Notes under the pieces: generated by a model
The model's input: the letters and a program-made list of their open reading frames with translations, nothing else
Told to the model about the DNA's origin: nothing
The model's database searches: none
In this document: piece by piece, positions 1 through 64,000 of the stretch
Layout: each line of letters starts with the position of its first letter
Position numbering within the stretch: position 1 is the stretch's first letter
Position numbers and translations under genes: made by a program
From: Leucoraja erinacea
Lineage: Eukaryota
DNA length: 64,000 nucleotides
Direction of reading: 5' to 3'
Assembly (NCBI RefSeq): GCF_028641065.1
Contig: NW_026576883.1
Location: 248,001 to 312,000, forward strand

Positions 1-204
1 CCTCTCTACATTCCCGCCAGACAGTCCTGAGATCCCATAGATTCAGCGGGAGGCCAATTAGTTTCTGAACAACAACAGCTGGAACAGAGGGAACATTTAC
101 TAAGTTCTGAATTACTGGTAAATGCAGCATTTATTTCTGAAATGTCACCCACCATTTTGTGACTGGGCACTTTCACTTCACCAAACTGTAGTGTAACCGC
201 TCAC

Positions 205-2452
205 CTTCAGAAACTCCACACTGTCTTTTTGATCCATCTGTTGCTGCAATGTAAAGAGATCCTGATGAATGTATTTTAAATTCCCCTCAATCGCTTCAAG
301 ATTTTTCTCCATTGTATTTAGAATCTTCTTCTCTTCCTCTTGGATATCTGCCAGTGTGCGCTGCTCTTTCTCAGTGAGAATCTGGTGCAGTTCAGCAAAC
401 TGGGATGTGATCTTGGACTGAAGGTTGTGTGATTGTTCCTGGGAAATAAAAGGTGAAGATCAACTGGTTGTGTTTCCTCACGACTTTGACCGTAACATTT
501 GTCCCGGGCATTTTTTATTTGCTTTGGCAATTCAATTCTTTGTCGAAATGTTTCTGAAATATTGTGACGGTAATCTTATAACCCATCAATCCTCTACCCC
601 CAATGCAATTCCCTGCTGCCTATTCCTTTTCACGTGCCCTATAATTCCAATTCATCCACCCACCACCCACTTTCCCAGGGATAATTTACAGTCGCCGATT
701 GACCATTGAACCAGCGTGTATTGGGGACGTGGAAGGAATCCGACACCGTCTCAGGAATAAGGCGTGAAGGCTGCCCTATTATTCACGCATCACAGGGATC
801 AAATCTACAAAAGATCAGGAAATCTAAATTGGGTGACACAAAGCTGGGTGGCAGTGTGAGTTGGACAAATTGGGTGAGTGGGCAGATGCATGGCAGATGC
901 AGTTTACTGTGAGGTTATCCACTTTTGTAGCAAAAAGAGATTACTATCTAAATGGCGTCAATTTGGGAAAAGGGGAAGTACAACGGGAATCTGGGGGTCC
1001 TTGTTCATCAGTCAATGAAAGTAAGCAGGTTACACAAAAAAGCTGGAGAAACTCAGCGGGTGCAGCAGCATCTATGGAGCGAAGGAAATAGCTGCACCCG
1101 CTGAGTTTCTCCAGCTTTTTTGTGTAACCTTCGATTCTCCAGCATCTGCAGTTCCTTCTTAAACAATGAAAGTAAGCATGCAGGTACAGCAGGCAGTGAA
1201 GAAAGCAAATGGCATGTTGGCCTTTATAACAAGAGGAGTTGAGTGTAGGAGCAAAGAGGTCCTTCTGGAGTTGAACAGGGCCCTGGGGAGACCACACCGA
1301 GAGTATTGTGTGCAGTTTTGGTCCCTTAATTTGAGGAAGGACATTCTTGCTATTGAGGGAGTGCAGTGTAGGTTTACAAGGTTAATTCCCGGGATGGTGG
1401 GACTGTCATATGCTGAGAGAATGGAGCGACTGGGCTTGTATACTCTGGAGTTTAGAAGGCTGAGAGGGGATCTTATTGAAACATATAATATTATTAAGGG
1501 TTTGGACACGCTTGAGGCAGGAAACATGTTGGGGGAGTCCAGAACCAGTGGCCACAGTTTAAGAAAAAGGGGTAAGCCATTTAGAACGGAGACGATGAAA
1601 CACTTTTCCTCACAGAGAGTTGAGAGTCTGTGGAATTCTCTGCCTCAGAGGGCGGTGGAGGCCCGTTCTCTAGATATTTTCAAGAGAGAGCTAGATAGGG
1701 CTCTTAAAGATAGCGGAGTCAGGGGATATGGGGAGAAGGCAGGAACAGGGTACTGATTGGGGATGATCAGCCATGATCACATTGAATGGCGGTGCTGGCT
1801 CGCAGGGCCGAATGGCCTCTACTCCTGCGCCTATTGTCTATTGTCTAATGTAAAGCCTCACCAGAACTCCAGAAATCTTCTGTTTCTGTTGCTGCTCCAT
1901 TTGCTGGATCTCTGATTCCTTTTTTGTGAGAGACTGGAAGGAAGCTTTAACCTGATCCTGGGATTGTGTTTGAAAATCAGAGAATAAAAGTGTTAGACAA
2001 TAAAAATGGAATTAAACAATGATGCGATCAACATCGATTTTCTTTACCTTGTAGAATTCTGCAGCTTCTGTTATCAGCGTGAAGCGGTGATCTCTGTGTT
2101 CCTGCCCGGCTGCACAAATCACACAGATCAGCTTCTTGTCTGTTTCACAAAACAGCTTCAGTTCTTCCCGATGTTTCTCGCACTGAAGTTTTTTCTCTTC
2201 CGTGTTCAGGCTCAATTCTCTAGCTTTCTCAGACAGTCTCGCCAAGGCCCAATTCACCCTGAGGGTGCGGTCTGTAAACTCCTCTCTACATTCCGGGCAG
2301 GAGTTTCTCCCCTCCCTGTCCCAACTCTGTGTGATGCAGGAGCGGCAGAAGTTGTGCCCACAGTCCAGTATAACCGGATCAGTGAAGAAATCCAGGCAGA
2401 TGGGACAAATTATCTCCGCGGTCCAACTCTCCACCTGGTCGTTCGAAGCCAT
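205..2452 (-). CDS. TRIM gene A (RING/B-box/coiled-coil), partial: exons 1-3 only, the rest lies left of the window
   Basis: Exon1 2452-2048 ([35 protein letters not shown]; CEKH..C..C..H..H B-box; 405 nt, 6 nt shorter than paralogs), exon2 1957-1862 (96 nt), exon3 438-205 (234 nt). GT/AG boundaries match the paralogs. Confidence 0.9.
825..1847 (+). mobile_element. CR1 LINE 3' fragment (RT C-terminus and tail) in gene A intron 2
   Basis: ORF 1166-1756 with CR1 motifs (RPHxEYCVQFWS, RRLRGDLIETY, WNSLP) and a ctattgt tail. It interrupts intron sequence that is continuous in paralog E (~36990-37010). Confidence 0.9.
1028..1164. mobile_element. Short hairpin-forming non-autonomous element (Penelope-associated terminal sequence) nested in CR1
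   Basis: ggttacacaaaaaagctggagaaactcagcgggtgcagc and its reverse complement; flanked by the direct repeat aatgaaagtaagca (1014-1027 / 1165-1178). Confidence 0.7.
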
Positions 2453-2959
2453 TCTTCCTGACTCCTCCTCTACCCGGCTCATAAAATCACAATCCCATTC
2501 CCTGAAAGACTGACCCCCACTCTCCCCCTTCTCCCCCCCCCCGCCCCCTCCTGCAGTACCGCATGTGTTCACTGCTCACGCAGCCGTCTCGGGGAATGAA
2601 TGTAATTCGGCTGCAAGTGTTCAGTGTGAAGATGCAGAAACGTGGAACTGCAGATGCTGCTTCACAACAAAAAGGCACAAAGTGCTGGATTAACTCAGCG
2701 GGTCAAGTAGCACCTCTGGAGAACATGGACAGGTGATGTTTCGAGTCTGGATCCTTCTTCAGACTGATTGTAGGGGCGGTGGGCGGGAGATGGAAGAACG
2801 ATGGAGGAAGGGGGCAGGACAAAGCCTGGCTGGTAATAGGTTGACACAGTTGAGGGGGAGAGGGGGGAGTTGATCGGCAGACGGGTGGACAAAGTCCAGA
2901 AATGAAAGACAGAAAGTGTGTGACAAAATGATCGAGGACTTGCGAATTGTGTCCTGATC

Positions 2960-3517
2960 TTAGAAACACAGAAAATAGCTGCAGGTTTAGGCCATTCGGC
3001 CCTTCGAGCCTGCACCACCATTCAATATGATCATGGCTGATCATCCAAATCAGTATCCTGTACCTGCCTTCTCTCCATACCCCCTGATCCCTTTAGCCAC
3101 AAGTGCCACATCTAACTCCCTCTTAAATAAAGCAATGAACTGGCCTCAACAACTATTTTTTGTGGCAGAGAATTCCACAGATTCACCACTCTCTGTGTGA
3201 AAAAAAAATTCTCATCTCGGTCCTAAAAGACTTCCTTCCCCCTTATCCTTAAACTGTGACCCCCTTGTTCTGGACTTCCCCAACATCGTGAACAATCTTC
3301 CTGCATCTAGCCTGTCCAACCCCTTAAGGATTTTGTAAGTTTCTATAAGATCCCCCCTCAATTTTCTAAATTCCAGCGAGTACAAGCCGAGTCTATCTAG
3401 TCTTTCTTCATATGAAAGTCCTGCCATCCCAGGAATCAGTCTGGCGAACCTCCTCTGTACTCCCTCTATGGCAAGAATGTCTTTCCTCAGATTAGGAGAA
3501 CAAAACTGTACGAAATA
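2960..3517 (-). mobile_element. CR1 LINE 3' fragment
   Basis: ORF 3212-3727 contains VQFCSPNLRKDILAIEGVQRRF..LRGDLIETYKI; tail tagaaacacagaaa near 2960. Confidence 0.88.
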
Positions 3518-3519
3518 CA

Positions 3520-3720
3520 CTTCAAATATTCTTCTCCTCAGACGGCCAAAGGTTGTGCAGATACACTGAAGCCGCTGGTGAATTTCACCATCAATGTCTG
3601 CCTTCCTCTGGGAAGAGGAGCGCCGGCCACAGGACCCGAGGGTCACCATCGTTACGACCATTTTTAATGGAAGGAGACAAATCCACCCGCAGAAACTATG
3701 GAGGGTTCTTCTCCCGCTCT
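3520..3720 (-). mobile_element. Old RTE-like LINE fragment carried in the duplicated TRIM 5' flank (also ~14190-14370 and ~60430-60620)
   Basis: Translates KADIDGEIHQRLQCxCTTFGRLRRRVFED, resembling an RTE RT-downstream segment; present at the same position in three paralogous flanks. Confidence 0.55.
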
Positions 3721-3923
3721 CTACCACAGGGAGGGGTCAGTTACATATTAAACTGTCCTGAATATAGATGAAAGCGGAGAGTAGCGCTTGGGACAATATA
3801 AACAAGGTTAACAGTTGGAAAAAATACAGAGTGGAGTTCCAAGAACGTTGGCAAGATTTATGACCCTGCGCGAAAGGGAGAGGTTGGGCAGGGTAGGACT
3901 TTATTAATTGGAGGGTATAGAAG

Positions 3924-4592
3924 TGTGGTATTTTTATATTTGATGTTCTTGGTGTTTGTAATATTGAGGCATTTAACTTTTATACTTTGGTGTATATTTA
4001 TAAATTGGAAACTCTGCTTGTCTGTACTCTATGTGAAGGCCTTTGTCCCCTGTAACCTGCTTGATTGTTTTTTGTAAGAGATAATGGAGACTCAAGATCC
4101 TCTTGTAGCCATTAACGTAAATCATTGGTGACAGTTATATGACCTTGGTATCAAGCCCTAGCTAGGAGAAATAAGGGGCCCAAGAAAGGGAAAGACATGC
4201 GGTTTAAACTAAAGATCATATAGCTCGCTATCGGATCTTTGGTTTAAATAAGGGTGGATTACGGAATGGGAAATAACTGGGAAGGAGGAGAAAAGTAGGG
4301 AATCGTTGCTTGCAAGTGATTGGTTATCGATAAGGGAATATTTGCAAGTGATTGGTTATCGATAAGGGAATGTTTGCAAGTGATTGGTTATCGATAAGGG
4401 AATGTTTGCAAGTGATTGAGTATGGAAACGCACCGGGGTTGGGACACACAGAGTGCCATAAAATGGGGCAGCTCTTGGTTTGGAGAGAACTCTCGAGTGA
4501 TTTACTCTTTGAATGTTCCAGCCTCGATTTGTTTGAACTTCTTGAAGAATTCTCTGCGTGGCCTGAGTTGATTTTGAGTATCAGTAACCACA
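3924..4592. mobile_element. Probable solo LTR
   Basis: Ends TGTGGT...ACCACA (inverted, TG..CA), flanks agaag/acaag (imperfect 5-bp duplication), internal 30-bp CCAAT-containing tandem repeat at ~4310-4420; absent from paralogous flanks (~14590, ~25410). Confidence 0.6.
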
Positions 4593-4644
4593 ACAAGCAT
4601 AGGAGGTGTATGGGATCGAGAGGTGACTGGATAGGGTGAATGCA

Positions 4645-4785
4645 CACGGAGCACCTGGAGGAAACCCAAGTGGTTACAAGGAGAACGTGCAAACTCCGAA
4701 CAGACAGCACCCAAGGTCAGGATCGAACCCTGGTCTCTGGCCCTTAGAGACAGCGGCTCTACCCGCAGCTCCAGAGTACCTCAGA
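4645..4785 (-). mobile_element. tRNA-derived V-SINE/HE1-like SINE (related copies ~16800-17105 +, ~17990-18165 -, ~52215-52420 -)
   Basis: Reverse strand reads ..ccagggttcgatcctgaccttgggtgctgtctgttcggagtttgcacgttctcc..gggtttcctcc: a B-box followed by a V-domain-like core. Confidence 0.65.
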
Positions 4786-5249
4786 AATATTAACCCTTTC
4801 CAGACACTGTATACCACCCAACCTGCTGAATGCCCACAATGTTTTCTGTTTTTTGTTGGCAGTTTATGGTCAGTCTCACATTCCAATAACCCATTCAACT
4901 GGCAAATATTTTTTTTTAAACACAGATGCTGAAAGTCTAAATGGAAACACCATTCATCATCCGTATTAGATCTGAAATGTAAGGTGTGTTTCACCTTGCA
5001 GATGCTGCCTGACCTGCTGAGTATTTGGGGCAATTTCTGCTTTTATTCCACAATTTAAGACATGCATTTGGTTTGAGCCGCAGGTGTGGTAACGGGTCAC
5101 AAAAGTCACTTATTAAATCAGATTCCCGCTGTTTCTGCAATTGTCAAAGTTAATTCTCAAAGTTACAGCTGGTCTGTGGTCGCACCACGTGGCTTTGCTG
5201 CCGTCTAGTGGTGGAACCAAGAAGTGACGCAGTTAACGCGTTGAAATGA

Positions 5250-6768
5250 ACGGATCGACAGACAGACAGACAGCTCTGATTCCAGTTGCTGTTTATTTCA
5301 CTCTTCCCACATTTACATTCCCCCTGGTTTTATTTCCGCGCTCACTGGGGTTTCACGACGTGTAATTTGGGGATTAAATGGGAGCCGTTCGTTCAGCGCC
5401 GACCTGTTGTCCACCGGGTTTCAGCCCCACAGCCCCTGAGCCCCGCTCCTGGCGCCGGTCCCGGGACCCGACCCGACCCAACCGGAGCGGAACCGGAGCA
5501 GATTCTCAGCCAGTTTCCATCACAAGGCCAGAAGAAAGGATAAAGTTTCTCCGTGAATTTATTCCCAGTGAAGGTGTGGAGATGGGACTTGGTGTCCGCG
5601 TCGTAAAATGAAACTGTCCCGGACTCGTAACTGAGGTAAACTCCCAGCCTCCTGGGAATGGGACGGTGCCAACTCCCCGCCACCTCCACCTTCCAGTAAT
5701 ATCATGCAGACAGAAAGTAGATATTGCCGCAGAGATGTAGAACGATGGGGGAAAGCACAAGGAATGTTCATGAGAATTACGCCATAACTGAGAGGATGGA
5801 ACTTAATGAAAAGACTGGGCAGGTTGTGGGATTTCATCTTTGTATTGTATTGTATTCAAATTTATTGTCATTGTCTCAATTAGAGACAACAAAATTAATT
5901 TCCCTTTACAGTCAGTATCATAAAAATTAATAAATAATAAATATTAAAACATATTAAAAAAAATAAAATAGAATTTAAAAAAAAGCACAAACACAGAAAG
6001 TCCACAACGCAACACAACACAGTGGCACCAAGGTGAGGAAGGCACCATTGTCCAGCCAGCCTCCCCTCCGATCTTCCCAGATGTTCATCCGTGGTCGGGT
6101 CCTTCCGAGCACCCGCAGTCACCGCCCCGGGTGGCCCGATGTTCAGGCCCTCACGCCGGGCTGGTGGAACGCCGACGCCGATCCCCGACGGTGAACATCC
6201 TCCTCCTCAGCGGCCCAGACCTCCTGATCAGCCGCCTCCCGCAGCCGGTGTCCGCAGCTCCCGAATCCGCAGGCCGAGCCGGGCAGAGTCGCAGGACCCC
6301 ACGATGTTGGTCAGCGCCGCCCAAACATCCGGAGAAGATGTCAGGAATGATGAGAGGGAATTTAAGTTTATCGGCAGATTTAAATGGGTGGGGATGAAAT
6401 AATATCTTAAATTGAAGGGGAAACCAATAATCAAAGCTGAAATGTAACGTGGTCTTCAATAAATACCGAAAGGAATGCAGTCATGACAACATGGACCTCA
6501 CTTGCATTGGAGGGACTGAAGCCAACAGCAGAAATAAATTTAAGTGCAAGCGGGAATTTGGGGTATTGTTACCGGGTGTGGTGAGTAGATGGGAGGGATG
6601 ATGAGTGGAGCAGAAATCTGACTGGATAGGATGGGCCGAATGGCCTGTCTATGAAGCAGAATGGGATGTCATTCTATGGTGAAACAAGATGGACAAAAGA
6701 AACAGAGCAAATTCCCCCAAGGTGACCACCCACTGCTGATGGGAACCGGATATAGATGACCAATCTGA
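5250..6768 (-). pseudogene. TRIM remnant: 3' UTR plus internally deleted SPRY exon fused directly to intron-3 sequence
   Basis: 5480-5700 encodes EVAGSW|[38 protein letters not shown] with ~140 nt missing and the stop codon lost. 5701-6768 matches intron 3 of D/E/F (e.g. 21757-22345). Confidence 0.85.
5840..6330 (-). mobile_element. LINE 3' end with microsatellite tail (Rex1/L2-like), 5'-truncated
   Basis: tgtattgtattgtattcaaatttattgtcattg tail; interrupts gatttcatct|ggagaagatg, which is continuous in paralogs. Confidence 0.55.
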
Positions 6769-6839
6769 TCACGTGACCGCCCATATTCAGCAGCTCCATG
6801 TCAGAGAAAACACTTTGAACCAGGAAGTGCAGGATTAAA

Positions 6840-9800
6840 ATGGCTGCGAAAGACCAGGTCGAGAGTTTAACTGAAGAGGTAGTTTGTCCCATCTGCCTGG
6901 ATTTCTTCACCGATCCGGTGACACTGGAGTGTGGGCACAACTTCTGCCGCTCCTGTATCACACAGAGTTGGGACAGGGAGGGGAGAAACTCCTGCCCGGA
7001 ATGTAGAGAGCAGTTTACAGACCGCACCCTCAGGGTGAATCGGGCTTTGGCGAGACTGTCTGAGAAAGCTCGAACACTGAGCCTGAATCTCAAAGAGAAG
7101 GAAAGTAAACTTCAGTGCGAGGACCATCAGGAAGAACTGAAGCTGTTTTGTGAAATGGACAAGAAACTGATTTGTGTGGTTTGTGCAGCTGGACGGGAAC
7201 ACAAGTCTCACAGCTTCATGCCGGTTAAAGAAGCTGTTGAAATCTACAAGGTAAAACAAAATGAACTTCGATCACTTCATTGTGTAATCTTTTTTTTTAT
7301 TGTCTGACATATTCTCTTATCTGAAACCCAACCCCAGGAACAGGTGAAAGCTTCTTTCGAATCTCTCACAGAAAAGAAATTAGAGATCGAGAAAATGGAG
7401 CAGAAACAGAAAGAGAGCATTTCTGGAGTTCAGGTGAGGCTTTGTACTGTCGATTTCATTATTTTGTGTAGTTTTGATCCCTGTGATGTCTGTAATTATG
7501 GGCACCTCTATAGAGCTCAGTAGTCGAGGACCTGAGATCTTGGGAGCGGTTGGGCAGCCAAGGACTTTGCTCCCTGGAGCGCAGGAGTCTGAAGACTGAT
7601 CTGTGGCAGGTGTATAATATCACGAAACAAAATGTCAGGGTGAATACTCAGTCTTTTACACTAAGTGGGGCGTTGAGCATGCAAGGGTATAGGTTTAAGG
7701 TGAGAGGGAACAGATTTAATATGAACATTAAGGGCAACTTTGATAGTGGGTATATGGAACGAGCTGCCAGGGGAGGTAGTTGATTCAGGTACCATAACAA
7801 TATTTAAAAGATATTTGAACAAATTCATGGAGAGAAGATTTTAGCACCAGGTGACCAAATGCGGACAAGTGGAAATAGCGCAGATGGGACGTGTTGGTCG
7901 ATATCTAACCCCCTTTGCTCTATGACTCTATGAAGTCGGTCATTCTAAGTGTTGCTGCTGTCTGCTAGTTCTGGGGACCTGGTTCTGTCTAGTGAGGGTT
8001 AATGGGCACATGAAATGGAATAGGTTGCAGGGAATTGTACTGGGGAAATGGGAATGATGTGCTTGTACATTACTTTCACCAAATATTTCAGAATTATCAC
8101 GACGAGCCCTTGAATTGCCAAGGTAATGAAAACTATGGATTAAATAGATGGAGATGGGATTAGTGTAGATACGTACAGAGCCCAGCATAGACATGTTGGG
8201 CCGAAGGGCCTATTTCTGCACTTCAGGACTAGAGATTCAGTTGTTAAATGTCACCTTCCATGTCACGAGGAAACACAGCAGAGTGACACAATATATTGAT
8301 TCTCATCTTTCATCTGACAGGAAGCATCACGCAATCTTCAGTCACAGACCACATCCCAGTTTGCTGAACTGCACCAGATTCTCACTGAGAAAGAGCAGCG
8401 ATTACTCGGAGATGTCCGGGAAGAAGAGGAGAAGATTGTAAAAACAATGGAGAAAAATCTTCAAGAGATACAAGAGAATTTAAATTCCATTCAGGAGGAA
8501 CTCTCAAAGTTACAGGAGCAGATAGACCACAAGGACGGAGTGATATTTCTGAAGGTGAGGGGTTACACTACAGTTTGGTGAAGTGAAAGTGCACAGTCAC
8601 AAAGTGGTGGGTTAAAATTTCAGAAATAAATGCTGCATTTACCAGTAATTCAGTACTGGGTCAATGTTCCATCTACTACTCACCACATCCGACAATAATG
8701 CCCCAAATTCCAGGAATCCTCGTGTATTTATCCTACTTCAACTTCAATTTATCTGCAATGTTGTCTTCAGGCCACCCTGTGAGTTCCACGTTCTGTTTAC
8801 TGCATTTCTTGTGGAATTTATTAAAGGCCATCATACATTTCAGGATTTATTTTTCTTTTCCCCACAAGTAGTGATAATATTTCCAACCCCCGCCCATTTA
8901 AATCCAGCACTGATCTTAAAATATTCCATCCCATTATCTCTGACATCTTCTCCAGATAAAATCCCACGACCTGCCCGGTCTTACTCGTAAGTTGCATACT
9001 CGCAGTTATTTTCATCGACATTCCTAATGCTTTCCCCCGTGTTCGATGTCTCTACGACAATATCCACTTTCTGTCTGTGTGACAGTGGCAAAGAGTTGGG
9101 AAATGGGAATTATCAGAGGGTATTTTGTAGCAATCTAGTGAAATACTCGCCGTCGGGATCATTCCGATCCATCTCAGTCTATTGAGATTTGTGTTTTATT
9201 TATTTCAGGAGAAAGCTGGTTGCAAGAGCAGGTAGGACATGCTTTTGACTGAAACTTTGTATGTTTTTATAGTACAGCTCAAAACAGCTCATGCTCAGTT
9301 TATAACCAGCTGTTCTTTACTCAGAGAGTGGTAGCGGTGTGGAATGAGGTTCCAGTGGAAGTGGTGGAGGCAGGTTCGTTGGTATCATTTAAAAATAAAT
9401 TGGATAGGCATATGGATGAGAAGGGAATGGAGGGTTATGGTATGAGTGCAGGCAGGTGGGACTAAGAGAAAAAAGTTGTTCGGCATGGACTTGTAGGGCC
9501 GAGATGGCCTGTTTCCGTGCTGTAATTGTTATATGGTTATATATGGTTAAATATTTGCAGGGTTATTGATGAAACCAAATCAATGTTGGTGGTAGATGGC
9601 GTAATGCCCATTGAAAAGTATGATCGCACCTTTTTCTACAACGTGGCATTGAGAGAAACATCTGATATCATCAATCGAGGTAAAACTAATACCTTTCCCA
9701 TTGTTCATTTTTAAGACATCTTTATGCAATACTTATATGTGAAGGTTAATGGTATTAATGGACTCTGGAGAAAGCATCACAGAGACAGAGAGTGAAGTTT

Positions 9801-12800
9801 GTTTGCACTTGAGCAAATCCTTGCTCCTGAGAGAATGGGTTTGCTGTGCTGGGTGAAATTGCGTAGACTAGGCCTGTGTATTCGAGAGTTCAGGTATATT
9901 AGAGGAGATCTCAGTGAAAGTTCTTACAGGGCTCAGTGGGCTGGATCCAGGGAGGATGTTTCCCCTGTCTGAGGAGTCTGAAGCCAGCGGAAACTCTCTC
10001 AGAATGTGGGCTGGACCATTTAGGACAGAGACAAAGAGACATTACTGCACGCAGAGACTGGGCAACCTTTGGAATTCCCTGCACCGATAACTGTGGATAA
10101 TCAGTTATTCCGTGCTCTTGGAGCCAGAGAGCCATGATTATACATTACGGAGTCAGGCCCTTCGGCCCATCACATGAATGTGACATGAACAATCCATCAT
10201 TGTACCGGTACCACAAAATACCTCCCCAGCCTGTCTGAATGACTACCGTCCAGTGGCCCTTACCTCGGTTGTCATGAAATGCTTTGAGGAGCTGGTGAAG
10301 AAACACATCTGCGCCTTCCTTCCTTGGAACATGGACCCGTTGCAGTTCACATACCGTCCGAACAGATCCACGGACGATGCGGTCTCCCAGGTCTTGCACA
10401 CTGCTCTCTCCCATCTGGACAGGCAGAAGGGGGGCTACGTGAGGATGCTGTTCATAGACTACAGTTCAGCCTTCAACACGATAGTCCCCACCAGACTGGC
10501 CGGGAAGCTGCTGGAATTGGGGCTAAACACCTCCCTGTGTGCCTGGGTCCTGGACTTTCTCACTGCCAGGCCCCAGGTAGTCAAGATGGGAGGGAATACA
10601 TCGAAGTCCCTCACCCTGAGCACAGGATCGCCCCAGGGTTGCGTCCTCAGCCCCCTATTGTGCTCCCTGTACACACACGACTGTGTGGCTAGGTTCAGCT
10701 CCAACTCATTAATTAAGTTTGCTGATGACACTGTGGTGGTGGGCCTGATCTCAGACAACGATGAGAAGGCCTACCGGGAGGAGGTGGCTGATCTAGCACT
10801 CTGGTGCCAGGATAACAGCCTCCTCTTGAACATCAAAAAAACGAAGGAGCTGATCATGGACTTTAGGAGGGCACATCATCCGAGGACGTACACTCCATTG
10901 AGGATAAATGGGGATCCTGTGGATAGGGTGAACTGTTTTAAATATCTGGGAGTCCACATCTCCGAGGATATGACATGGGCATCACACGCCTCAGCACTCG
11001 TGAGTAAGGCAAGGCAGCGCCTTTACCACCTCAGGCAATTGAGGAAATTCAGAGTGTCTCCGAGGATCCTCCAGTGCTTCTACGCAGCGGCGGTGGAAAG
11101 CATCTTGTCCGGGAACATTACCATCTAGTTTGGGAATTGCTCTGCCAAGGACAAGAAGGCTCTGCAGAGAGTAGTGCGTTCAGCCGAACGCACTATGGGA
11201 ACTTCACTTGCCCCCCTGCAGGATCTATACATCAGGAGGTGCACCTCCAGAGCCAACAATATCATGAGAGACCCCTTCGACCCCTGCAATGGACTGTTCC
11301 AGCTGCTACGGTCAGGCAAACGCCTCCGTTGCCATGCGGTGAGAACGGAGAGGTTGAGAAGGAGTTTCTTCCCAGAGGCCTTTCGGACTGTAAACGCCTA
11401 TCTCACCAGGGACTAACTCTACTGAACGTTTTTCCTTCCATTATTTATTATGTAAAAGAATATGTGTGTTATGAGTGTGTTTACAGTTTGATTGGTTGTT
11501 TGTCTTTTGCACAAAAGTCCGTGAGCATTGCCACTTTCATTTCACTGCACATCTCGTATGTGTATGTGGCAAATAAACTTGACTTGACTTGACTTGACCT
11601 TTTTCCCCAGCTACACAAATCCCATTTGCCCACATTAGAACCATATTATTCTACACCTCGTTTGCTAAATCGCGATGCCTCTTACATGTACTGATTACAT
11701 CTGATTCCACCACCTCCTCTGGCAAAATATTCCAGGTATTAACAACTCTTTGTGTGAAGAAAACTGTGTCCCCCAGTAATGATATACCTGCATGACAATA
11801 AGGTTTAGATGAATGAGCCTATATCCCGCCGCAGACTTTGACAGACATCTTTGGTATCCACAACATTACCTGTTCTCCACAAACACCTCCTACATTCACA
11901 TCCAACCCTTGAAAACATAAAATAAACAGCAAAGGTTGCAGCACCGATCTCTGCTGCACTCCACCAGTCACAGACCTCCAACCAGCAAAATCATCCTTCT
12001 ACCTCCAACCACCAAGACAATTGTGGGTCCATTTTACCAACTCGTCTTGGATCCCACCTGCATTCGATTTCTGGAAATCTTACATGCAAAACGTTGTCAA
12101 GTCCCTCTGTGAAGTTCATATATTGTTTCACAATGAGATCAGAGTGTTCTTGGTTGTACAGACGCATCAAATCCACGCTCCACTATAGAAAGCAAGTAAA
12201 GAGTAGCAGATGGCCTCGTGCGTCCAGTCCACTCCCGTTCAGTATGATCACAGCAACTCCACCCCACATCCCTACATCCTCTTTAACCACCTCTAATTAC
12301 CCCTCACATCCGTCTCCTCATCTTCCAATCTGCCTCTCCTTTGCCATCTACTGATATTTGAATACCCGCCTTATTTCTCCATCGCCACCCGCAATATCTC
12401 GTTCATCCTCACTTTACGTATTCATTTTCCCCGTCCGCACGTCCCCGCCCCCTCCTGTTCCCGATAACCCGCAGAATCCCCCCTCTCCTCCCCGGTTGTC
12501 AAACTCCTGGAATGATGTCTGTTTTCCATCCGATGTGGTTGTGGGTGAAACCCCGGGCAAGGTGTCAGGTATCAGTTGTCCGCCCGCCTGTGCCCGAGTC
12601 TCCCCCTGTCCCCCGGGGACTCTCTGATTCTCTGCTTCTCCCCCCAGTCTCCGTCATCCTGGATGTGGAAACAGCGTATCCGGTGCTCGAGGTGTCTGAG
12701 GATCGGAAGAGGGTGAGACTGACCGGACCCGAGAGGCGTCTCCCTGACACCGGGAAGAGGTTTACATACTGGCCGTGTGTGCTGGGATCGGAGGGATTCA

Positions 12801-13177
12801 CATCGGGGAGACATTACTGGGATGTGGAGGTGGCGGGGAGGCGGTACTGGAGTCTGGGAGTCGCCGCAGAGTCTGTGGAGAGGAAGAGACAGGTCACACT
12901 GACCCCGGAGACTGGAGTCTGGAGCATCTGGCGGCAGGGTGACGAGTTTAATGCAGCCGCCTCGCCTCTATCCCCTCTCCTCGCCCGTCCCATCCTCGGG
13001 AGGGTGGGAGTTTATCTCAGTTACGAGTCGGGGACAGTTTCATTTTACGACGCGGACACCAAGTCCCATCTCCACACCTTCACTGGGAATAAATTCACAG
13101 AGAAACTTTATCCTTTCTTCGAGACTTATGAAGACCAGTGGCTGAGAATCTGCTCCGGTTCCGCTCCGGGTGTGTAA
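6840..13177 (+). CDS. TRIM gene B, RING/B-box2/coiled-coil/PRY-SPRY E3 ligase (TRIM27/39/69-like class), 470 aa, intact
   Basis: Exons 6840-7250, 7338-7433, 8321-8554, 9209-9231, 9561-9679, 12648-13177 total 1413 nt, open frame, GT-AG introns. PRY-SPRY motifs [49 protein letters not shown] near 13324 and 13362. Confidence 0.93.
10180..11598 (+). mobile_element. Rex1/Babar LINE, 5'-truncated, in gene B intron 5
   Basis: ORF 10253-11128: [11 protein letters not shown], DPLQFx[31 protein letters not shown] premature TAG at 11126 is followed by the continuing frame (ORF 11174-11416); aataaa(cttga)n tail. Confidence 0.9.
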
Positions 13178-13585
13178 AAGGGTCGGGTCCCAGGACCGGT
13201 GTCAGGAGCGGGGCTCAGGGGCTGTGGGGCAGAAACCCGGTGGGCAACAGGTCGGCGCTGAATGAACGGCTCCCATTTAATCCCCAAATTCCGCGTCGTG
13301 AAACAAACCCCAGTGAGCGCGGAAATAAAACCAGGGGGAATGTAAATGTGGGAAGAGTGAAATAAACAGCAACTGAAATCAGAGCTGTCTGTCTGTCTGT
13401 CTGTCTGTCTGTCGACCCGTTCATTTTAACGCGTTAACCGCATCCGGCAACGGAACAGAAATTACTTTTGTGAAAATATAAAGATTGAAACAATCTCCCT
13501 TCCCGCGGGTTCAGCAGCAGCCGCGGGCGGCGGGTCCTGAGCTCCGGGCTCCCCCCCCCCCCTTTAACTTGGAGGCAGGTAAAAC

Positions 13586-13710
13586 CAAAGATCTTAGAGC
13601 AGGCAAGATGGCACGCAAATGCATAGTACGCTCATGGGCAGATTCATGGGTAATTATAGGACCCATTTTAGCAACCAGCCCCCGTTATCTTGTTCCGCCA
13701 TCTTGCTTCC
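13586..13710. mobile_element. Left end of a longer CAAAGATC-terminated DNA element (hAT-like)
   Basis: caaagatcttagagc at 13586 with internal inverted repeat gcaagatggc...gccatcttgc; no right TIR seen. Confidence 0.4.
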
Positions 13711-13749
13711 AGCGGGGAGGGGGAGTGTGTGGCCCGGGGAGAGGGAGTG

Positions 13750-14730
13750 AGCGGATTCCCTTTCCCTGAACTGCTGGCCCCCTCCTGCAGTACCGCGTGT
13801 GTTCACTGCTCACACTGCCGTCTCGGGGAATGAATGTAATTCGGCTGCAAGTGTTCAGTGTGAAGATGCAGAAACGTGGAACTGCAGGTGCTGCTTCACA
13901 ACAAAAAGGCACAAAGTGCTGGATTAACTCAGCGGGTCAAGTAGCACCTCTGGAGAACATGGACAGGTGATGTTTCGGGTCTGGATCCTTCTTCAGACTG
14001 ATTGTAGGGGCGGTGGGTGGGAGATGGAAGAACGATGGAAGGAAGGGGGCAGGACAAAGCCTGGCTGGTAATAGGTTGACACAGTTGAGGGGGAGAGGGG
14101 GGAGTTGATCGGCAGACGGTTGGACAAAGTCCAGAGATGAAAGACAGAAAGTGTGTGACAAAATGATCGAGGACTTGCGAATTGTGTCCTGATCTTCAAA
14201 CACTCTTCTCCTCAGACGGCCAAAGGTTGTGCAGGTGCACTGAAGGCGCTGGTGAATTTCACCATCAATGTCTGCCTTCCTCTGGGAAGAGGAGCGCCGG
14301 CCACAGGACCCGAGGGTCACCATCGTTACGACCATTTTAAAGGAAGGAGACAAATCCACCCGCGGAAACTATGGAGGGTTCTTCTCCCGCTCTCTACCGC
14401 AGGGAGGGGTCAGTTACACATTAAACTGTCCTGAATATAGATGAAAGCGGAGAGTAGCGCTTGGGACAGTGTAAACAATGTTAAAAGTTGGAAAAAATGC
14501 GGAGTCGAGTTCCAAGGACGCTGGCAAGATTTGAGGCCCTGAGTGACAGGAAGAGGTTGGGCAGGGAAGGATTTATTAATTGGAACGCTGGATGCTGAAG
14601 TGTATGGGAACAAGAGGTGAATGGCTAGGGTGAATGCACAGTCTTTTACCCGGAGTAGTGGAGTCGAGAACTAGAGGACACAGGTTTGTGGTGACAGGTG
14701 CAAGATTTAATCGGAACCTGAGGAACAATA
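13750..14730 (-). other. Orphan TRIM 5' flank with no exon 1
   Basis: Near-identical to the sequence directly upstream of the ATG of A (2550-2960), D (24685-24890) and F (59720-60850), but no RING exon follows. Confidence 0.8.
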
Positions 14731-15455
14731 GAAACATAGAAAATAGGTGCAGGAGTAGGCCATTCGGCCCTTCGAGCCTGCACCGCCATTCAATATGATC
14801 ATCGCTGATCATCCAACTCAGTATCCTATACCTGCCTTCTCTCCATACCCCCTAATACCTTTAGCCACAAGGGCCACATCAACTACCTTCTGCGGCAGAG
14901 AAATCCACAGATTCACCACTCTCTGTGTGAAAAATGTTTTTCTCATCTCGGTCCTAAAAGATTTTCCCCTTATCCTTAAACTGTGACCCCTTGTTCTGGA
15001 CATCCCCAACATCGGGAATAATCTTCCTGCATCTAGCCTGTCCAACCCCTTAAGAATTGTGTACGTTTCTTTAAGATACCCCCTCAATCTTCTAAATTCT
15101 AGCGAGTACAAGCCGAGTCTATCCAGTCTTTCTTCATAAGAAAGTCCTGACATCCCAGGAATCAGTCTGGTGAACCTTCTCTGTACTCCCTCTATGGCAA
15201 GAATGTCCTTCCTCAGATTAGGAGACCAAAACTGTACGCAATACTCCAGGTGTGGTCTCACCAAGACCCTGTACAACTGCAGTGGAACCTCCCTGCTCCT
15301 ATACTCAAATCCTTTTGCTATGAAAGCTAACATACCATTCGCTTTCTTCACTGCCTGCTGCACCTGCATGCCTACTTTTAACGACTGCTGTACCATGACA
15401 CCCAGGTATCGTTGCATCTCCCCTTTTCCTAATCGGCCACCATTCAGATAATACC
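14728..15455 (-). mobile_element. CR1 LINE 3' fragment
   Basis: ORF 14818-15504 (VRPHLEYCVQFWSP..KGIRGYGEKAG); atagaaacatagaaa tail; the paralogous site at ~25540 is empty. Confidence 0.9.
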
Positions 15456-15559
15456 ACCATTCAGACAATATTTTCACACAGAAGGTCGTGGGGAAATGGA
15501 ACAAGCTGCCAGAGGAGGTAAGTCAGGCTGGCCAACAACGTGTCAGCGAACTTTAGGAC

Positions 15560-15790
15560 CCATGGGAACCCGGAGCCGTGGAGCCGCTGCTGCTGCTCAA
15601 TGGGGTTTCGGGCGCGAAACGGCGGCGGAACCATCAATGAAAGGGGCGGGGCCCGGCTGAGGGGAGGCGGAGCTCAGCCCCGTCAATCACAGCCCTGACC
15701 AGAAAGGCAATGTCATTTGTAATCAGCTTCGGGTAAATTTCATTCCCTTAAACGAAATACATCCGTGTTTCCTATCGTGAATTGTTCATT
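15560..15790 (-). promoter_or_regulatory. Candidate CpG/GC-box promoter repeated per duplication unit (also 25630-25810 and 48400-48720)
   Basis: aaggggcggggcccggctgaggggaggcggagc (GC boxes) in a CpG-rich patch conserved in three units upstream of the TRIM 5' flanks. Promoter function is inferred. Confidence 0.5.
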
Positions 15791-15874
15791 ATATTAGGCT
15801 GCACAATAATATCCGTTCTATAGCAAACACTGTTATTTTATTTAACAGTCTCATGTGCAAACTTGAATTCAACT

Positions 15875-16350
15875 CAATGATTCAATGATACTCTATTGTC
15901 ACATGTATTAAGGGACGGTGACATTCTTTGTTTTTGCATGTAATCCGGTAAAATACAGACCTCACCCAGGCAGTACAGAGAGAGTCGCCACGTTTCTGGC
16001 GCCGACAAAATTGCGAGAAGTTCAGTGAATTCAGCGTTATTTTCCTCTCTTGGATTATTTATTCCAATTTCATTCCCTGCTCCCATTTACACAACCTCAG
16101 TAAGACCTATACTGTCCTCGTGCGATCAACATCAACACCAATTCGTTCACTCTGGTACAGCGGACTGGTAATTCTTCTAAGTTTCAGACATGCCAAACTT
16201 CCTCGGTCTTCTGAGGAAGTAGAGGCGTTTACATGTAAAGGAGGCCACATCGAGAGAACCGAGTGCCATAGACGAGGATAGAGGAGATGCAAGTGAATCT
16301 CTGCCTCCCATGAAAGGGCTGTTTGTGTTCCTGAATGGTGGTGAGGGTCA
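15875..16350 (-). mobile_element. Rex1-like 3' fragment joined to a Penelope GIY-YIG fragment (duplicated at ~25905-26430)
   Basis: tcaatgattcaatga tail; KRLYFLRRxRKFGMS (Rex1-like) and RQRFTCISSILVYGTRFSRCGLLY (PLE endonuclease-like) translations. Confidence 0.55.
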
Positions 16351-19300
16351 GTGTCCCATCTGCAGAGACCACAGCACTCACTTTGACCAATTCATTGTTC
16401 ATGGCTGCACTCGAGAATATTATGTTCAAAAGGCACAAAGTGCTGGAGTAACTCAGCGGGTCATGTGATAGGAACTGAATTCGGACATCCGGCAATCTTC
16501 TACTCTGCCATTCAATCATAGCTGATTTATCTCTCACTCCTAACCCCATTCTCCTGCCTTCTCCCGATAACCTCTGAAATGTCATCTATCAATGTTCTTC
16601 GGGGATGCTGCCTATTCAAATATTCCTTGACCCAAATCAAGCCTGATGGAACAATTAAGTAATTTGGTGTGGAAACAGGCCCCACAGCCCGACTTGCCCC
16701 GTCTACACTGCTCCCGCCTGCCCCAAATTTGGCCCATAACCCTCTAAACATTTTCTAATCGGGTACCTGTCTGAGTCTTTTCAATTTTAGATATACAGCG
16801 TCAGGGTTCAATCCTGACTATGGTTGCTGTCTGTACAGAGTTTGTATGTTCTTTGTGTGACCACATGGGGTTTAGAAACATAGAAATTAGGTGCAGGAGT
16901 AGGCCATTCGTGAGCCTGACCACCATTCATATGGGCTGATTTCCTCAGTATCCCGTACCTGCCTGATACCCCTGATCCCCTTAGCCACAAGGGCCACATC
17001 TAACTCCCTCTTATAGCCAATCCCACATTCTGCAAAGTTCCACATGCAGATTTCCTCGGGGTAGGTTTCTTTCCTCCAATTGCAAAGACATGGATTTGTA
17101 GGTAATAATAATTTTTAAAACGTCCCCAGTGTGTATGATAGTGTTGATGGTAATGATCATAGTTAATGTTAATGGTATTGGTCAGCACGGACTGGTTGGG
17201 CCGAAGGGCCTGTTTCCTAGCATCTCTGAACTGAACCAAACGATACGAAACTAAGTCCATCCAATAGAGCAGATGCCACTGAGTTTAACAAAACTCCTGA
17301 ACGCCAGCATCTCATTCACCCAGCACCCTGCTGCTAAGAGTTGATGTTGGCATCATGTTTGGCATCATTGTGGGTCGAAGGGCCAGTCCTTGTGCTGTGC
17401 TGTTCTAGTGTTCTACGGATATACACTGACATCTTCAAGAAGTTTGAAGTTGTCACACTCTTCATCAGAGGCACAAGCATTCACAAATGGACAATAATCA
17501 AAAGATATTCGGGCAGATCCACAGACAGGAAAGGTTTTGAGGGACAGACACAAATTGCTGGAGTAACTCAGCGGGTCAGGCAGCATCTCTGGAGAGAAGG
17601 AATAGGTGATGTTTTGGATCGAGACCCTTCATCAGTCTGCAGTTCCTTCTTTATATAATATGGGTGAATATGTTGACATATTCTGTTGTGCTGCTGCAAG
17701 TATGAATGTCATTGTTGTGTCTGGGACATGTGGAAATAAAACACTCTTGACTCTTGGACTGAAAGCATCTGTAAATGCTTGTGTCTCAGAACTGTTCTGT
17801 AGCTTTAGCATTTTGTACGTGATTATATTTTCTAGAAACACCTCAAGTCCCATGGCATGATTTGGCACAGAATACATAAAGAACATTGCAATAGTCTTGG
17901 CGTGGTTCAGTCTGAGCCACAGCCCACTGTTCCAATGCACATTATAAGCAGATGGCACTGTGCTAAATGTCGCAACTCTCCCTACACACAAAGAGCAATT
18001 TACAGAGGCCAATTAACCAACAAACCCACATGTCTTTTGGATAATGGAGAAACCCACGTGGTCACGGGGAGAACATGCAAACTCCGAACAGACAGCACCC
18101 AAGGTCAGGATCGAACCCTGGTCTCTGGCCCTGTGAGACAGTGGCTCTACCCGCAGCTCCACAGTACCTCAGAAATATTAACCCTTTCCAGACACTGTAT
18201 ACTGCCCAACCTGCTGAATGCCCACAACGTTTTCTGTTTTATGTTGGCAGTTTATGGTCAGACTCACATTCCAATCACCCATTCAACTAGAAAATATTTT
18301 TTAAAAAACAGATGCTGAAAATCCAAATGGAAACACAATTTGTCATCAGTGTTAGATCTGAAATGGAAGGTCTGTTTCACCTTGCAGATGCTGCCTGACC
18401 TGCTGAGTATTTGGGGCAATTTCTACTTTTATTCCATATTTTGTCATGCATTTGGTTTGGGCCGCAGGTGTGGTAACAGGTCACAAAAGTCACTTATTAA
18501 ATCATATTCCCGCTGTTTCTGCATTTGTCAAAGTTAATTCTTAAAGTTACAGCTGGTCTAGTGGCGGAACCAAGAAGTGACGCAGTTAACGCGTTGAAAT
18601 GAACGGATCGACAGACAGACAGACAGCTCTGATTTCAGTTGCTGTTTATTTCACTCTTCCCACATTTACATTCCCCCTGGTTTTATTTCCGCGCTCGCTG
18701 GGGTTTCACGACGCGGAATTTTGAGATTAAATGGGAGCCGTTCAGCGCCGACCTGTTGTCCACTGGGTTTCTGCCCACAGCCCCTGAGCCCCGCTCCTCA
18801 CGCCGGTCCCGGGACTCGACCCTTTTACACACCCGGAGCGGAACCGGAGCAGATTCTCAGCCACTGATTTACATTACAAGGCCAGAATAAAGGATAAAGT
18901 TTCTCCATGAATTTATTCCCAGTGAAGGTGTAGAGATGGGACTTGGTGTCCGCGTCGTAAAATGAAACTGTCCCGGACTCGTAACTGAGATAAACTCCCA
19001 CCCTCCTGGGAATGGGACGGGCGGGGAGACGGGATGGAGGGGAGGTGAGTGCATTCAACCCATCATCACAACGCTCAATCCTCCAGACTCTAGTCTCCAG
19101 GGTCAGTATGACCCCTCTCTTCCTCTCCACAGACTCTGCGGCGACTCCCAGACTCCAGCCCCGACTCCCCGCCACCTCCACCTCCCAGTAATGTCTCCCC
19201 GATGTGAATCCCTCCGATCCCAGCACACAATGACTGACTGTAAACCTCTTCCCGGTGTCAGGGAGACGCCACCGGGTCCAGTTCCATCTCACCCTCTTCC

Positions 19301-19434
19301 GATCCTCAGACACCTCGAGCCGCGGATGCGCTGTTTCCACATCCAGGGACTGGGGGGACGGAGAGTTCCTGGGGGGTTGGGGGGGAGAAGAGTCAGAGAT
19401 GATCAGAGAGTTCCTTGCGTGGGTGCTTGGGGGG

Positions 19435-19790
19435 GTCTTGCCCAGAGAGCAAGCTAGCTTTAGACCTGGTAGAAACTGCGCAAATCAAGACTCGGGCTGG
19501 GATTGCAGCCCAAAGCAGAAAGCTAGGTCTAAAGGCATCACCATCCTCAAGCCTGGGAAATCTGCTGATGATCCAACTAGTTACCGATCCATTCTCCCTG
19601 AGTATATCTTACTTGCTGTTTGAGTGCCACCTGCTTGCCAGGATTTCTCCATTGGCAGAATCTGTCTTGCCCAGAGAGCAAGCTAGCTTTAGACCTGGTA
19701 GAAACTGCGCAAATCAAGTCCTTGCCCTCACTCCCGATATAGAGGCTGGCTTACAACGTGCCCTGAAAACTGGTGTTGCTCCATCATTTT
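19435..19790 (+). mobile_element. Vingi/Ingi-like LINE RT fragment with an internal ~55-bp duplication
   Basis: ILKPGKSADDPTSYRSI..RISPLAESVLPREQASFRPGRNCANQVLALTPDIEAGLQRALKTG; 19435-19489 repeats at ~19664-19718. Confidence 0.7.
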
Positions 19791-20054
19791 CCCGATCGAA
19801 CCAGCTACCCTTCAGGGGATAAAAAGTCGCAGCCTGAAGTACAGCCGGGGATCCCTGAAGAAGAAGCTTGCATAACTTCTACCGTGGGCCAGGATTTACC
19901 ATCAGAAATAACCTTTGCGGCGGGGACTTTAAATCTCAACCCACAATCTTGAAGAAAGAATGGAGTCCACGGGGGGGGGGGGGGGGGGGGGGAATGGCTG
20001 GGATTGCATACTCATGGAGTTTTATTATTTTGTTAAGGATGAGCAGGGGTCATT

Positions 20055-20420
20055 CTTATTGAAACATACTAACATTATAAGATTATTAAGGGTTTGGACA
20101 CGCTAGAGGCAGGAAACATGTTTCCGATGTTGGGGGAGTCCAGAACCAGGTTTAAGAATAAGGGGTAAGCCATTTAAAACGGAGATGAGGAAAAACTTTT
20201 TCACACAGAGTTGTTTGTCTGTGGAATTATCTGCCTCAGAGGGCGGTGGAGGCTGGTTCTCTGGATGCTTTCAAGAGAGAGTTATATAAAGATAGCAGTC
20301 AAGGGATATGGGGAGAAGGCAGGAACGGGGTACTGATTGTGGATACACAGCCATAATCACATTGAATGGCAGTGGTGGCTCGAGGGGCCGAATGGCCTAC
20401 TCCTGCACCTATTGTCTATT
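20055..20420 (+). mobile_element. CR1 3' fragment
   Basis: Matches the 3' end of the CR1 at 1470-1847. Confidence 0.8.
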
Positions 20421-21320
20421 GGAGGATTGTGTGTTGTATGTGGTGGCTGATCGGGTGAAAGGTAAGGACACGGGGGACTCTGCCTATGTTGCGACTAGGG
20501 GGAGGGGGAGCAAGGGCAGAGCTGCAGGGTACCGAGGAGACACGAGTGTGGGCCTCATCTATGATGGGAGAGGGGAACCCTCGTTCCCTAAAGAATGAGG
20601 ACATCTCTGATGTCCTGGTATGGAACCCCTCATCTTGGATGCAGATGCAGCGTAGACGGAGGAATTGGGGATAGAGTCTTTGCAGGAAGCAGGGTGGGGA
20701 GAAGTGTAGTCGAGATATTTGTGGGAGTCAGTGGGTTTGTAATGGACGTCTATCGATAGTCTATTAACTGTGATGGAGACTCTGAGATCAAGAAAGGGGA
20801 GGGATGTGTCGGTGATGGTCCAAGTAAATTTGATTGCAGGATGGAAATTGGTGGTGGAGTTGATGAAGTCCATGAGTTCTGCATGGGTGCAGGAGGTAGC
20901 ACCGATGCAGTCATCAATGTAATGGAGATAGAGTTTGGGGATAGGGCCTTGGACTTGGAGGAAGTGGGAGGATTCGAAGGAGAGGTTATTAAGAGTGAGA
21001 ACCAGCTCCGCTGGGCGGAGTAGTGTTAGTAGAGGGAAATTGGATGGTTCTGCAGTCGAGGAATAAACGGAGGGCTTTAAGCTCTTCCTCGTGGGAGATG
21101 GAGGTGCAGAGTGGCTGAACGTCCATGGTAAAGATGAGGAGGTGGGGGCTCTGAAAGCGGAAGTCGTTAAAGGGACAAAGGCATGTGAGGTATCTTGGAC
21201 AAAGGTCGGAAGGGATTGGACCCAGGGGGGAGAGGATGGAGTCGAGGTACGTGGAAATCATTACAGTGGGACAGGACAGTTGTGTTTATGGATTTTGGGG
21301 AGAAGGTAAAACCGGGCTGT
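20420..21320 (-). mobile_element. Penelope-like element RT fragment (gene D intron 5)
   Basis: FTMDVQPL..SISHEE; FHPAIKFTW..LPFLDL..KPTDSHKYLDYTSPHPASCKDSIP; FFRERGFP, typical PLE RT motifs. Confidence 0.85.
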
Positions 21321-23088
21321 GTGAGGCTGGGGAATGATAAGGTGTACGGTTTAAAGGTGTCAGAAACAAGAATAATGGAAAAGGTACAAGCTTTACCTTG
21401 CTTGAAGTCATCAGGTATTTCTTTGAATGCCGTGTTGACTGAAACAGGGCAATGAAACTTTTCAATCGGTAAGACTTTATCCACCACTGACAGTGGTTTG
21501 GCTTCATCACGAACCCTGGAAATATTGAACAGCTGGTTATAAACTAAACATTAGAAATATTTTGAGTTGTTCCACAAAAACTCACAATGTTTTCCACAAG
21601 ACAATGTCCTACCTTCGCTTGCGACCAACTTCCTCCTGAAAGAAATAAAACACAAATCTCAATTGAGATGGACCGTCCTCATCCCGACAGTGGGAATTTC
21701 ACCAAATTTCTACAACCCTCTGATAATTCCCATTTCCCAACTCTTATCGCCACTGCCATGCAGAGAGAAAGCGGATATTGTCGCAGAGATGTAGAACGAT
21801 GGGGGAAAGCACAAGGAATGTTCATGAGAATGACGCCATAACTGAGAGGATGGAAAGTAATGAAAAGACTGGGCAGGTCGTGGGATTTCATTTGGAGAAG
21901 ATGTCAGGAATGATGAGAGGGAATTTAATATTATCGGTGGATTTAAATGGGTGGGGATGAAATAATATCTCAAATCGGGGAGACCAAGAATCGAAACTGA
22001 AATGTAACTTCATAAATACTGAAAGGAATGCAGTCATGAGAACATGGACCTCACTGCACTGGAGGGACTTAAGCCAACAGCAGAGATAAATTTAAGTGCA
22101 AGTGGGATAAACACATTAGGGCTCCTGGAATTTGGGGTATTGTTACCGGGTGTGGAGAGTAGATGGGAGGGATGATGAGTGGAGCAGAAATCTTGACTGG
22201 ATAGGATGGGCCAAATGGCCTGTCTATGATGTAGAATGGGATGTCATTCTATGGTGAAACAAGGTGGACAAAACAAAAAGAGCAAATTCTCCCAAGGTGA
22301 CTACCCACTGCTGATGGGAACTGGATATAGATGATCAATCTGATGTGTGCGCCACGTTCTAGATTACAATGTTAATCCCCACAATGTGGTCATGGCTGAT
22401 CTAGCCCAGGACCCAACTCCTCCTCTTAGCCCCATTCCTTTCGATTTCAATTCCCCGAATGTTCAAAATGTATCTTCCTCTGGTTTTAATACATCTAACA
22501 GGTTAAACCTCTCAGAGTCTCTTGGTTGGAGAATCCCAGATATTCACTGCCCTCTGTCCATTCGTGGTCCTTGGGATCAGATATAGGATCACCTGTCATT
22601 GTTCGAAACTCCACATAATACAAACACCTCTCTACATTCTAGCCAGACAGTCCTGAGATCCTATAGATTATACGGGAGGACAATTAGTTTGGGAACAACA
22701 ACAGCTGGAACAGAGGGAACATTTGCCCAGTTCTCAATTATTGGTAAATGCAGAATTTATTTCAGAAATGTCACCCATCATTTTGCGACTGCACTTTCAC
22801 TTCACCAAACTGTAGTGTAACCCCTCACCTTCAGAAACACCACACTGTCTTTTTGATCCATCTGTTGCTGCAACTTAAATAGATCCTGCTGAATAGATTT
22901 TAAATTCTCTTGAATCTCTCCAAGATTTTTCTCCAAAGTATTTAGAATCTTCTTCTCTTGCTCCCGGATATCTGCCAGTACGCGCTGCTCTTTCTCAGTG
23001 AGAACCTTGTGCAGTTCAGCAAACTGGGATGTGATTTTCGACTGAAGGTTGTGTGACTGTTCCTGGGAAATGAAAGGTGAAGATCAAT

Positions 23089-23745
23089 ATGGTATGTTAG
23101 CATTCATAGCAAAAGGATTTGAGTATAGGAGCAGGGAGGTTCTACTGCAGTTGTACAGGGTCTTGGTGAGACCACACCTGGAGTATTGCGTACAGTTTTG
23201 GTCTCCTAATCTGATGAAAGACATTCTTGCCATAGAGGGAGTACAAAGATGGTTCACCAGACTGATTCCTGGGATGTCAGGACTTTCATATGAAGAAAGA
23301 TTGGATAGACTCGGCTTGTACTCGCTAGAATTTAGAAGATTGAGGGGGGATCTTATAGAAACTTACAACATTCTTAAGGGGTTGGACAGGCTAGATGCAG
23401 GAAGATTATTCCCGATGTTGAGGAAGTCCAGAACAAGGGGTCACAGTTTAAGGATAAGAGGGAAATCTTTTAGGACCGAGATGAGGAAAATATTTTTCAC
23501 ACAGAGAGTGGTGAATCTCTGGAATTCTCTGCCACAGAAGGTAGTTGAGGCCAGTTCATTGGCTATACTTAAGAGGGAGTTAGATGTAGCCCTTGTGGCT
23601 GAAGGGATCAGGGGGTATGGAGAGAAGGCAGGTACAGGATACTGAGTTGGAAGATCAACCATGATCATATTGAATGGCGGAGCAGGCTCGAAGGGCTGAT
23701 TGGCCTCTACTCCTGCACCTATTTTCTATGTTTCTATGTCTATGG
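23089..23745 (+). mobile_element. CR1 LINE 3' fragment in gene D intron 2
   Basis: ORF 23049-23645 carries CR1 motifs; tttctatg tail; inserted ~25 nt from the exon-3 acceptor. Confidence 0.9.
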
Positions 23746-24636
23746 TTCTAATATATAATGTCACTGATTGTGTTTCCTCGCCACTTTGACCGTGACATTT
23801 GTCCTGTTCATTTTTTATTTGCTTTGGCAATTCAATTCAATTCCAAATGCTTCTGAAATATTGTGACTGTAATCTTATAACCCATCAAACCTCTACTCCC
23901 AATGCAATTCCCTGCTGCCTATTCATTTTCTCGTGAAAGCTGCCCTATTATTACAAGCATCACAGGGATCAAATCTACACAAGTTCAGGAAATCGAAATC
24001 GAAAGCCTCACCAGAACTCCAGAAATCTTCTGTTTCTGTTGCTGCTCCATTTGCTGGATCTCTGATTCCTTTTTTGTGAGAGATTCGAAGGAAGATTTCA
24101 CCTGATCCTGGAGTTGGGTTTGAAAATCCGAGAATAAAAGTGTTAGACAAAAAAACAGGAATTAAACAATTATGCGATCAAAATTGATTCGCTTTTACCT
24201 TGTAGAATTCTGCAGCTTCTGCTATCAGCGTGAAGTTGTGAGCTTTGTGTTCCTGCCCGGCTGCACAAATCACACAGATCAGCTTCTTGTCAGTTTCACA
24301 AAACAGCTTCAGTTCTTCCTGATGTTCCTCGCACTGAAGTTTACTTTCCTTCTCTGTCCGATTCGGGCCCAGTGTTCGAGCTTTCTCAGACAGTCTCGCC
24401 AAAGCCCGATTCACCCTGAGGGTGCGGTCTGTAAACTGCTCTCTACATTCCGGGCAGGAGTTTCTCCCCTCCCTGTCCCAACTCTGTGTGATGCATGAGC
24501 GGCAGAAGTTGTGCCCGCACTCCAGCGCCACCGGATCGGTGAAGAAATTCAGGCAGAAGGGACAAATTATCTCCGCCGTCCAACTCTCGGCCTGGTCGTT
24601 CGAAACCATTTTAACTATCCACTTCCTGGTTCAAAA

Positions 24637-24674
24637 CAAAGAGCCTATAGCATAGCTCTGCTATAGGATCTTTG
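24637..24674. mobile_element. 38-bp palindromic CAAAGATC micro-element with 8-bp TSD
   Basis: gttcaaaa|caaagagcctatagcatagctctgctataggatctttg|gttcaaaa; the site is empty in F (59712-59719). Confidence 0.8.
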
Positions 24675-24890
24675 GTTCAAAAGAGGATTCCCTTTCCCTA
24701 AACTGCTGACCCCCTCCTGCAGTACCGCGTGTGTTCACTGCTCACGCTGCCGTCTCGGGGAATGAATGTAATTCGGCTGCAAGTGTTCAGTGTGAAGATG
24801 CAGAAACGTGGAACTGCAGATGCTGCTTCACAACAAAAAGGCACAAAGTGCTGGATTAACTCAGCGGGTCAAGTAGCACCTCTGAAGAAC

Positions 24891-25155
24891 TTTTTTTTAA
24901 TGTCATGATAGACTTTATTCGAGAAATAGATATATAGAATACATGATCCTTACAAAACTCCATCCGACATTCTCGGAGGCTATACATACATACAATACAG
25001 TTTCCACAAATCACCATTTTACCCCCTACCCTTGTCACTCATGTGACCCACTGTCGTGGAATCCCTTCGTTATTTTGAGGGGGCGTCTCCACCACACCCT
25101 GCCCCCCATGTCCAGCAGCGGAAGGACTCTAGACTGTGGTCCTCCCCCACCGATC
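24891..25155 (-). mobile_element. poly(A)-tailed LINE 3' end (L1/Tx1-like)
   Basis: T-run at ~24891 followed by tttatt (AATAAA on the minus strand); replaces ~400 bp present in paralogous flanks. Confidence 0.45.
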
Positions 25156-26434
25156 TTAAGAGACAAATCCACCCGCGGAAACTATGGAGGGTTCTTCTCC
25201 CGCTCTCTACCACAGGGAGGGGTCAGTTACACATTAAACTGTCCTGAATATAGATGAAAGCGGAGAGTAGCGCTTGGGACAATATAAGGCAGGATAAAAA
25301 GTTGGAAAAAACTGCAAGAGTAGATTTCCCAGGACGTTGGCAAGATTTGTGGCCCTGAGTGAACGGGAGAGGTTGGGCAGGGAAGGATTTATTAATTGGA
25401 GCGCCGGAGGCTGAAGTTCATGGGATCAAGAGGTGAATGGATAGGGTGAATGCACAGTCTTTTACCCGGAGTAGTGGAGTCGGGAACTAGAGGACACAGG
25501 TTTGTGGTGAGAGGTGCAAGATTTAATCGGAACCTGAGGAACAATATTTCCACACAGAAGGTCGTGGGGAAATGGAACAAGCTGCCAGAGGAGGTAAGTG
25601 GGGCTGGACAACAACGTGTGGACGGGCTTTAGGACCCGGGGGAGCCCGGAGCTGTGGAACAATCAATGAAAGGGGCGGGGCCCGGCTGAGGGGAGGCGGA
25701 GCTCAGCCCCGTCAATCACAGCCCTGACCAGGAAGCCGATGTCATTTGTAATCAGCTTCGGGTAAATGTCATTCCCATAAACTAAATACATCCGTGTTTC
25801 CTATCGTGAATTGTTCATTATATTAGGCTGCACAATAATATTCGTTCTATAGCAAACACTGTTATTTTATTTAACAGTCTCATGTGCAAACTTGAATTCA
25901 ACTCAATGATTCAATGATACTCTATTGTCACATGTATCAAGGGACGGTGAAATTCGTTGTTTTTGCATGTAATCCGGTAAAATACAGACCTCACCCAGGC
26001 AGTACAGAGAGAGTCGCCACGTTTCTGGCGCCGACAAAGTTGCGAGAAGTTCAGTGAATTCAGCGTTATTTTCCTCTCTTGGATTATTTTATCCAATTTC
26101 ATTCCCTGCTCCCATTTCCACATCCTCAGTAAGACCTATACTGTCCTCGTCCGATCAACATCAACACCAATTCATTCACTCTGGCACAGCGGACTCGGAA
26201 TTATTCTAAGTTTCAGACATGCCAAACTTCCTCGGTCTTCTGAGGAAGTAGAGGCGTTTAGATGTAAAGGAGGCCACATCGAGAGAACCGAGTGCCATAG
26301 ACGAGGATAGAGGAGATGCAAGTGAATCTCTGCCTCCCATGAAAGGGTTGTTTGTGTTCCTGAATGGTGGTGAGGGTCGAGGAGTAGGGACAGAGTGGCG
26401 CTTCCCCTGGTGGGTTGTAGGGGAAAGCGCCACT

Positions 26435-27142
26435 TCTTCCTGCATCTAGCCTGTCCAACCCCTTAAGAATTTTGTAAGTTTCTATAAAATCCCCCCTCAA
26501 TCTTCTAAATTCTAGCGAGTACAAACCGAGCCTCTTTCTTCATATGAAAGTCCTGACATCCCAGGAATTAGTCTGGTGAATCTTCTCTGTACTCCCTCTA
26601 CGGCAAGAATGTCCTTCCTCAGATTAGGAGACCAAAACTGTACGCAATACTCCAGGTGTGGTCTCACCAAGACCCTGCAACTGCAGTAGAACCTCCCTGC
26701 TCCTAGACTCAAATCCTTTTGCTATGAATGCTAACATACCATTCACCTTCTTCACTGCCTGCTGCACCTGCATGCCTACTTTTAATGACTGGTGTACCAT
26801 GACACCCAGGTCTCGTTGCATCTCCCCTTTTCCTAATCGGCCACCATTCAGATAATAGTCTACTTTCCTGTTTTTGCCACCAAAGTGGATAACCTCACAT
26901 TTATCCACATTAAACTGCATCTGCCATGCATTTGCCCACTCACCCAGCCTATCCAAGTCACCTTGCAGCCTCCTAGCATCCTCCTCACAGCTAACACTGC
27001 CCCCCAGCTTCGTGTCATCCGCAAACTTGGAGATGTTGCATTCAATTCCCTCGTCCAAATCATTAATATATATCGTAAATAGCTGGGGTCCCAGCACTGA
27101 GCCTTGCGGCACCCCACTAGTCACTGCCTGCCATTGTGAAAA
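26435..27142 (-). mobile_element. CR1 LINE RT fragment
   Basis: ORF 26624-27151: VTSGVPQGSVLGPQLFTIYINDL..SKFADDTKL..WQMQFNVDKC. Confidence 0.92.
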
Positions 27143-27624
27143 GGACATCAAGGTTGCTGTAGATCAGTGTGTCTCTACTATATAAATATGACCACACAGA
27201 TTATGCATGCTGCACATTCCTTATGAAATCCAGTCCGGATCTTCAACCCTACCGCTGCCCCAAAAGCCTGCGTTTGGTACTCTCTCTCTCTCTCTCTCTC
27301 TCTCATTAGCTGAATGCTACGGAGACAAAAGCACAAGGTGTTTTCTCCGTGGAATTACTAATAAAAGTATATGTTCGAATCTCTATGTGTAAGTCTGATC
27401 ATTTCAACAGTTGCTTATCCAGGGAGAGAAATAGAGTTATTGACTCAGTTTAATAGCCATTCGTCATCAGAATTAGATCTGAGATGCAATGTCTGTTCAC
27501 CGACCATCGCTCACACGATGTTATCCCTTCTCATCCACTCTCAACACACCAGGGGCTACTTCAAAGAGGCCACATATCCTACATACCTGCACGTCTGGGA
27601 TGTGGAAGGAAACGGGATCAACTA

Positions 27625-28045
27625 ATCGGCTTGTACTCGCTAGAATTTAGGAGATTGAGGGGGGATCTTATAGAAACTTACAAAATTCTTAAGGGGTTGG
27701 ACAGGCTAGATGCAGGAAGATTGTTCCCGATGTTGGGGAAGTCCAGGACAAGGGGTCACAGCTTAAGGGTAAGTAAGAAATCCTTTAAGACCAAGATGAG
27801 AAAAACATTTATCACACAGAGAGTGGTGAATCTCTGGAACTCTCTGCCACAGAGGGTAGTTGAGGCCAGTTCATTGGCTATATTTAAGAGGGAGTTAGAT
27901 GTGGCCCTTGTGGCTAAAGGGATCAGGGGGTATGGAGAGAAGGCAGGTACAGGATACTGAGTTGGATGATCAGCCATGATCATATTGAATGGCGGTGCAG
28001 GCTCGAAGGGCCGAATGGCCTACTCCTGCACCTATTTTCTATGTA
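27625..28045 (+). mobile_element. CR1 3' fragment
   Basis: GLYSLEFRRLRGDLIETYKI..KGIRGYGEKAGTGY followed by the tail. Confidence 0.88.
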
Positions 28046-28141
28046 TCTAACCGGAGGAAACAGAGGAGATTTGCTTGGCAATGGCTGAGATTAGAACTCA
28101 TACTCTTCCACGGTCTATGTGGGTCGAAGAGCCTGTCTGCC

Positions 28142-28910
28142 GAGGCCCTTGCCTCAGTGGTCATGAAATGCTTTGAGAGGCAGGTCAAGAAACACATCTG
28201 TGCCTCCGTCCCTCGCAACATGGACCCGTTACAATTCGCATACCGTCCGAACAGATCCACGGACGATGCGGTCTCCCAGGTCCTGCACACCGCTCTCTCT
28301 CACCTTGACAGCCAGAAGGGGGGCTATGTGAGGATGCTGTTCATAGACTTCAGTTCAGCCTTCAACATGATAGTCCCCACCAGACTTGCTGAGAAGCTGC
28401 TGGAATTCGGGTTCAACACCCCCCTGTGTTCCTGGGTCCTGGACTTTCTCACCGCCAGGCCCCAGGTAGTCAAGATGGGAGGAAATACATCAAAGTCCCT
28501 CACCCTGAGCACAGGAACCCCCCCAGGGTTGAGTCCTCAGACCCCTACTGTTCTCCCTGTACACACACGACTGTGTGGCCAGGTTCAGCTCCAACTCTAT
28601 TATAAAGTTGGCTGATGACACTGTGGTGGTGGGCCTGATCTCAGATAACGATGAGAAGGCCTACCGGGAGGAGGTGGCTGATCTGGCACTCTGGTGTCAG
28701 GGCAACAGCCTCCTCTTGAATGTCAAAAAAACTAAGGAGCTGATCGTGGACTTTAGGAGGGCACAACATCCGAGGACGTACACTCCACTGAAGATAAATG
28801 GGGATATTGTGGATAGGGTGAGCTGCATTAAATACCAGGGAGCCCACATCTCAGAAGCTCTGACATGGACAACACACGCTGCCGCACTGGTGAGTAAGGC
28901 AAGGCAGCGC
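28142..28910 (+). mobile_element. Rex1/Babar RT fragment, frameshifted
   Basis: ORFs 27989-28615 and 28575-29018 are closely similar to the element at 10253-11128. Confidence 0.88.
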
Positions 28911-29356
28911 AAGGAAGAGAGGGGGAGAGAGAGAGGTTACTGCTGTAAAACTGGACACAGTGCAAACCGAGTCAATTATTGTTTTGTGCTCCTGCCAATA
29001 AAAATGATTTGCAACTAAATAGACAAGTGAGCCTTTTTCTGTTCTACTAGTCAGATCCTTGAACCTGTTCCCTTGTAACAACCCTGCAGTTAAGAGTTGA
29101 TGTTGGCATCATTGTGGGCCGAAGGGCCAGTCCTTGTGCTGTTGTCCTAGTGTTCTACGGATATACGCTGACATCTTCAAGAAGTTTGAAGCCGTCCCGC
29201 TCTTCATCAGAGGCACAAGCATTCCCAAATGGACAATAATCTAATTAGGCCAGATTAAATAGACAGGAAAGATTTCGAGATGGACACAAAGTGCTGGAGT
29301 AACTCAGCAGGTCAGGCAGCATTTCTGGAGAGAAGGAATAGGTGATGTTTCAGGTC

Positions 29357-29650
29357 ATAGAAACATAGAAAATAGGTGCAGGGTGAGGCCATTTGGCCCT
29401 TCGAGCCAGCACCGCCATTCATTGTGATCATCCCTATTAATAACCCGTGCCTGCCTTCTCACTATATCCCTCGACTCCACTAGCCCCATAGAGCTCTATC
29501 TAACTCTCTCTTAAATCCATCCAGTGATTTGGCCTCCACTGCCCTCTGTGGCAGGGAATTCCATAAATTCACAACTCCCTGGGTGGAAATGTTTTTTCTC
29601 ACCTCAGTCTTAAATGACCTCCCCTTTATTCTAAGACTGTGTGGCCCCTA
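29357..29650 (-). mobile_element. CR1 3' end inserted into a hammerhead-like motif
   Basis: atagaaacatagaaaa tail; separates ggtgatgtttcaggtc from gagacccttcatcag, which are contiguous at ~17605-17635. Confidence 0.75.
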
Positions 29651-29920
29651 CTGTCGAGACCCTTCATCAGTCTGCAGTTCCTTCTTTATATAATACGGGT
29701 GAATATGTTTACATATTCTGTTGTGCTGCTGCAAGTAAGAATTTCATTGTTCTGTCTGGGACTCTTGGATTGAAAGCATCTGTAAATGCTTGTGTCTCAT
29801 AACTGTTCTGTAGGTTTTGCATTTTGTACGTGATTATATTTTCTTGAAACACTTCCTCTAGTTCCAAGGCATGATTTGGTACAGAATACATAAAGAACAC
29901 TGCAATAGTCTAGGTGTGGT

Positions 29921-30275
29921 TCTTCTTCTTCTTGCGTTGGAGGCAGCAGAGGTTATGTAACGGCCTCCAGGCGCTGCAGCCAGTTCAATGTGCTGTTGTC
30001 GAGGGCTGTGAGATCTACCCCTCCACCGGGGGTGGGGGGGAAAGGACAGCCCAATGAGCAGCTGCGCAGTTTGCTGGTCTGCTCCACACATGCAGGCTGC
30101 TGATGAACGCAGCCCCCAGCGACGCATGTTGGCGTTGAACCGGCCGACCCCTGTACGGAGACGGGTCAGGGCGACCCACGCTTTTCGGGGCAGGTCCCAG
30201 CCGGGTGAGGCTGTGATGTACGGTGCAACAGTCAATTTACAAGGTCGTGAAGTCTATTCCCAGCTGGTTCTCCTT
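29921..30275 (-). mobile_element. Vingi-like LINE 3' end
   Basis: PGWDLPRKAWVALTRLRTGVGRFNANMRRWGLRSSAACMCG..QT; tail acgcaagaagaagaaga; the site at ~17905 is empty. Confidence 0.8.
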
Positions 30276-30825
30276 CAGTCTGAGCCACAGCCCACTGTTC
30301 CAATGCACATTATAGACAGATAGCACTGTGCTAAATGTCACAACTCTCCCTACACATAAAGGGCAATTTACAGAGGCCAATTAACCAACAAACCCGCATG
30401 TCTTTTGAATGTGGGATGTGGGGCAACTGCTGCTTTTATCTACATATTTGGTTTGGGCCCCAGGTGTGGTAACAGGTCACAAAATTCACTCATTATATCA
30501 AATTCCTACTGTTTCTGCAATTGTCAAAGTTAATTCTCAAAGTTACAGCTGGTCTGTGGTCGGACCACATGGCTTTGCGGACATGACTTAGTTAACTCGT
30601 TGAAATGAACAGATCAACAGACAGCTCTGATTTCAGTCGCTGTTTATTTCGTTCTTAAAATGTTTACATTCCCCCTGGTTTTATTTCCGCGCTCACTGGG
30701 GTTTTACGACGCGGAATTTGGGGATTAAATGGGAGCCGTTCGTTCAGCGCCGACCTATTGTCCACCAGGTTTCTGCCCCACAGCACGAGCCCCGTTCCTG
30801 ACGCCGGTCCCAGGACCCGACCCTT

Positions 30826-33800
30826 TTACACACCCGGAGCGGAATCAAAGCAGATTCTCAGCCAATTTCCATCCCAAGGCCCGAAGAAAGGATAGAGTTT
30901 CTCCGTGAATTTATTCTCAGTGAAGGTGTGGAGATGGGACTTGGTTTCTGTGTTGTAAAACGAAACAGTCCCGGACTCGTAATTGAGATAAACTCCCACC
31001 CTCCCGGGGAGAGGATGGGCGGGGAAACGGGATGGAGGGGAGGTGAATACTTCAAAGTCGTCAGCCGCCAGCTTGATCCTCCAGACTCCAGTCTCCGGGG
31101 TCAGTGTGGCCTGCTCCTTCCTCTCCACAGACTCTGCGGCGACTCCCAGACTCCAGCCCCGACTCCCCGCCACCTCCACCTCCCAGTAATGTCTCCCCGA
31201 TGTAAATCCCTCCGATCCCAGCACACACGGACTGCTTGAAAACCTCTTCTTGTTGTCAGCGAGATTCCTCCGGGACCGGGTCAGTCTCACCCTCTTCCGA
31301 TCCTCGGACACCTCGAGCCGTGCATGCGCTGTTTCTATATCCAGGGTGATGGAGACTGGGGGGGAGAAGCAGAGAATCAGAGAGTCCTCGTGGGTTGGGG
31401 GGAGACTTGGGCTGGAGAGAGTCTAAAGTCATTGGTGAGTACAACCAAGAACACACTGATCTCATTGTGAACCAATATATGAACTTCACTGAGGGACCTG
31501 ACAATATTGCGCATGTAAGGCTGGCCCAGAAAGTGAAGGCAGGTAGGATCCAAGGCGAGCTGGTGAAATGGATCCACAATTGGCTTGGTGGTTGGAGGTA
31601 GAAGGTAGCGGTAGATGAGATTTTCTGCTTGGAGGTCTGTGACTGGTGGTGTGCAGCAGAGATCGGTGCTGCAACCTTTGGCTTGGATGTGAATGTAGGT
31701 GTGATTAGTAAGTCTGTGGAGGACTCAAATGTGTGGATAGCGGGGAAGGTTGTCAAAGTTTGCAGCAGGATATCGGGTAGATTATCAAAATCGTATTCGC
31801 ATGCAGGGATATCAAATCAAGAGAGTGCAGATTTATATTGAGAGCAAGGAATTTTAAAGTATATTTGAGATTTAGGTTTTTTTACACTGAGAGTGAGTGA
31901 TATCTGGAACATGCCAGAGGAGGTAGTGGAGTGAGATATAATCACTATATTTGAGGCACTTAAATAGGTGAGGTGTAGAAGAATACCGATGTAATGTGGG
32001 CAAATCAATTAGCATAGCTGGGGAAGAGGTGGACATGGACGTGATGGGCCAAAGGGCCTGATTCTGTAATGTACAACCATGGCTCTCAGCTCCAAGAGCA
32101 CTGAATGACTGAGTCTCCACAGCCACCGCTGCAGGGAATTCCAAAAGTTCCCCCAGTCCCTGTATGCAGTAAGTCTCCTTATCTCTGTCCTACATGGTGC
32201 AGCCCACATTCTCCACACCCCTCAGACGGGGGGGAAACATCCTCCCTGCATCCAGCCCACTGAGCCCTGTAAGGACTTTGTGTTTCACTGTGATCTCCTC
32301 TAATACACTCAAACGCTCGAGTACACAGGCCTAGTCTACTCAATCTCACCCCGCACAACAAACTCACTCTCCTAGGAATTAGTATTGTCAATCTTGGCTG
32401 CATTTTCTTCCGTGTCGGTACATAGGAGCATAGGAACACAAGAAAACAGGAGCAAGATTAGGATCCTCTCCTCAGGCTTGCCCCTTGACACTATAAGGTT
32501 GTTAGCAAGTTAGAGAGGGTGCAAAAGGATTTATGATCATTTCATCAGGTCTGAAGGGCTGGGTTATAAGGAGACGTTGGACAGGCAAGGACATATTTCT
32601 TTAGAGCCCATCAGAATGCTTTTATAGATGTATATAAGATCTATATAAGGTGCAAAGATAAGGTGAATAGCCACAGTATTTTACCCATGGCAGGATAATC
32701 TAAACCTCTGACTCTATGATGCTTCCCAGCTGATGAGTTTAGTGTTAGATCAAATCTCCAATTTCCCTTCAGTCCACAATAGAAGTAATCTTTGCATCTA
32801 GATATTGCTTAAACATGTATAGGAATGAACTACAGATGCTGGTTTAAACCGAAGATAGACTCAAAAACTGGAGGAACAATGAATAGAAGTTATGCAAAAA
32901 ATAACAATGAGAGAGGAAACAGGCCACTGTTAACTCTTTGTTAGGTGAAAACGAGAAACTAGTGTGACTTGGGCGGGTGAGGGGTAGACGGGCATGATAT
33001 TCACCTCCAGAAAAAAAGTAGGAAGTGTTATCCGAGGGTCCGGGAAGCTGGTTAGGTCCCCCAATGGGGGTTTAGAGAGCTCCTGTATTTTCAATAAATT
33101 GAAAGTGATTCCCAAGCTTTCTGCTGGTAGTTTACATAACAGAGGCGTAGAATTTTTCTAACACATAACCAGTAAAATAACCCCCAAAAGATAAATATTT
33201 CATGAAATAAATGACTTCATACAGCTAAAAAAATCTTTACAAAAAGGGTTACCAGAAATGTCTCTTTGCCCAGCACTGTGTGCAGACAGCAGAGAAAAAG
33301 CGATTTGGGCTGCAGCCAACTTCTGCTTCAGTAAGGGAAGCTGGTCAATGATTGGCCGCAACGCCCCTCGGAGACTGCGTCTGATTGGCCGCCGAGTGAC
33401 TGGCGCATTATCTGATTGGACACAACGTCCTTGGAGACAGCGGCTGATTGGACGGCAGGAAACCGATTTGTTGATTGATCGGGAATTTTAAAGGAAATAA
33501 GGGTCGGTGATTGGATGCAACCCCCTTAGAGACAGCGGTTGATTAGTTGACAAATAATCAGGCACAAAAATTGAAAAATAGGAAAACCAAAAAAATAAAT
33601 TGGAATTACGATTTAAATCGGAAGAATATCATGCCTGGATACAGAGAGAGGAGATGTCGGGCTACCTGAAGTTAGAGAAATCAACATTTCGTACCACTGG
33701 ACTGTAAGTTGCCCAAGCGAAATATGAAATGCTGTTCCTCCAATTTGCATTTAACCTCACTCTGACAATGGAGCAGACCTAGGACAGAAAGGTCTGTGTG

Positions 33801-36800
33801 GGAATGGGAAGGAGAATTAAAGTGTTCAGCAACCAAGAGATCAGGTAGGTTCAGGCAGACTGAGCAAAGGTGTTCAGCGAAACGATCGCCCAGTCTGCGT
33901 TTGGTCTCATTGATGTATCCGAGTCCACATCTTGAACAATGGTTACAGCAGATGAGGTTGGAGGAGGTGCAAGTGAATCCCTGCCTAACCTGAAAGGGAC
34001 TGTTGGGGTTCCTGGACAGGGTCGAGGGAGGCGATATAGGGACCAGTGTTGCATCTTCTGCGGTTGCAGGGGAAGGTACCTGGGGAAGGTGTTGTTTAGG
34101 TGGGAAGTGATGAGTTAACCAAGGAGTTGCAGAAGGAATGGTCTCTGTGGAAGGTAGAAAGGGGTGGAGATGGGAAAATGCGGCTAGTGGTGGGATCCCG
34201 TTGGAGGTGGCGGAAATTTTGGAGGATTATGTGTTGTATGCGGCGACTGATCAAGTGAAAGGTAAGGACAAGGGGGACTCTGTCTATGTTGTGACTAGGG
34301 GGAGCAAGGGCAGAACTGCAGGATACTGAGGGGACACGATTGTGGGCCTTGTCTATGATGGGAGAAGGGAACCCCCGTTCCCTAAAGAATGAGAACATCT
34401 CGGATGTCCTGGTATGGAACCCCTCATCTTGGGCGCAGATGCGGCGTTAGCGGAGGAATTGGGAGTAGGGGATAGAGTCTTTGCAGGAAGCAGAGTGGGG
34501 TGAAGTGCAGTCGAGATAGTTGTGGGAGTCAGTAGGCTTGTAATAGACGTCTATCGATAGTCTATTTCCTGTGATGGCGACTGTGGGATCAAGAAAGGGG
34601 AGGGAGGTGTTGATCATGGTCCAAGTAAATTTGATTGCAGGATGAAAATTGGTGAGGTTAATGAAGTCCATGAGTTCTGCATGGGTGCAGGAGGTAGCAC
34701 CAATGCAGTCATCAATGTAATGGAGATAGAGTTTGGGGATAGGGCCTTGGACTTGGAGGAAGTGGGAGGGTTCAAAGGAGAAGTTATTAAGAGTGAGAAC
34801 CAGCTCCGCTGGGCGGAGTAGTGTTAGTAGAGGGAAAGTGGATGATTCTATGGTTGAGGAAGAAACGGAGGGCTTTAAGCTCTTCCTGGTGGGGGATGGA
34901 GGTGTAGAGTGACATGGTAAAGATGAGGGGGTGGGGGCTCTGAAAGGCAAGTGAGGTCCTTGGACATAGGGATTGGACTAGGGGGGGGGGGGGGGGGAGA
35001 GATAGGATGGAATAGTGAAAATCATTTCAGTGGGATTGGAGAGTTGTGTTTATGGATTTTGGGGAGAAGGTAAAACCCCTTTGCGAGGCTTGGAAATGAT
35101 AAGGTGTCTGGTGCATGGCTTAAACATATCAGAAACAAGAATAATGGAAAAGGTATAAGCTTTACCTTGCTTGAAGTCATCAGATACATCTTTGACTGTC
35201 GTGTTGAATGAAACAGGCCAAAGAAACTTTTCAATCTGCATGGCTTCATCCACCACCGACAGTGGTTTGGGTTCATCACGAATCCTGGAAATATTGAACA
35301 GCTGGTTATAAACTGAGCATTAGAAATGTTTTGAGTTGTTCCACAAAAACTTGCACTGTTTCCATCAAGACAATGTCCTACCTTCGCTTGCGACCAACTT
35401 CCTCCTGAAAGAAATAAAACACAAATCTCAATTGAAATGGACCGTCCTCATCCCGACAGCGGGAATTTCACCAAATCTCTACAACCCTCTGATAATTCCC
35501 ATTTCCCAACTCTTATGGCCACTGTCATGCAGACAGAAAGTGGATATTGCCGCAGAGATGTAGAACGATGGGGGAAAGCACAAGGAATGTTCATGAGAAT
35601 GACGTCATAACTGAGAGGATGGAACTTAATGAAAAGACTGGGCAGGTCGTGGGATTTCATCTGGAGAAGATGTCAGGAATGATGAGACTGAATTTAATAT
35701 TATCGGTGGATTTAAATGGAGGGAGGAGAGTAGATGGGAGGGATGATGAGTGGAGCAGAAATCTGACCGGATAGGATGGGCCGAAAGGCCTGTCTATGAA
35801 GGACAAAACAAACAGAGCAAATTCCCCCAAGGTGACCACCCACTGCTGATGGGAACCGGATATAGATGATCAATCTGATGTGTGCGCCACGTTCTAGATT
35901 TCAATGTTAATCCCCACAATGTGGTCATGGCTGATCTAGCCCAGGGCTGAACTCCTCCTCTTTGCCCAATTCCCTTTGATTTCAATTCCCAGAATTTTCA
36001 AAAATGTATCTTCCTCTGGTTTAAATTTGTCTAACATTTTAAACCTCTCAGAGTCTCATGGTTGGAGAATCCCAGAGATTTACTGCCCTCTGTCCATTCG
36101 TGGTCCTTGGGATCAGATATAGGATCACCCGTCGTTGTTCTAAACGCTACAGAACACAAACACCTCTCTACATTCCGGCCAGATATTCCTCAGATCCCAT
36201 AGATTATATGGGAGGCCAATTAGTTTAGGAACAACACAGCTGGAACAGAGAGAACATTTACCCAGTTCTCAATTACTGGTAAATGCAGCATTTATTTCGG
36301 AAATGTCACCCACCATTTTGTGACTGCACTTTTACTTTACCAAACTGTAGTGTAACCCCTCACCTTCAGAAACACTGCACTGTCTTTTTGATCCATATGT
36401 TGCTGCATCTTATTGAGATCCTCCTGAATAGATTTTAAATTCTCTTGAATTGATCCAAGATTTTTCTCCATTGTATTAAGAATCTTCTTCTCTTCCTCAC
36501 GGATATCTGCCAGTGCGCACTGCTCATTCTCAGTGAGAATCTGGTGCTGTTCAGCAAACTGGGATGAGATCTCGGACTGAAGGTTGTGTGACTGTTCCTG
36601 TGAAATGAAAGGTGAAGATCAATAAATGTCACTGATTGTGTTTCCCTAAGACTTTGACATTTGCCCTGTGTAATATTTATTTGCTTTGGCAATTCAATTC
36701 TTTGTCGAAATGCTTCTGAAATATCGTGATGGTAATCTTATATTGTTATAACCCATAAATCCTCTACCCCCAATGCAATTCCCTCCTGCCTGTTCCTTTT

Positions 36801-38885
36801 CACGTGCCCTTTAATTCCAATTCATCCGCCCACCACCCACTTACCCAGGGTTAATTTACAGTCTGCGATTGACCATTGAACCAGCGTGTATTGGAGACGT
36901 GGAAGGAATCCGACGTGGTCACAGGGAGAAGGCGTGAAGGCTGCCCTATTATTACACGCATCACAGGGATCAAATCTACAAAAGATCAGGAAATCAAAAC
37001 TGGAAAGCCTCACCAGAACTCCAGAAATATTCTTTTTCTGTTGCTGCACCATTTGCTGGACCTCGGATTCTTTTTTTGTGATAGTCTGGACGGAAGCTTT
37101 CACCTGACCCTGGGATTGTGTTTGAAAATCAGAAAAGTGTTAGACAATAAAAAAGGAATTAAACAATGTAGCGTTGTTACAATCCCCGCGATCAGTGGGG
37201 CTCTAGATCTACCAAGTGCTGTGCGCGCAACTCGAGAGGTTGTGGGGGGGGGGGGGGGGGTGAGTTAACTGCATGTTTTTCATTAGTGGTCAGGGAGGGA
37301 TTTCCTCATACGACACGCTTATGACGTAAAGGAAATCTCGGTCTGTCATTCCATTCGTGTTTTTTTCCAACACGACGTTGCTGGTCTATTGAATCGCTGG
37401 GCTTGAAAGTCAGGCACAACTTAAACGCCTTCAAAATCACAGATCGCAGGTTCAGGACAAAACAAAATGTAGGACGTTTATTTAACATCTTATCTAGTTT
37501 TTGGTGTAATTTCATTTTAATCTGTTGATGCAAAATAAGTTAATTTAGCCCTGATAACGGCTGTGTCCTGCCTGCCAGCTGTGAGTGTGAGCCACATGAT
37601 CATTATATGTATTTTGTGTAATTGTCTACCCACAAACACTATTTTCATACTGAATATGTTGAACATGGCAGCTGCCTCACCGATTTGTATGTACTGTGTT
37701 TTTAGTATGAAAATATTGATAATGGATAGGCAATTGCACAAAATCCTGATAATTAGATGTTCTTAAGACATGGTTGTGCAAAAAATAATGCTTTTGATTA
37801 TCTTAAGTGGATGTTTGAGGATTTTGAACACATGTCTGTGTTAAATGACCCTTGCCCATAGAAACATAGAAATTAGGTGCTGGAGTAGGCCATTCGGTAT
37901 CCTGTACCTGCCTTCTCTCCATACCCCCTGATCCCTTTAGCCACAACTAACTCCCTCTTAAATATAGCCAATGAACTGGCCTCAACTACCTTCTGTGGCA
38001 GAGAATTCCACAGATTCACCACTCTCTGTGTGAAAAATGTTTTTCTCATCTCGGTCCTAAAAGACTTCCCCCTCATCCTTAAACTGTGACCACTTGTTCG
38101 GGACTTCCCCAACATCGGGAATAATCTTCCTACATCTAGCCTGTCCAACCCCTTAAGAATTTTTCCAACCCCTTTTTTTGCTTTTGTGTTAAGTTAATGG
38201 AAAAGATGCTTATTTCCGAGCAGTTTTGTAGTAAATGCCTACCATGTTCTGTGTGCTAAGCAAAGCAAGAATTTCATTGTACTATCATGGACACATGACA
38301 ATAAACTCACTTGAAATTGACTATAACATTTTTAATACAGGAGATATGAAAGTGAATTAGGTATCAAATTAAAGGTTTTTTTTTATGCTTTATCTGATGG
38401 GATAAATTCACAGGCTTGATTTTTAACATCTCAACATTTTGTAATATCCCTAAACAATCATCGATTTGGCTTACCTTGTAGAATTCAGCAGCTTCTGCTA
38501 TCAGCGTGAAGCTGTGAGACTTGTGTTCCCGCCCGGCTGCACAAACCACACAGATCAGCTTCTCGTCTGTTTCGCAAAACAGCTTCAGTTCTTCCTGATG
38601 ATCCTCGCACTGAAGTTTACTCGCCTTCTCTGTTCGATTCGGGCCCAGTGTTCGAGCTTTCTCAGACAATCTCGCCAAGGCCCGATTCACCCTGAGGGTG
38701 CGGTCTGTAAATTCCTCTCTACATTCCGGGCAGGAGTTTCTCCCCTCCCTGTCCCAACTCTGTGTGATGCATGAGCGGCAGAAGTTGTGCCCGCAGTCCA
38801 GGGAGACCGGATCGGTGAAGAAATCCAGGCAGATGGGACAAATTATCTCCGCGGTCCAACTCTCCACCTGGTCGTTCGCAGCCAT
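30826..38885 (-). CDS. TRIM gene E, RING/B-box2/coiled-coil/PRY-SPRY, 470 aa, intact
   Basis: Exons 38885-38475, 37109-37014, 36597-36364, 35404-35382, 35284-35166, 31355-30826 total 1413 nt, open, GT-AG. Confidence 0.92.
33340..33625. repeat. CCAAT-box (ATTGG) array of an unclassified repeat; second copy at ~48965-49405
   Basis: attgg at ~33351, 33384, 33415, 33447 and 33510; the surrounding sequence aligns by eye with 48965-49400. Confidence 0.7.
33650..35080 (-). mobile_element. Penelope-like element, RT plus GIY-YIG endonuclease fragments (gene E intron 5)
   Basis: LVLTLNNFSF..YIDDCIG..FHPAIKFTW..KPTDSHNYLD..SIPYSQFLR; ~33870-33945 reads CSRCGLGYINETKRRLGDRFAEHL. Confidence 0.88.
37169..38452. 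mobile_element. Non-autonomous DNA transposon (hAT-like) in gene E intron 1, with a nested CR1 3' end (~37858-38165, -)
   Basis: Imperfect TIRs tagcgttgttacaa / ttgtaatatcccta, flanks aacaatg/aacaatc. Intron 1 is ~90 nt in all other paralogs. The right portion recurs at ~51900-52088, ending gtaacattccta. Confidence 0.6.
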
Positions 38886-39334
38886 TTTAACTCCTCCTCT
38901 TCCTGGTTCAAAAAAACACACGTCCCCTTTCGCTGAAACCAAAGATTGGCTGAAACTGCTGAACTCCTGCAGTACCGCGAGTGTTCACTGCTGACGATGC
39001 CGCCTCAGGGAATGAATGTAATCCGGTTGCAAGCAAAGATCTTTAGTTGCAAGTGTTCAGTGTGAAGATGCAGAAACAATGAACTGCAGATGCTGCTTCA
39101 CAACAAAAATGCACAAAATGCTGGATTATCAAAATGCAGGTTTCGGCCCGAAATGTTGCATATTTCCTTCGTTCTGTAGATGCTGCCTCACCCGCTGAGT
39201 TTCTCCAGCATTTTTTGTCTACCTCCGCTGGATTAACTCAGCGGGTCGCGCACCTCTGAAGAACAAGGACAAGTGATGTTTCGTGTCTGGACCGAGCTTC
39301 AGACTGATTGTAGGGGCGGTGGGTGGGAGAGGGG

Positions 39335-42300
39335 CAGAATGGTCAGGGTCGTAAAAATGTCTTTGGACCTTTCAAATGAAATGCACGAGGTATCATTAAC
39401 TATATTCAATTTAATAGATGAATTCAATGGAGATGTTCAATGTCGATTCATTGCAGTCGGGTTTCGGCCCGGCCGAGAGCGGCTGGGCGAGGGGAGCTCC
39501 CGTGTGGAAGGGAGAGGGGGACTAGGAGTTGGCGGTTGGCATAAACTGGTTTGTAACTGGATCAAATGGCAACTCAGGTAGGATTAGAGGATGGCGAAGA
39601 CCAAGATGATGGACGTCAGTATCTAGTCAGAGATCAGGGAGGAATCAAGGAGAAGGAGGAGTCAGGCAAAACGAGCTCAGCCAAAGCAGCAAAAGAGGTT
39701 TTGAAGGGAACAGTTCAGAGGAGGATAGGAGAACGGTTCGGAAAAAGGTTGAAAGGAAGGAGGTTAAAATAATACTGACATTTAGAAAGGAAGATGAGCA
39801 TGTCAATTTAAGTCCGATAGCTTTATCCAGGGAGCTAAAGAAGAAGGTAGGAGAGGTGGAAACAGCTAAGATTTTGAGAGACGGGAACTTGTTAATAATA
39901 TGTAAAACGGAGGAGCAGAAAAATAAGGCTCTGAAGATTGAAAGTGTTTGCAAGAAGATGGTGAGTGAAAGAAAGACTCTGGGTGAGAGTAGAGTGACAA
40001 GGGGAGTAATAACAGGTATTCCTGTAGATGAAGACCAGGAGAAACTCAAATGGAGTATTTTTGGTGGCCAGGTGAGTGTAGCTAAGAGATTGTTAAGGAC
40101 AGTGGAGGGTAAGAGGGTAGAGAGCTTGTCTGTGCTTCTGGAGTTTCAGCAGTCTGAACTACCAGAAAAAGTGAGAATCGGATGCACGAGTTTTCCAGTG
40201 AGGCCTTATATACCTCCACCGCTCCGATGTTATAAATGCCAAAGGTATGGACATATAGCAGCGGTGTGTAAGGGGAAGCAGAGGTGTCCCAAAGTGTGGA
40301 GGAGAGCATAGATTTGAAGAGTGCAGAGAAAATATGCAGGATAAATGCTGCAATTGCGGAGGACCGCACAGGGTAACGTATGGGGGATGTGAAGTCAGGA
40401 AGAGGGCTGTGGAGATTCAGCAAGTGAAAACAGTAAGTAACATAAGCTACTCAGAGGCAGTGAAGAAGGTGCAAGGACAAAGGGGAAGAGTGGATATAAT
40501 TGGGAGAGAGAATCATCCGGTTTTGAGATTAGAGGAAAGTCAAGCAGTCAAAACTCACACAGAACTGACAGCTGATAAGCTTATTGTTTTCATTGCATAT
40601 GTAATCAACTGTACTGATCAGGTTAAACACAAAACAGAAAAAATAAAAATCATTGTTAAGGGAGCAGAGAAGTTTTTGGGTTTAAAAGAAGTATCATGGG
40701 AGAGTATCAATAAAAAGCTTGAAGCAGATGGAAGGCAGGAAGGTTCTGGTGATAGGTCAAATTGATTATATTACAATGGAATGCAAGGAGCATAATAGCA
40801 AATGGACAAGAGTTTAAAGGATTCATTAAAGAGTTAAAGAAGAAACCAGAAGTCATATGTATTCAAGAAACCTGGCTTAAGCCTTCATTAGACTTTGTCA
40901 TCAAAGGTTATGATAGTATCCGTAGAGATAGGGGTGGAGGGGGGTGTGTAATATTTATAAGGTAAGGAATACATTATAGATTGTTGGTGAAAGGAACAGA
41001 ATTAGAATATTTAGTGGTTGAAATTTGGACAAGAAAAGGTAAGGTTAAAATTGTTAATTTTTATAATCCGTGTAAAAGGCTTTCAATGGAGTTGATGGAC
41101 GAACTTGCTGGGTATTTAGGGGGGAAAGTTATATGTTGTGGAGATTTTAATGCTCATAGCACGTTGTGGGATGATTCTAATGATGAAAATGGGATGGTGA
41201 TTGAGGATTTAATGGAGAATAAAAACCTTGTGTGTCTTAATGATGGAAGTGGGACACGAATCAACATCAGAACAGGGTCAGAATCAGCCATAGACCTCAC
41301 CACTAGTGTCGGGCTCATTGGCGGGTGTTTGTTCATGGGAAGTAATTCGAAGAACAACGGTAGGAAGTGACCACTACCCGATAGAAATAGTAGTAGGAGT
41401 GAGTTTAGAGGAGTATAATACAGAGAGAATACAGAAGTGGTCTTTTAGTGGTGCTGATTGGGAGAAGTTTAAGATTATTAGTGATCAAGAAATGGAGAAA
41501 ATTGATATTTATGAAGATGTGGATAATTTAAATATTTCTGTTTGTGAAGCCATTTTAGAGGCAGCAACGAAGTCCATTAAAAAGAAAGGAGGTAAGCGCA
41601 ACAAGAAGAGTGTACCATGGTGGACTAAGGAGTGTGACAAAGCAATTAAGTGTCGAAATAAAGCTTTTAAAATTTTGAAAATAAATCACAATTTTCAGAA
41701 TCTTATTGAATACAAAAGGTTGCAAGCAAGTGTAAGAAGAGTAATAAAAAATGCAAAGAGGGAATTTTGGAGGACATTTTGTAACTCAGTGGGAAGGGAG
41801 ACAAAAGTAGGTCAAGTTTGGGGAATGATAAGGAGAATGAAAGGAATTAAAAGAGAATACAAATATCCAATCCTAACTGACGGTGAAATTACAGCAGTGA
41901 AAGATGAAGAGAAAGCAGAGATGTTGGCAAAATCTTTTGCTAAAATTCACAGTTCAGACAATGTTAGTGAAGAAGGAAGAAAAGGAAAAGAAAATACTAT
42001 AGCAGAGAATATACAGTTAATACGATACGAGGAAGACACTAACGATGTTTTTAACAAACCATTCACAAAGACAGAATTCAACCGAGCTCTTAGAAAAACC
42101 AAGATGTCAGCACCAGGTAAAGATCAGATTTGTTACACCATGTTAAACCATCTCAGTGAAACATCCAAGGATTTTTTTATTAGAATTTTATAATAAAGTG
42201 TGGGAGGGTGGGAAATTACCGCAAAGCTGGAAGGAGGCAGTAGTATTCCAAATAGGAAAACCAGGTAAAGATCTGACAAACCCAGGGAATTATAGGCCTA

Positions 42301-45300
42301 TTGCGTTAACATCCAACATATGTAAAGTAATGGAAAAAATGGTAAATGAAAGGTTAACATATTATAGAATAGAATAGAATAGTTTCTTTATTGTCATTGT
42401 AACATGAACCATGTACAACAAAATTTAAAAATGTCAGCAGTCAACGATACCATTCAAACATTTCTAAAAGCTAACACATATCATACAATCATAAAATATT
42501 AAAAGATAAGCCCGGACTAAAGGATGCTAATACCACAGGCTGTGAGGCTCATGAAAATAGCACGGACTTGACTTCCTCTGCACTCACAGTTAATAACTGG
42601 CAATAACTGGGGCAAATCAGCGGCCCCGGACATTTTTTTATGATTGGTTTACTGTTTTTAACACCCATTTTAAACTATTTATTCCTCCATCAGGGACACA
42701 GTGTACCACAGTCCTTAGTATGTATCGCCCCTGAGGCGTTCACTGGGCGGCTACATTTAGTGCTTTTATAGCAGTGACAATAAGGTTGATTGATTGGATT
42801 GATAAAAATAAAATATTAAAAGATAAACAACTAAAATAAATTTTTAAGTCTGTTTGTCCTTGTCCTTGTAGATCTGTACCGTCTGCCTGACGGCAACAGT
42901 TCAAACAGGGAGTGTCCGGGGTGGGAAATGTCCTTTATAATACTCTGGGATTTTTTGATGCAGCGGGAACTGTGTAAGTCCTCCAAGGTAAGGAGAGGGC
43001 AGCCGACAATCCTCTGGGCGTTGTCAATGGCCCTCTGGAGCGCTTTCCTCTGAGCCGCTGTGCAGCTGGTATACCATACGCATACACAGTATGTTAGGAT
43101 GCTCTCAATGGAGCACCGATAAAAGGACAGCAGCAGTCTCTGATTGATGTTATTCTTCCTGAGCACCCTCTTTTATGTAGAAAATAAAGGATATTTATCC
43201 AATTACCAGAGTGGCTTTTGGAAGGGGAGAAACACCATGGATCCAGCTATATGTTTAGAACATGAAATTAGGAGAGCACAAATTAACAGGGAAAGTGTAG
43301 TAGCTGTGTTTTTTGATATTGAGAAAGCATATGATATGATGTGGGGAGAAGGGTTATTAGTAAAACTAGGTAAATTGGGGATTAAAAGTCGTATATTTAA
43401 ATGGATTAAGGATTTTTTATTTGGGAGGTCAATACAAGTACGAGTTGGAAATCAATACTCAGGAACATTAGATATTGAAAATGGAACACCTCAAGGGAGC
43501 ATAATAAGTCCTTTACTATTTTTAGTAATGATAAATGATGTATATGAAGAAATTGTAAATGAAATGGGAGTTTCACTGTTTGCGGATGATGGGGCAATCT
43601 GGAAAAGGGGGAGAAATGTGAAGTTTATTGTGCAGAAACTACAGAGGGCTATAATAAAGGTACAAGAGTGAGTGGTCATATAAATGGGGATTCAAATTTT
43701 CTGTGGAAAAGACAAAGATAATGTTTTTTACTAGGAAGAAAATTGATAGTGAGGTAAAACTAAAATTATATAACCAGGAATTGGAGAGAGTAAAATACTA
43801 TAAATTTTTAGGTTTATGGTTTGATGAGAGGATTACATGGATGGTTCATATTCAGAAAGTAGTGGACAAATGTAAGAAGATACTTAATGTAATGAGATGT
43901 TTAGTTGGATGTGATTGGGGGGCAGATAGAACAGCTTTGAAGGCTATATACACTGGGTTAATTAGATCTGTGTTAGATTATGGTTGTGTGGTGTATGGGT
44001 CCGCATCAAGTACTTCTCTTAAGAAAATAGACAACATTCAATATCAGGCATTGAGAATATGTACAGGTGCAATAAAAACAACTCCAACAGCAGCATTACA
44101 GGTTGAAATGGGGGAGATGCCTCTAGAGATGAGAAGGATACAGCTTTCATTGAATTACTGGATTAACCTACAGGGCCACAGTCAAGAACACCCAGCACAA
44201 GTTACTGTCAAACCATGCTGGGAAAAGGAGAGAAGGGAAACAAAAAGTTTTGGATGGACAGTGACCCAGAGAGCATTACAAATCAGCATAGCACAATTAA
44301 ATGTGGTTCCAACGGTTCCATTACCTTCAATTCCACCTTGGATACTTCCAGATGCAACAGTAGACTTTACAATATTAGAACAGAAAAACAAGGATAAACA
44401 GCATATGTATAATTCAGTCATCATACAGGAATACATTGACAGATACTACAGTTTTGTCCACATTTATACAGATGCATCAAAAGATTCAGTAGATAAAGTA
44501 GGAGTAGCATTTATTGTACCAGAATTTCACATCAAAGTAGGGAAGAGGATCAATAATGAGGTCTCAGTATACACAGGTGAAATGATTGCAATATTGTTAG
44601 CAGTACAGTGGGTCGAGGATACTAGGCCTTTAAGGACAGTTATTTGTTCAGATTCAAGTTTAGCAATAAAGAGTTTACAGCACAGCCATTCAGACAGTAG
44701 ACCAGACATTTTGATAGAAATACAACAAACACTATTCAGAATTCAAATGATGGGGCTTACAGTCATATTTTTATGGGTACCAGCACACATTGGCATTAGA
44801 GGAAACGAAATGGCAGATAAGGTAGCAAAAGAGGTAACAAAAAGAAGTAAGATTGATTTAAGTATTAACATAGGTAAAACTGAAATCAAAGACATTATTA
44901 AGCAAAGACTGAAGGAAAGATGGCAAAAGCAATGGGAGGAAGAGCGGAAAGGACGGTGGTTCTACAGAGTCCAGAGGAAAGTGGGAGAGATGAGATGTGC
45001 AGGAAAGAACAGAGAAGAGGAGACAGTGATTTCAAGAATTAGATTTGGACACACTGGTCTGAACAGTACACTTTTTGTAATGGGCAAGCATAATACAGGC
45101 AGATGTGAATACTGTGGGCAAGAGGAAACGATAGAGCATGTCATTGTACATTGTGAGAGGTATGAGGAGGAGAGAGAACGGATGAGTGAGCAGTTCAGAA
45201 AAGAAGGAGTACAATTTGATTTGGTAGATATTTTGCAAGGGAGTTCAAATAAGTGCTATCAAATCATGTTGCTTTTTCTTAGGGTAACCAATTTGTTCTG

Positions 45301-45430
45301 AAGGGTATAGGATATCAGTATATGTAATGGTGTTGTTTGATCCACACTCCATGCCAGTTGGTGGCGGTAATGCACCAAAAAAGTTGTTTGCCAACCGCCA
45401 AAAAACACTATATAGAAGAAGAAGAAGTAG
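39335..45430 (+). mobile_element. Near full-length Nimb/I-clade LINE (ORF1 with CCHC knuckles; ORF2 APE-RT-RNaseH-CCHC), inactivated
   Basis: ORF1 pieces 39566-40765 (RCYKCQRYGH, CCNCGGPH). ORF2 pieces 40762-45301: ILQWNARS, ICIQETWL, GDFNAH, SDHYPI, YRPIALTS, FDIEKAYD, GTPQGSIISP, LFADD, IYTDAS, WVPAHIGIRGNEMAD, CEYCGQEETIEHVIVHC. 3' stem ggcggt..accgcc and a (gaa)n tail. Confidence 0.92.
42366..43172 (-). mobile_element. Rex1-like 3' fragment nested in the Nimb RT, itself containing a + strand LINE tail (42510-42807)
   Basis: ORF 42831-43166 (FYRCSIESILTYC..HPGHSLFELLPSGRRYRS), (agaat)n tail. Nimb ERLTYY|VENKG rejoins across it. The inner insert is flanked by the 19-bp repeat ataaaatattaaaagataa. 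Confidence 0.85.
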
Positions 45431-45654
45431 ATGTCACTTCACTGAATTTGGATAATGTGCACAACATGTAACATGCACAAGAATCTCATGGAAAAAATCG
45501 TTTTCATCTGAATTAAGTATTTGTATTATTTGAGTTACTTATTTGTTTGTTTTCCTTTGTGTTTTATTTTCTTTTTTTATTGCTTACAGGTTTATTTGTG
45601 TTTGTATTTTTTAACATGTTCAATAAATTAATTTAAAAAAATTAATAAAGTAAG

Positions 45655-47285
45655 TACCTTGGTGCTTTTAAGATGGAAATCAACCCAAAAATGCTTGGCT
45701 GTGCAGCTTGTTTTTAAACTCCATTTTTGAATATTCCTGCGTGCAATTTGTAATTGCAATATTTCCTACATTGCAAAATAGTGGCTGTATTTCCAAATTA
45801 TTTTGTCAGTAAAGCACTTTGGAGTCTCCTGTGGGGATATTGTATGAATGCAAGAAGGTGCTTTGTGGCACGAACTTGGGCTTGGAAGAAACACTCCATT
45901 TCCAATGCTGAAACTGAAGTTGCGAGCCGAAGGTGTCCGCGGGCGTGGAATGGATAATCATCTACTTCTTTTTACCCCCTCTCCTCCAGCTTGTAATGTT
46001 AATATCTCTTCTTTGTATTTCTGTCTGACAGAAAGAAATGATCGCATTTTCTGCTTTGAGGAGATCATCAAGACATAGATGACTATGTGAAGCTTCAAAA
46101 ACTTGCATCTGGACTTTGATCTCCTTTTCCCTTTCCTCAGGATTCTCCTCCAAGATACTTTCTGTTATTTGTTTCTTTTCCCGAATCTTCATCAACAATC
46201 TTGTTTTTATTTTAAGAGACCAGGCTACCGATGTTATCAATTTATTCCATGATGAAAAGTGGGTAATTAAATTATTCACGGTGTCATATGAGTTTTTTTT
46301 CAATCACATTCACCGAAATGTTTTGTTTAATTTCCGGATCTTTTGTAGAGATTTCAGATCCGAGTTCAAGCTTTGGCCATTCTCTACTTGGCTTACTAAG
46401 AAACTTTGGCTCATTGATCCATCTCTTGTTATTAAGAAAGCAATTTGCTGTTTGTCCCCTAGAGGCTTCATCCGCAGGATTTTCCTTTGTATTAACATAT
46501 CTCCATTGAGAAACATTAGTAGCTCCTAGTACAAAGGAAACTCTATTTGCAACAAATGTCATAAAACGTTTGTTTTCATTGTTAATGTATTTCAAAACCA
46601 TAGTGCTATCGGTCCAGAAGGTAGATTCTTTCAGTTGAAATTGCAGTTCCTTTCTCAGCATTATGTCAATTTTAACAGCTAAGACTGCTGCTGTAAGTTC
46701 CATTCAGGGAATAATTTGCTTCAATGGTGCTACTCTGGCTTTTCCCCATTAAGAATGCAACATGCACTCTTTTGTTTACATTTTGTAGTCTTAAGTATGA
46801 AACAGTCCCATAACCACTTTCGCTGGCATCCAAAAAGTTGTGCATTTCCGATTTTACCAAAGGTTTTAGGCTTTATACACCGATCTATTTTAAACTTTGA
46901 AATTTTGTGGAGGTCTTTTAACCATTCTGTCCAACTGTGCGAGGATGTTTGAGTTATACTCTCATCCCAACCAAGTTTTTCTCTACACAGATTCTGTAAA
47001 ATTAACTTGGCTAGCAGTGTAAATGGTGCAAGAAATCCCAAAGGATCATATACTGAACCAATCACAGATAAGACACCCCTTCTTGTGCATGGTCGTTCCT
47101 GAATCGACAATTTAAACTTAAACACATCCGTTTCCACGCACCAGTGCAGTCCCAGTGCCCTTTCCATTGGCAAGTTGTCTTTGTCTAAATCCAACTCCTT
47201 GCTTTCTTCCGCTCTGTCATCTGGTGGAATGCTTTCCAAAACAGCACGACTGTTGCTGACCCACTTGGTAAGTACAAATCCTCCC
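45655..47285 (-). mobile_element. BEL/Pao LTR-retrotransposon pol fragment, frameshifted
   Basis: [75 protein letters not shown]. Confidence 0.9.
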
Positions 47286-47321
47286 TTATAAAAAGCCCAG
47301 GTGGAAGTGTTGGAAAGCCCT

Positions 47322-47470
47322 GCTTTTTCTTAGGGTAACCAATTTGTTCGGAAGGATATAGGTTATTAGTATGTAATGGTGTTGTTTGATCCACACTCCA
47401 TGCCAGTTGGTGGCACCAAAAAATTTGTTTGCCAACCGCCAAAAAACACTACATAGAAGAAGAAGTAGGA
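47322..47470 (+). mobile_element. 5'-truncated copy of the same Nimb family (3' end only)
   Basis: Matches 45270-45430; 13-bp TSD gttggaaagccct (47309-47321 / 47471-47483). Confidence 0.85.
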
Positions 47471-47599
47471 GTTGGAAAGCCCTTGCCCAGAAATGGAGAC
47501 AGAGCCGCCGAGAAATGGAGGAGGGCAGTGCGAAACTAAACAGAGGAAAGTGGGGACTATTTGGAAAGTGAGGGAGATAAAACGATAAAAAGATAAAGA

Positions 47600-47950
47600 A
47601 CTGGACAAGCTAGATGTAGGAAAAATGTTCCCAATGTTGGGCGAGTCCAGAACCAGGGGCCACAGTCTGAGAATAAAGGGGAGGCCATTTAAGACTGGGG
47701 TGAGAAAAAACGTTTTCACCCAGTTGTGAATTTGTGGAATTCCCTGCCATCGAGGGCAGTGGAGGCCAAGTCACTGGATGGATTTAAGAGAGAGCTAGAT
47801 AGAGCTCTAGGGGCTAGTGGAATCAAGGGATATGGGGAGAAGGCAGGCACGGGTTATTGGTTGGGGACGATCAGTCATGACCGCAATGAATGGCGGTGCT
47901 GGCTCGAAGGGCCGAATGGCCTCCTCCTGCACCCATTTTCTATGTTTCTA
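47600..47950 (+). mobile_element. CR1 3' fragment
   Basis: NLWNSLPSRAVEA..FKRELDRAL..GYGEKAG followed by a tttctatg tail. Confidence 0.85.
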
Positions 47951-48964
47951 AAACATTAAAGTGGTGAACGAGAGCAGCAGCGATACAGTCACACAGCACG
48001 GAAACAGAACTTTCAGCACAGCTGTTCTATGCCGACCAAGATGCCCCATCTAAGTTAGTCCTATTTGCCGCGTTTGGCCCATGCACCCCATCTAATCTCT
48101 CCCGCCCATGCACCCCATCTAATCTTTCCCGCCCATGCACCTGTCCAGATGTATTTTAAATGCCTCAAACAACCGCCATAAAGTACCCGAGGAAGCGGCG
48201 GGGGAGGGTTGTGGCTACGACTGAAACAAGGAACGTTCCCCGTAGTCTACAGAGAGGTAGGCAGAGCCTGATCCCTAACGGGTTCCCACCCGGAATCTGG
48301 AATTTGTTTTGGACCCATTCTTGCACAGATCAGTTCACTAGAAAACGAATCTATTGCGTGAATAGGAAATGTTTCAAACACGATGTAAACACAACGTGAG
48401 AGCGGGCTTTAAGACCCGGGGAGCCCGGAGCTGTGGAGCCGCCGCCGCTGCTGCTGCTGAACCCGCGGTCAATGGGGTTTTGGGCGCGAAACGGCGGCGG
48501 AACCATCCAAAGCAAAGATCTTTGATCCAAAGATCCTCTATAATCTTTGGTACCATCAATGAAAGGGGCGGGGCCCGGCTGAGGGGAGGCGGAGCTCAGC
48601 CCCGTCAATCACAGCCCTGACCAGAAAATGGATGTCATTTGTAATCGGCTGCGGGTAAATTTCATTCCCTTAAACTAAATACATCAGTGCTTCCTATCGT
48701 GAATTGTTCATTATGTTAGGCTGCACACTAATGTTACTTATACAGCAAATACTATAATGAAGAAGGGTCTCCTCCAGTGATGGAACTAGAGGGTACACTA
48801 AGGTCCGTCAGGCTGAAGGGGAGGAGGGGGATTTTTTTAATGTGCGGTCATACCCATGTAAGAGTACACGCATGCATAACTTGTTTATTGTGTATTATAT
48901 GACACAGCTGCTTTCTTGCATCTCTCTCTCTCGGTGGCTCTGGCCATCGTCTGCTTCGGTGAAG

Positions 48965-49335
48965 GAAGCTGGTGATTGGTTACAACGCCCCTCGGAGACT
49001 GTGTCTGATTGGCCACCGAGTGACCAGCGCGTTACGTGATTGGACACAATGGCCTTGGAGACAGCGGCTGATTGGATGGGAGGGAGACCGATTTGTTGAT
49101 TGGACGGGAATGTTAAGGGAACCTGTTCGGTGATTGGTCACAACGCCCCCGCAGAGACTGTGTCTGATTGGCCATGGAGTGACCAGCGCATTACGTGATT
49201 GGACACAATGCCCTTGAAGACAGCAGCTGATTGGATGGGAGGAGACCGATTTGTTGATTGGACGGGAATTTTAAGGGGAGCTGGTCGGAGATTGGACGCA
49301 ACCCCCTTCGAGACAGCGCTTGATTGGCCGCCAAA
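48965..49335. repeat. Array of 12 ATTGG (CCAAT) boxes at ~32-bp spacing, ~158-bp higher-order unit
   Basis: attgg at ~48975, 49008, 49039, 49071, 49099, 49133, 49167, 49198, 49230, 49257, 49291, 49323. Confidence 0.8.
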
Positions 49336-49894
49336 TAATCGGGCACAAAAACTGACAAATAGGGAAACAAAAAAAAAATCGGAATTGCAATTTAAATCTG
49401 ATATAAGGTACATAGGGTGGGTATCGATTAATTCTAAACAACAGATTTAAAAAATAATCTAACCCCATTAATTAACTCAAGGTGTATTATGATGTGTTCC
49501 ACAGTATGAAGTGTACAGCAAAACTTGCACTTCCAGAGTGGTCTATCATGTTGTTTCTTCAGTGGACCACCGATTTATTTTAAGAGCAAAACATAATGTG
49601 CTGGAGAACTCAGCAGGTCCAGCTGGATCAATGGATGGTCCGAAGAAGGTTCTCGACACAAAACGTCACCTATTCCTTCTCTCCAGAGATGCTGCCTCAC
49701 CCGCTGAGTTACTCCAGCATCTTGTGTCTATCTATGGAGGGAATGGCTAGGCGACGTTGAGGGTCGGGTCCCTCCTTCAGGCATTTTTAAGGGGTTGGGA
49801 AAGATCAAAATTTTACGTATTTAAATATTATGTTACAAATATAACCAGTAGTGTGGGGTAAAATTCCATGAGCTACAATTGCCACATACATACC

Positions 49895-50020
49895 GGGGTG
49901 GAAGATTGCAACCTTCACCCTGTTTCGACTAATGCAATCAACTCGACGTGCACAAACGGAAGATCAAATAGAACAAGTTGTCCAACAACTTTAGGCTGTG
50001 CACGCCACACGAAAGAAGAA
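49895..50020 (+). mobile_element. 126-bp SINE-like insertion with a Vingi-type tail
   Basis: 14-bp TSD gccacatacatacc (49881-49894 / 50021-50034); ends cacacgaaagaagaa. Confidence 0.7.
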
Positions 50021-51065
50021 GCCACATACATACCCAAAAGTAGAAATGTAGAAAGTTACAGTGTGTAAAAAAATAGATATCTGGAAAATTGTAGACTCCT
50101 TGTACCAATCAAACGCCAAATTCAAAATTCTACATGTTGAAAATGGGCAAAGAAAAGAGTAGCATGTTCTCTAGAAAGGCTTATCCTAAAATAATTGATC
50201 GGAAGGGTGTGATTTTCAGTCAGGATGTCTGAATCATTCAGTCAGCGAGCTCGCGGTCCGGACTCCTTCTCTATTACCCTTCTACATAAAAGCAAAGTGT
50301 CAATGCCTCTTCAAGTTCTACTAATCCACCCGAAGCTACAGTTGCAGGTACAGCTGAAGAGATTTGGCGCTCTGGCAACGCTATGAATTTATATGAATTT
50401 TAAAAATCCGATAGGTTTAAATCGTTCAAAGGCTACAACCACAACGTGATAAATAACTCTAAATAAAACAGAAGCAAATAAAGGCAAACAGAAGAACTAA
50501 CCTTGAAGGAGAGAGATAAAACAAAACGCATACAAATTACTAAATAATGTGGGTGTACAAAAATGCTGGAGAAACTCAGCGGGTGAGATGCTGCCTCGCC
50601 CCGCTGGGTTTCTCCACATTTTTGTTTCTACCTTCGTTTGTTCCAGCATTTGCAGTTCCTTCTTAAAATAACATGGGTGAATGCCTATACCTGCACAGCA
50701 GGAAGAAGCCTATGCTCGCGATACGGAGCCCTTAATGACAGTAAGTTTTAAGAAATTCTCCCGTGAATTTTATTCAAAGGAACGCAGCGTCATTAATACT
50801 TGGTCACAACACAATTATATTGACTGAGGAATACAGATCGATGTAAGCCTGGAGATTTTTTTAATGATAAATTTAGTTTCAGAAGCGTTGGAATGATTCA
50901 GGGCTATTTTCCCAGCGTGGAAAAGTCAAAGACGAGACGACATTGAATTTAGCACTGTAGGGGGATCTATCAAGAAAATGTGCGGGGCATGTTTTATTAC
51001 ACAGGGTGGTGGGTGCCTGGAACGCACTGCTGGAGTGGTGGTCGAGGCACATACGGTGGAGGCAT

Positions 51066-51505
51066 TGCAGTCTGATGTGGGCTCTCCATAAAGACATCCT
51101 CTATGGAAAGCTGCATCTGGGAGGAGAACCATTGGCCTTCCCCAGCTACGTTACAAGGATGTCTGCAAGAGAGATATGAAGGTGCTCGACATCGATGTGG
51201 TGTCCTGGGAGAGCCTTGCAGCTGTCCGCATGAGGTGGAGAGGTACCCTGAACCAACATCTCAAAACAGAGGAAGAGAAACTGTTGAACGCAGCAGCAGA
51301 CAAGTGGGGCACGCAGAATGGAGCGCAGCAACTTCAACAAACCAGAGACCACACGCAAATGTGACCTTTGCGACAGAGACTGTCACTCCCACATTGGTCT
51401 CTTCAGCCACAAGCGACGCTGCTCCAGCCGAGGTTTGTAACAAGAAGCCAACAACTAGGAAGCATCACCCATGGTCAGTCATGACCGAGGGGGGCCCACA
51501 ATATT
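51066..51505 (+). mobile_element. RTE-clade LINE 3' fragment
   Basis: PQLRYKDVCKRDMKVLDIDVVSWESLA..RWR and C-terminal CDLCDRDCHSHIGLFSHKRRC. Confidence 0.8.
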
Positions 51506-51667
51506 AAAGTTCTGATCTTGAGAATATCACATTTTTGAATTTTCAAGGCAGTCTGGGTGTTTATTACTATTTCCGTCACAAAGGTCAATTTTGTAATTAT
51601 CTACAATTAGGTAACTAAGTAATTAAACACTTTAATTTCAGGTCATCCAAGTAAGATGTATCATGTG

Positions 51668-51785
51668 TTTAAGAAGGAACTTCAGATGGTGGAAAATCGA
51701 AGGTACACAAAAAAGCTGGAGAAACTCCAGCTTTTTTGTGTACCTTCGATTTTCCACCATCTGAAGTTCCTTTTTTGTGTACCTA
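51668..51785. repeat. Long inverted repeat (same family as 1028-1164; related ~50553-50665 and ~58771-58955)
   Basis: aaggaacttcagatggtggaaaatcgaaggtacacaaaaaagctggag-aaa-ctccagcttttttgtgtaccttcgattttccaccatctgaagttcctt; flanked by atgtatcat repeats. Confidence 0.8.
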
Positions 51786-53152
51786 AAATGTATCATATTT
51801 GTTTCAGTCTATAATAACTGAACATTTCATTCAGTTCTCTTATTTTTTTAAGAATGTTATGGGCTTTTATGTCAATTGGCTGTCCTTGATCACAGCTTTT
51901 GTATTAAGTTTATGGAAAAGCAAGAGGGAACAAGATGCTAATTTCTGAGTATGAAAATGATCATAACTTTTTTAATACTGAAGATATGAAAGTGAATTAG
52001 GCATCAAATTAAAGTTATTATGTGCTTTATCTGATGGGATAAATTACAGGCTTGATTTTTTAAATCTCAAAATCGTGTAACATTCCTACAGAGTGGAGCT
52101 TACTTTACTTTAGAGATACAGCATGGAAACAGGCCCTTTGGCCCACCGAGTCCACACCGATCATCGATCACCAATTTAAGCTTGTACTCTGATATACCGC
52201 TTTGCCGTGCACTCCCAACACACTTGGGGAAATTTACAGAGGGGCAATTAACCTACACACCCGAAAGTCTTTGTGATGTGGGAGGAAATCGGAGCACCAG
52301 GAGGAAACCCACGCAGTCACAAGGAGAACGAGCAAACTCTGAACAGACAGCACCCGAGGATAGGATCAAACCCAGGTCTCTGGCACTGCAAGGCAGCGGT
52401 TCAACCCGACTGCTCCACAGTAGCTCAGAAATATTAACCCTTCCCGTTCCAGATACTCTATACTGCCTACTTGCTGAATGCCAACAACATTTTCTGTTTT
52501 AGCTGGTAGTTTATGGTCAGATATACATTCCAATCTCTCATTCAACTGGAAAAACTAAAAAATACACAGATGCTGAAAATCTGAAATAAAGACATACCAT
52601 TCAAGAAATGCTCAGCAGGTCGGTTAGCTTCTGTTGAGAGAGAAGCAGAGTTAATAACTCAGGTTCAACACCATTCATCATCAGTATTAGATCTGAAATG
52701 GAAGGTCTGTTTCACCTTGCAGATGCTGTCTGACCAGCTGAGCATTTGGGGCAATTTCTTCTTTTATCCCACATTTTAAAGCCTCGACATTTTAGCCATG
52801 CATTAGGTTTGGGCCGCAGGTGTGGTAACAGGTCACAAAAGTCACTTATTAAATCAGATTCCCGCTGTTTCTGCAATTGTCAAAGTTAATTCTCAAAGTT
52901 ACAGCTGGTCTTTGGTGACGCGGTTAACACGTTGAAATGAACGGATCGACAGACAGTTCTGATTTCAGTTGGTTTATTTCAATCTTCCCACATTTACATT
53001 CTTCTTGGTTTTATTTCCACGCTCACTGGGATTTTACGACGCGGAATTTGGGGATTAAATGGGAGCCGTTCAGTGCCGACCTGTTGTCCACCGGGTTTCT
53101 GCCCCACAGCACTGTGCCCCGCTCCTGACGCCGGTCCTGGGACCCGACCATT

Positions 53153-56100
53153 TTACACACCCAGAGCGGAACCGGAGCAGATTCTCAGCCAATTTCCGTC
53201 CCAAGTCCCAAAGAACGGATAAAGTTTCTCCGTGAATTTATTCCCAGTGAAGGTGTGGACATGGGACTTGGTGTCCGCGTCGTAAAATGAAACTGTCCCG
53301 GACTCGTAACTGAGATAAACTCCCACCCTCCCGGGGATGGGACGGGCGGGGAGACGGGATGTTGGGGAGGTGAGTGCATCAAACTCGCCTTGCCGCCGCC
53401 AGATCCTCCAGACACCAGTCTCGGGGGTCAGTGTGACCCCTCTCTTCCTCTCCACAGACTCTGCGGCGACTCCCAAACTCCAGCCCCGACTCCCCGCCAC
53501 CTCCACCTCCCAGTAATGTCTCCCCGATGTGAATCCCTCCGATCCCAGCACACACACCGCGACTGTAAACCTCTTCCCGGTGTCAGGGAGACTCCTCCGG
53601 GTCTCGGCCCATCTCACCTTCTTCCGATCCTCAGACACCTCGAGCCGCGGATGCGCTGATTCCATATCCATGGTGACGGAGACTGGGGATGAGAAGAAGA
53701 GAATCAGAGAGTCCCCGGGGGTCGGGGGGGAGACTCGGGCAGCGCAGCCCCGGGACCGGGGGAGAAGCCGCTCAGCATCATGGGGGAGGGTGGACAGGAA
53801 GGACAAGTGTGGAGAGTGAGGAGAATTGCAAGATTGCGGTGGGGATGGAGAAATGAAGCGGGCTAAATAGATATGGAGGCAGAACGGAGCAAGAGGATAT
53901 TGAGGTGAGTGGTAATTTGCGGTTGTTAAAGAGGAGGTAGAGGTGTGGGGTGGAGCCGCCATGATCATAGTGAAGGGGCCAGATGACCTGCCCCTGTTTC
54001 TTTGAGAGGAGGGTGAGAGAGAGGGAGGGGTGGCTTGGACCATGGAAGGAAGCAGAGGTTGAATGATCGGGCGTTAGACAGAATGGGTGGAGACTTGTGG
54101 TTGTATGGTCGCCGAAAGAGAGGGGATTCACGGGTGGATTTGATGGGTATCTACAACCAAAAACACACTGATCTCATTGTGAACCAATGTATGATCTTCA
54201 CTGAGGAACTTGACAATGTTGCGCATGTAAGGCTGGTCCAGAAAGGCAGGTGGGATCCAAGGCGAGCTGGTGAAATGGATCCCAAATTGGTTTGGTAGTT
54301 GGAGGTAGAAGGTAGCGGTAGAAAGATGATTTTTCTGCTTGGAGGTCTGTGACTGGTGGAGTGCAGCAGAGATCGGTGCTGCAACCTTTGCTGTTTATGT
54401 TATATGTTCATGGCTTGGATGTGAAAGTAGGAGGTGTGATTAGTAAATTTGTGCAGGATGGAAAAATTGTGGATAGCAGGGATGGCTGTCAAAGTCTGCT
54501 GCAGGATATCGGGAAACTTACAAAATTCTTAAGGGGTTGGACAGGCTAGATGAAGGAAGATTGTTCCCGATGTTGGGGAAGTCCAGGACAAGGGGTCACA
54601 GCTTAAGGATAATGGGGAAATCCTTTAAAACCGAGATGAGGAGAACTTTTTTCACACAGAGAGTGGTGAATCTCTGGAACTCTCTGCCACAGAGGTAGTT
54701 GAGGCCAGTTCATTGGCTATATTTAAGAGGGAGTTAGATGTGGCCCTTGTGGCCAAGGGGATCAGAGGGTATGGAGAGAAGGCAGGTACGGGATACTGAG
54801 TTGGATGATCAGCCATGATCATATTAAATGGCGGTGCAGGCTCGAAGGGCCGAATGGCCTACTCCTGCACCTTATTCTATGTTCTATGTTCTATGTAGAT
54901 TATCAAAATCGTATACGCATGCAGGGATATCAGATCAAGAGAGTGCAGGTTTATCTTTAGAGCAAGGAATTTTAAAGTGGTTCTGAGTTGTAAGTTTTCT
55001 TTACATTGAGAGTGGGTGATATCTGGAACATGCTACAGAGAGATGGTGGAGTGAGATATAATCACTATATTTGAGACACTTAAATAGGTGAGGTGCAGAA
55101 TAGCAATGTAAATGGGCAAATCGATTAGTATAGCTGGGAAATAGGTGGACATGGACGTGATGGGCCGAAGGGCCTGATTCTGTAATGTACAACCATGGTT
55201 CTCAGCACCAAGAGCACTGAAAAACTGAGTCTCCACAGCCACCGGTGCAGGGAATTCCAAAGGTTCCCCAGTCTCTGCGTGCAGTAATGTCTCCTTATCC
55301 CTGTCCTACAAGGTGCAGCCCACATTCTGAGAAGGTGCCCGTTCTCCAGACCCCACAGACTGTGGAAACATCCTCCCTGCATCCAGCCCACTGAGCCCTG
55401 TAAGAACTTTGTTTCACTGAGATCTCCTCCAATACACCCGAACTCTCGAGTACCCAGACCTAGTCTACTCAATCTCACCCCGCACAACAAAATCATTGTC
55501 CCAGGAACAAGTATTGTTATTCTTTGCTTCAATTCCTCTGTGTCAAGTCTGTCAATTTATCGGTACACAGAAGCATAGGAACACAAGAAAACAGGAGCAG
55601 GTTTAGGATCCGCTCCTCAGGCTTGCCTCTCCATTCAATGTGATCATGGCTGATATAAACTGGCACCAATTCCTCTTTTGTGTGAGTTCCCCATAATCTA
55701 AAATATTCGATCAATCAAATATTTATTTGTAGCCAAGTTGCACATATCCAATAACTCAGCGTTTCACCACCACCTTGGGCACAACATTCCAGATATTCAC
55801 TGCCCTCTGAGAGATGCAACTTCCACACATCGCATGAGAGGCCGCTCTGGAAGGTTGGATCTCATGGAATCCGGGGTGAACTAGCCGATGGAATACAACA
55901 TTTACCTGAAGGTCGCAGACAGAGGATGTTGGTAGAGGGTTGTTTTTCAGACTGGAGACAGAGTCCACTGTTGTTCCTTATTTATATACACGATTGGGTG
56001 TGTATGTAGGTTGCACGGTTAGTCAGTTTGCAGATGAAACTAAAATTGGTGACATTGTGGAGAGTGAAGAAGGTTATCTGAGAGTAAATAGGATCCCTGT

Positions 56101-59100
56101 GAACTGGGCCAATGGGCTCAGGAACGGCAGGTGGGATTTATTCATGTGAAGGTGAGGTGATGCACTTTGCTGAGACAAACCAGGGCAGGACATACACAGT
56201 AAACGGGGAACTTTATAGAACTGAGAGATCTCGGGCTGCAGGTACACAGTGCCATGGAAGATGCAGCAGGGACAGGCAGGGTGGTGAAGAATGTGTTTGT
56301 TGCTCATATTTTCAAAGGTCAGAATAAGAAATATAGTTTGACACAATAAGTTTGTAAGCAAATTGGAGAGGGAGCAAAAGGATTTAAAATAATTTCATCA
56401 GGTCTGAAGGGCTGGGTTATAAGGAGACGTTGGACAGGCAGGGTCATTCGTCTTTGGAGTCCATCAGCTTTTACAGATGTATATAAGATTTATATAATGT
56501 GCACAGATAAGGTGAGTAGCCGGAGTATTTTACCCAAGGCAGGTGAGTCTAAACATCTGATTCTGTGATGCTTCCCGGCTGATGAGTTTAGTGGTTTAGC
56601 TCCGACCGCTGGCATGCTTGGGGCCTATATCAGCGAGCAGCCGCGGTCTCCAGTAAGAAAGTGTCCGATTCGGGTGCTCCAAGCCGCGGAGTGTGTTCCA
56701 TCCGTCCTGACGTCAGAGCTTCGATCATCCCGACGAGAAGGCTTGTACATCGGGCCGTCCCTGGCGGCGACTGCGGAGGGTCAAGGCCCCAAACAGGGAA
56801 GAACAAAAGGAGGAAGACTGACTGAACTTTATTGCCTTCCACACTGGTGGATGTTTACGTTAAGTTCTATCGTTCGTTTTAATTGTGTTGTGTTCTTTTA
56901 ATTGTACGGCTGCATGGTAACTCAAATATCACTGTGCCTTAATTGGTGCACGTGACAATAAATGTGAATCTGAGACACAAGAATAATGGATTTACCTCGC
57001 TTGAAGTCATCAGATACTTCTTTGAATGTCGTGTTGAACAAAACAGGGCAATTAAACTTTTCAATCTGCAAGGCTTCATCTACCACCGACAGTGGTTTGG
57101 CATCATCACAAACCCTGGAAACACAGTATTTTAACATCTGGTCATAAACTGAGCATTAGAAATGTTTTGAGTTGTTCCACAAAAACGTACCATGTTTCGG
57201 TCAAGACAATGTCTTACCTTCGCTTACAACCAGCTTCCTCCTGAAAGAAATAAAACACAAATCTCAATTGATTGAGATGGACAGTCCTCATCCCGACAGC
57301 GGGAATTTCACCAAATTTCTACAACCCTCTGATAATTCCCATTTCCCAACTCTTATCGCCACTGACATGCAGACAGAAAGTGGATATTGCCGCAAAGATG
57401 TAGAACGATGGGGGAAAGCACAAGGAATGTTCATGAGAATGACGCCATAACTGAGAGGATGGAACTTAATGAAAAGACTGGACAGGTCATGGGATTTCAT
57501 CTGGAGAAGATGTCAGGAATGATGGGAGGGAATTTAATATTATCGGTGGATTTAAATGTGTGGGGATGAAATAATATCTCAAATCGAAGGGGAGACCAAT
57601 AATCAAAGTTGAAATGTAACGTGGTCTTCAATATATACCGAAAGAAATAGTCATGAGAACATGGACCTCACTTGCATTGGAGGGACTGAAGCCAACAGCA
57701 GAGATAAATTTAAGTGCAAGCGGGATAAACACATTAGGGCTCCTGGAATTGGGGTATTGTTACCGGGTGTGGAGATTAGATGGGAGGGATGAACCAAATG
57801 GCCTGTCTATGATGTAGAATGGGATTCATTCAATGGTGAAACAAGATGGACAAAACAAAAAGAGCAAATTCCCCCAAGGTGACCACCCACTGCTGATGGG
57901 AACCAGATATAGATGATCAATCTGATGTGCACGCCACTTCTAGATTACATTGTTAAACCTCTCAGAGTCTCTTGGTTGGAGAATCCCAGATATTTACTGC
58001 CCTCTGTCCATTCATGGTCCTTGGGATCAGATATAGGATCACCCGTCGTTGTTCAAAACATTACAGAATACAAACACCTCTCTACATTCCGGCCAGGCAT
58101 TCCAGAGATGCCATGGATTATATGGGAGGCCAATCAGTTTGCTGGAAAAGAGGGAACATTTACCTAATTCTCAATTACTGGTAAATGCAGCATTTATTTC
58201 GGAAATGTCACCCACCATTTTGTGACTGCACTTTCACTTTGACAAACTGTAGTGTAACCCCTCACCTTCAGAAACACCGCACTGTCTTTTTGACCCATGT
58301 GTTGCTGCAACTTAAAGAGGTCCTCCTGAATAGATTTTAAATTCTCTTGAATCTCTCCAAGATTTTTCCCCATTGAATTTAGAATCTTCTTCTCTTCCTC
58401 TCGGATATCTGCCAGTACGCGCTGTTCTTTCTCAGTGAGAATCTGGTGCAGTTGAGCAAACTGGGATGTGATCTTGGACTGAAGGTTGTGTGACTGTTCC
58501 TGTGAAATGAAAGGTGAAGATCACTACATAATGTCACTGATTGTGTTTCCTCACGACTTTGACCGTGACATTTGTCCTGTGCATTTTTCATTTGGCAATT
58601 CAATTCCAAATGTTTCTGAAATATCATGACGGTAATCTTATAACCCATCAATCCTCTACCCCCAATGCAATTCCCTGCTACCTATTCCTTTTCATGTGCC
58701 CTTTAATTCCAATTCATCCGCCCACTTTCCGAGGGGTAATTTACAGTCGCCGATTGACCATTGAACCAGCATGAATGAAAATGACTAAAATTGCTGGAGT
58801 AACTCAGTGGGTGAGACAGCATCTATGGAAAGGAGAAGTAGGCGACCCTTCAGGTCAAGACCCATTGCTCCATGGATGCTGCCTCACCAGTTGAGTTTCT
58901 CCAGCATTTTCTGTCTGCTTTCGATTTTACCAATATCTGCAGTTCCTTCTTAAACATTGAAGCAGCGTGTATTGGGGTCGCGGAAGGAATCCGATGCGGT
59001 CACAGGGAGAAGGCATGAAGGTTATACTATCGTTACACGCACCACAGGGATCAAATCTACAAAAGATCAGGAAATCGAAACTGGAAAGTCTCACCAGTAC

Positions 59101-59691
59101 TCCAGAAATATTCTGTTTCTGTTGCTGCTCCATTTGCTGGATGTCTGATTCCTTTGTTGTGAGAGATTCGAAGGAAGATTTCACCTGATCCTGGGATTGT
59201 GTTTGAAAATCAGAGAATAAAAGTGTTAGACAATTAAAATGTAATTAAACAATTATGCGATCAACATCGATTTGCTTTACCTTGTAGAATTCTGCAGCTT
59301 CTGCTATCAGCGTGAAGTTGTGAGCTTTGTGTTCCTGCCCGGCTGCACAAATCACACAGATCAGCTTCTTGTCAGTTTCACAAAACAGCTTCAGTTCTTC
59401 CTGATGTTCCTCGCACTGAAGTTTTCTTGCCTTCTCTGTCCGAATGAGGCTCAGTGTTCGAGCTTTCTCAGACAGTCTCGCCAAGGCCCGATTCACCCTG
59501 AGGGTGCGGTCTGTAAATTCCTCTCTACATTCCGGGCAGGAGTTTCTCCCCTCCCTGTCCCAACTCTGTGTGATGCATGAGCGGCAGAAGTTGTGCCCAC
59601 AATCCAGTGACACCGGATCGGTGAAGAAATCCAGGCAGATGGGACAAATTATCTCCGCGGTCCAACTCTCGACCTGGTCGTTCGAAGCCAT
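53153..59691 (-). CDS. TRIM gene F, RING/B-box2/coiled-coil/PRY-SPRY, 470 aa, intact
   Basis: Exons 59691-59281, 59190-59095, 58499-58266, 57240-57218, 57114-56996, 53682-53153 total 1413 nt, open, GT-AG. Confidence 0.92.
54514..54896 (+). mobile_element. CR1 3' fragment in gene F intron 5
   Basis: Matches other CR1 3' ends; ttctatg tail; the homologous site in gene E (~31776) is empty. Confidence 0.85.
56598..56972 (+). mobile_element. LINE 3' UTR fragment (Rex1/L2-like)
   Basis: Ends gtgacaataaatgtgaatctga; absent from paralogous introns. Confidence 0.45.
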
Positions 59692-59967
59692 TTTAACTCC
59701 TCCTCTTCCTGGTTCAAAAGAGGATTCCCTTTCCCTAAACTGCTGACCCCCTCCTGCAGTACAGCGCAAGATCCTATAGCAGAGGATCTTTGGTACCGCG
59801 TGTGTTCACTGCTCACGCTGCCGTCTCGGGGAATGAATGTAATTCGGCTGCAAGTGTTCAGTGTGAAGATGCAGAAACGTGGAACTGCAGATGCTGCTTC
59901 ACAACAAAAAGGCACAAAGTGCTGGATTAACTCAGCGGGTCAAGTAGCACCTCTGAAGAACGTGGAC

Positions 59968-60003
59968 AGGTGATGTTTCAGGTCTGGACCCTTCTTCAGA
60001 CTG
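59968..60003 (-). ncRNA. Minimal hammerhead-ribozyme-like motif within a Penelope-associated repeat (also 2733-2766, 13966-14000; degenerate 17605-17638, 39272-39306, 49638-49670)
   Basis: Minus strand reads cagt-CTGAAGA-a-gggt ccag acct-GAAA-c-ATC-acc, i.e. CUGANGA / stem II / GAAA / NUH. Confidence 0.5.
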
Positions 60004-60169
60004 ATTGTAGGGGCGGTGGGTGGGAGATGGAAGAACGATGGAGGAAGGTTGGCAGGACAAAGCCTGGCTGGTAATAGGTTGACACAGTTGAGGGGGAGCG
60101 GGAGGAGTTGAAAGGCAGACGGTTTAGTTGTACAAAGAGCAGAGATGAAACACAGAACGTGTGTGACTG

Positions 60170-60410
60170 GAATAGCATCCTTCTCCTCATCAGAACTGCC
60201 CCCTCCTTTAAGTCACGCCTCAAAACCTATTTCTACTCCCTCGCGTTTTTGAGCTCCTCTGTGTGGGCGCTGTAAACAGATTTATGCATGTATTGTTAGG
60301 CCACTGTATGTATCAAATTAGTACCTGCACTGATGTGTAGCACTTTGGTCAACGTGAGTTGTTTTTAAATGTGCTATACAAATACATTTATTATTATTAT
60401 TATTATTATT
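60170..60410 (+). mobile_element. L2-like LINE 3' end with (TTA)n tail
   Basis: tttaagtcacgcctcaaaacctat (FKSRLKTY), gcactttgg..gtgctata, then (att)n; the sites at ~2925 and ~14160 are empty. Confidence 0.7.
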
Positions 60411-60944
60411 AAAAATGATCGAGGACTTGCAAATTGTGTCCTGATCTTCAAACACTCTTCTCCTCAGACGGCCAAAGGTTGTGCAGGTGCACTGAAGCCG
60501 CTGGTGAATTTCACCATCAATGTCTGCCTTCCTCTGGGAAGAGGAGCGCCGGCCACAGGACCCGAGGGTCACCATCGTTACGACCGTTTTAAAGGAAGGA
60601 GACAAATCCACCCGCGGAAACTATGGAGGGTTCTTCTCCCGCTCTCGACCGCAGGGAGGGGTCAGTTACACATTAAACTGTCCTGAATATAGATGAAAGC
60701 GGAGAGTAGCGCTTGGGACAATATAAGGCAGGATAAAGAGCTGGGAAAAACTGCAGAGTAGATTCACGAAGATGGTGCCAGGATTTGAGGGCCAGAGCGA
60801 AAGGGAGAGGTTGGGCAGGGAAGGATTTATTAATTGTAGCGCCGGAGGCTGAAGTGCATGGACACTAATCACCCTCCACCCCCCCTTGATATTATATTAC
60901 TATTATTCATTGGCTCCTTTTACCCCATCCCCACCCTATCTCGA

Positions 60945-61590
60945 GGGGCAAAGAGAGGGGGGCTAGAATGAGAAAGTCAGAGAGGGGGGGAGGGAGATTG
61001 GGGGAGAGAGGCGGGAGGCAGATGAGGGGAGAGAGTGGGGGTGGAGGGAGGGGGAGATGGGATGGAGAAGGACAGGGAGGAAGAGGTGAGAGGGGGATGG
61101 GGGAGAGGGGGGGGGAGGGGGAAGGGGAGGTGAGGTGAGGGGGAAGGAGAGCAGGGAGGGGGAGGGGCGGATAGAGGAGGGAGGATGAGGGGACAGTGGG
61201 GGTGGAGGGAGGGAGGGGATGGATGGGGGGGAGATGGGAGGGACAGGGGGAGGAGGAAAGAAGAGGGATGGGAGAGAGAGGGAAAGGGGGTGATGGGGAG
61301 AGGGGGAGGGGGAAGGAGGGAGAGGAGGGGGGAGGGGGGAAGGGAAGGTGAGGGGGGAGGATGGCGAGGGGGAGGAGAACAGGGAGGGGGAGGGGGCGGG
61401 GAGGGACGAGAGGGAATGGGGAGAGAGTGGAAAGGGGGAGATGGGGAGGGAAGGGAATGGGAAGGAGAGGGGGAAGGAGAGGGGGAGAGAGCAGGGAGGG
61501 GGAGGGGCGGATAGAGGAGGGAGGATGAGGGGACAGTGCGGGTTGGAGGGAGGGAAGGAGGGAGAGAGGGGAAGAGATGGGGGAGAGAGA
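60945..61590 (+). repeat. Polypurine (G/A) low-complexity tract (also 62760-62830 and 63878-64000)
   Basis: Almost all G/A with many G runs; internal repeat gagcagggaggggg..gcggatagaggag at ~61150 and ~61490. Confidence 0.9.
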
Positions 61591-61719
61591 CACGAAACCT
61601 CACCTTCCTTTCTCCAGAGATGCTGCCTGACCCGCTGTTTTTTTTAAATCTATCTTCGGTATAAACCAGTATCTGCAGCGCCAAGCCGGGCAAAATGACT
61701 CGGCATTTAGGATTTGAAA

Positions 61720-64000
61720 AGAAAAGAAGCGACCATTGCGCGGGAGCGCGAGCGTTGACAGTTGGTCTGGCGCAGGAGCGCGAGCGTCGACAGTTGGTCT
61801 GGCGCAGGAGCGCGAGCGTTGACAGTTGGTCTGGCCCAGGAGCGCGATCGTCGACAGTTGGTCGGGCCGGGGGCGGGAGCGTTGACAGTTGGTCTGGCGC
61901 AGGAGCGCGATCGTCTACAGTTGGTCGGGCCGGGGGCGGGAGCGTTGACAGTTGGTCTGGCGCAGGAGCGCGAGCGTCCACCGTGTGGTCTCGGGCCGGG
62001 AGCGCGAGCGTTGACAGTGTGGTCTCGGGCCGGGAGCGCGATCCACAGTGTGGTCTCGGGCCGCCCAGGAGTGATGGTCGACTGTTGAGGTAGGTGAATG
62101 AGCGAGGGTCAACAGCTGGACGACAGTCGTGTTGGGTGGGGGGCGGTTGACGGGCATTGAACAATTGATTGAGTGTACGGGCGGGAAAGGTCGGCAACAG
62201 TTCGATTTACAGGTTGATGGGCGCTGAGCGAAAGAGCGTCGACGGCGGGGGGAGACGGGATGTTTAACGGGCTGGAGAGTTGGGTCGGCGGGAGGTTAAC
62301 GGGCGACGACAAGTGGCGCCGGAGCGAGCACCATGCGGCTGCCCGCGCTGCTGGGTGGGGGGGGGGGGGGGGGGGGGGCTCGCGCGCTGTCACCGCCCAT
62401 CCCCCCATCGCCGGCCCCGGGCGCTGCCCCTTCCCGCCAAGTCCGGCGGCCGTTGAGAACGGAGGAGGATCATTGGCGTCTCCCTACCCTCGTTACAAGA
62501 ACTGTTCCAGAGCCGCTGTCTGGAAAAAAAACACGGAGAATAGCTGAGGACATAGAAACATAGAAAACAGGGTGCAGGAGTAGAGGACATTCGGCCCTTC
62601 GAGCCTGCACCGCCATTCAATATGATCATGGCTGATCATCCAACTCAGTATCCCGTACCTGCCTTCTCTCCATACCCCCTGATCCCTTTAGCCACATCTA
62701 ACTCCCTCTTAAATGTAGCCAATGAACTGTCCTCAACTACCTTCTCTGGCAGAGAATTTGGGGGGGGGGGGAGAGAGAGAGAGGGGGGGGGAGGAGGAGA
62801 GGGGGGGAATGCAGGGGGGAGGAGAAAAGAAGCCATTGCGCGGGGGAGCGCGCGTCCACAGTGTGGTCTGGGAGGGGGGGGAGCGCGATCGTCGACAGTT
62901 TGGTCGGGCCGGGGGCGGGAGCGCGCGTTGACAGTTGTGGTCTGGCGCAGGAGCGCGATCGTCGACAGTTGGTCTGGCCCAGGAGCGCGAGCGTTGACAG
63001 TTGGTCTGGCCCAGGAGCGCGATCGTCGACAGTTGGTCGGGCCGGGGGCGGGAGCGTTGACAGTTGGTCTGGCGCAGGAGCGCGATCGTCGACAGTTGGT
63101 CGGGCCGGGGGCGGGAGCGTTGACAGTTGGTCTGGCGCAGGAGCGCGAGCGTTGACAGTTGGTCTGGCGCAGGAGCGCGAGCGTTGACAGTTGGTCTGGC
63201 CGGAGCGCGAGCGTTGACAGTGTGGTCTCGGGCCGGGAGCGCGATCCACAGTGTGGTCTCGGGCCGCCCAAGAGTGATGGTCGACTGTTGAGGTAGGTGA
63301 ATGAGCGAGGGTCAACAGCTGGACGACAGTCGTGTTGGGTGGGGGGCGGTTGACGGGCATTGAACAATTGATTGAGTGTACGGGCGGGAAAGGTCGGCAA
63401 CAGTTCGATTTACAGGTTGATGGGCGCTGAGCGAAAGAGCGTCGACGGCGGGGGGAGACGGGATGTTTAACGGGCTGGACAGTTGGGTCGGCGGGAGGTT
63501 AACGGGCGACGACAAGTGGCGCCGGAGCGAGCACCATGCGGCTGCCCGCGCTACTGGGGGGGGGGGGGGGGGGGGGCGCGCGCTGTCACCGCCCATCCCC
63601 CCACCGCCGGCCCCGGGCGCTGCCCCTTCCCGCCAAGTCCGGCGGCCGTTGAGAACGGAGGAGGATCATTGGCGTCTCCCTACCCTCGGTACAAGAACTG
63701 TTCCAGAGCCGCTGGCTGGAAAAAAACACTGAGAATAGCTGAGGACATAGAAACATAGAAAACAGGAGCAGGAGTAGAGGACATTCGGCCCTTCGAGCCA
63801 GCACCGCCATTCAATATGATCATGGCTGATCATCCAACTCAGTATCACGTACCAGCCCTTCTCTCCATACCCCCTGAGGAGGAGAGGGGGGAGGAGGAGG
63901 GGGGGGGGGGAGGAGGGGGGGGGGAGGAGGAGAGGGGGGGGGGAGGAGGAGGAGAGGGGGGAGGAGGAGGGGGAGGAGGAGGAGAGGAGGGGGAGGAGGA
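61720..64000. repeat. ~1.2-kb composite tandem repeat (purine tract, minisatellite, GC-rich segment, CR1 tail); two units and the likely start of a third
   Basis: 62041-62690 matches 63244-63876 (offset ~1203); CR1 3' ends on the minus strand at 62550-62757 and 63745-63876. Confidence 0.88.
61740..62060. repeat. 31-32-bp CpG-rich minisatellite, ~10 units (second array 62840-63265)
   Basis: Unit ggagcgcgagcgttgacagttggtctggcgca; gacag recurs at 61757, 61789, 61821, 61853, 61884 and onward. Confidence 0.92.

What the first reader, a model, noticed from the sequence alone, without database searches (positions are those of the whole stretch)
4210..59792. Ultra-short (9-42 bp) CAAAGATC palindromic insertions with 8-bp TSDs that repeatedly hit TRIM 5' regions
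Seen: 4210-4241 (gtttaaac/gtttaaat); 24637-24674 (gttcaaaa x2); 38940-38948 caaagattg (gctgaaac x2); 39034-39045 caaagatcttta (gttgcaag x2); 48508-48549 (gaaccatc/gtaccatc); 59767-59792 (gtacagcg/gtaccgcg). Five lie at different positions of the shared 5' flank or GC-box promoter, with empty sites in paralogs, so they are independent events. The sixth is in an upstream LTR. I noticed none in introns. Known: 8-bp TSDs, often nTnnnnAn as in several of these, typify hAT transposons. Inference: these are TIR-only derivatives, smaller than ordinary MITEs, or abortive gap-repair scars of a hAT family that prefers open promoter chromatin. They would record germline-accessible sites and diversify TRIM 5' regions.
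Basis: partly seen in the sequence, partly recalled or inferred. Interest (0 to 1): 0.72.

Follow-up and report, generated by a model that had tools for sequence, protein, structure and literature searches.

The report
P-type transposon scars at TRIM starts
Seven tiny fused transposon tips sit in this cluster of TRIM genes, four of them just upstream of start codons, and they are likely scars left when a relative of the fruit-fly P element landed near promoters and cut itself out, rather than the hAT-type minis first proposed, though the responsible enzyme was not found.

Summary
All six inserts are real, with 8-bp duplications; the 42-bp one is two nested events, so seven in all (7 hits against 0.2 per shuffle). 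Empty paralog sites exist for five of the six loci. Each insert is the outer 20 nt or less of one terminal repeat, joined tip to tip, mostly at short self-complementary overlaps. A high-copy MITE with the same ends and a longer repeat exists; one truncated copy lies at 13586. This anatomy matches Drosophila P-element donor-site junctions and not hAT footprints, so these are likely P-superfamily excision scars from a cut about 20 nt inside each end. Four lie 28-149 bp above TRIM start codons, none was found in introns, and another species has a stub at a fifth flank position. Stubs with the same 15-16-nt ends occur in annelid-like DNA, one with a perfect 7-bp duplication. No transposase was found, so the P label is inferred. 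This scan reported the same idea before on other skate DNA (at least 12 notes); my paper searches did not find it in print.

The parts
4202..4249 (.). 32-bp stub (4210-4241; arms 15 + 16 nt, 1 nt filler) with 8-bp duplication, in an LTR-like stretch 1.76 kb above a TRIM start codon
   Evidence: no paralog in window; LTR label not tested
13578..13710 (+). One-ended ~125-bp copy of the longer MITE: left end at 13586 after GGTAAAAC; right terminal repeat lacks about its last 15 nt and abuts an orphan TRIM 5' flank
   Evidence: high copy number and an exact left-junction contig in run X6
13750..13960 (-). Orphan copy of the shared TRIM 5' flank with no RING exon next to it; empty at the 38940, 39034 and 59767 sites
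24629..24682 (.). 38-bp stub (24637-24674; arms 20 + 20 nt overlapping by 2) with perfect duplication GTTCAAAA, 28 bp above the ATG at 24609
   Evidence: class abundant at unrelated loci in 3 of 4 runs
38932..38956 (.). 9-bp stub (38940-38948; arms 7 + 3 nt overlapping by 1) with perfect duplication GCTGAAAC, 55 bp above the ATG at 38885
39026..39053 (.). 12-bp stub (39034-39045; joined at the repeat's internal palindrome) with perfect duplication GTTGCAAG, 149 bp above the ATG at 38885
48500..48557 (.). Outer 22-bp stub (48508-48549 once the inner event is discounted) with 8-bp duplication, beside a GC box in a duplicated CpG-rich segment
48505..48532 (.). Inner perfect 12-bp stub (48513-48524) with its own perfect duplication ATCCAAAG, overlapping the left end of the outer stub
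59759..59800 (.). 26-bp stub (59767-59792; arms 19 nt with a 1-nt deletion + 10 nt, overlapping by 2) with 8-bp duplication, 76 bp above the ATG at 59691
24181..24609 (-). TRIM RING/B-box exon next to the 38-bp stub (like exons at 2015-2452, 6819-7304, 38367-38885, 59248-59691)
   Evidence: Pfam RING and B-box hits; ATG positions

Best explanation
These inserts are fused terminal-repeat tips inside intact 8-bp duplications, and they are likely excision scars of a P-superfamily DNA transposon that likely favoured open promoter DNA. Shown: stubs, duplications, empty paralog sites, arms of 20 nt or less, a longer high-copy element with the same ends, position near start codons. Inferred steps: (1) a longer element (MITE or autonomous copy) inserted near a TRIM start in the germline, making the 8-bp duplication; (2) the transposase later cut flush at the element's 3' ends but about 20 nt inside on the other strand (17 nt in Drosophila), leaving two identical single-stranded tips on the chromosome; (3) end joining paired the tips at self-complementary spots of the repeat, at the extreme tips (38 bp = 20 + 20 - 2) or at the inner palindrome (12 bp), or after trimming (9, 22, 26, 32 bp); (4) the scars lack inner transposase sites and would be immobile, so each would mark one past landing.
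For: All 14 arms of the 7 window stubs match the repeat for 20 nt or less; three reach 19-20 nt; five of seven junctions overlap by 1-8 nt. The longer element's inverted repeat continues past nt 20, yet the 38-bp stub and the X17 insert turn round at nt 20. Drosophila P donor junctions have the same forms, including tip joins of 30 and 32 bp and short collapsed ones (PMC2895639 Table 1); the 17-nt stagger, 8-bp duplication, promoter preference and local hopping are in PMC7776569. Symmetrised duplication consensus GTTnnAAC; match to the P target core GTCCGGAC 29 of 64 positions against 15.4 expected (motif from PMC2577343). 4 of 7 events fall in 1.9% of the window (binomial 4e-6). A further stub at a fifth flank position in run X17. 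The 38-bp class has many unrelated flanks in 3 of 4 runs. Annelid-like stubs with the same ends; one has a perfect 7-bp duplication (L111), a size that 1360 and Galileo of the P superfamily make (PMC3698922).
Against: No transposase links these ends to P: 0 of 143 frames scanned hit a transposase family, and no genome was available. The arm model used was itself 20 nt long, so that call cannot show a longer arm; the cap rests on reading two stubs that reach nt 20. Two of seven junctions (4210, outer 48508) show 1-2 nt of filler, not overlap. The duplication motif also fits nTnnnnAn (12 of 16). No site was seen with a full element in one lineage and a scar in another. The abundant 38-bp class could be a mobile unit or be copied inside other repeats. 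The 200-bp enrichment zone was chosen after seeing the data, no RNA data place the transcription starts, and intron repeats may be younger than the scars. Of six complete annelid-like stubs, three (L026, L033, L094) have no clear duplication and two (L015, L045) only imperfect ones.
Confidence: 0.7

Rival explanations
1. One reading: remnants of a hAT family, made by aborted gap repair or extreme internal deletion.
For: 8-bp duplications; nTnnnnAn met at 12 of 16 positions; a MITE family with these ends exists.
Against: hAT excision makes flank hairpins and small flank insertions or deletions (PMC5499845, PMC3499496 passages), whereas both duplications here are intact around element tips. Aborted copying should give arms of any length, but those seen stop by nt 20 of a longer repeat. 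G at position 1 and C at position 8 are as conserved as T2 and A7. A 7-bp duplication occurs with the same ends in L111.
Confidence: 0.1
2. The 38-bp form is itself a mobile micro-MITE; the shorter forms are its decay products.
For: Contigs matching the 38-bp stub end exactly at its borders with unrelated flanks in runs X1, X15 and X17 (18, 43 and 49 contigs at the left border).
Against: Lengths in the window are 9, 12, 12, 22, 26, 32 and 38 bp, each within its own duplication. Tip-to-tip joins are also common P repair products (PMC2895639). Drosophila P has its transposase sites inside the terminal repeats' inner borders (PMC7776569), which a stub would lack.
Confidence: 0.1
3. Excision scars, but of a non-P superfamily with an undescribed long staggered cut.
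For: No transposase found; the ends differ from the P and Pdre2 ends given in the papers read beyond the first two bases; the inferred stagger is 20, not 17.
Against: The long stagger is described as a distinguishing feature of P (PMC7776569); duplication size, target motif and promoter bias all fit P.
Confidence: 0.1

Closest known systems
Drosophila melanogaster P element donor-site end-joining junctions (PMC2895639 Tables 1-3; mechanism PMC7776569)
   Same: Terminal-repeat tips fused at short overlaps inside an intact 8-bp duplication; promoter preference; palindromic target with GT..AC core
   Different: Natural, fixed scars in a vertebrate genome, not laboratory products; arms reach 20 nt, not 17; different terminal sequence; target centre is AT-richer (GTTnnAAC); enzyme not identified
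Zebrafish Pdre2 / THAP9 elements (PMC10983969, PMC7776569)
   Same: Vertebrate P-like elements with 8-bp duplications and internally deleted copies
   Different: 13-bp terminal repeat of different sequence; no genomic scar family or stagger length in the passages read
Natural P insertions in Drosophila heat-shock promoters (PMC1592238)
   Same: Repeated independent hits on the proximal promoters of one gene class, clustered at particular sites
   Different: Those are deleted elements segregating in populations; here only scars remain, and polymorphism was not shown
1360 and Galileo (P superfamily; PMC3698922)
   Same: 7-bp duplications, as in the annelid-like locus L111
   Different: The window's events all have 8-bp duplications; no sequence link tested
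hAT elements such as TcBuster and Hermes (PMC3499496, PMC5499845)
   Same: 8-bp duplication; T at 2 and A at 7
   Different: Flank-hairpin excision alters the flanks; the TcBuster motif nnnTAnnn is not enriched here (6 of 16, p 0.23)

Membership tests
P superfamily | Transposase with THAP domain and P-type catalytic core between these ends | not testable with these tools
   No genome held; 0 transposase hits in 143 frames of window and animal loci; viral and prokaryote scans gave no paired ends
P superfamily | Target duplication of 7-9 bp | tested here: met
   8 bp in 7 of 7 window events; 7 bp in L111; sizes from PMC3698922
P superfamily | Long staggered cut leaving terminal-repeat tips at the donor site | tested here: inconclusive
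   Stub anatomy fits, but the cut is inferred from 7 stubs plus one contig, not assayed
P superfamily | Palindromic target with GT..AC core | tested here: met
   GTnnnnAC 23 of 32 positions against 8.0 expected; not unique to P (recalled: hobo and Hermes are similar; search found no paper)
P superfamily | Preference for promoter regions | tested here: met
   4 of 7 events within 200 bp of TRIM start codons, 2 beside a GC box; this window only, transcription starts not mapped
P superfamily | Internal transposase-binding sites and subterminal repeats | not tested
   Only one truncated longer copy available (13586)
hAT superfamily | 8-bp duplication, nTnnnnAn | tested here: met
   12 of 16 positions against 4.3 expected
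hAT superfamily | Excision by flank hairpins, leaving altered flanks | tested here: not met
   Both duplications intact around element tips in 7 of 7; expectation from PMC5499845 and PMC3499496
hAT superfamily | hAT transposase | not testable with these tools
   None in 143 frames; no genome
MITE (mobile as a unit) | Many copies of uniform length and sequence | tested here: inconclusive
   Not met for the set (six lengths in seven events); open for the 38-bp class

The most novel reading that the evidence does not exclude
One P-type transposon lineage with a ~20-nt staggered cut jumped between marine annelids and cartilaginous fish, changed its target duplication from 7 to 8 bp while keeping the same 15-16-nt ends, and left so many immobile scars at germline-open promoters that they both map those promoters and rewrite the 5' regions of a fast-evolving TRIM family, one scar adding a two-codon upstream reading frame.
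Probability: 0.2. Interest if true: 0.75.

Novelty: new variant of a known kind. Interest (0 to 1): 0.5.

Why it matters
If right, a vertebrate genome holds a natural record of where a P-type transposase cuts (about 20 nt against the fly's 17) and where it lands. That would make the vertebrate P/THAP9 cleavage geometry testable from sequence and would give a fossil map of germline-accessible promoters. The scars also add 17-46 bp to the 5' regions of three TRIM paralogs; any effect on expression is untested. The shared ends in annelid-like DNA raise a horizontal-transfer question.

Tried and rejected
Whole-genome survey: no genome held. Search for an autonomous parent: metagenome scan returned 117 loci from about 5 of 64 parts of the collection; 8 are animal-like stubs and the rest I take as chance single matches; L070 and L122 were flagged by the loose pairing test and dropped as weak. 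Viral scans gave 12 single matches and 0 paired stubs; the prokaryote genome scan gave 2 single matches that I did not examine further. Raw-read runs X23 and X24 laid 0 reads, so they give no test. Run X10 showed no depth spike over the 38-bp stub; contigs cannot show absence. A right end with a matching duplication for the 13586 element was sought to position 30000; 8 near-matches of the 8-mer, none preceded by a terminal repeat. A stretch at 32653-32794 with 7-bp end matches lacks a duplication and longer arms and was rejected. The hit at 4931 vanished under the arm model. Presence/absence polymorphism within a species was not resolved. Paper searches listed nothing on these ends, on natural vertebrate P scars, or on annelid P transfer; the library lacks most subscription journals and Repbase, and no supplements were read, so the family may be catalogued there.
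Full report
Setting. The window is a tandem cluster of TRIM genes (five RING/B-box exons and four full PRY-SPRY exons by Pfam) among LINE and LTR-retrotransposon pieces. That it is a skate or ray is not shown by my calls; it rests on recalled repeat sequences and on earlier scan notes for the same genome. No whole genome was held.

Observation. All six inserts are at the given coordinates with 8-bp duplications, three perfect and three with one mismatch. A scan for two terminal-repeat arms inside an 8-bp duplication found 7 events in 64 kb against a mean of 0.2 in 25 shuffles (arm model from the window, so partly circular). The seventh is a perfect 12-bp stub at 48513-48524 with its own perfect duplication, nested at the left end of a 22-bp stub. 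Each of the four TRIM-flank inserts occurs in one of five aligned copies, at four different positions, and 48508 is cleanly empty in one of two paralogs, so these are independent insertions. The 4210 site has no paralog; it may have arrived inside its host repeat.

Position. The four flank events lie 28, 55, 76 and 149 bp above TRIM start codons. Four of seven in 1.9% of the window gives a binomial 4e-6, with the caveats that the zone was chosen afterwards and that transcription starts are unmapped. CpG ratios around all sites fall in the 77th-97th percentile of the window. None was found in introns or exons. In run X17 (another organism) one contig follows the flank to 24790 and then carries 21 letters that begin like the terminal repeat before joining the right arm: a stub at a fifth position, whose right duplication was not visible.

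Anatomy. Arms matched the repeat for 15+16, 20+20, 7+3, 10+10, 10+10, 13+7 and 19+10 nt; five junctions overlap by 1-8 nt and two have 1-2 nt of filler. The model was 20 nt long, so that call cannot report longer arms, but the 38-bp stub and the X17 insert both turn round at nt 20, while the longer element continues its inverted repeat to about nt 27-28. The stubs are therefore tips of the repeat, not whole repeats.

Parent family. Its interior drew very high summed contig depth in runs X6 and X19 (764 and 441 contigs laid on the whole 361-bp stretch), and a 97-bp X6 contig spans its left junction with no differences (X6 may be the source sample). X23 and X24 laid nothing. The 38-bp stub drew depth 18,000-60,000 in X1, X15 and X17, with loose ends exactly at its borders and low agreement among them, meaning many unrelated flanks; X10 showed no such spike.

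Mechanism. Drosophila P transposase cuts 17 nt inside each end (PMC7776569, passages), and donor sites repaired by end joining keep tips of the repeat fused at microhomologies within both duplications, from 32-bp tip joins down to a few bases (PMC2895639, passages with Tables 1-3). The window's stubs have these forms if the stagger is about 20 nt. hAT enzymes make hairpins on the flanks and leave small flank insertions or deletions (PMC5499845, PMC3499496, passages). The eight duplications give GTTnnAAC when symmetrised; they match GTnnnnAC at 23 of 32 positions, nTnnnnAn at 12 of 16 and nnnTAnnn at 6 of 16 (P motif from PMC2577343, passages), so they do not by themselves exclude hAT. Promoter preference and local hopping are P traits, and natural P insertions cluster in heat-shock promoters (PMC1592238, passages). 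The cut itself and the enzyme are inferred: none of 143 frames (96 window frames of 105 aa or more starting below 60800; 47 frames of 65 aa or more from seven animal loci) hit a transposase family.

Other animals. A scan of about 5 of 64 parts of the metagenome collection for the first 15 nt gave 117 loci. Six hold complete stubs of 30-51 bp (L015, L026, L033, L045, L094, L111), one is cut by a contig end (L053) and one has a decayed right arm (L034); they come from three assemblies. L015/L033 and L045/L094 share one flank and may each be one event. Duplications at 7 bp: L111 7 of 7, L015 6 of 7, L045 5 of 7; none clear in L026, L033, L094. They show no similarity to the window beyond the stub. 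L034 carries dynamin exons whose best named match is the leech Helobdella (90% over 50 aa; the shark Chiloscyllium 82%), and its stub lies about 300 bp above the dynamin start. 1360 and Galileo of the P superfamily make 7-bp duplications (PMC3698922, passages). Transfer versus old conservation is not resolved.

Known and new. It works like the P element; membership is unproven because the transposase could not be tested. Zebrafish has P-like elements with other ends (PMC10983969, passages). Nine paper searches (listings only) found no report of these scars; Repbase and supplements were not seen. My P-scar reading was recorded before I opened the earlier notes, which show the scan reached it repeatedly on other skate DNA, including the 18-20-nt cap, promoter crowding and an unrelated animal. 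Those notes are leads, not support. What this window adds is the paralog-controlled independence of four hits on one flank, a fifth in another species, a nested double scar and a truncated parent at a rearranged gene.

Verdict. Real feature; likely P-superfamily excision scars (0.7); new variant of a known kind; interest 0.5.

Noticed in passing
window 24637-24674, minus strand: On the TRIM sense strand the 38-bp stub contains an ATG followed by one codon and a stop, a two-codon upstream frame about 45 bp before the RING start if it is transcribed.
   Followed up: no
window 5226-13960: Rearranged block: a truncated minus-strand SPRY piece and intron (5226-6769), a whole plus-strand TRIM with a different 5' flank (6814-13444), an inverted piece of the GC-rich segment (13503-13554), the one-ended MITE, then an orphan minus-strand 5' flank. 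The MITE may mark a breakpoint.
   Followed up: partly
window 15535-15831, 25652-25860, 48391-48753: A GC-box, CpG-rich segment duplicated with the TRIM unit; possibly an upstream promoter or non-coding first exon.
   Followed up: partly
window 48960-49340: Tandem repeats rich in GATTGG (CCAAT boxes on the other strand) just beyond the GC-box segment; similar repeats at 4307-4426 in the LTR-like stretch.
   Followed up: no
window 39600-47330: About 8 kb of retroelement pieces upstream of one TRIM: endonuclease, reverse transcriptase and RNase H frames, then a Pao-type piece.
   Followed up: no
window 51671-51775: Near-perfect 51-bp inverted repeat with a 3-nt spacer.
   Followed up: no
L034 3001-3038: Annelid-like stub about 300 bp above the dynamin start codon, hinting at the same 5'-end bias in that animal.
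   Followed up: partly

Follow-up and report, generated by a model that had tools for sequence, protein, structure and literature searches.

Introduction

Expansions of class IV TRIM or B30.2 genes are of a known kind, represented by zebrafish btr, squamate harbiTRIM and zebrafish NLR-B30.2 genes; the elasmobranch case was not found described in our literature searches. In zebrafish, 4.5–10% of sites were reported to be selected in the btr (TRIM39-like) and trim35/hltr genes, with recombination breakpoints in btr, and bloodthirsty, of the btr group, functions in erythropoiesis (PMC3137616). The selected sites of finTRIMs (15.6–17.6%) are concentrated in the variable regions of B30.2; these genes, kin of TRIM16/25, have two B-boxes and no counterpart reported there in the elephant shark draft (PMC2657112). 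For squamate harbiTRIM, antiviral activity against flavivirus capsid has been demonstrated, and the Discussion of the same paper describes recombination in the TRIM5/6/22/34 cluster as limited (PMC12262214).

Our searches, with subscription journals and supplements outside their scope, retrieved no account of the skate TRIM family in cartilaginous fish. Suurvali, Garroway and Boudinot have reportedly reviewed B30.2 expansions in fish, and their review may cover sharks. In the whale shark genome paper the whole words TRIM, B30.2 and SPRY are all absent.

Results

Gene Models of the TRIM Array

The window, that is, the whole 64-kb stretch of Leucoraja erinacea DNA analysed, contained RING/B-box/coiled-coil/B30.2 TRIM genes in tandem. 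Intact TRIMs of 470 amino acids, with a common exon layout, were encoded by gene B (6840–13177, + strand; exons 6840–7250, 7338–7433, 8321–8554, 9209–9231, 9561–9679 and 12648–13177), which is inverted relative to the other TRIM genes in the window, by gene E (30826–38885, − strand; exons 38885–38475, 37109–37014, 36597–36364, 35404–35382, 35284–35166 and 31355–30826) and by gene F (53153–59691, − strand; exons 59691–59281, 59190–59095, 58499–58266, 57240–57218, 57114–56996 and 53682–53153). The products of B and F were identical to P0157, an L. erinacea zinc-binding protein A33-like, and P0036, an L. erinacea A33-like protein, respectively. Ahead of exon 6, genes B, E and F share a conserved block that resembled an additional exon but was rejected as such, the frames joining without it.

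Exons 1–3 of gene A (205–2452, − strand; 2452–2048, 1957–1862 and 438–205) showed an open frame and GT/AG sites, the remainder of the gene lying beyond the window edge. Remnant X (5483–6769, − strand), a pseudogene fragment adjoining the 5′ end of B, consisted of intron 3 of a paralog fused straight to the middle of a B30.2 exon and carried a second internal deletion; the homologous upstream region has been lost in gene B. Gene D (18825–24609, − strand) had open exons 1–5 (24609–24199, 24107–24012, 23062–22829, 21635–21613 and 21515–21397), and its exon 6 lacked 8 nt just past the homologous splice acceptor at 19349, from which a stop was reached after 14 codons. On the missing 8 nt, D is probably frameshifted, and its exon 6, counted among the four full B30.2 exons of the original prediction, is not cleanly complete. 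LINE-like sequence lay directly upstream of exon 6 of D; alternative AG acceptors that could restore its frame (offsets −116, −104 and +19) had weak pyrimidine tracts or lay inside the upstream insertion, and were not supported.

Pfam analysis of P0036, the product of F, gave RING (16–55), B-box (90–128), TRIM_CC (155–248, below the cut-off), PRY (297–345) and SPRY (349–457) in a single frame and in the order of class IV TRIMs. The RING motif was intact in A, B, D, E and F, from which we infer a putative E3 ubiquitin ligase activity. Protein homologs in the databases revealed a sizeable expansion of the family in skates and rays, whose members are automatically named A33-, TRIM39- or nuclear factor 7 (NF7)-like by NCBI. 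A lineage-specific chondrichthyan expansion parallel to finTRIMs had been proposed; the large skate and ray expansion bears out its first part, but the genes are not finTRIMs, because a single B-box was matched versus two in finTRIMs. Owing to this single B-box and to the NCBI names, btr is likely the closer teleost parallel.

Hypervariable Patches in the B30.2 Exon

The limits predicted for the cluster, 12648 and 53682, are where exon 6, which codes for B30.2, begins in B (12648–13177, + strand) and F (53153–53682, − strand), respectively; exon 6 of E (30826–31355, − strand) has the most diverged framework of B/D/E/F. Variable patches lay at about 12719–12739, 12767–12775, 12842–12853, 12887–12901, 12923–12958 and 13121–13138 in B, and at about 53611–53591, 53563–53555, 53488–53477, 53443–53429, 53407–53372 and 53209–53192 in F. 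The patches quoted in the original prediction were all present in their places (16/16), with one residue slip, F having KVR and not RVR ahead of WAETRRS; additional family-variable patches, at F positions 10–12, 65–68 and 80–84, had been missed. Columns with at least three different residues in the B/D/E/F exons (18 columns) were clustered, with 11 close pairs versus 3.3 expected (p = 5e-5, 20,000 permutations). A shared framework with discrete differing patches was thereby recovered, but not one conserved "almost letter for letter": identity was 80–88% in the framework (141–144 columns) versus 23–55% in the 31 family-variable columns. Selection of the skate homologs by B30.2 similarity to F inflates framework identity. 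Columns variable in the window exons tended to be those of high entropy in a set of 76 further skate domains (rho 0.51); between skates and rays, the latter represented by 44 domains, entropy was likewise correlated (rho 0.71).

Positive Selection and Probable Gene Conversion

Site models, run with custom code and naive Bayes posteriors on four coding sequences, one of them from the probable pseudogene D, and with recombination not modelled explicitly, placed about 15% of the codon sites of the B30.2 exon at an omega near 10 (p about 1e-10, or about 1e-5 minus D). The 2ΔlnL values were 42.6 (M2a vs. M1a) and 43.6 (M8 vs. M7) for B/D/E/F, and 22.9 and 23.8 for B/E/F; omega was 7.5 in the 31 family-variable columns versus 0.81 in the 144 others. 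The predicted positive selection at the patches was thus supported, and the same codon site models gave no such signal in the RING and coiled-coil exons. The framework value, close to neutral, suggests weak constraint in the window copies. An omega above 1 was preferred over a null with a fast neutral class (17.3, p = 3e-5; fitted rate multiplier 0.67) and over a multinucleotide null (33.1), and the view that the patches stem from mutational hotspots or multinucleotide changes was rejected.

The dS of B versus D/E/F was 0.33–0.47 in exons 2–3 and 0.07–0.12 in exon 6 (Fisher p of 1e-4 to 1e-3 for the contrast; p = 0.62 in the D–F control), and the noncoding differences were 18–19% in intron 3 and 5–11% in the 3′UTR, B being far from D/E/F in the coiled coil and close to them in exon 6 and the 3′UTR. 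Against this, in the 110 nt after exon 3 the distance of B from D/E/F was no greater than that among D/E/F. Gene conversion, which had not been considered in the original prediction, is the best explanation of the near-identical framework, and the exon comparison indicates that the framework was likely homogenised in this way.

Predicted Ligand Pocket

The six ligand-pocket residues of BTN3A1 (PMC4303140) aligned to F positions 41, 68, 83, 101, 107 and 158, all of which have an entropy of at least 0.8, a level reached by 35 columns out of 175 (6/6, p = 4e-5); with a stricter cut of 1.4, four of the six qualified (p = 0.003). The predicted B30.2 model matched the B30.2 domains of BTN3, TRIM21 and TRIM7 with Z of 24–25.5 and rmsd of 1.4–1.8, and BTN3 domains headed both the sequence and the fold match lists. 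Variable sites had been likened to the ligand-binding loops; the BTN3A1 positions and the structure model agree with a ligand face, but of the 20 columns with the greatest variability, 8 are carried by predicted strands, not loops. The fast-changing residues are predicted to line the B30.2 binding pocket, and omega above 1 at such predicted ligand-face sites is the pattern of diversifying immune TRIMs (TRIM5alpha, finTRIMs).

Expression

Exon joints of F, for which exons 1–5 only were searched, were found in same-species raw RNA runs (two bulk and one single-cell run, treatment unstated); expression, with splicing, is thus established for F, the one gene examined. One exact ISRE consensus was present in intron 2 of F. 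ISRE-like sites in the window numbered 9 versus 4.9 and 8 versus 4.0 by chance, each count being reached in 6 of 100 shuffles, so that the enrichment was not significant.

Butyrophilin-like Genes

In skates and rays, as judged from protein sequences, the B30.2 domain of butyrophilin-like genes is of the same lineage-specific version as that of the TRIMs. These domains had the TRIM residues of their own lineage in 42 of 49 cases for skates and 110 of 112 for stingrays and mobulids, and those of the other lineage were never seen in them; monophyly of the butyrophilins was rejected in a 42-row AU test (p-AU 3e-6). Reliance was placed on the diagnostic sites and this test because label shuffling was not significant (176/500) on the 114-domain tree, a rapidly built one, poorly supported at its deep nodes, from which 38 Rhinoraja rows had been dropped at random. 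PRY-SPRY exchange between TRIMs and butyrophilins, of the harbiTRIM type, was indicated at the protein level only, the DNA evidence from the window being for TRIMs.

For this link only, the shared domain could instead reflect prediction fusions of Ig exons with adjacent TRIM exons, or single exon captures, with no repeated conversion. Many gene models in TRIM/BTN clusters are visibly fused (600–1600 aa), the butyrophilin models are known here as protein sequences only, and mis-joined B30.2 exons have a precedent in zebrafish (bioRxiv 027151). We consider this account rather unlikely, since most of the models are regular IgV-IgC-TM-B30.2 proteins of 462–484 aa in about ten species, and independent captures would be required in skates, myliobatiforms and probably catshark.

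A wider proposal, offered tentatively and with the chances against it, is that the elasmobranch B30.2 exon may be a common recognition cassette, continually homogenised and pocket-diversified, for dozens of cytosolic TRIM ligases and membrane butyrophilins. A specificity selected in a TRIM could then be copied to a butyrophilin, which would signal it to gamma-delta T cells, or copying could run in the opposite direction. TRIM–butyrophilin exon exchange, if true, would give common specificities to a set of ligases inside the cell and to a family of receptors that activate T cells, and B30.2 trees would be unusable for orthology in sharks and rays.

Discussion

In TRIM5alpha, TRIM21 and TRIM7, ligand recognition by B30.2 is followed by ubiquitination of the target or a signalling partner by the RING. 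The reading that we favour, with reasonable but far from complete confidence, is that the skate genes are class IV TRIMs with a B30.2 exon positively selected at predicted pocket residues, on a framework likely homogenised by conversion, and likely cytosolic E3-ligase sensors of pathogen-derived ligands. Coiled-coil dimers would present two B30.2 domains, the pocket of each paralog would bind a different ligand, and the RING would then act as in the three mammalian proteins. Copies would be supplied by birth-and-death duplication, of which D and X would be casualties; conversion would maintain one lineage-typical framework, could spread pocket variants, and would extend to the butyrophilin-like genes. 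The features of the exons make it likely that the array is an immune-sensor repertoire.

Under the same selection and conversion, the ligands might be not pathogens but proteins of the host, or else selfish genetic elements, in such settings as oocytes or blood cells. A33 and nuclear factor 7, which supply NCBI names of the family, are amphibian oocyte proteins. The erythropoietic role of bloodthirsty, in the btr group, points the same way (PMC3137616), as does the expression of F in the three RNA runs of unstated treatment. The names are, however, automatic best-hit labels, and the strong selection on the pocket, where omega is near 10 and the same positions recur in both skates and rays, is the pattern of antiviral TRIM5alpha and of virus-linked finTRIMs, so that host ligands appear unlikely.

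It is a little less probable again that the pocket detects small metabolites of microbial or stress origin, as BTN3A1 does, the TRIM and butyrophilin genes forming one sensor repertoire. The phosphoantigen-pocket positions of BTN3A1 are among the variable columns, BTN3 domains came first in both match lists, and skate butyrophilin domains vary at the same family-variable columns (3.15 distinct residues versus 1.26 elsewhere, n = 7); but the protein binders TRIM21 and TRIM7 fit the model equally well, F has A, S, T, D, T and G at the six pocket positions and keeps none of the basic or histidine residues, and evolving protein ligands would suit rapid diversification better.

Absence of adaptive diversification, with patches arising from relaxed constraint and patchwork conversion from diverged paralogs in a decaying array, could accommodate the probable frameshift of D, remnant X, the framework omega of 0.81 and the lost upstream region of B, but is already disfavoured and very improbable, since pN is 0.29–0.53 versus pS of 0.11–0.19 in the variable columns, the fit of a fast neutral class is much poorer than that of omega above 1, the same columns are variable in rays, and three genes (B, E and F) have kept intact frames, F with spliced transcripts.

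With pathogen sensing as the preferred reading, the size of this class IV TRIM family and the selection on it would mean that cartilaginous fishes assembled B30.2-based sensor repertoires anew, in addition to those of teleosts and squamates. These fishes are, to our knowledge, the most ancient lineage alive today to possess interferon and gamma-delta T cells. For ligand work, the 20 positions of greatest variability provide a short list of candidates.

Comparison with Known Systems

Zebrafish btr and trim35/hltr are, like the skate array, class IV TRIM expansions with hypervariable, positively selected B30.2 sites; they differ in being teleost and in having 4.5–10% of sites selected versus about 15% in the skate, and the sharing with butyrophilins, seen at the protein level in the skate case, is absent from the btr and trim35/hltr passages of PMC3137616. 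In finTRIMs selection is likewise focused on the B30.2 variable regions, but these have two B-boxes versus one in the skate TRIMs (PMC2657112). The B30.2 domains of mammalian TRIM5alpha, TRIM21, TRIM7 and BTN3A1 have the same fold (Z about 25) and ligand face as the skate model, with 35–43% identity, and their ligands are known.

The B30.2 exons of zebrafish NLR-B30.2 genes are conversion-homogenised across diverged groups and positively selected, as in the skate array; they stand on an NLR scaffold and mostly apart from those of TRIMs, whereas elasmobranch butyrophilin and TRIM domains intermix (bioRxiv 10.1101/027151). The harbiTRIM locus, with tandem class IV TRIMs adjoining butyrophilins and PRY-SPRY recombination, resembles the skate case; antiviral activity has been shown for harbiTRIM, whereas for the skate array it is putative, and in skate and ray butyrophilin domains, unlike the harbiTRIM locus, the lineage-diagnostic TRIM residues are almost complete (PMC12262214).

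Organisation of the TRIM Array

Gene models, derived from the window sequence alone, comprise five TRIM copies (A, B, D, E and F) and one pseudogene remnant (X). B (plus strand), E and F (both minus strand) each consist of six exons of 411, 96, 234, 23, 119 and 530 nt. Their splice sites are canonical, and each has a frame that stays open over 470 aa. Only exons 1–3 of A are present, since the window ends beyond them. Exons 1–5 of D are open, and its exon 6, which encodes the B30.2 (PRY-SPRY) domain, lacks 8 nt right after the homologous acceptor, use of which leads to a stop after 14 codons; in-frame rescue by three alternative AG sites is not supported, these being weak or inside an upstream insertion. 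In X (5483–6769), intron 3 is joined to a B30.2 exon carrying two deletions. The F and B models were identical to the database proteins P0036 and P0157, respectively, each a Leucoraja erinacea "zinc-binding protein A33-like", which makes little skate the very likely source of the window. Pfam recognised RING, a single B-box, a coiled coil (weak match), PRY and SPRY. Ahead of B, intron 3 sequence of X in inverted orientation comes to within about 70 nt of the ATG (6769–6840) and takes the place of B's own upstream region; an upstream block common to A, D, E and F is absent from B.

A non-LTR retrotransposon of about 5.7 kb (39610–45298, plus strand), split over several frames, lies between E and F and encodes a gag-like ORF with CCHC knuckles, an endonuclease, a reverse transcriptase and an RNase H; its architecture resembles that of the I/Nimb clade. 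Broken mobile-element fragments occur at 33684–34977, 20419–21285, 46287–46703 and 10184–11413, some of which we take, by eye, to be Penelope-like and BEL/Pao-like; no Pfam match was obtained for the two fragments examined. These fragments include a reverse transcriptase-bearing LINE inside intron 5 of B. A purine-rich tract (60979–61533) precedes 32-bp GC-rich tandem arrays (61738–63877), which lie inside a unit of roughly 1.2 kb that is itself duplicated.

Variable Patches and the Ligand Face

The original prediction described short variable patches in B, D, E and F on a B30.2 framework shared almost letter for letter. All 16 quoted patches were found in the window exons; framework identity is high (80–88%) but below letter-for-letter, with 23–55% in family-variable columns (split by entropy in relatives) and 71–81% over the whole domain. 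Highly variable columns cluster (p = 5e-5). With F's exon as query, 1278 longer proteins were matched at E ≤ 1e-40, the best 120 including 58 from Rhinoraja, 15 from Leucoraja and 3 from Amblyraja, then rays and sharks; one 41.5-Mb Rhinoraja sequence carries many of the listed matches. Among 76 skate domains selected by similarity to F (window genes and P0036 excluded, some isoform duplicates kept), entropy was at least 1.5 in 20 of 175 columns, at F positions 12, 24, 26, 28, 40–42, 65, 66, 81, 94, 96, 97, 99, 101, 103, 158, 159, 161 and 162. Within these fall 12 of the 18 window columns with at least three residues, and column entropies of skates and rays (44 ray domains) were correlated (rho 0.71).

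The AlphaFold model of F's B30.2 domain (pLDDT 82.7) matched the B30.2 domains of BTN3, TRIM21 and TRIM7 with Z of 24–25.5. The expectation that variable sites are loops held for 12 of the 20 top columns; the other eight lie on strands of the predicted model, where the positions often alternate, which suggests side chains directed toward one sheet surface. The BTN3A1 pocket residues named in the accessible text of PMC4303140 (H351, H378, K393, R412, R418 and R469) align to F positions 41, 68, 83, 101, 107 and 158, with entropies of 1.79, 1.42, 1.00, 1.66, 0.84 and 1.98. The 35 columns of highest entropy contain every one of these positions (p = 4e-5), and the highest 23 contain four of them (p = 0.003). 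Since these pocket positions are among the most variable columns, the patches, as placed by alignment and predicted model, mark the known B30.2 ligand face, pocket floor included.

Positive Selection and Probable Framework Homogenisation

Positive selection, proposed earlier, was borne out by codon site models that we coded ourselves, with F3x4 frequencies and a free kappa. On B, D, E and F, 2dlnL was 43.6 in favour of M8 over M7 and 42.6 for M2a versus M1a, M2a assigning an omega of 9.7 to 15% of sites; for the intact genes B, E and F the values were 23.8 and 22.9, respectively. Posteriors exceeded 0.9 at sites 24, 26, 30, 40–42, 81, 94, 96, 97, 103, 160 and 162. Relaxed decay would offer another explanation of the patches; a fast-but-neutral site class as source of the signal was rejected (17.3, p = 3e-5), as was a multinucleotide null (33.1). 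When columns were partitioned by family entropy, the 31 variable ones had an omega of 7.5 and the remaining 144 one of 0.81, the high framework omega being, with the use of only four sequences, the chief weakness of the analysis. The exon 4–5 linker between coiled coil and B30.2 (B, D, E and F; e.g., 9209–9679) showed omega 2.6 (p = 0.001). The RING and coiled-coil exons gave no signal of positive selection.

Between B and D/E/F, dS was 0.33–0.47 in the coiled-coil exons and 0.07–0.12 in exon 6. Noncoding differences were 18–19% in intron 3, 27–33% in the 60 nt upstream of exon 2 and 5–11% in the 3'UTR, where D, E and F differ mutually by 11–14%. Fisher tests of the contrast gave p of 1e-4 to 1e-3 (control D–F, 0.62); as an exception, B is not distant in the 110 nt downstream of exon 3. 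The coiled-coil exons, intron 3 and the 60-nt stretch ahead of exon 2 mark B as an old paralog, and the simplest reading is that its 3' end was replaced via conversion or crossover. Among 26 single-gene skate TRIMs, mean identity was 95% in the framework, 79% in RING/B-box, 71% in the coiled coil and 57% in the linker, with framework columns set from rays and figures inflated by the choice of set.

Expression and Regulatory Motifs

At a required likeness of at least 98%, RNA reads contained all four joints of F exons 1–5 in two bulk runs (17–20 reads each in X23, 4–9 in X24), and loose read ends at exon 5 continue into the start of F's exon 6. At 57075 and 59098, in F exons, nearly all reads differ from the window by a single base, which may reflect alleles, assembly error or a very close paralog. 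An ISRE-like motif of exact consensus lies just inside intron 2 of F (59070–59082, minus strand); that of E has one mismatch (36989–37001, minus strand), D carries tandem GAAA repeats at the site (23989–24004), and none was found in A or B. Transcripts that are inducible or lack the RING could arise from this intron-2 motif; ISRE-like counts across the window were not clearly higher than chance.

Sharing with Butyrophilins

Skate butyrophilin-like (BTN) models were among the top matches to F's exon. Annotation fusion of gene models could explain such a link. A search with the Ig region only brought up 37 proteins, the majority of them skate, ray and shark models with a regular IgV-IgC-TM-B30.2 layout. 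At seven diagnostic sites, chosen on TRIMs alone to tell skate domains (81) from myliobatiform ones (33), seven skate BTN domains showed the skate state in 42 of their 49 cells and never that of rays, and 16 stingray and mobulid BTN domains showed the ray state in 110 of 112 cells and never that of skates; those of sawfish (2) and sharks (7) were mixed. Three skate BTNs of this set were first picked up through B30.2 similarity, some rows are isoforms, and the comparison omits a second BTN class as well as BTNs whose framework is less than 62% identical to that of F. In a 42-row subsample tree (146 framework columns) domains fall into lineage groups whose support is modest. BTN monophyly was rejected (p-AU 3e-6) by a test devised after the first tree was viewed. 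This evidence for TRIM–BTN domain sharing in elasmobranchs comes from predicted proteins, in which annotation fusion may play a part.

A Rhinoraja protein of the second BTN class (P0020, residues 292–470) has a skate-TRIM-like C-terminal B30.2 tract with 81% framework identity to skate TRIMs, which looks like partial conversion; its counterparts in sawfish and carpet sharks (P0033, P0039 and P0041 compared) reach 52–60%, without such a tract. Six Acipenser models (P0003, P0032, P0050, P0051, P0081 and P0110) carry tandem B30.2 domains that butyrophilin-like proteins share with proteins of other kinds, which may be a parallel case or the product of fused annotations.

Proposed Function and Comparison with Known Systems

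That the window holds a real, selected class IV TRIM array is well supported. TRIM5alpha, TRIM21 and TRIM7 bind, dimerise and ubiquitinate. Most likely, the array is a birth-and-death set of cytosolic sensors, in which the pocket of each paralog would bind its own, probably pathogen-derived, ligand, the coiled coil would dimerise and the RING would then ubiquitinate, the pocket being diversified by selection and the framework reset by conversion. Alternatively, the pocket ligands could be host molecules, or the pocket could sense metabolites.

A literature search, with most subscription journals outside its coverage, found no study of this TRIM family in elasmobranchs. According to the accessible text of a 2026 butyrophilin survey (PMC12841164), which gave no match to "TRIM" or "conversion", the MHC chromosome carries some of the BTNs of cartilaginous fishes. 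As far as the portions available of the respective reports go, the same pattern is known in finTRIMs (PMC2657112), btr and trim35 (PMC3137616) and NLR-B30.2 (bioRxiv 027151), and squamate harbiTRIMs combine TRIM and butyrophilin in one locus with PRY-SPRY recombination (PMC12262214). Relative to these known TRIM expansions, the novelty would be the lineage-wide sharing between TRIMs and butyrophilins.
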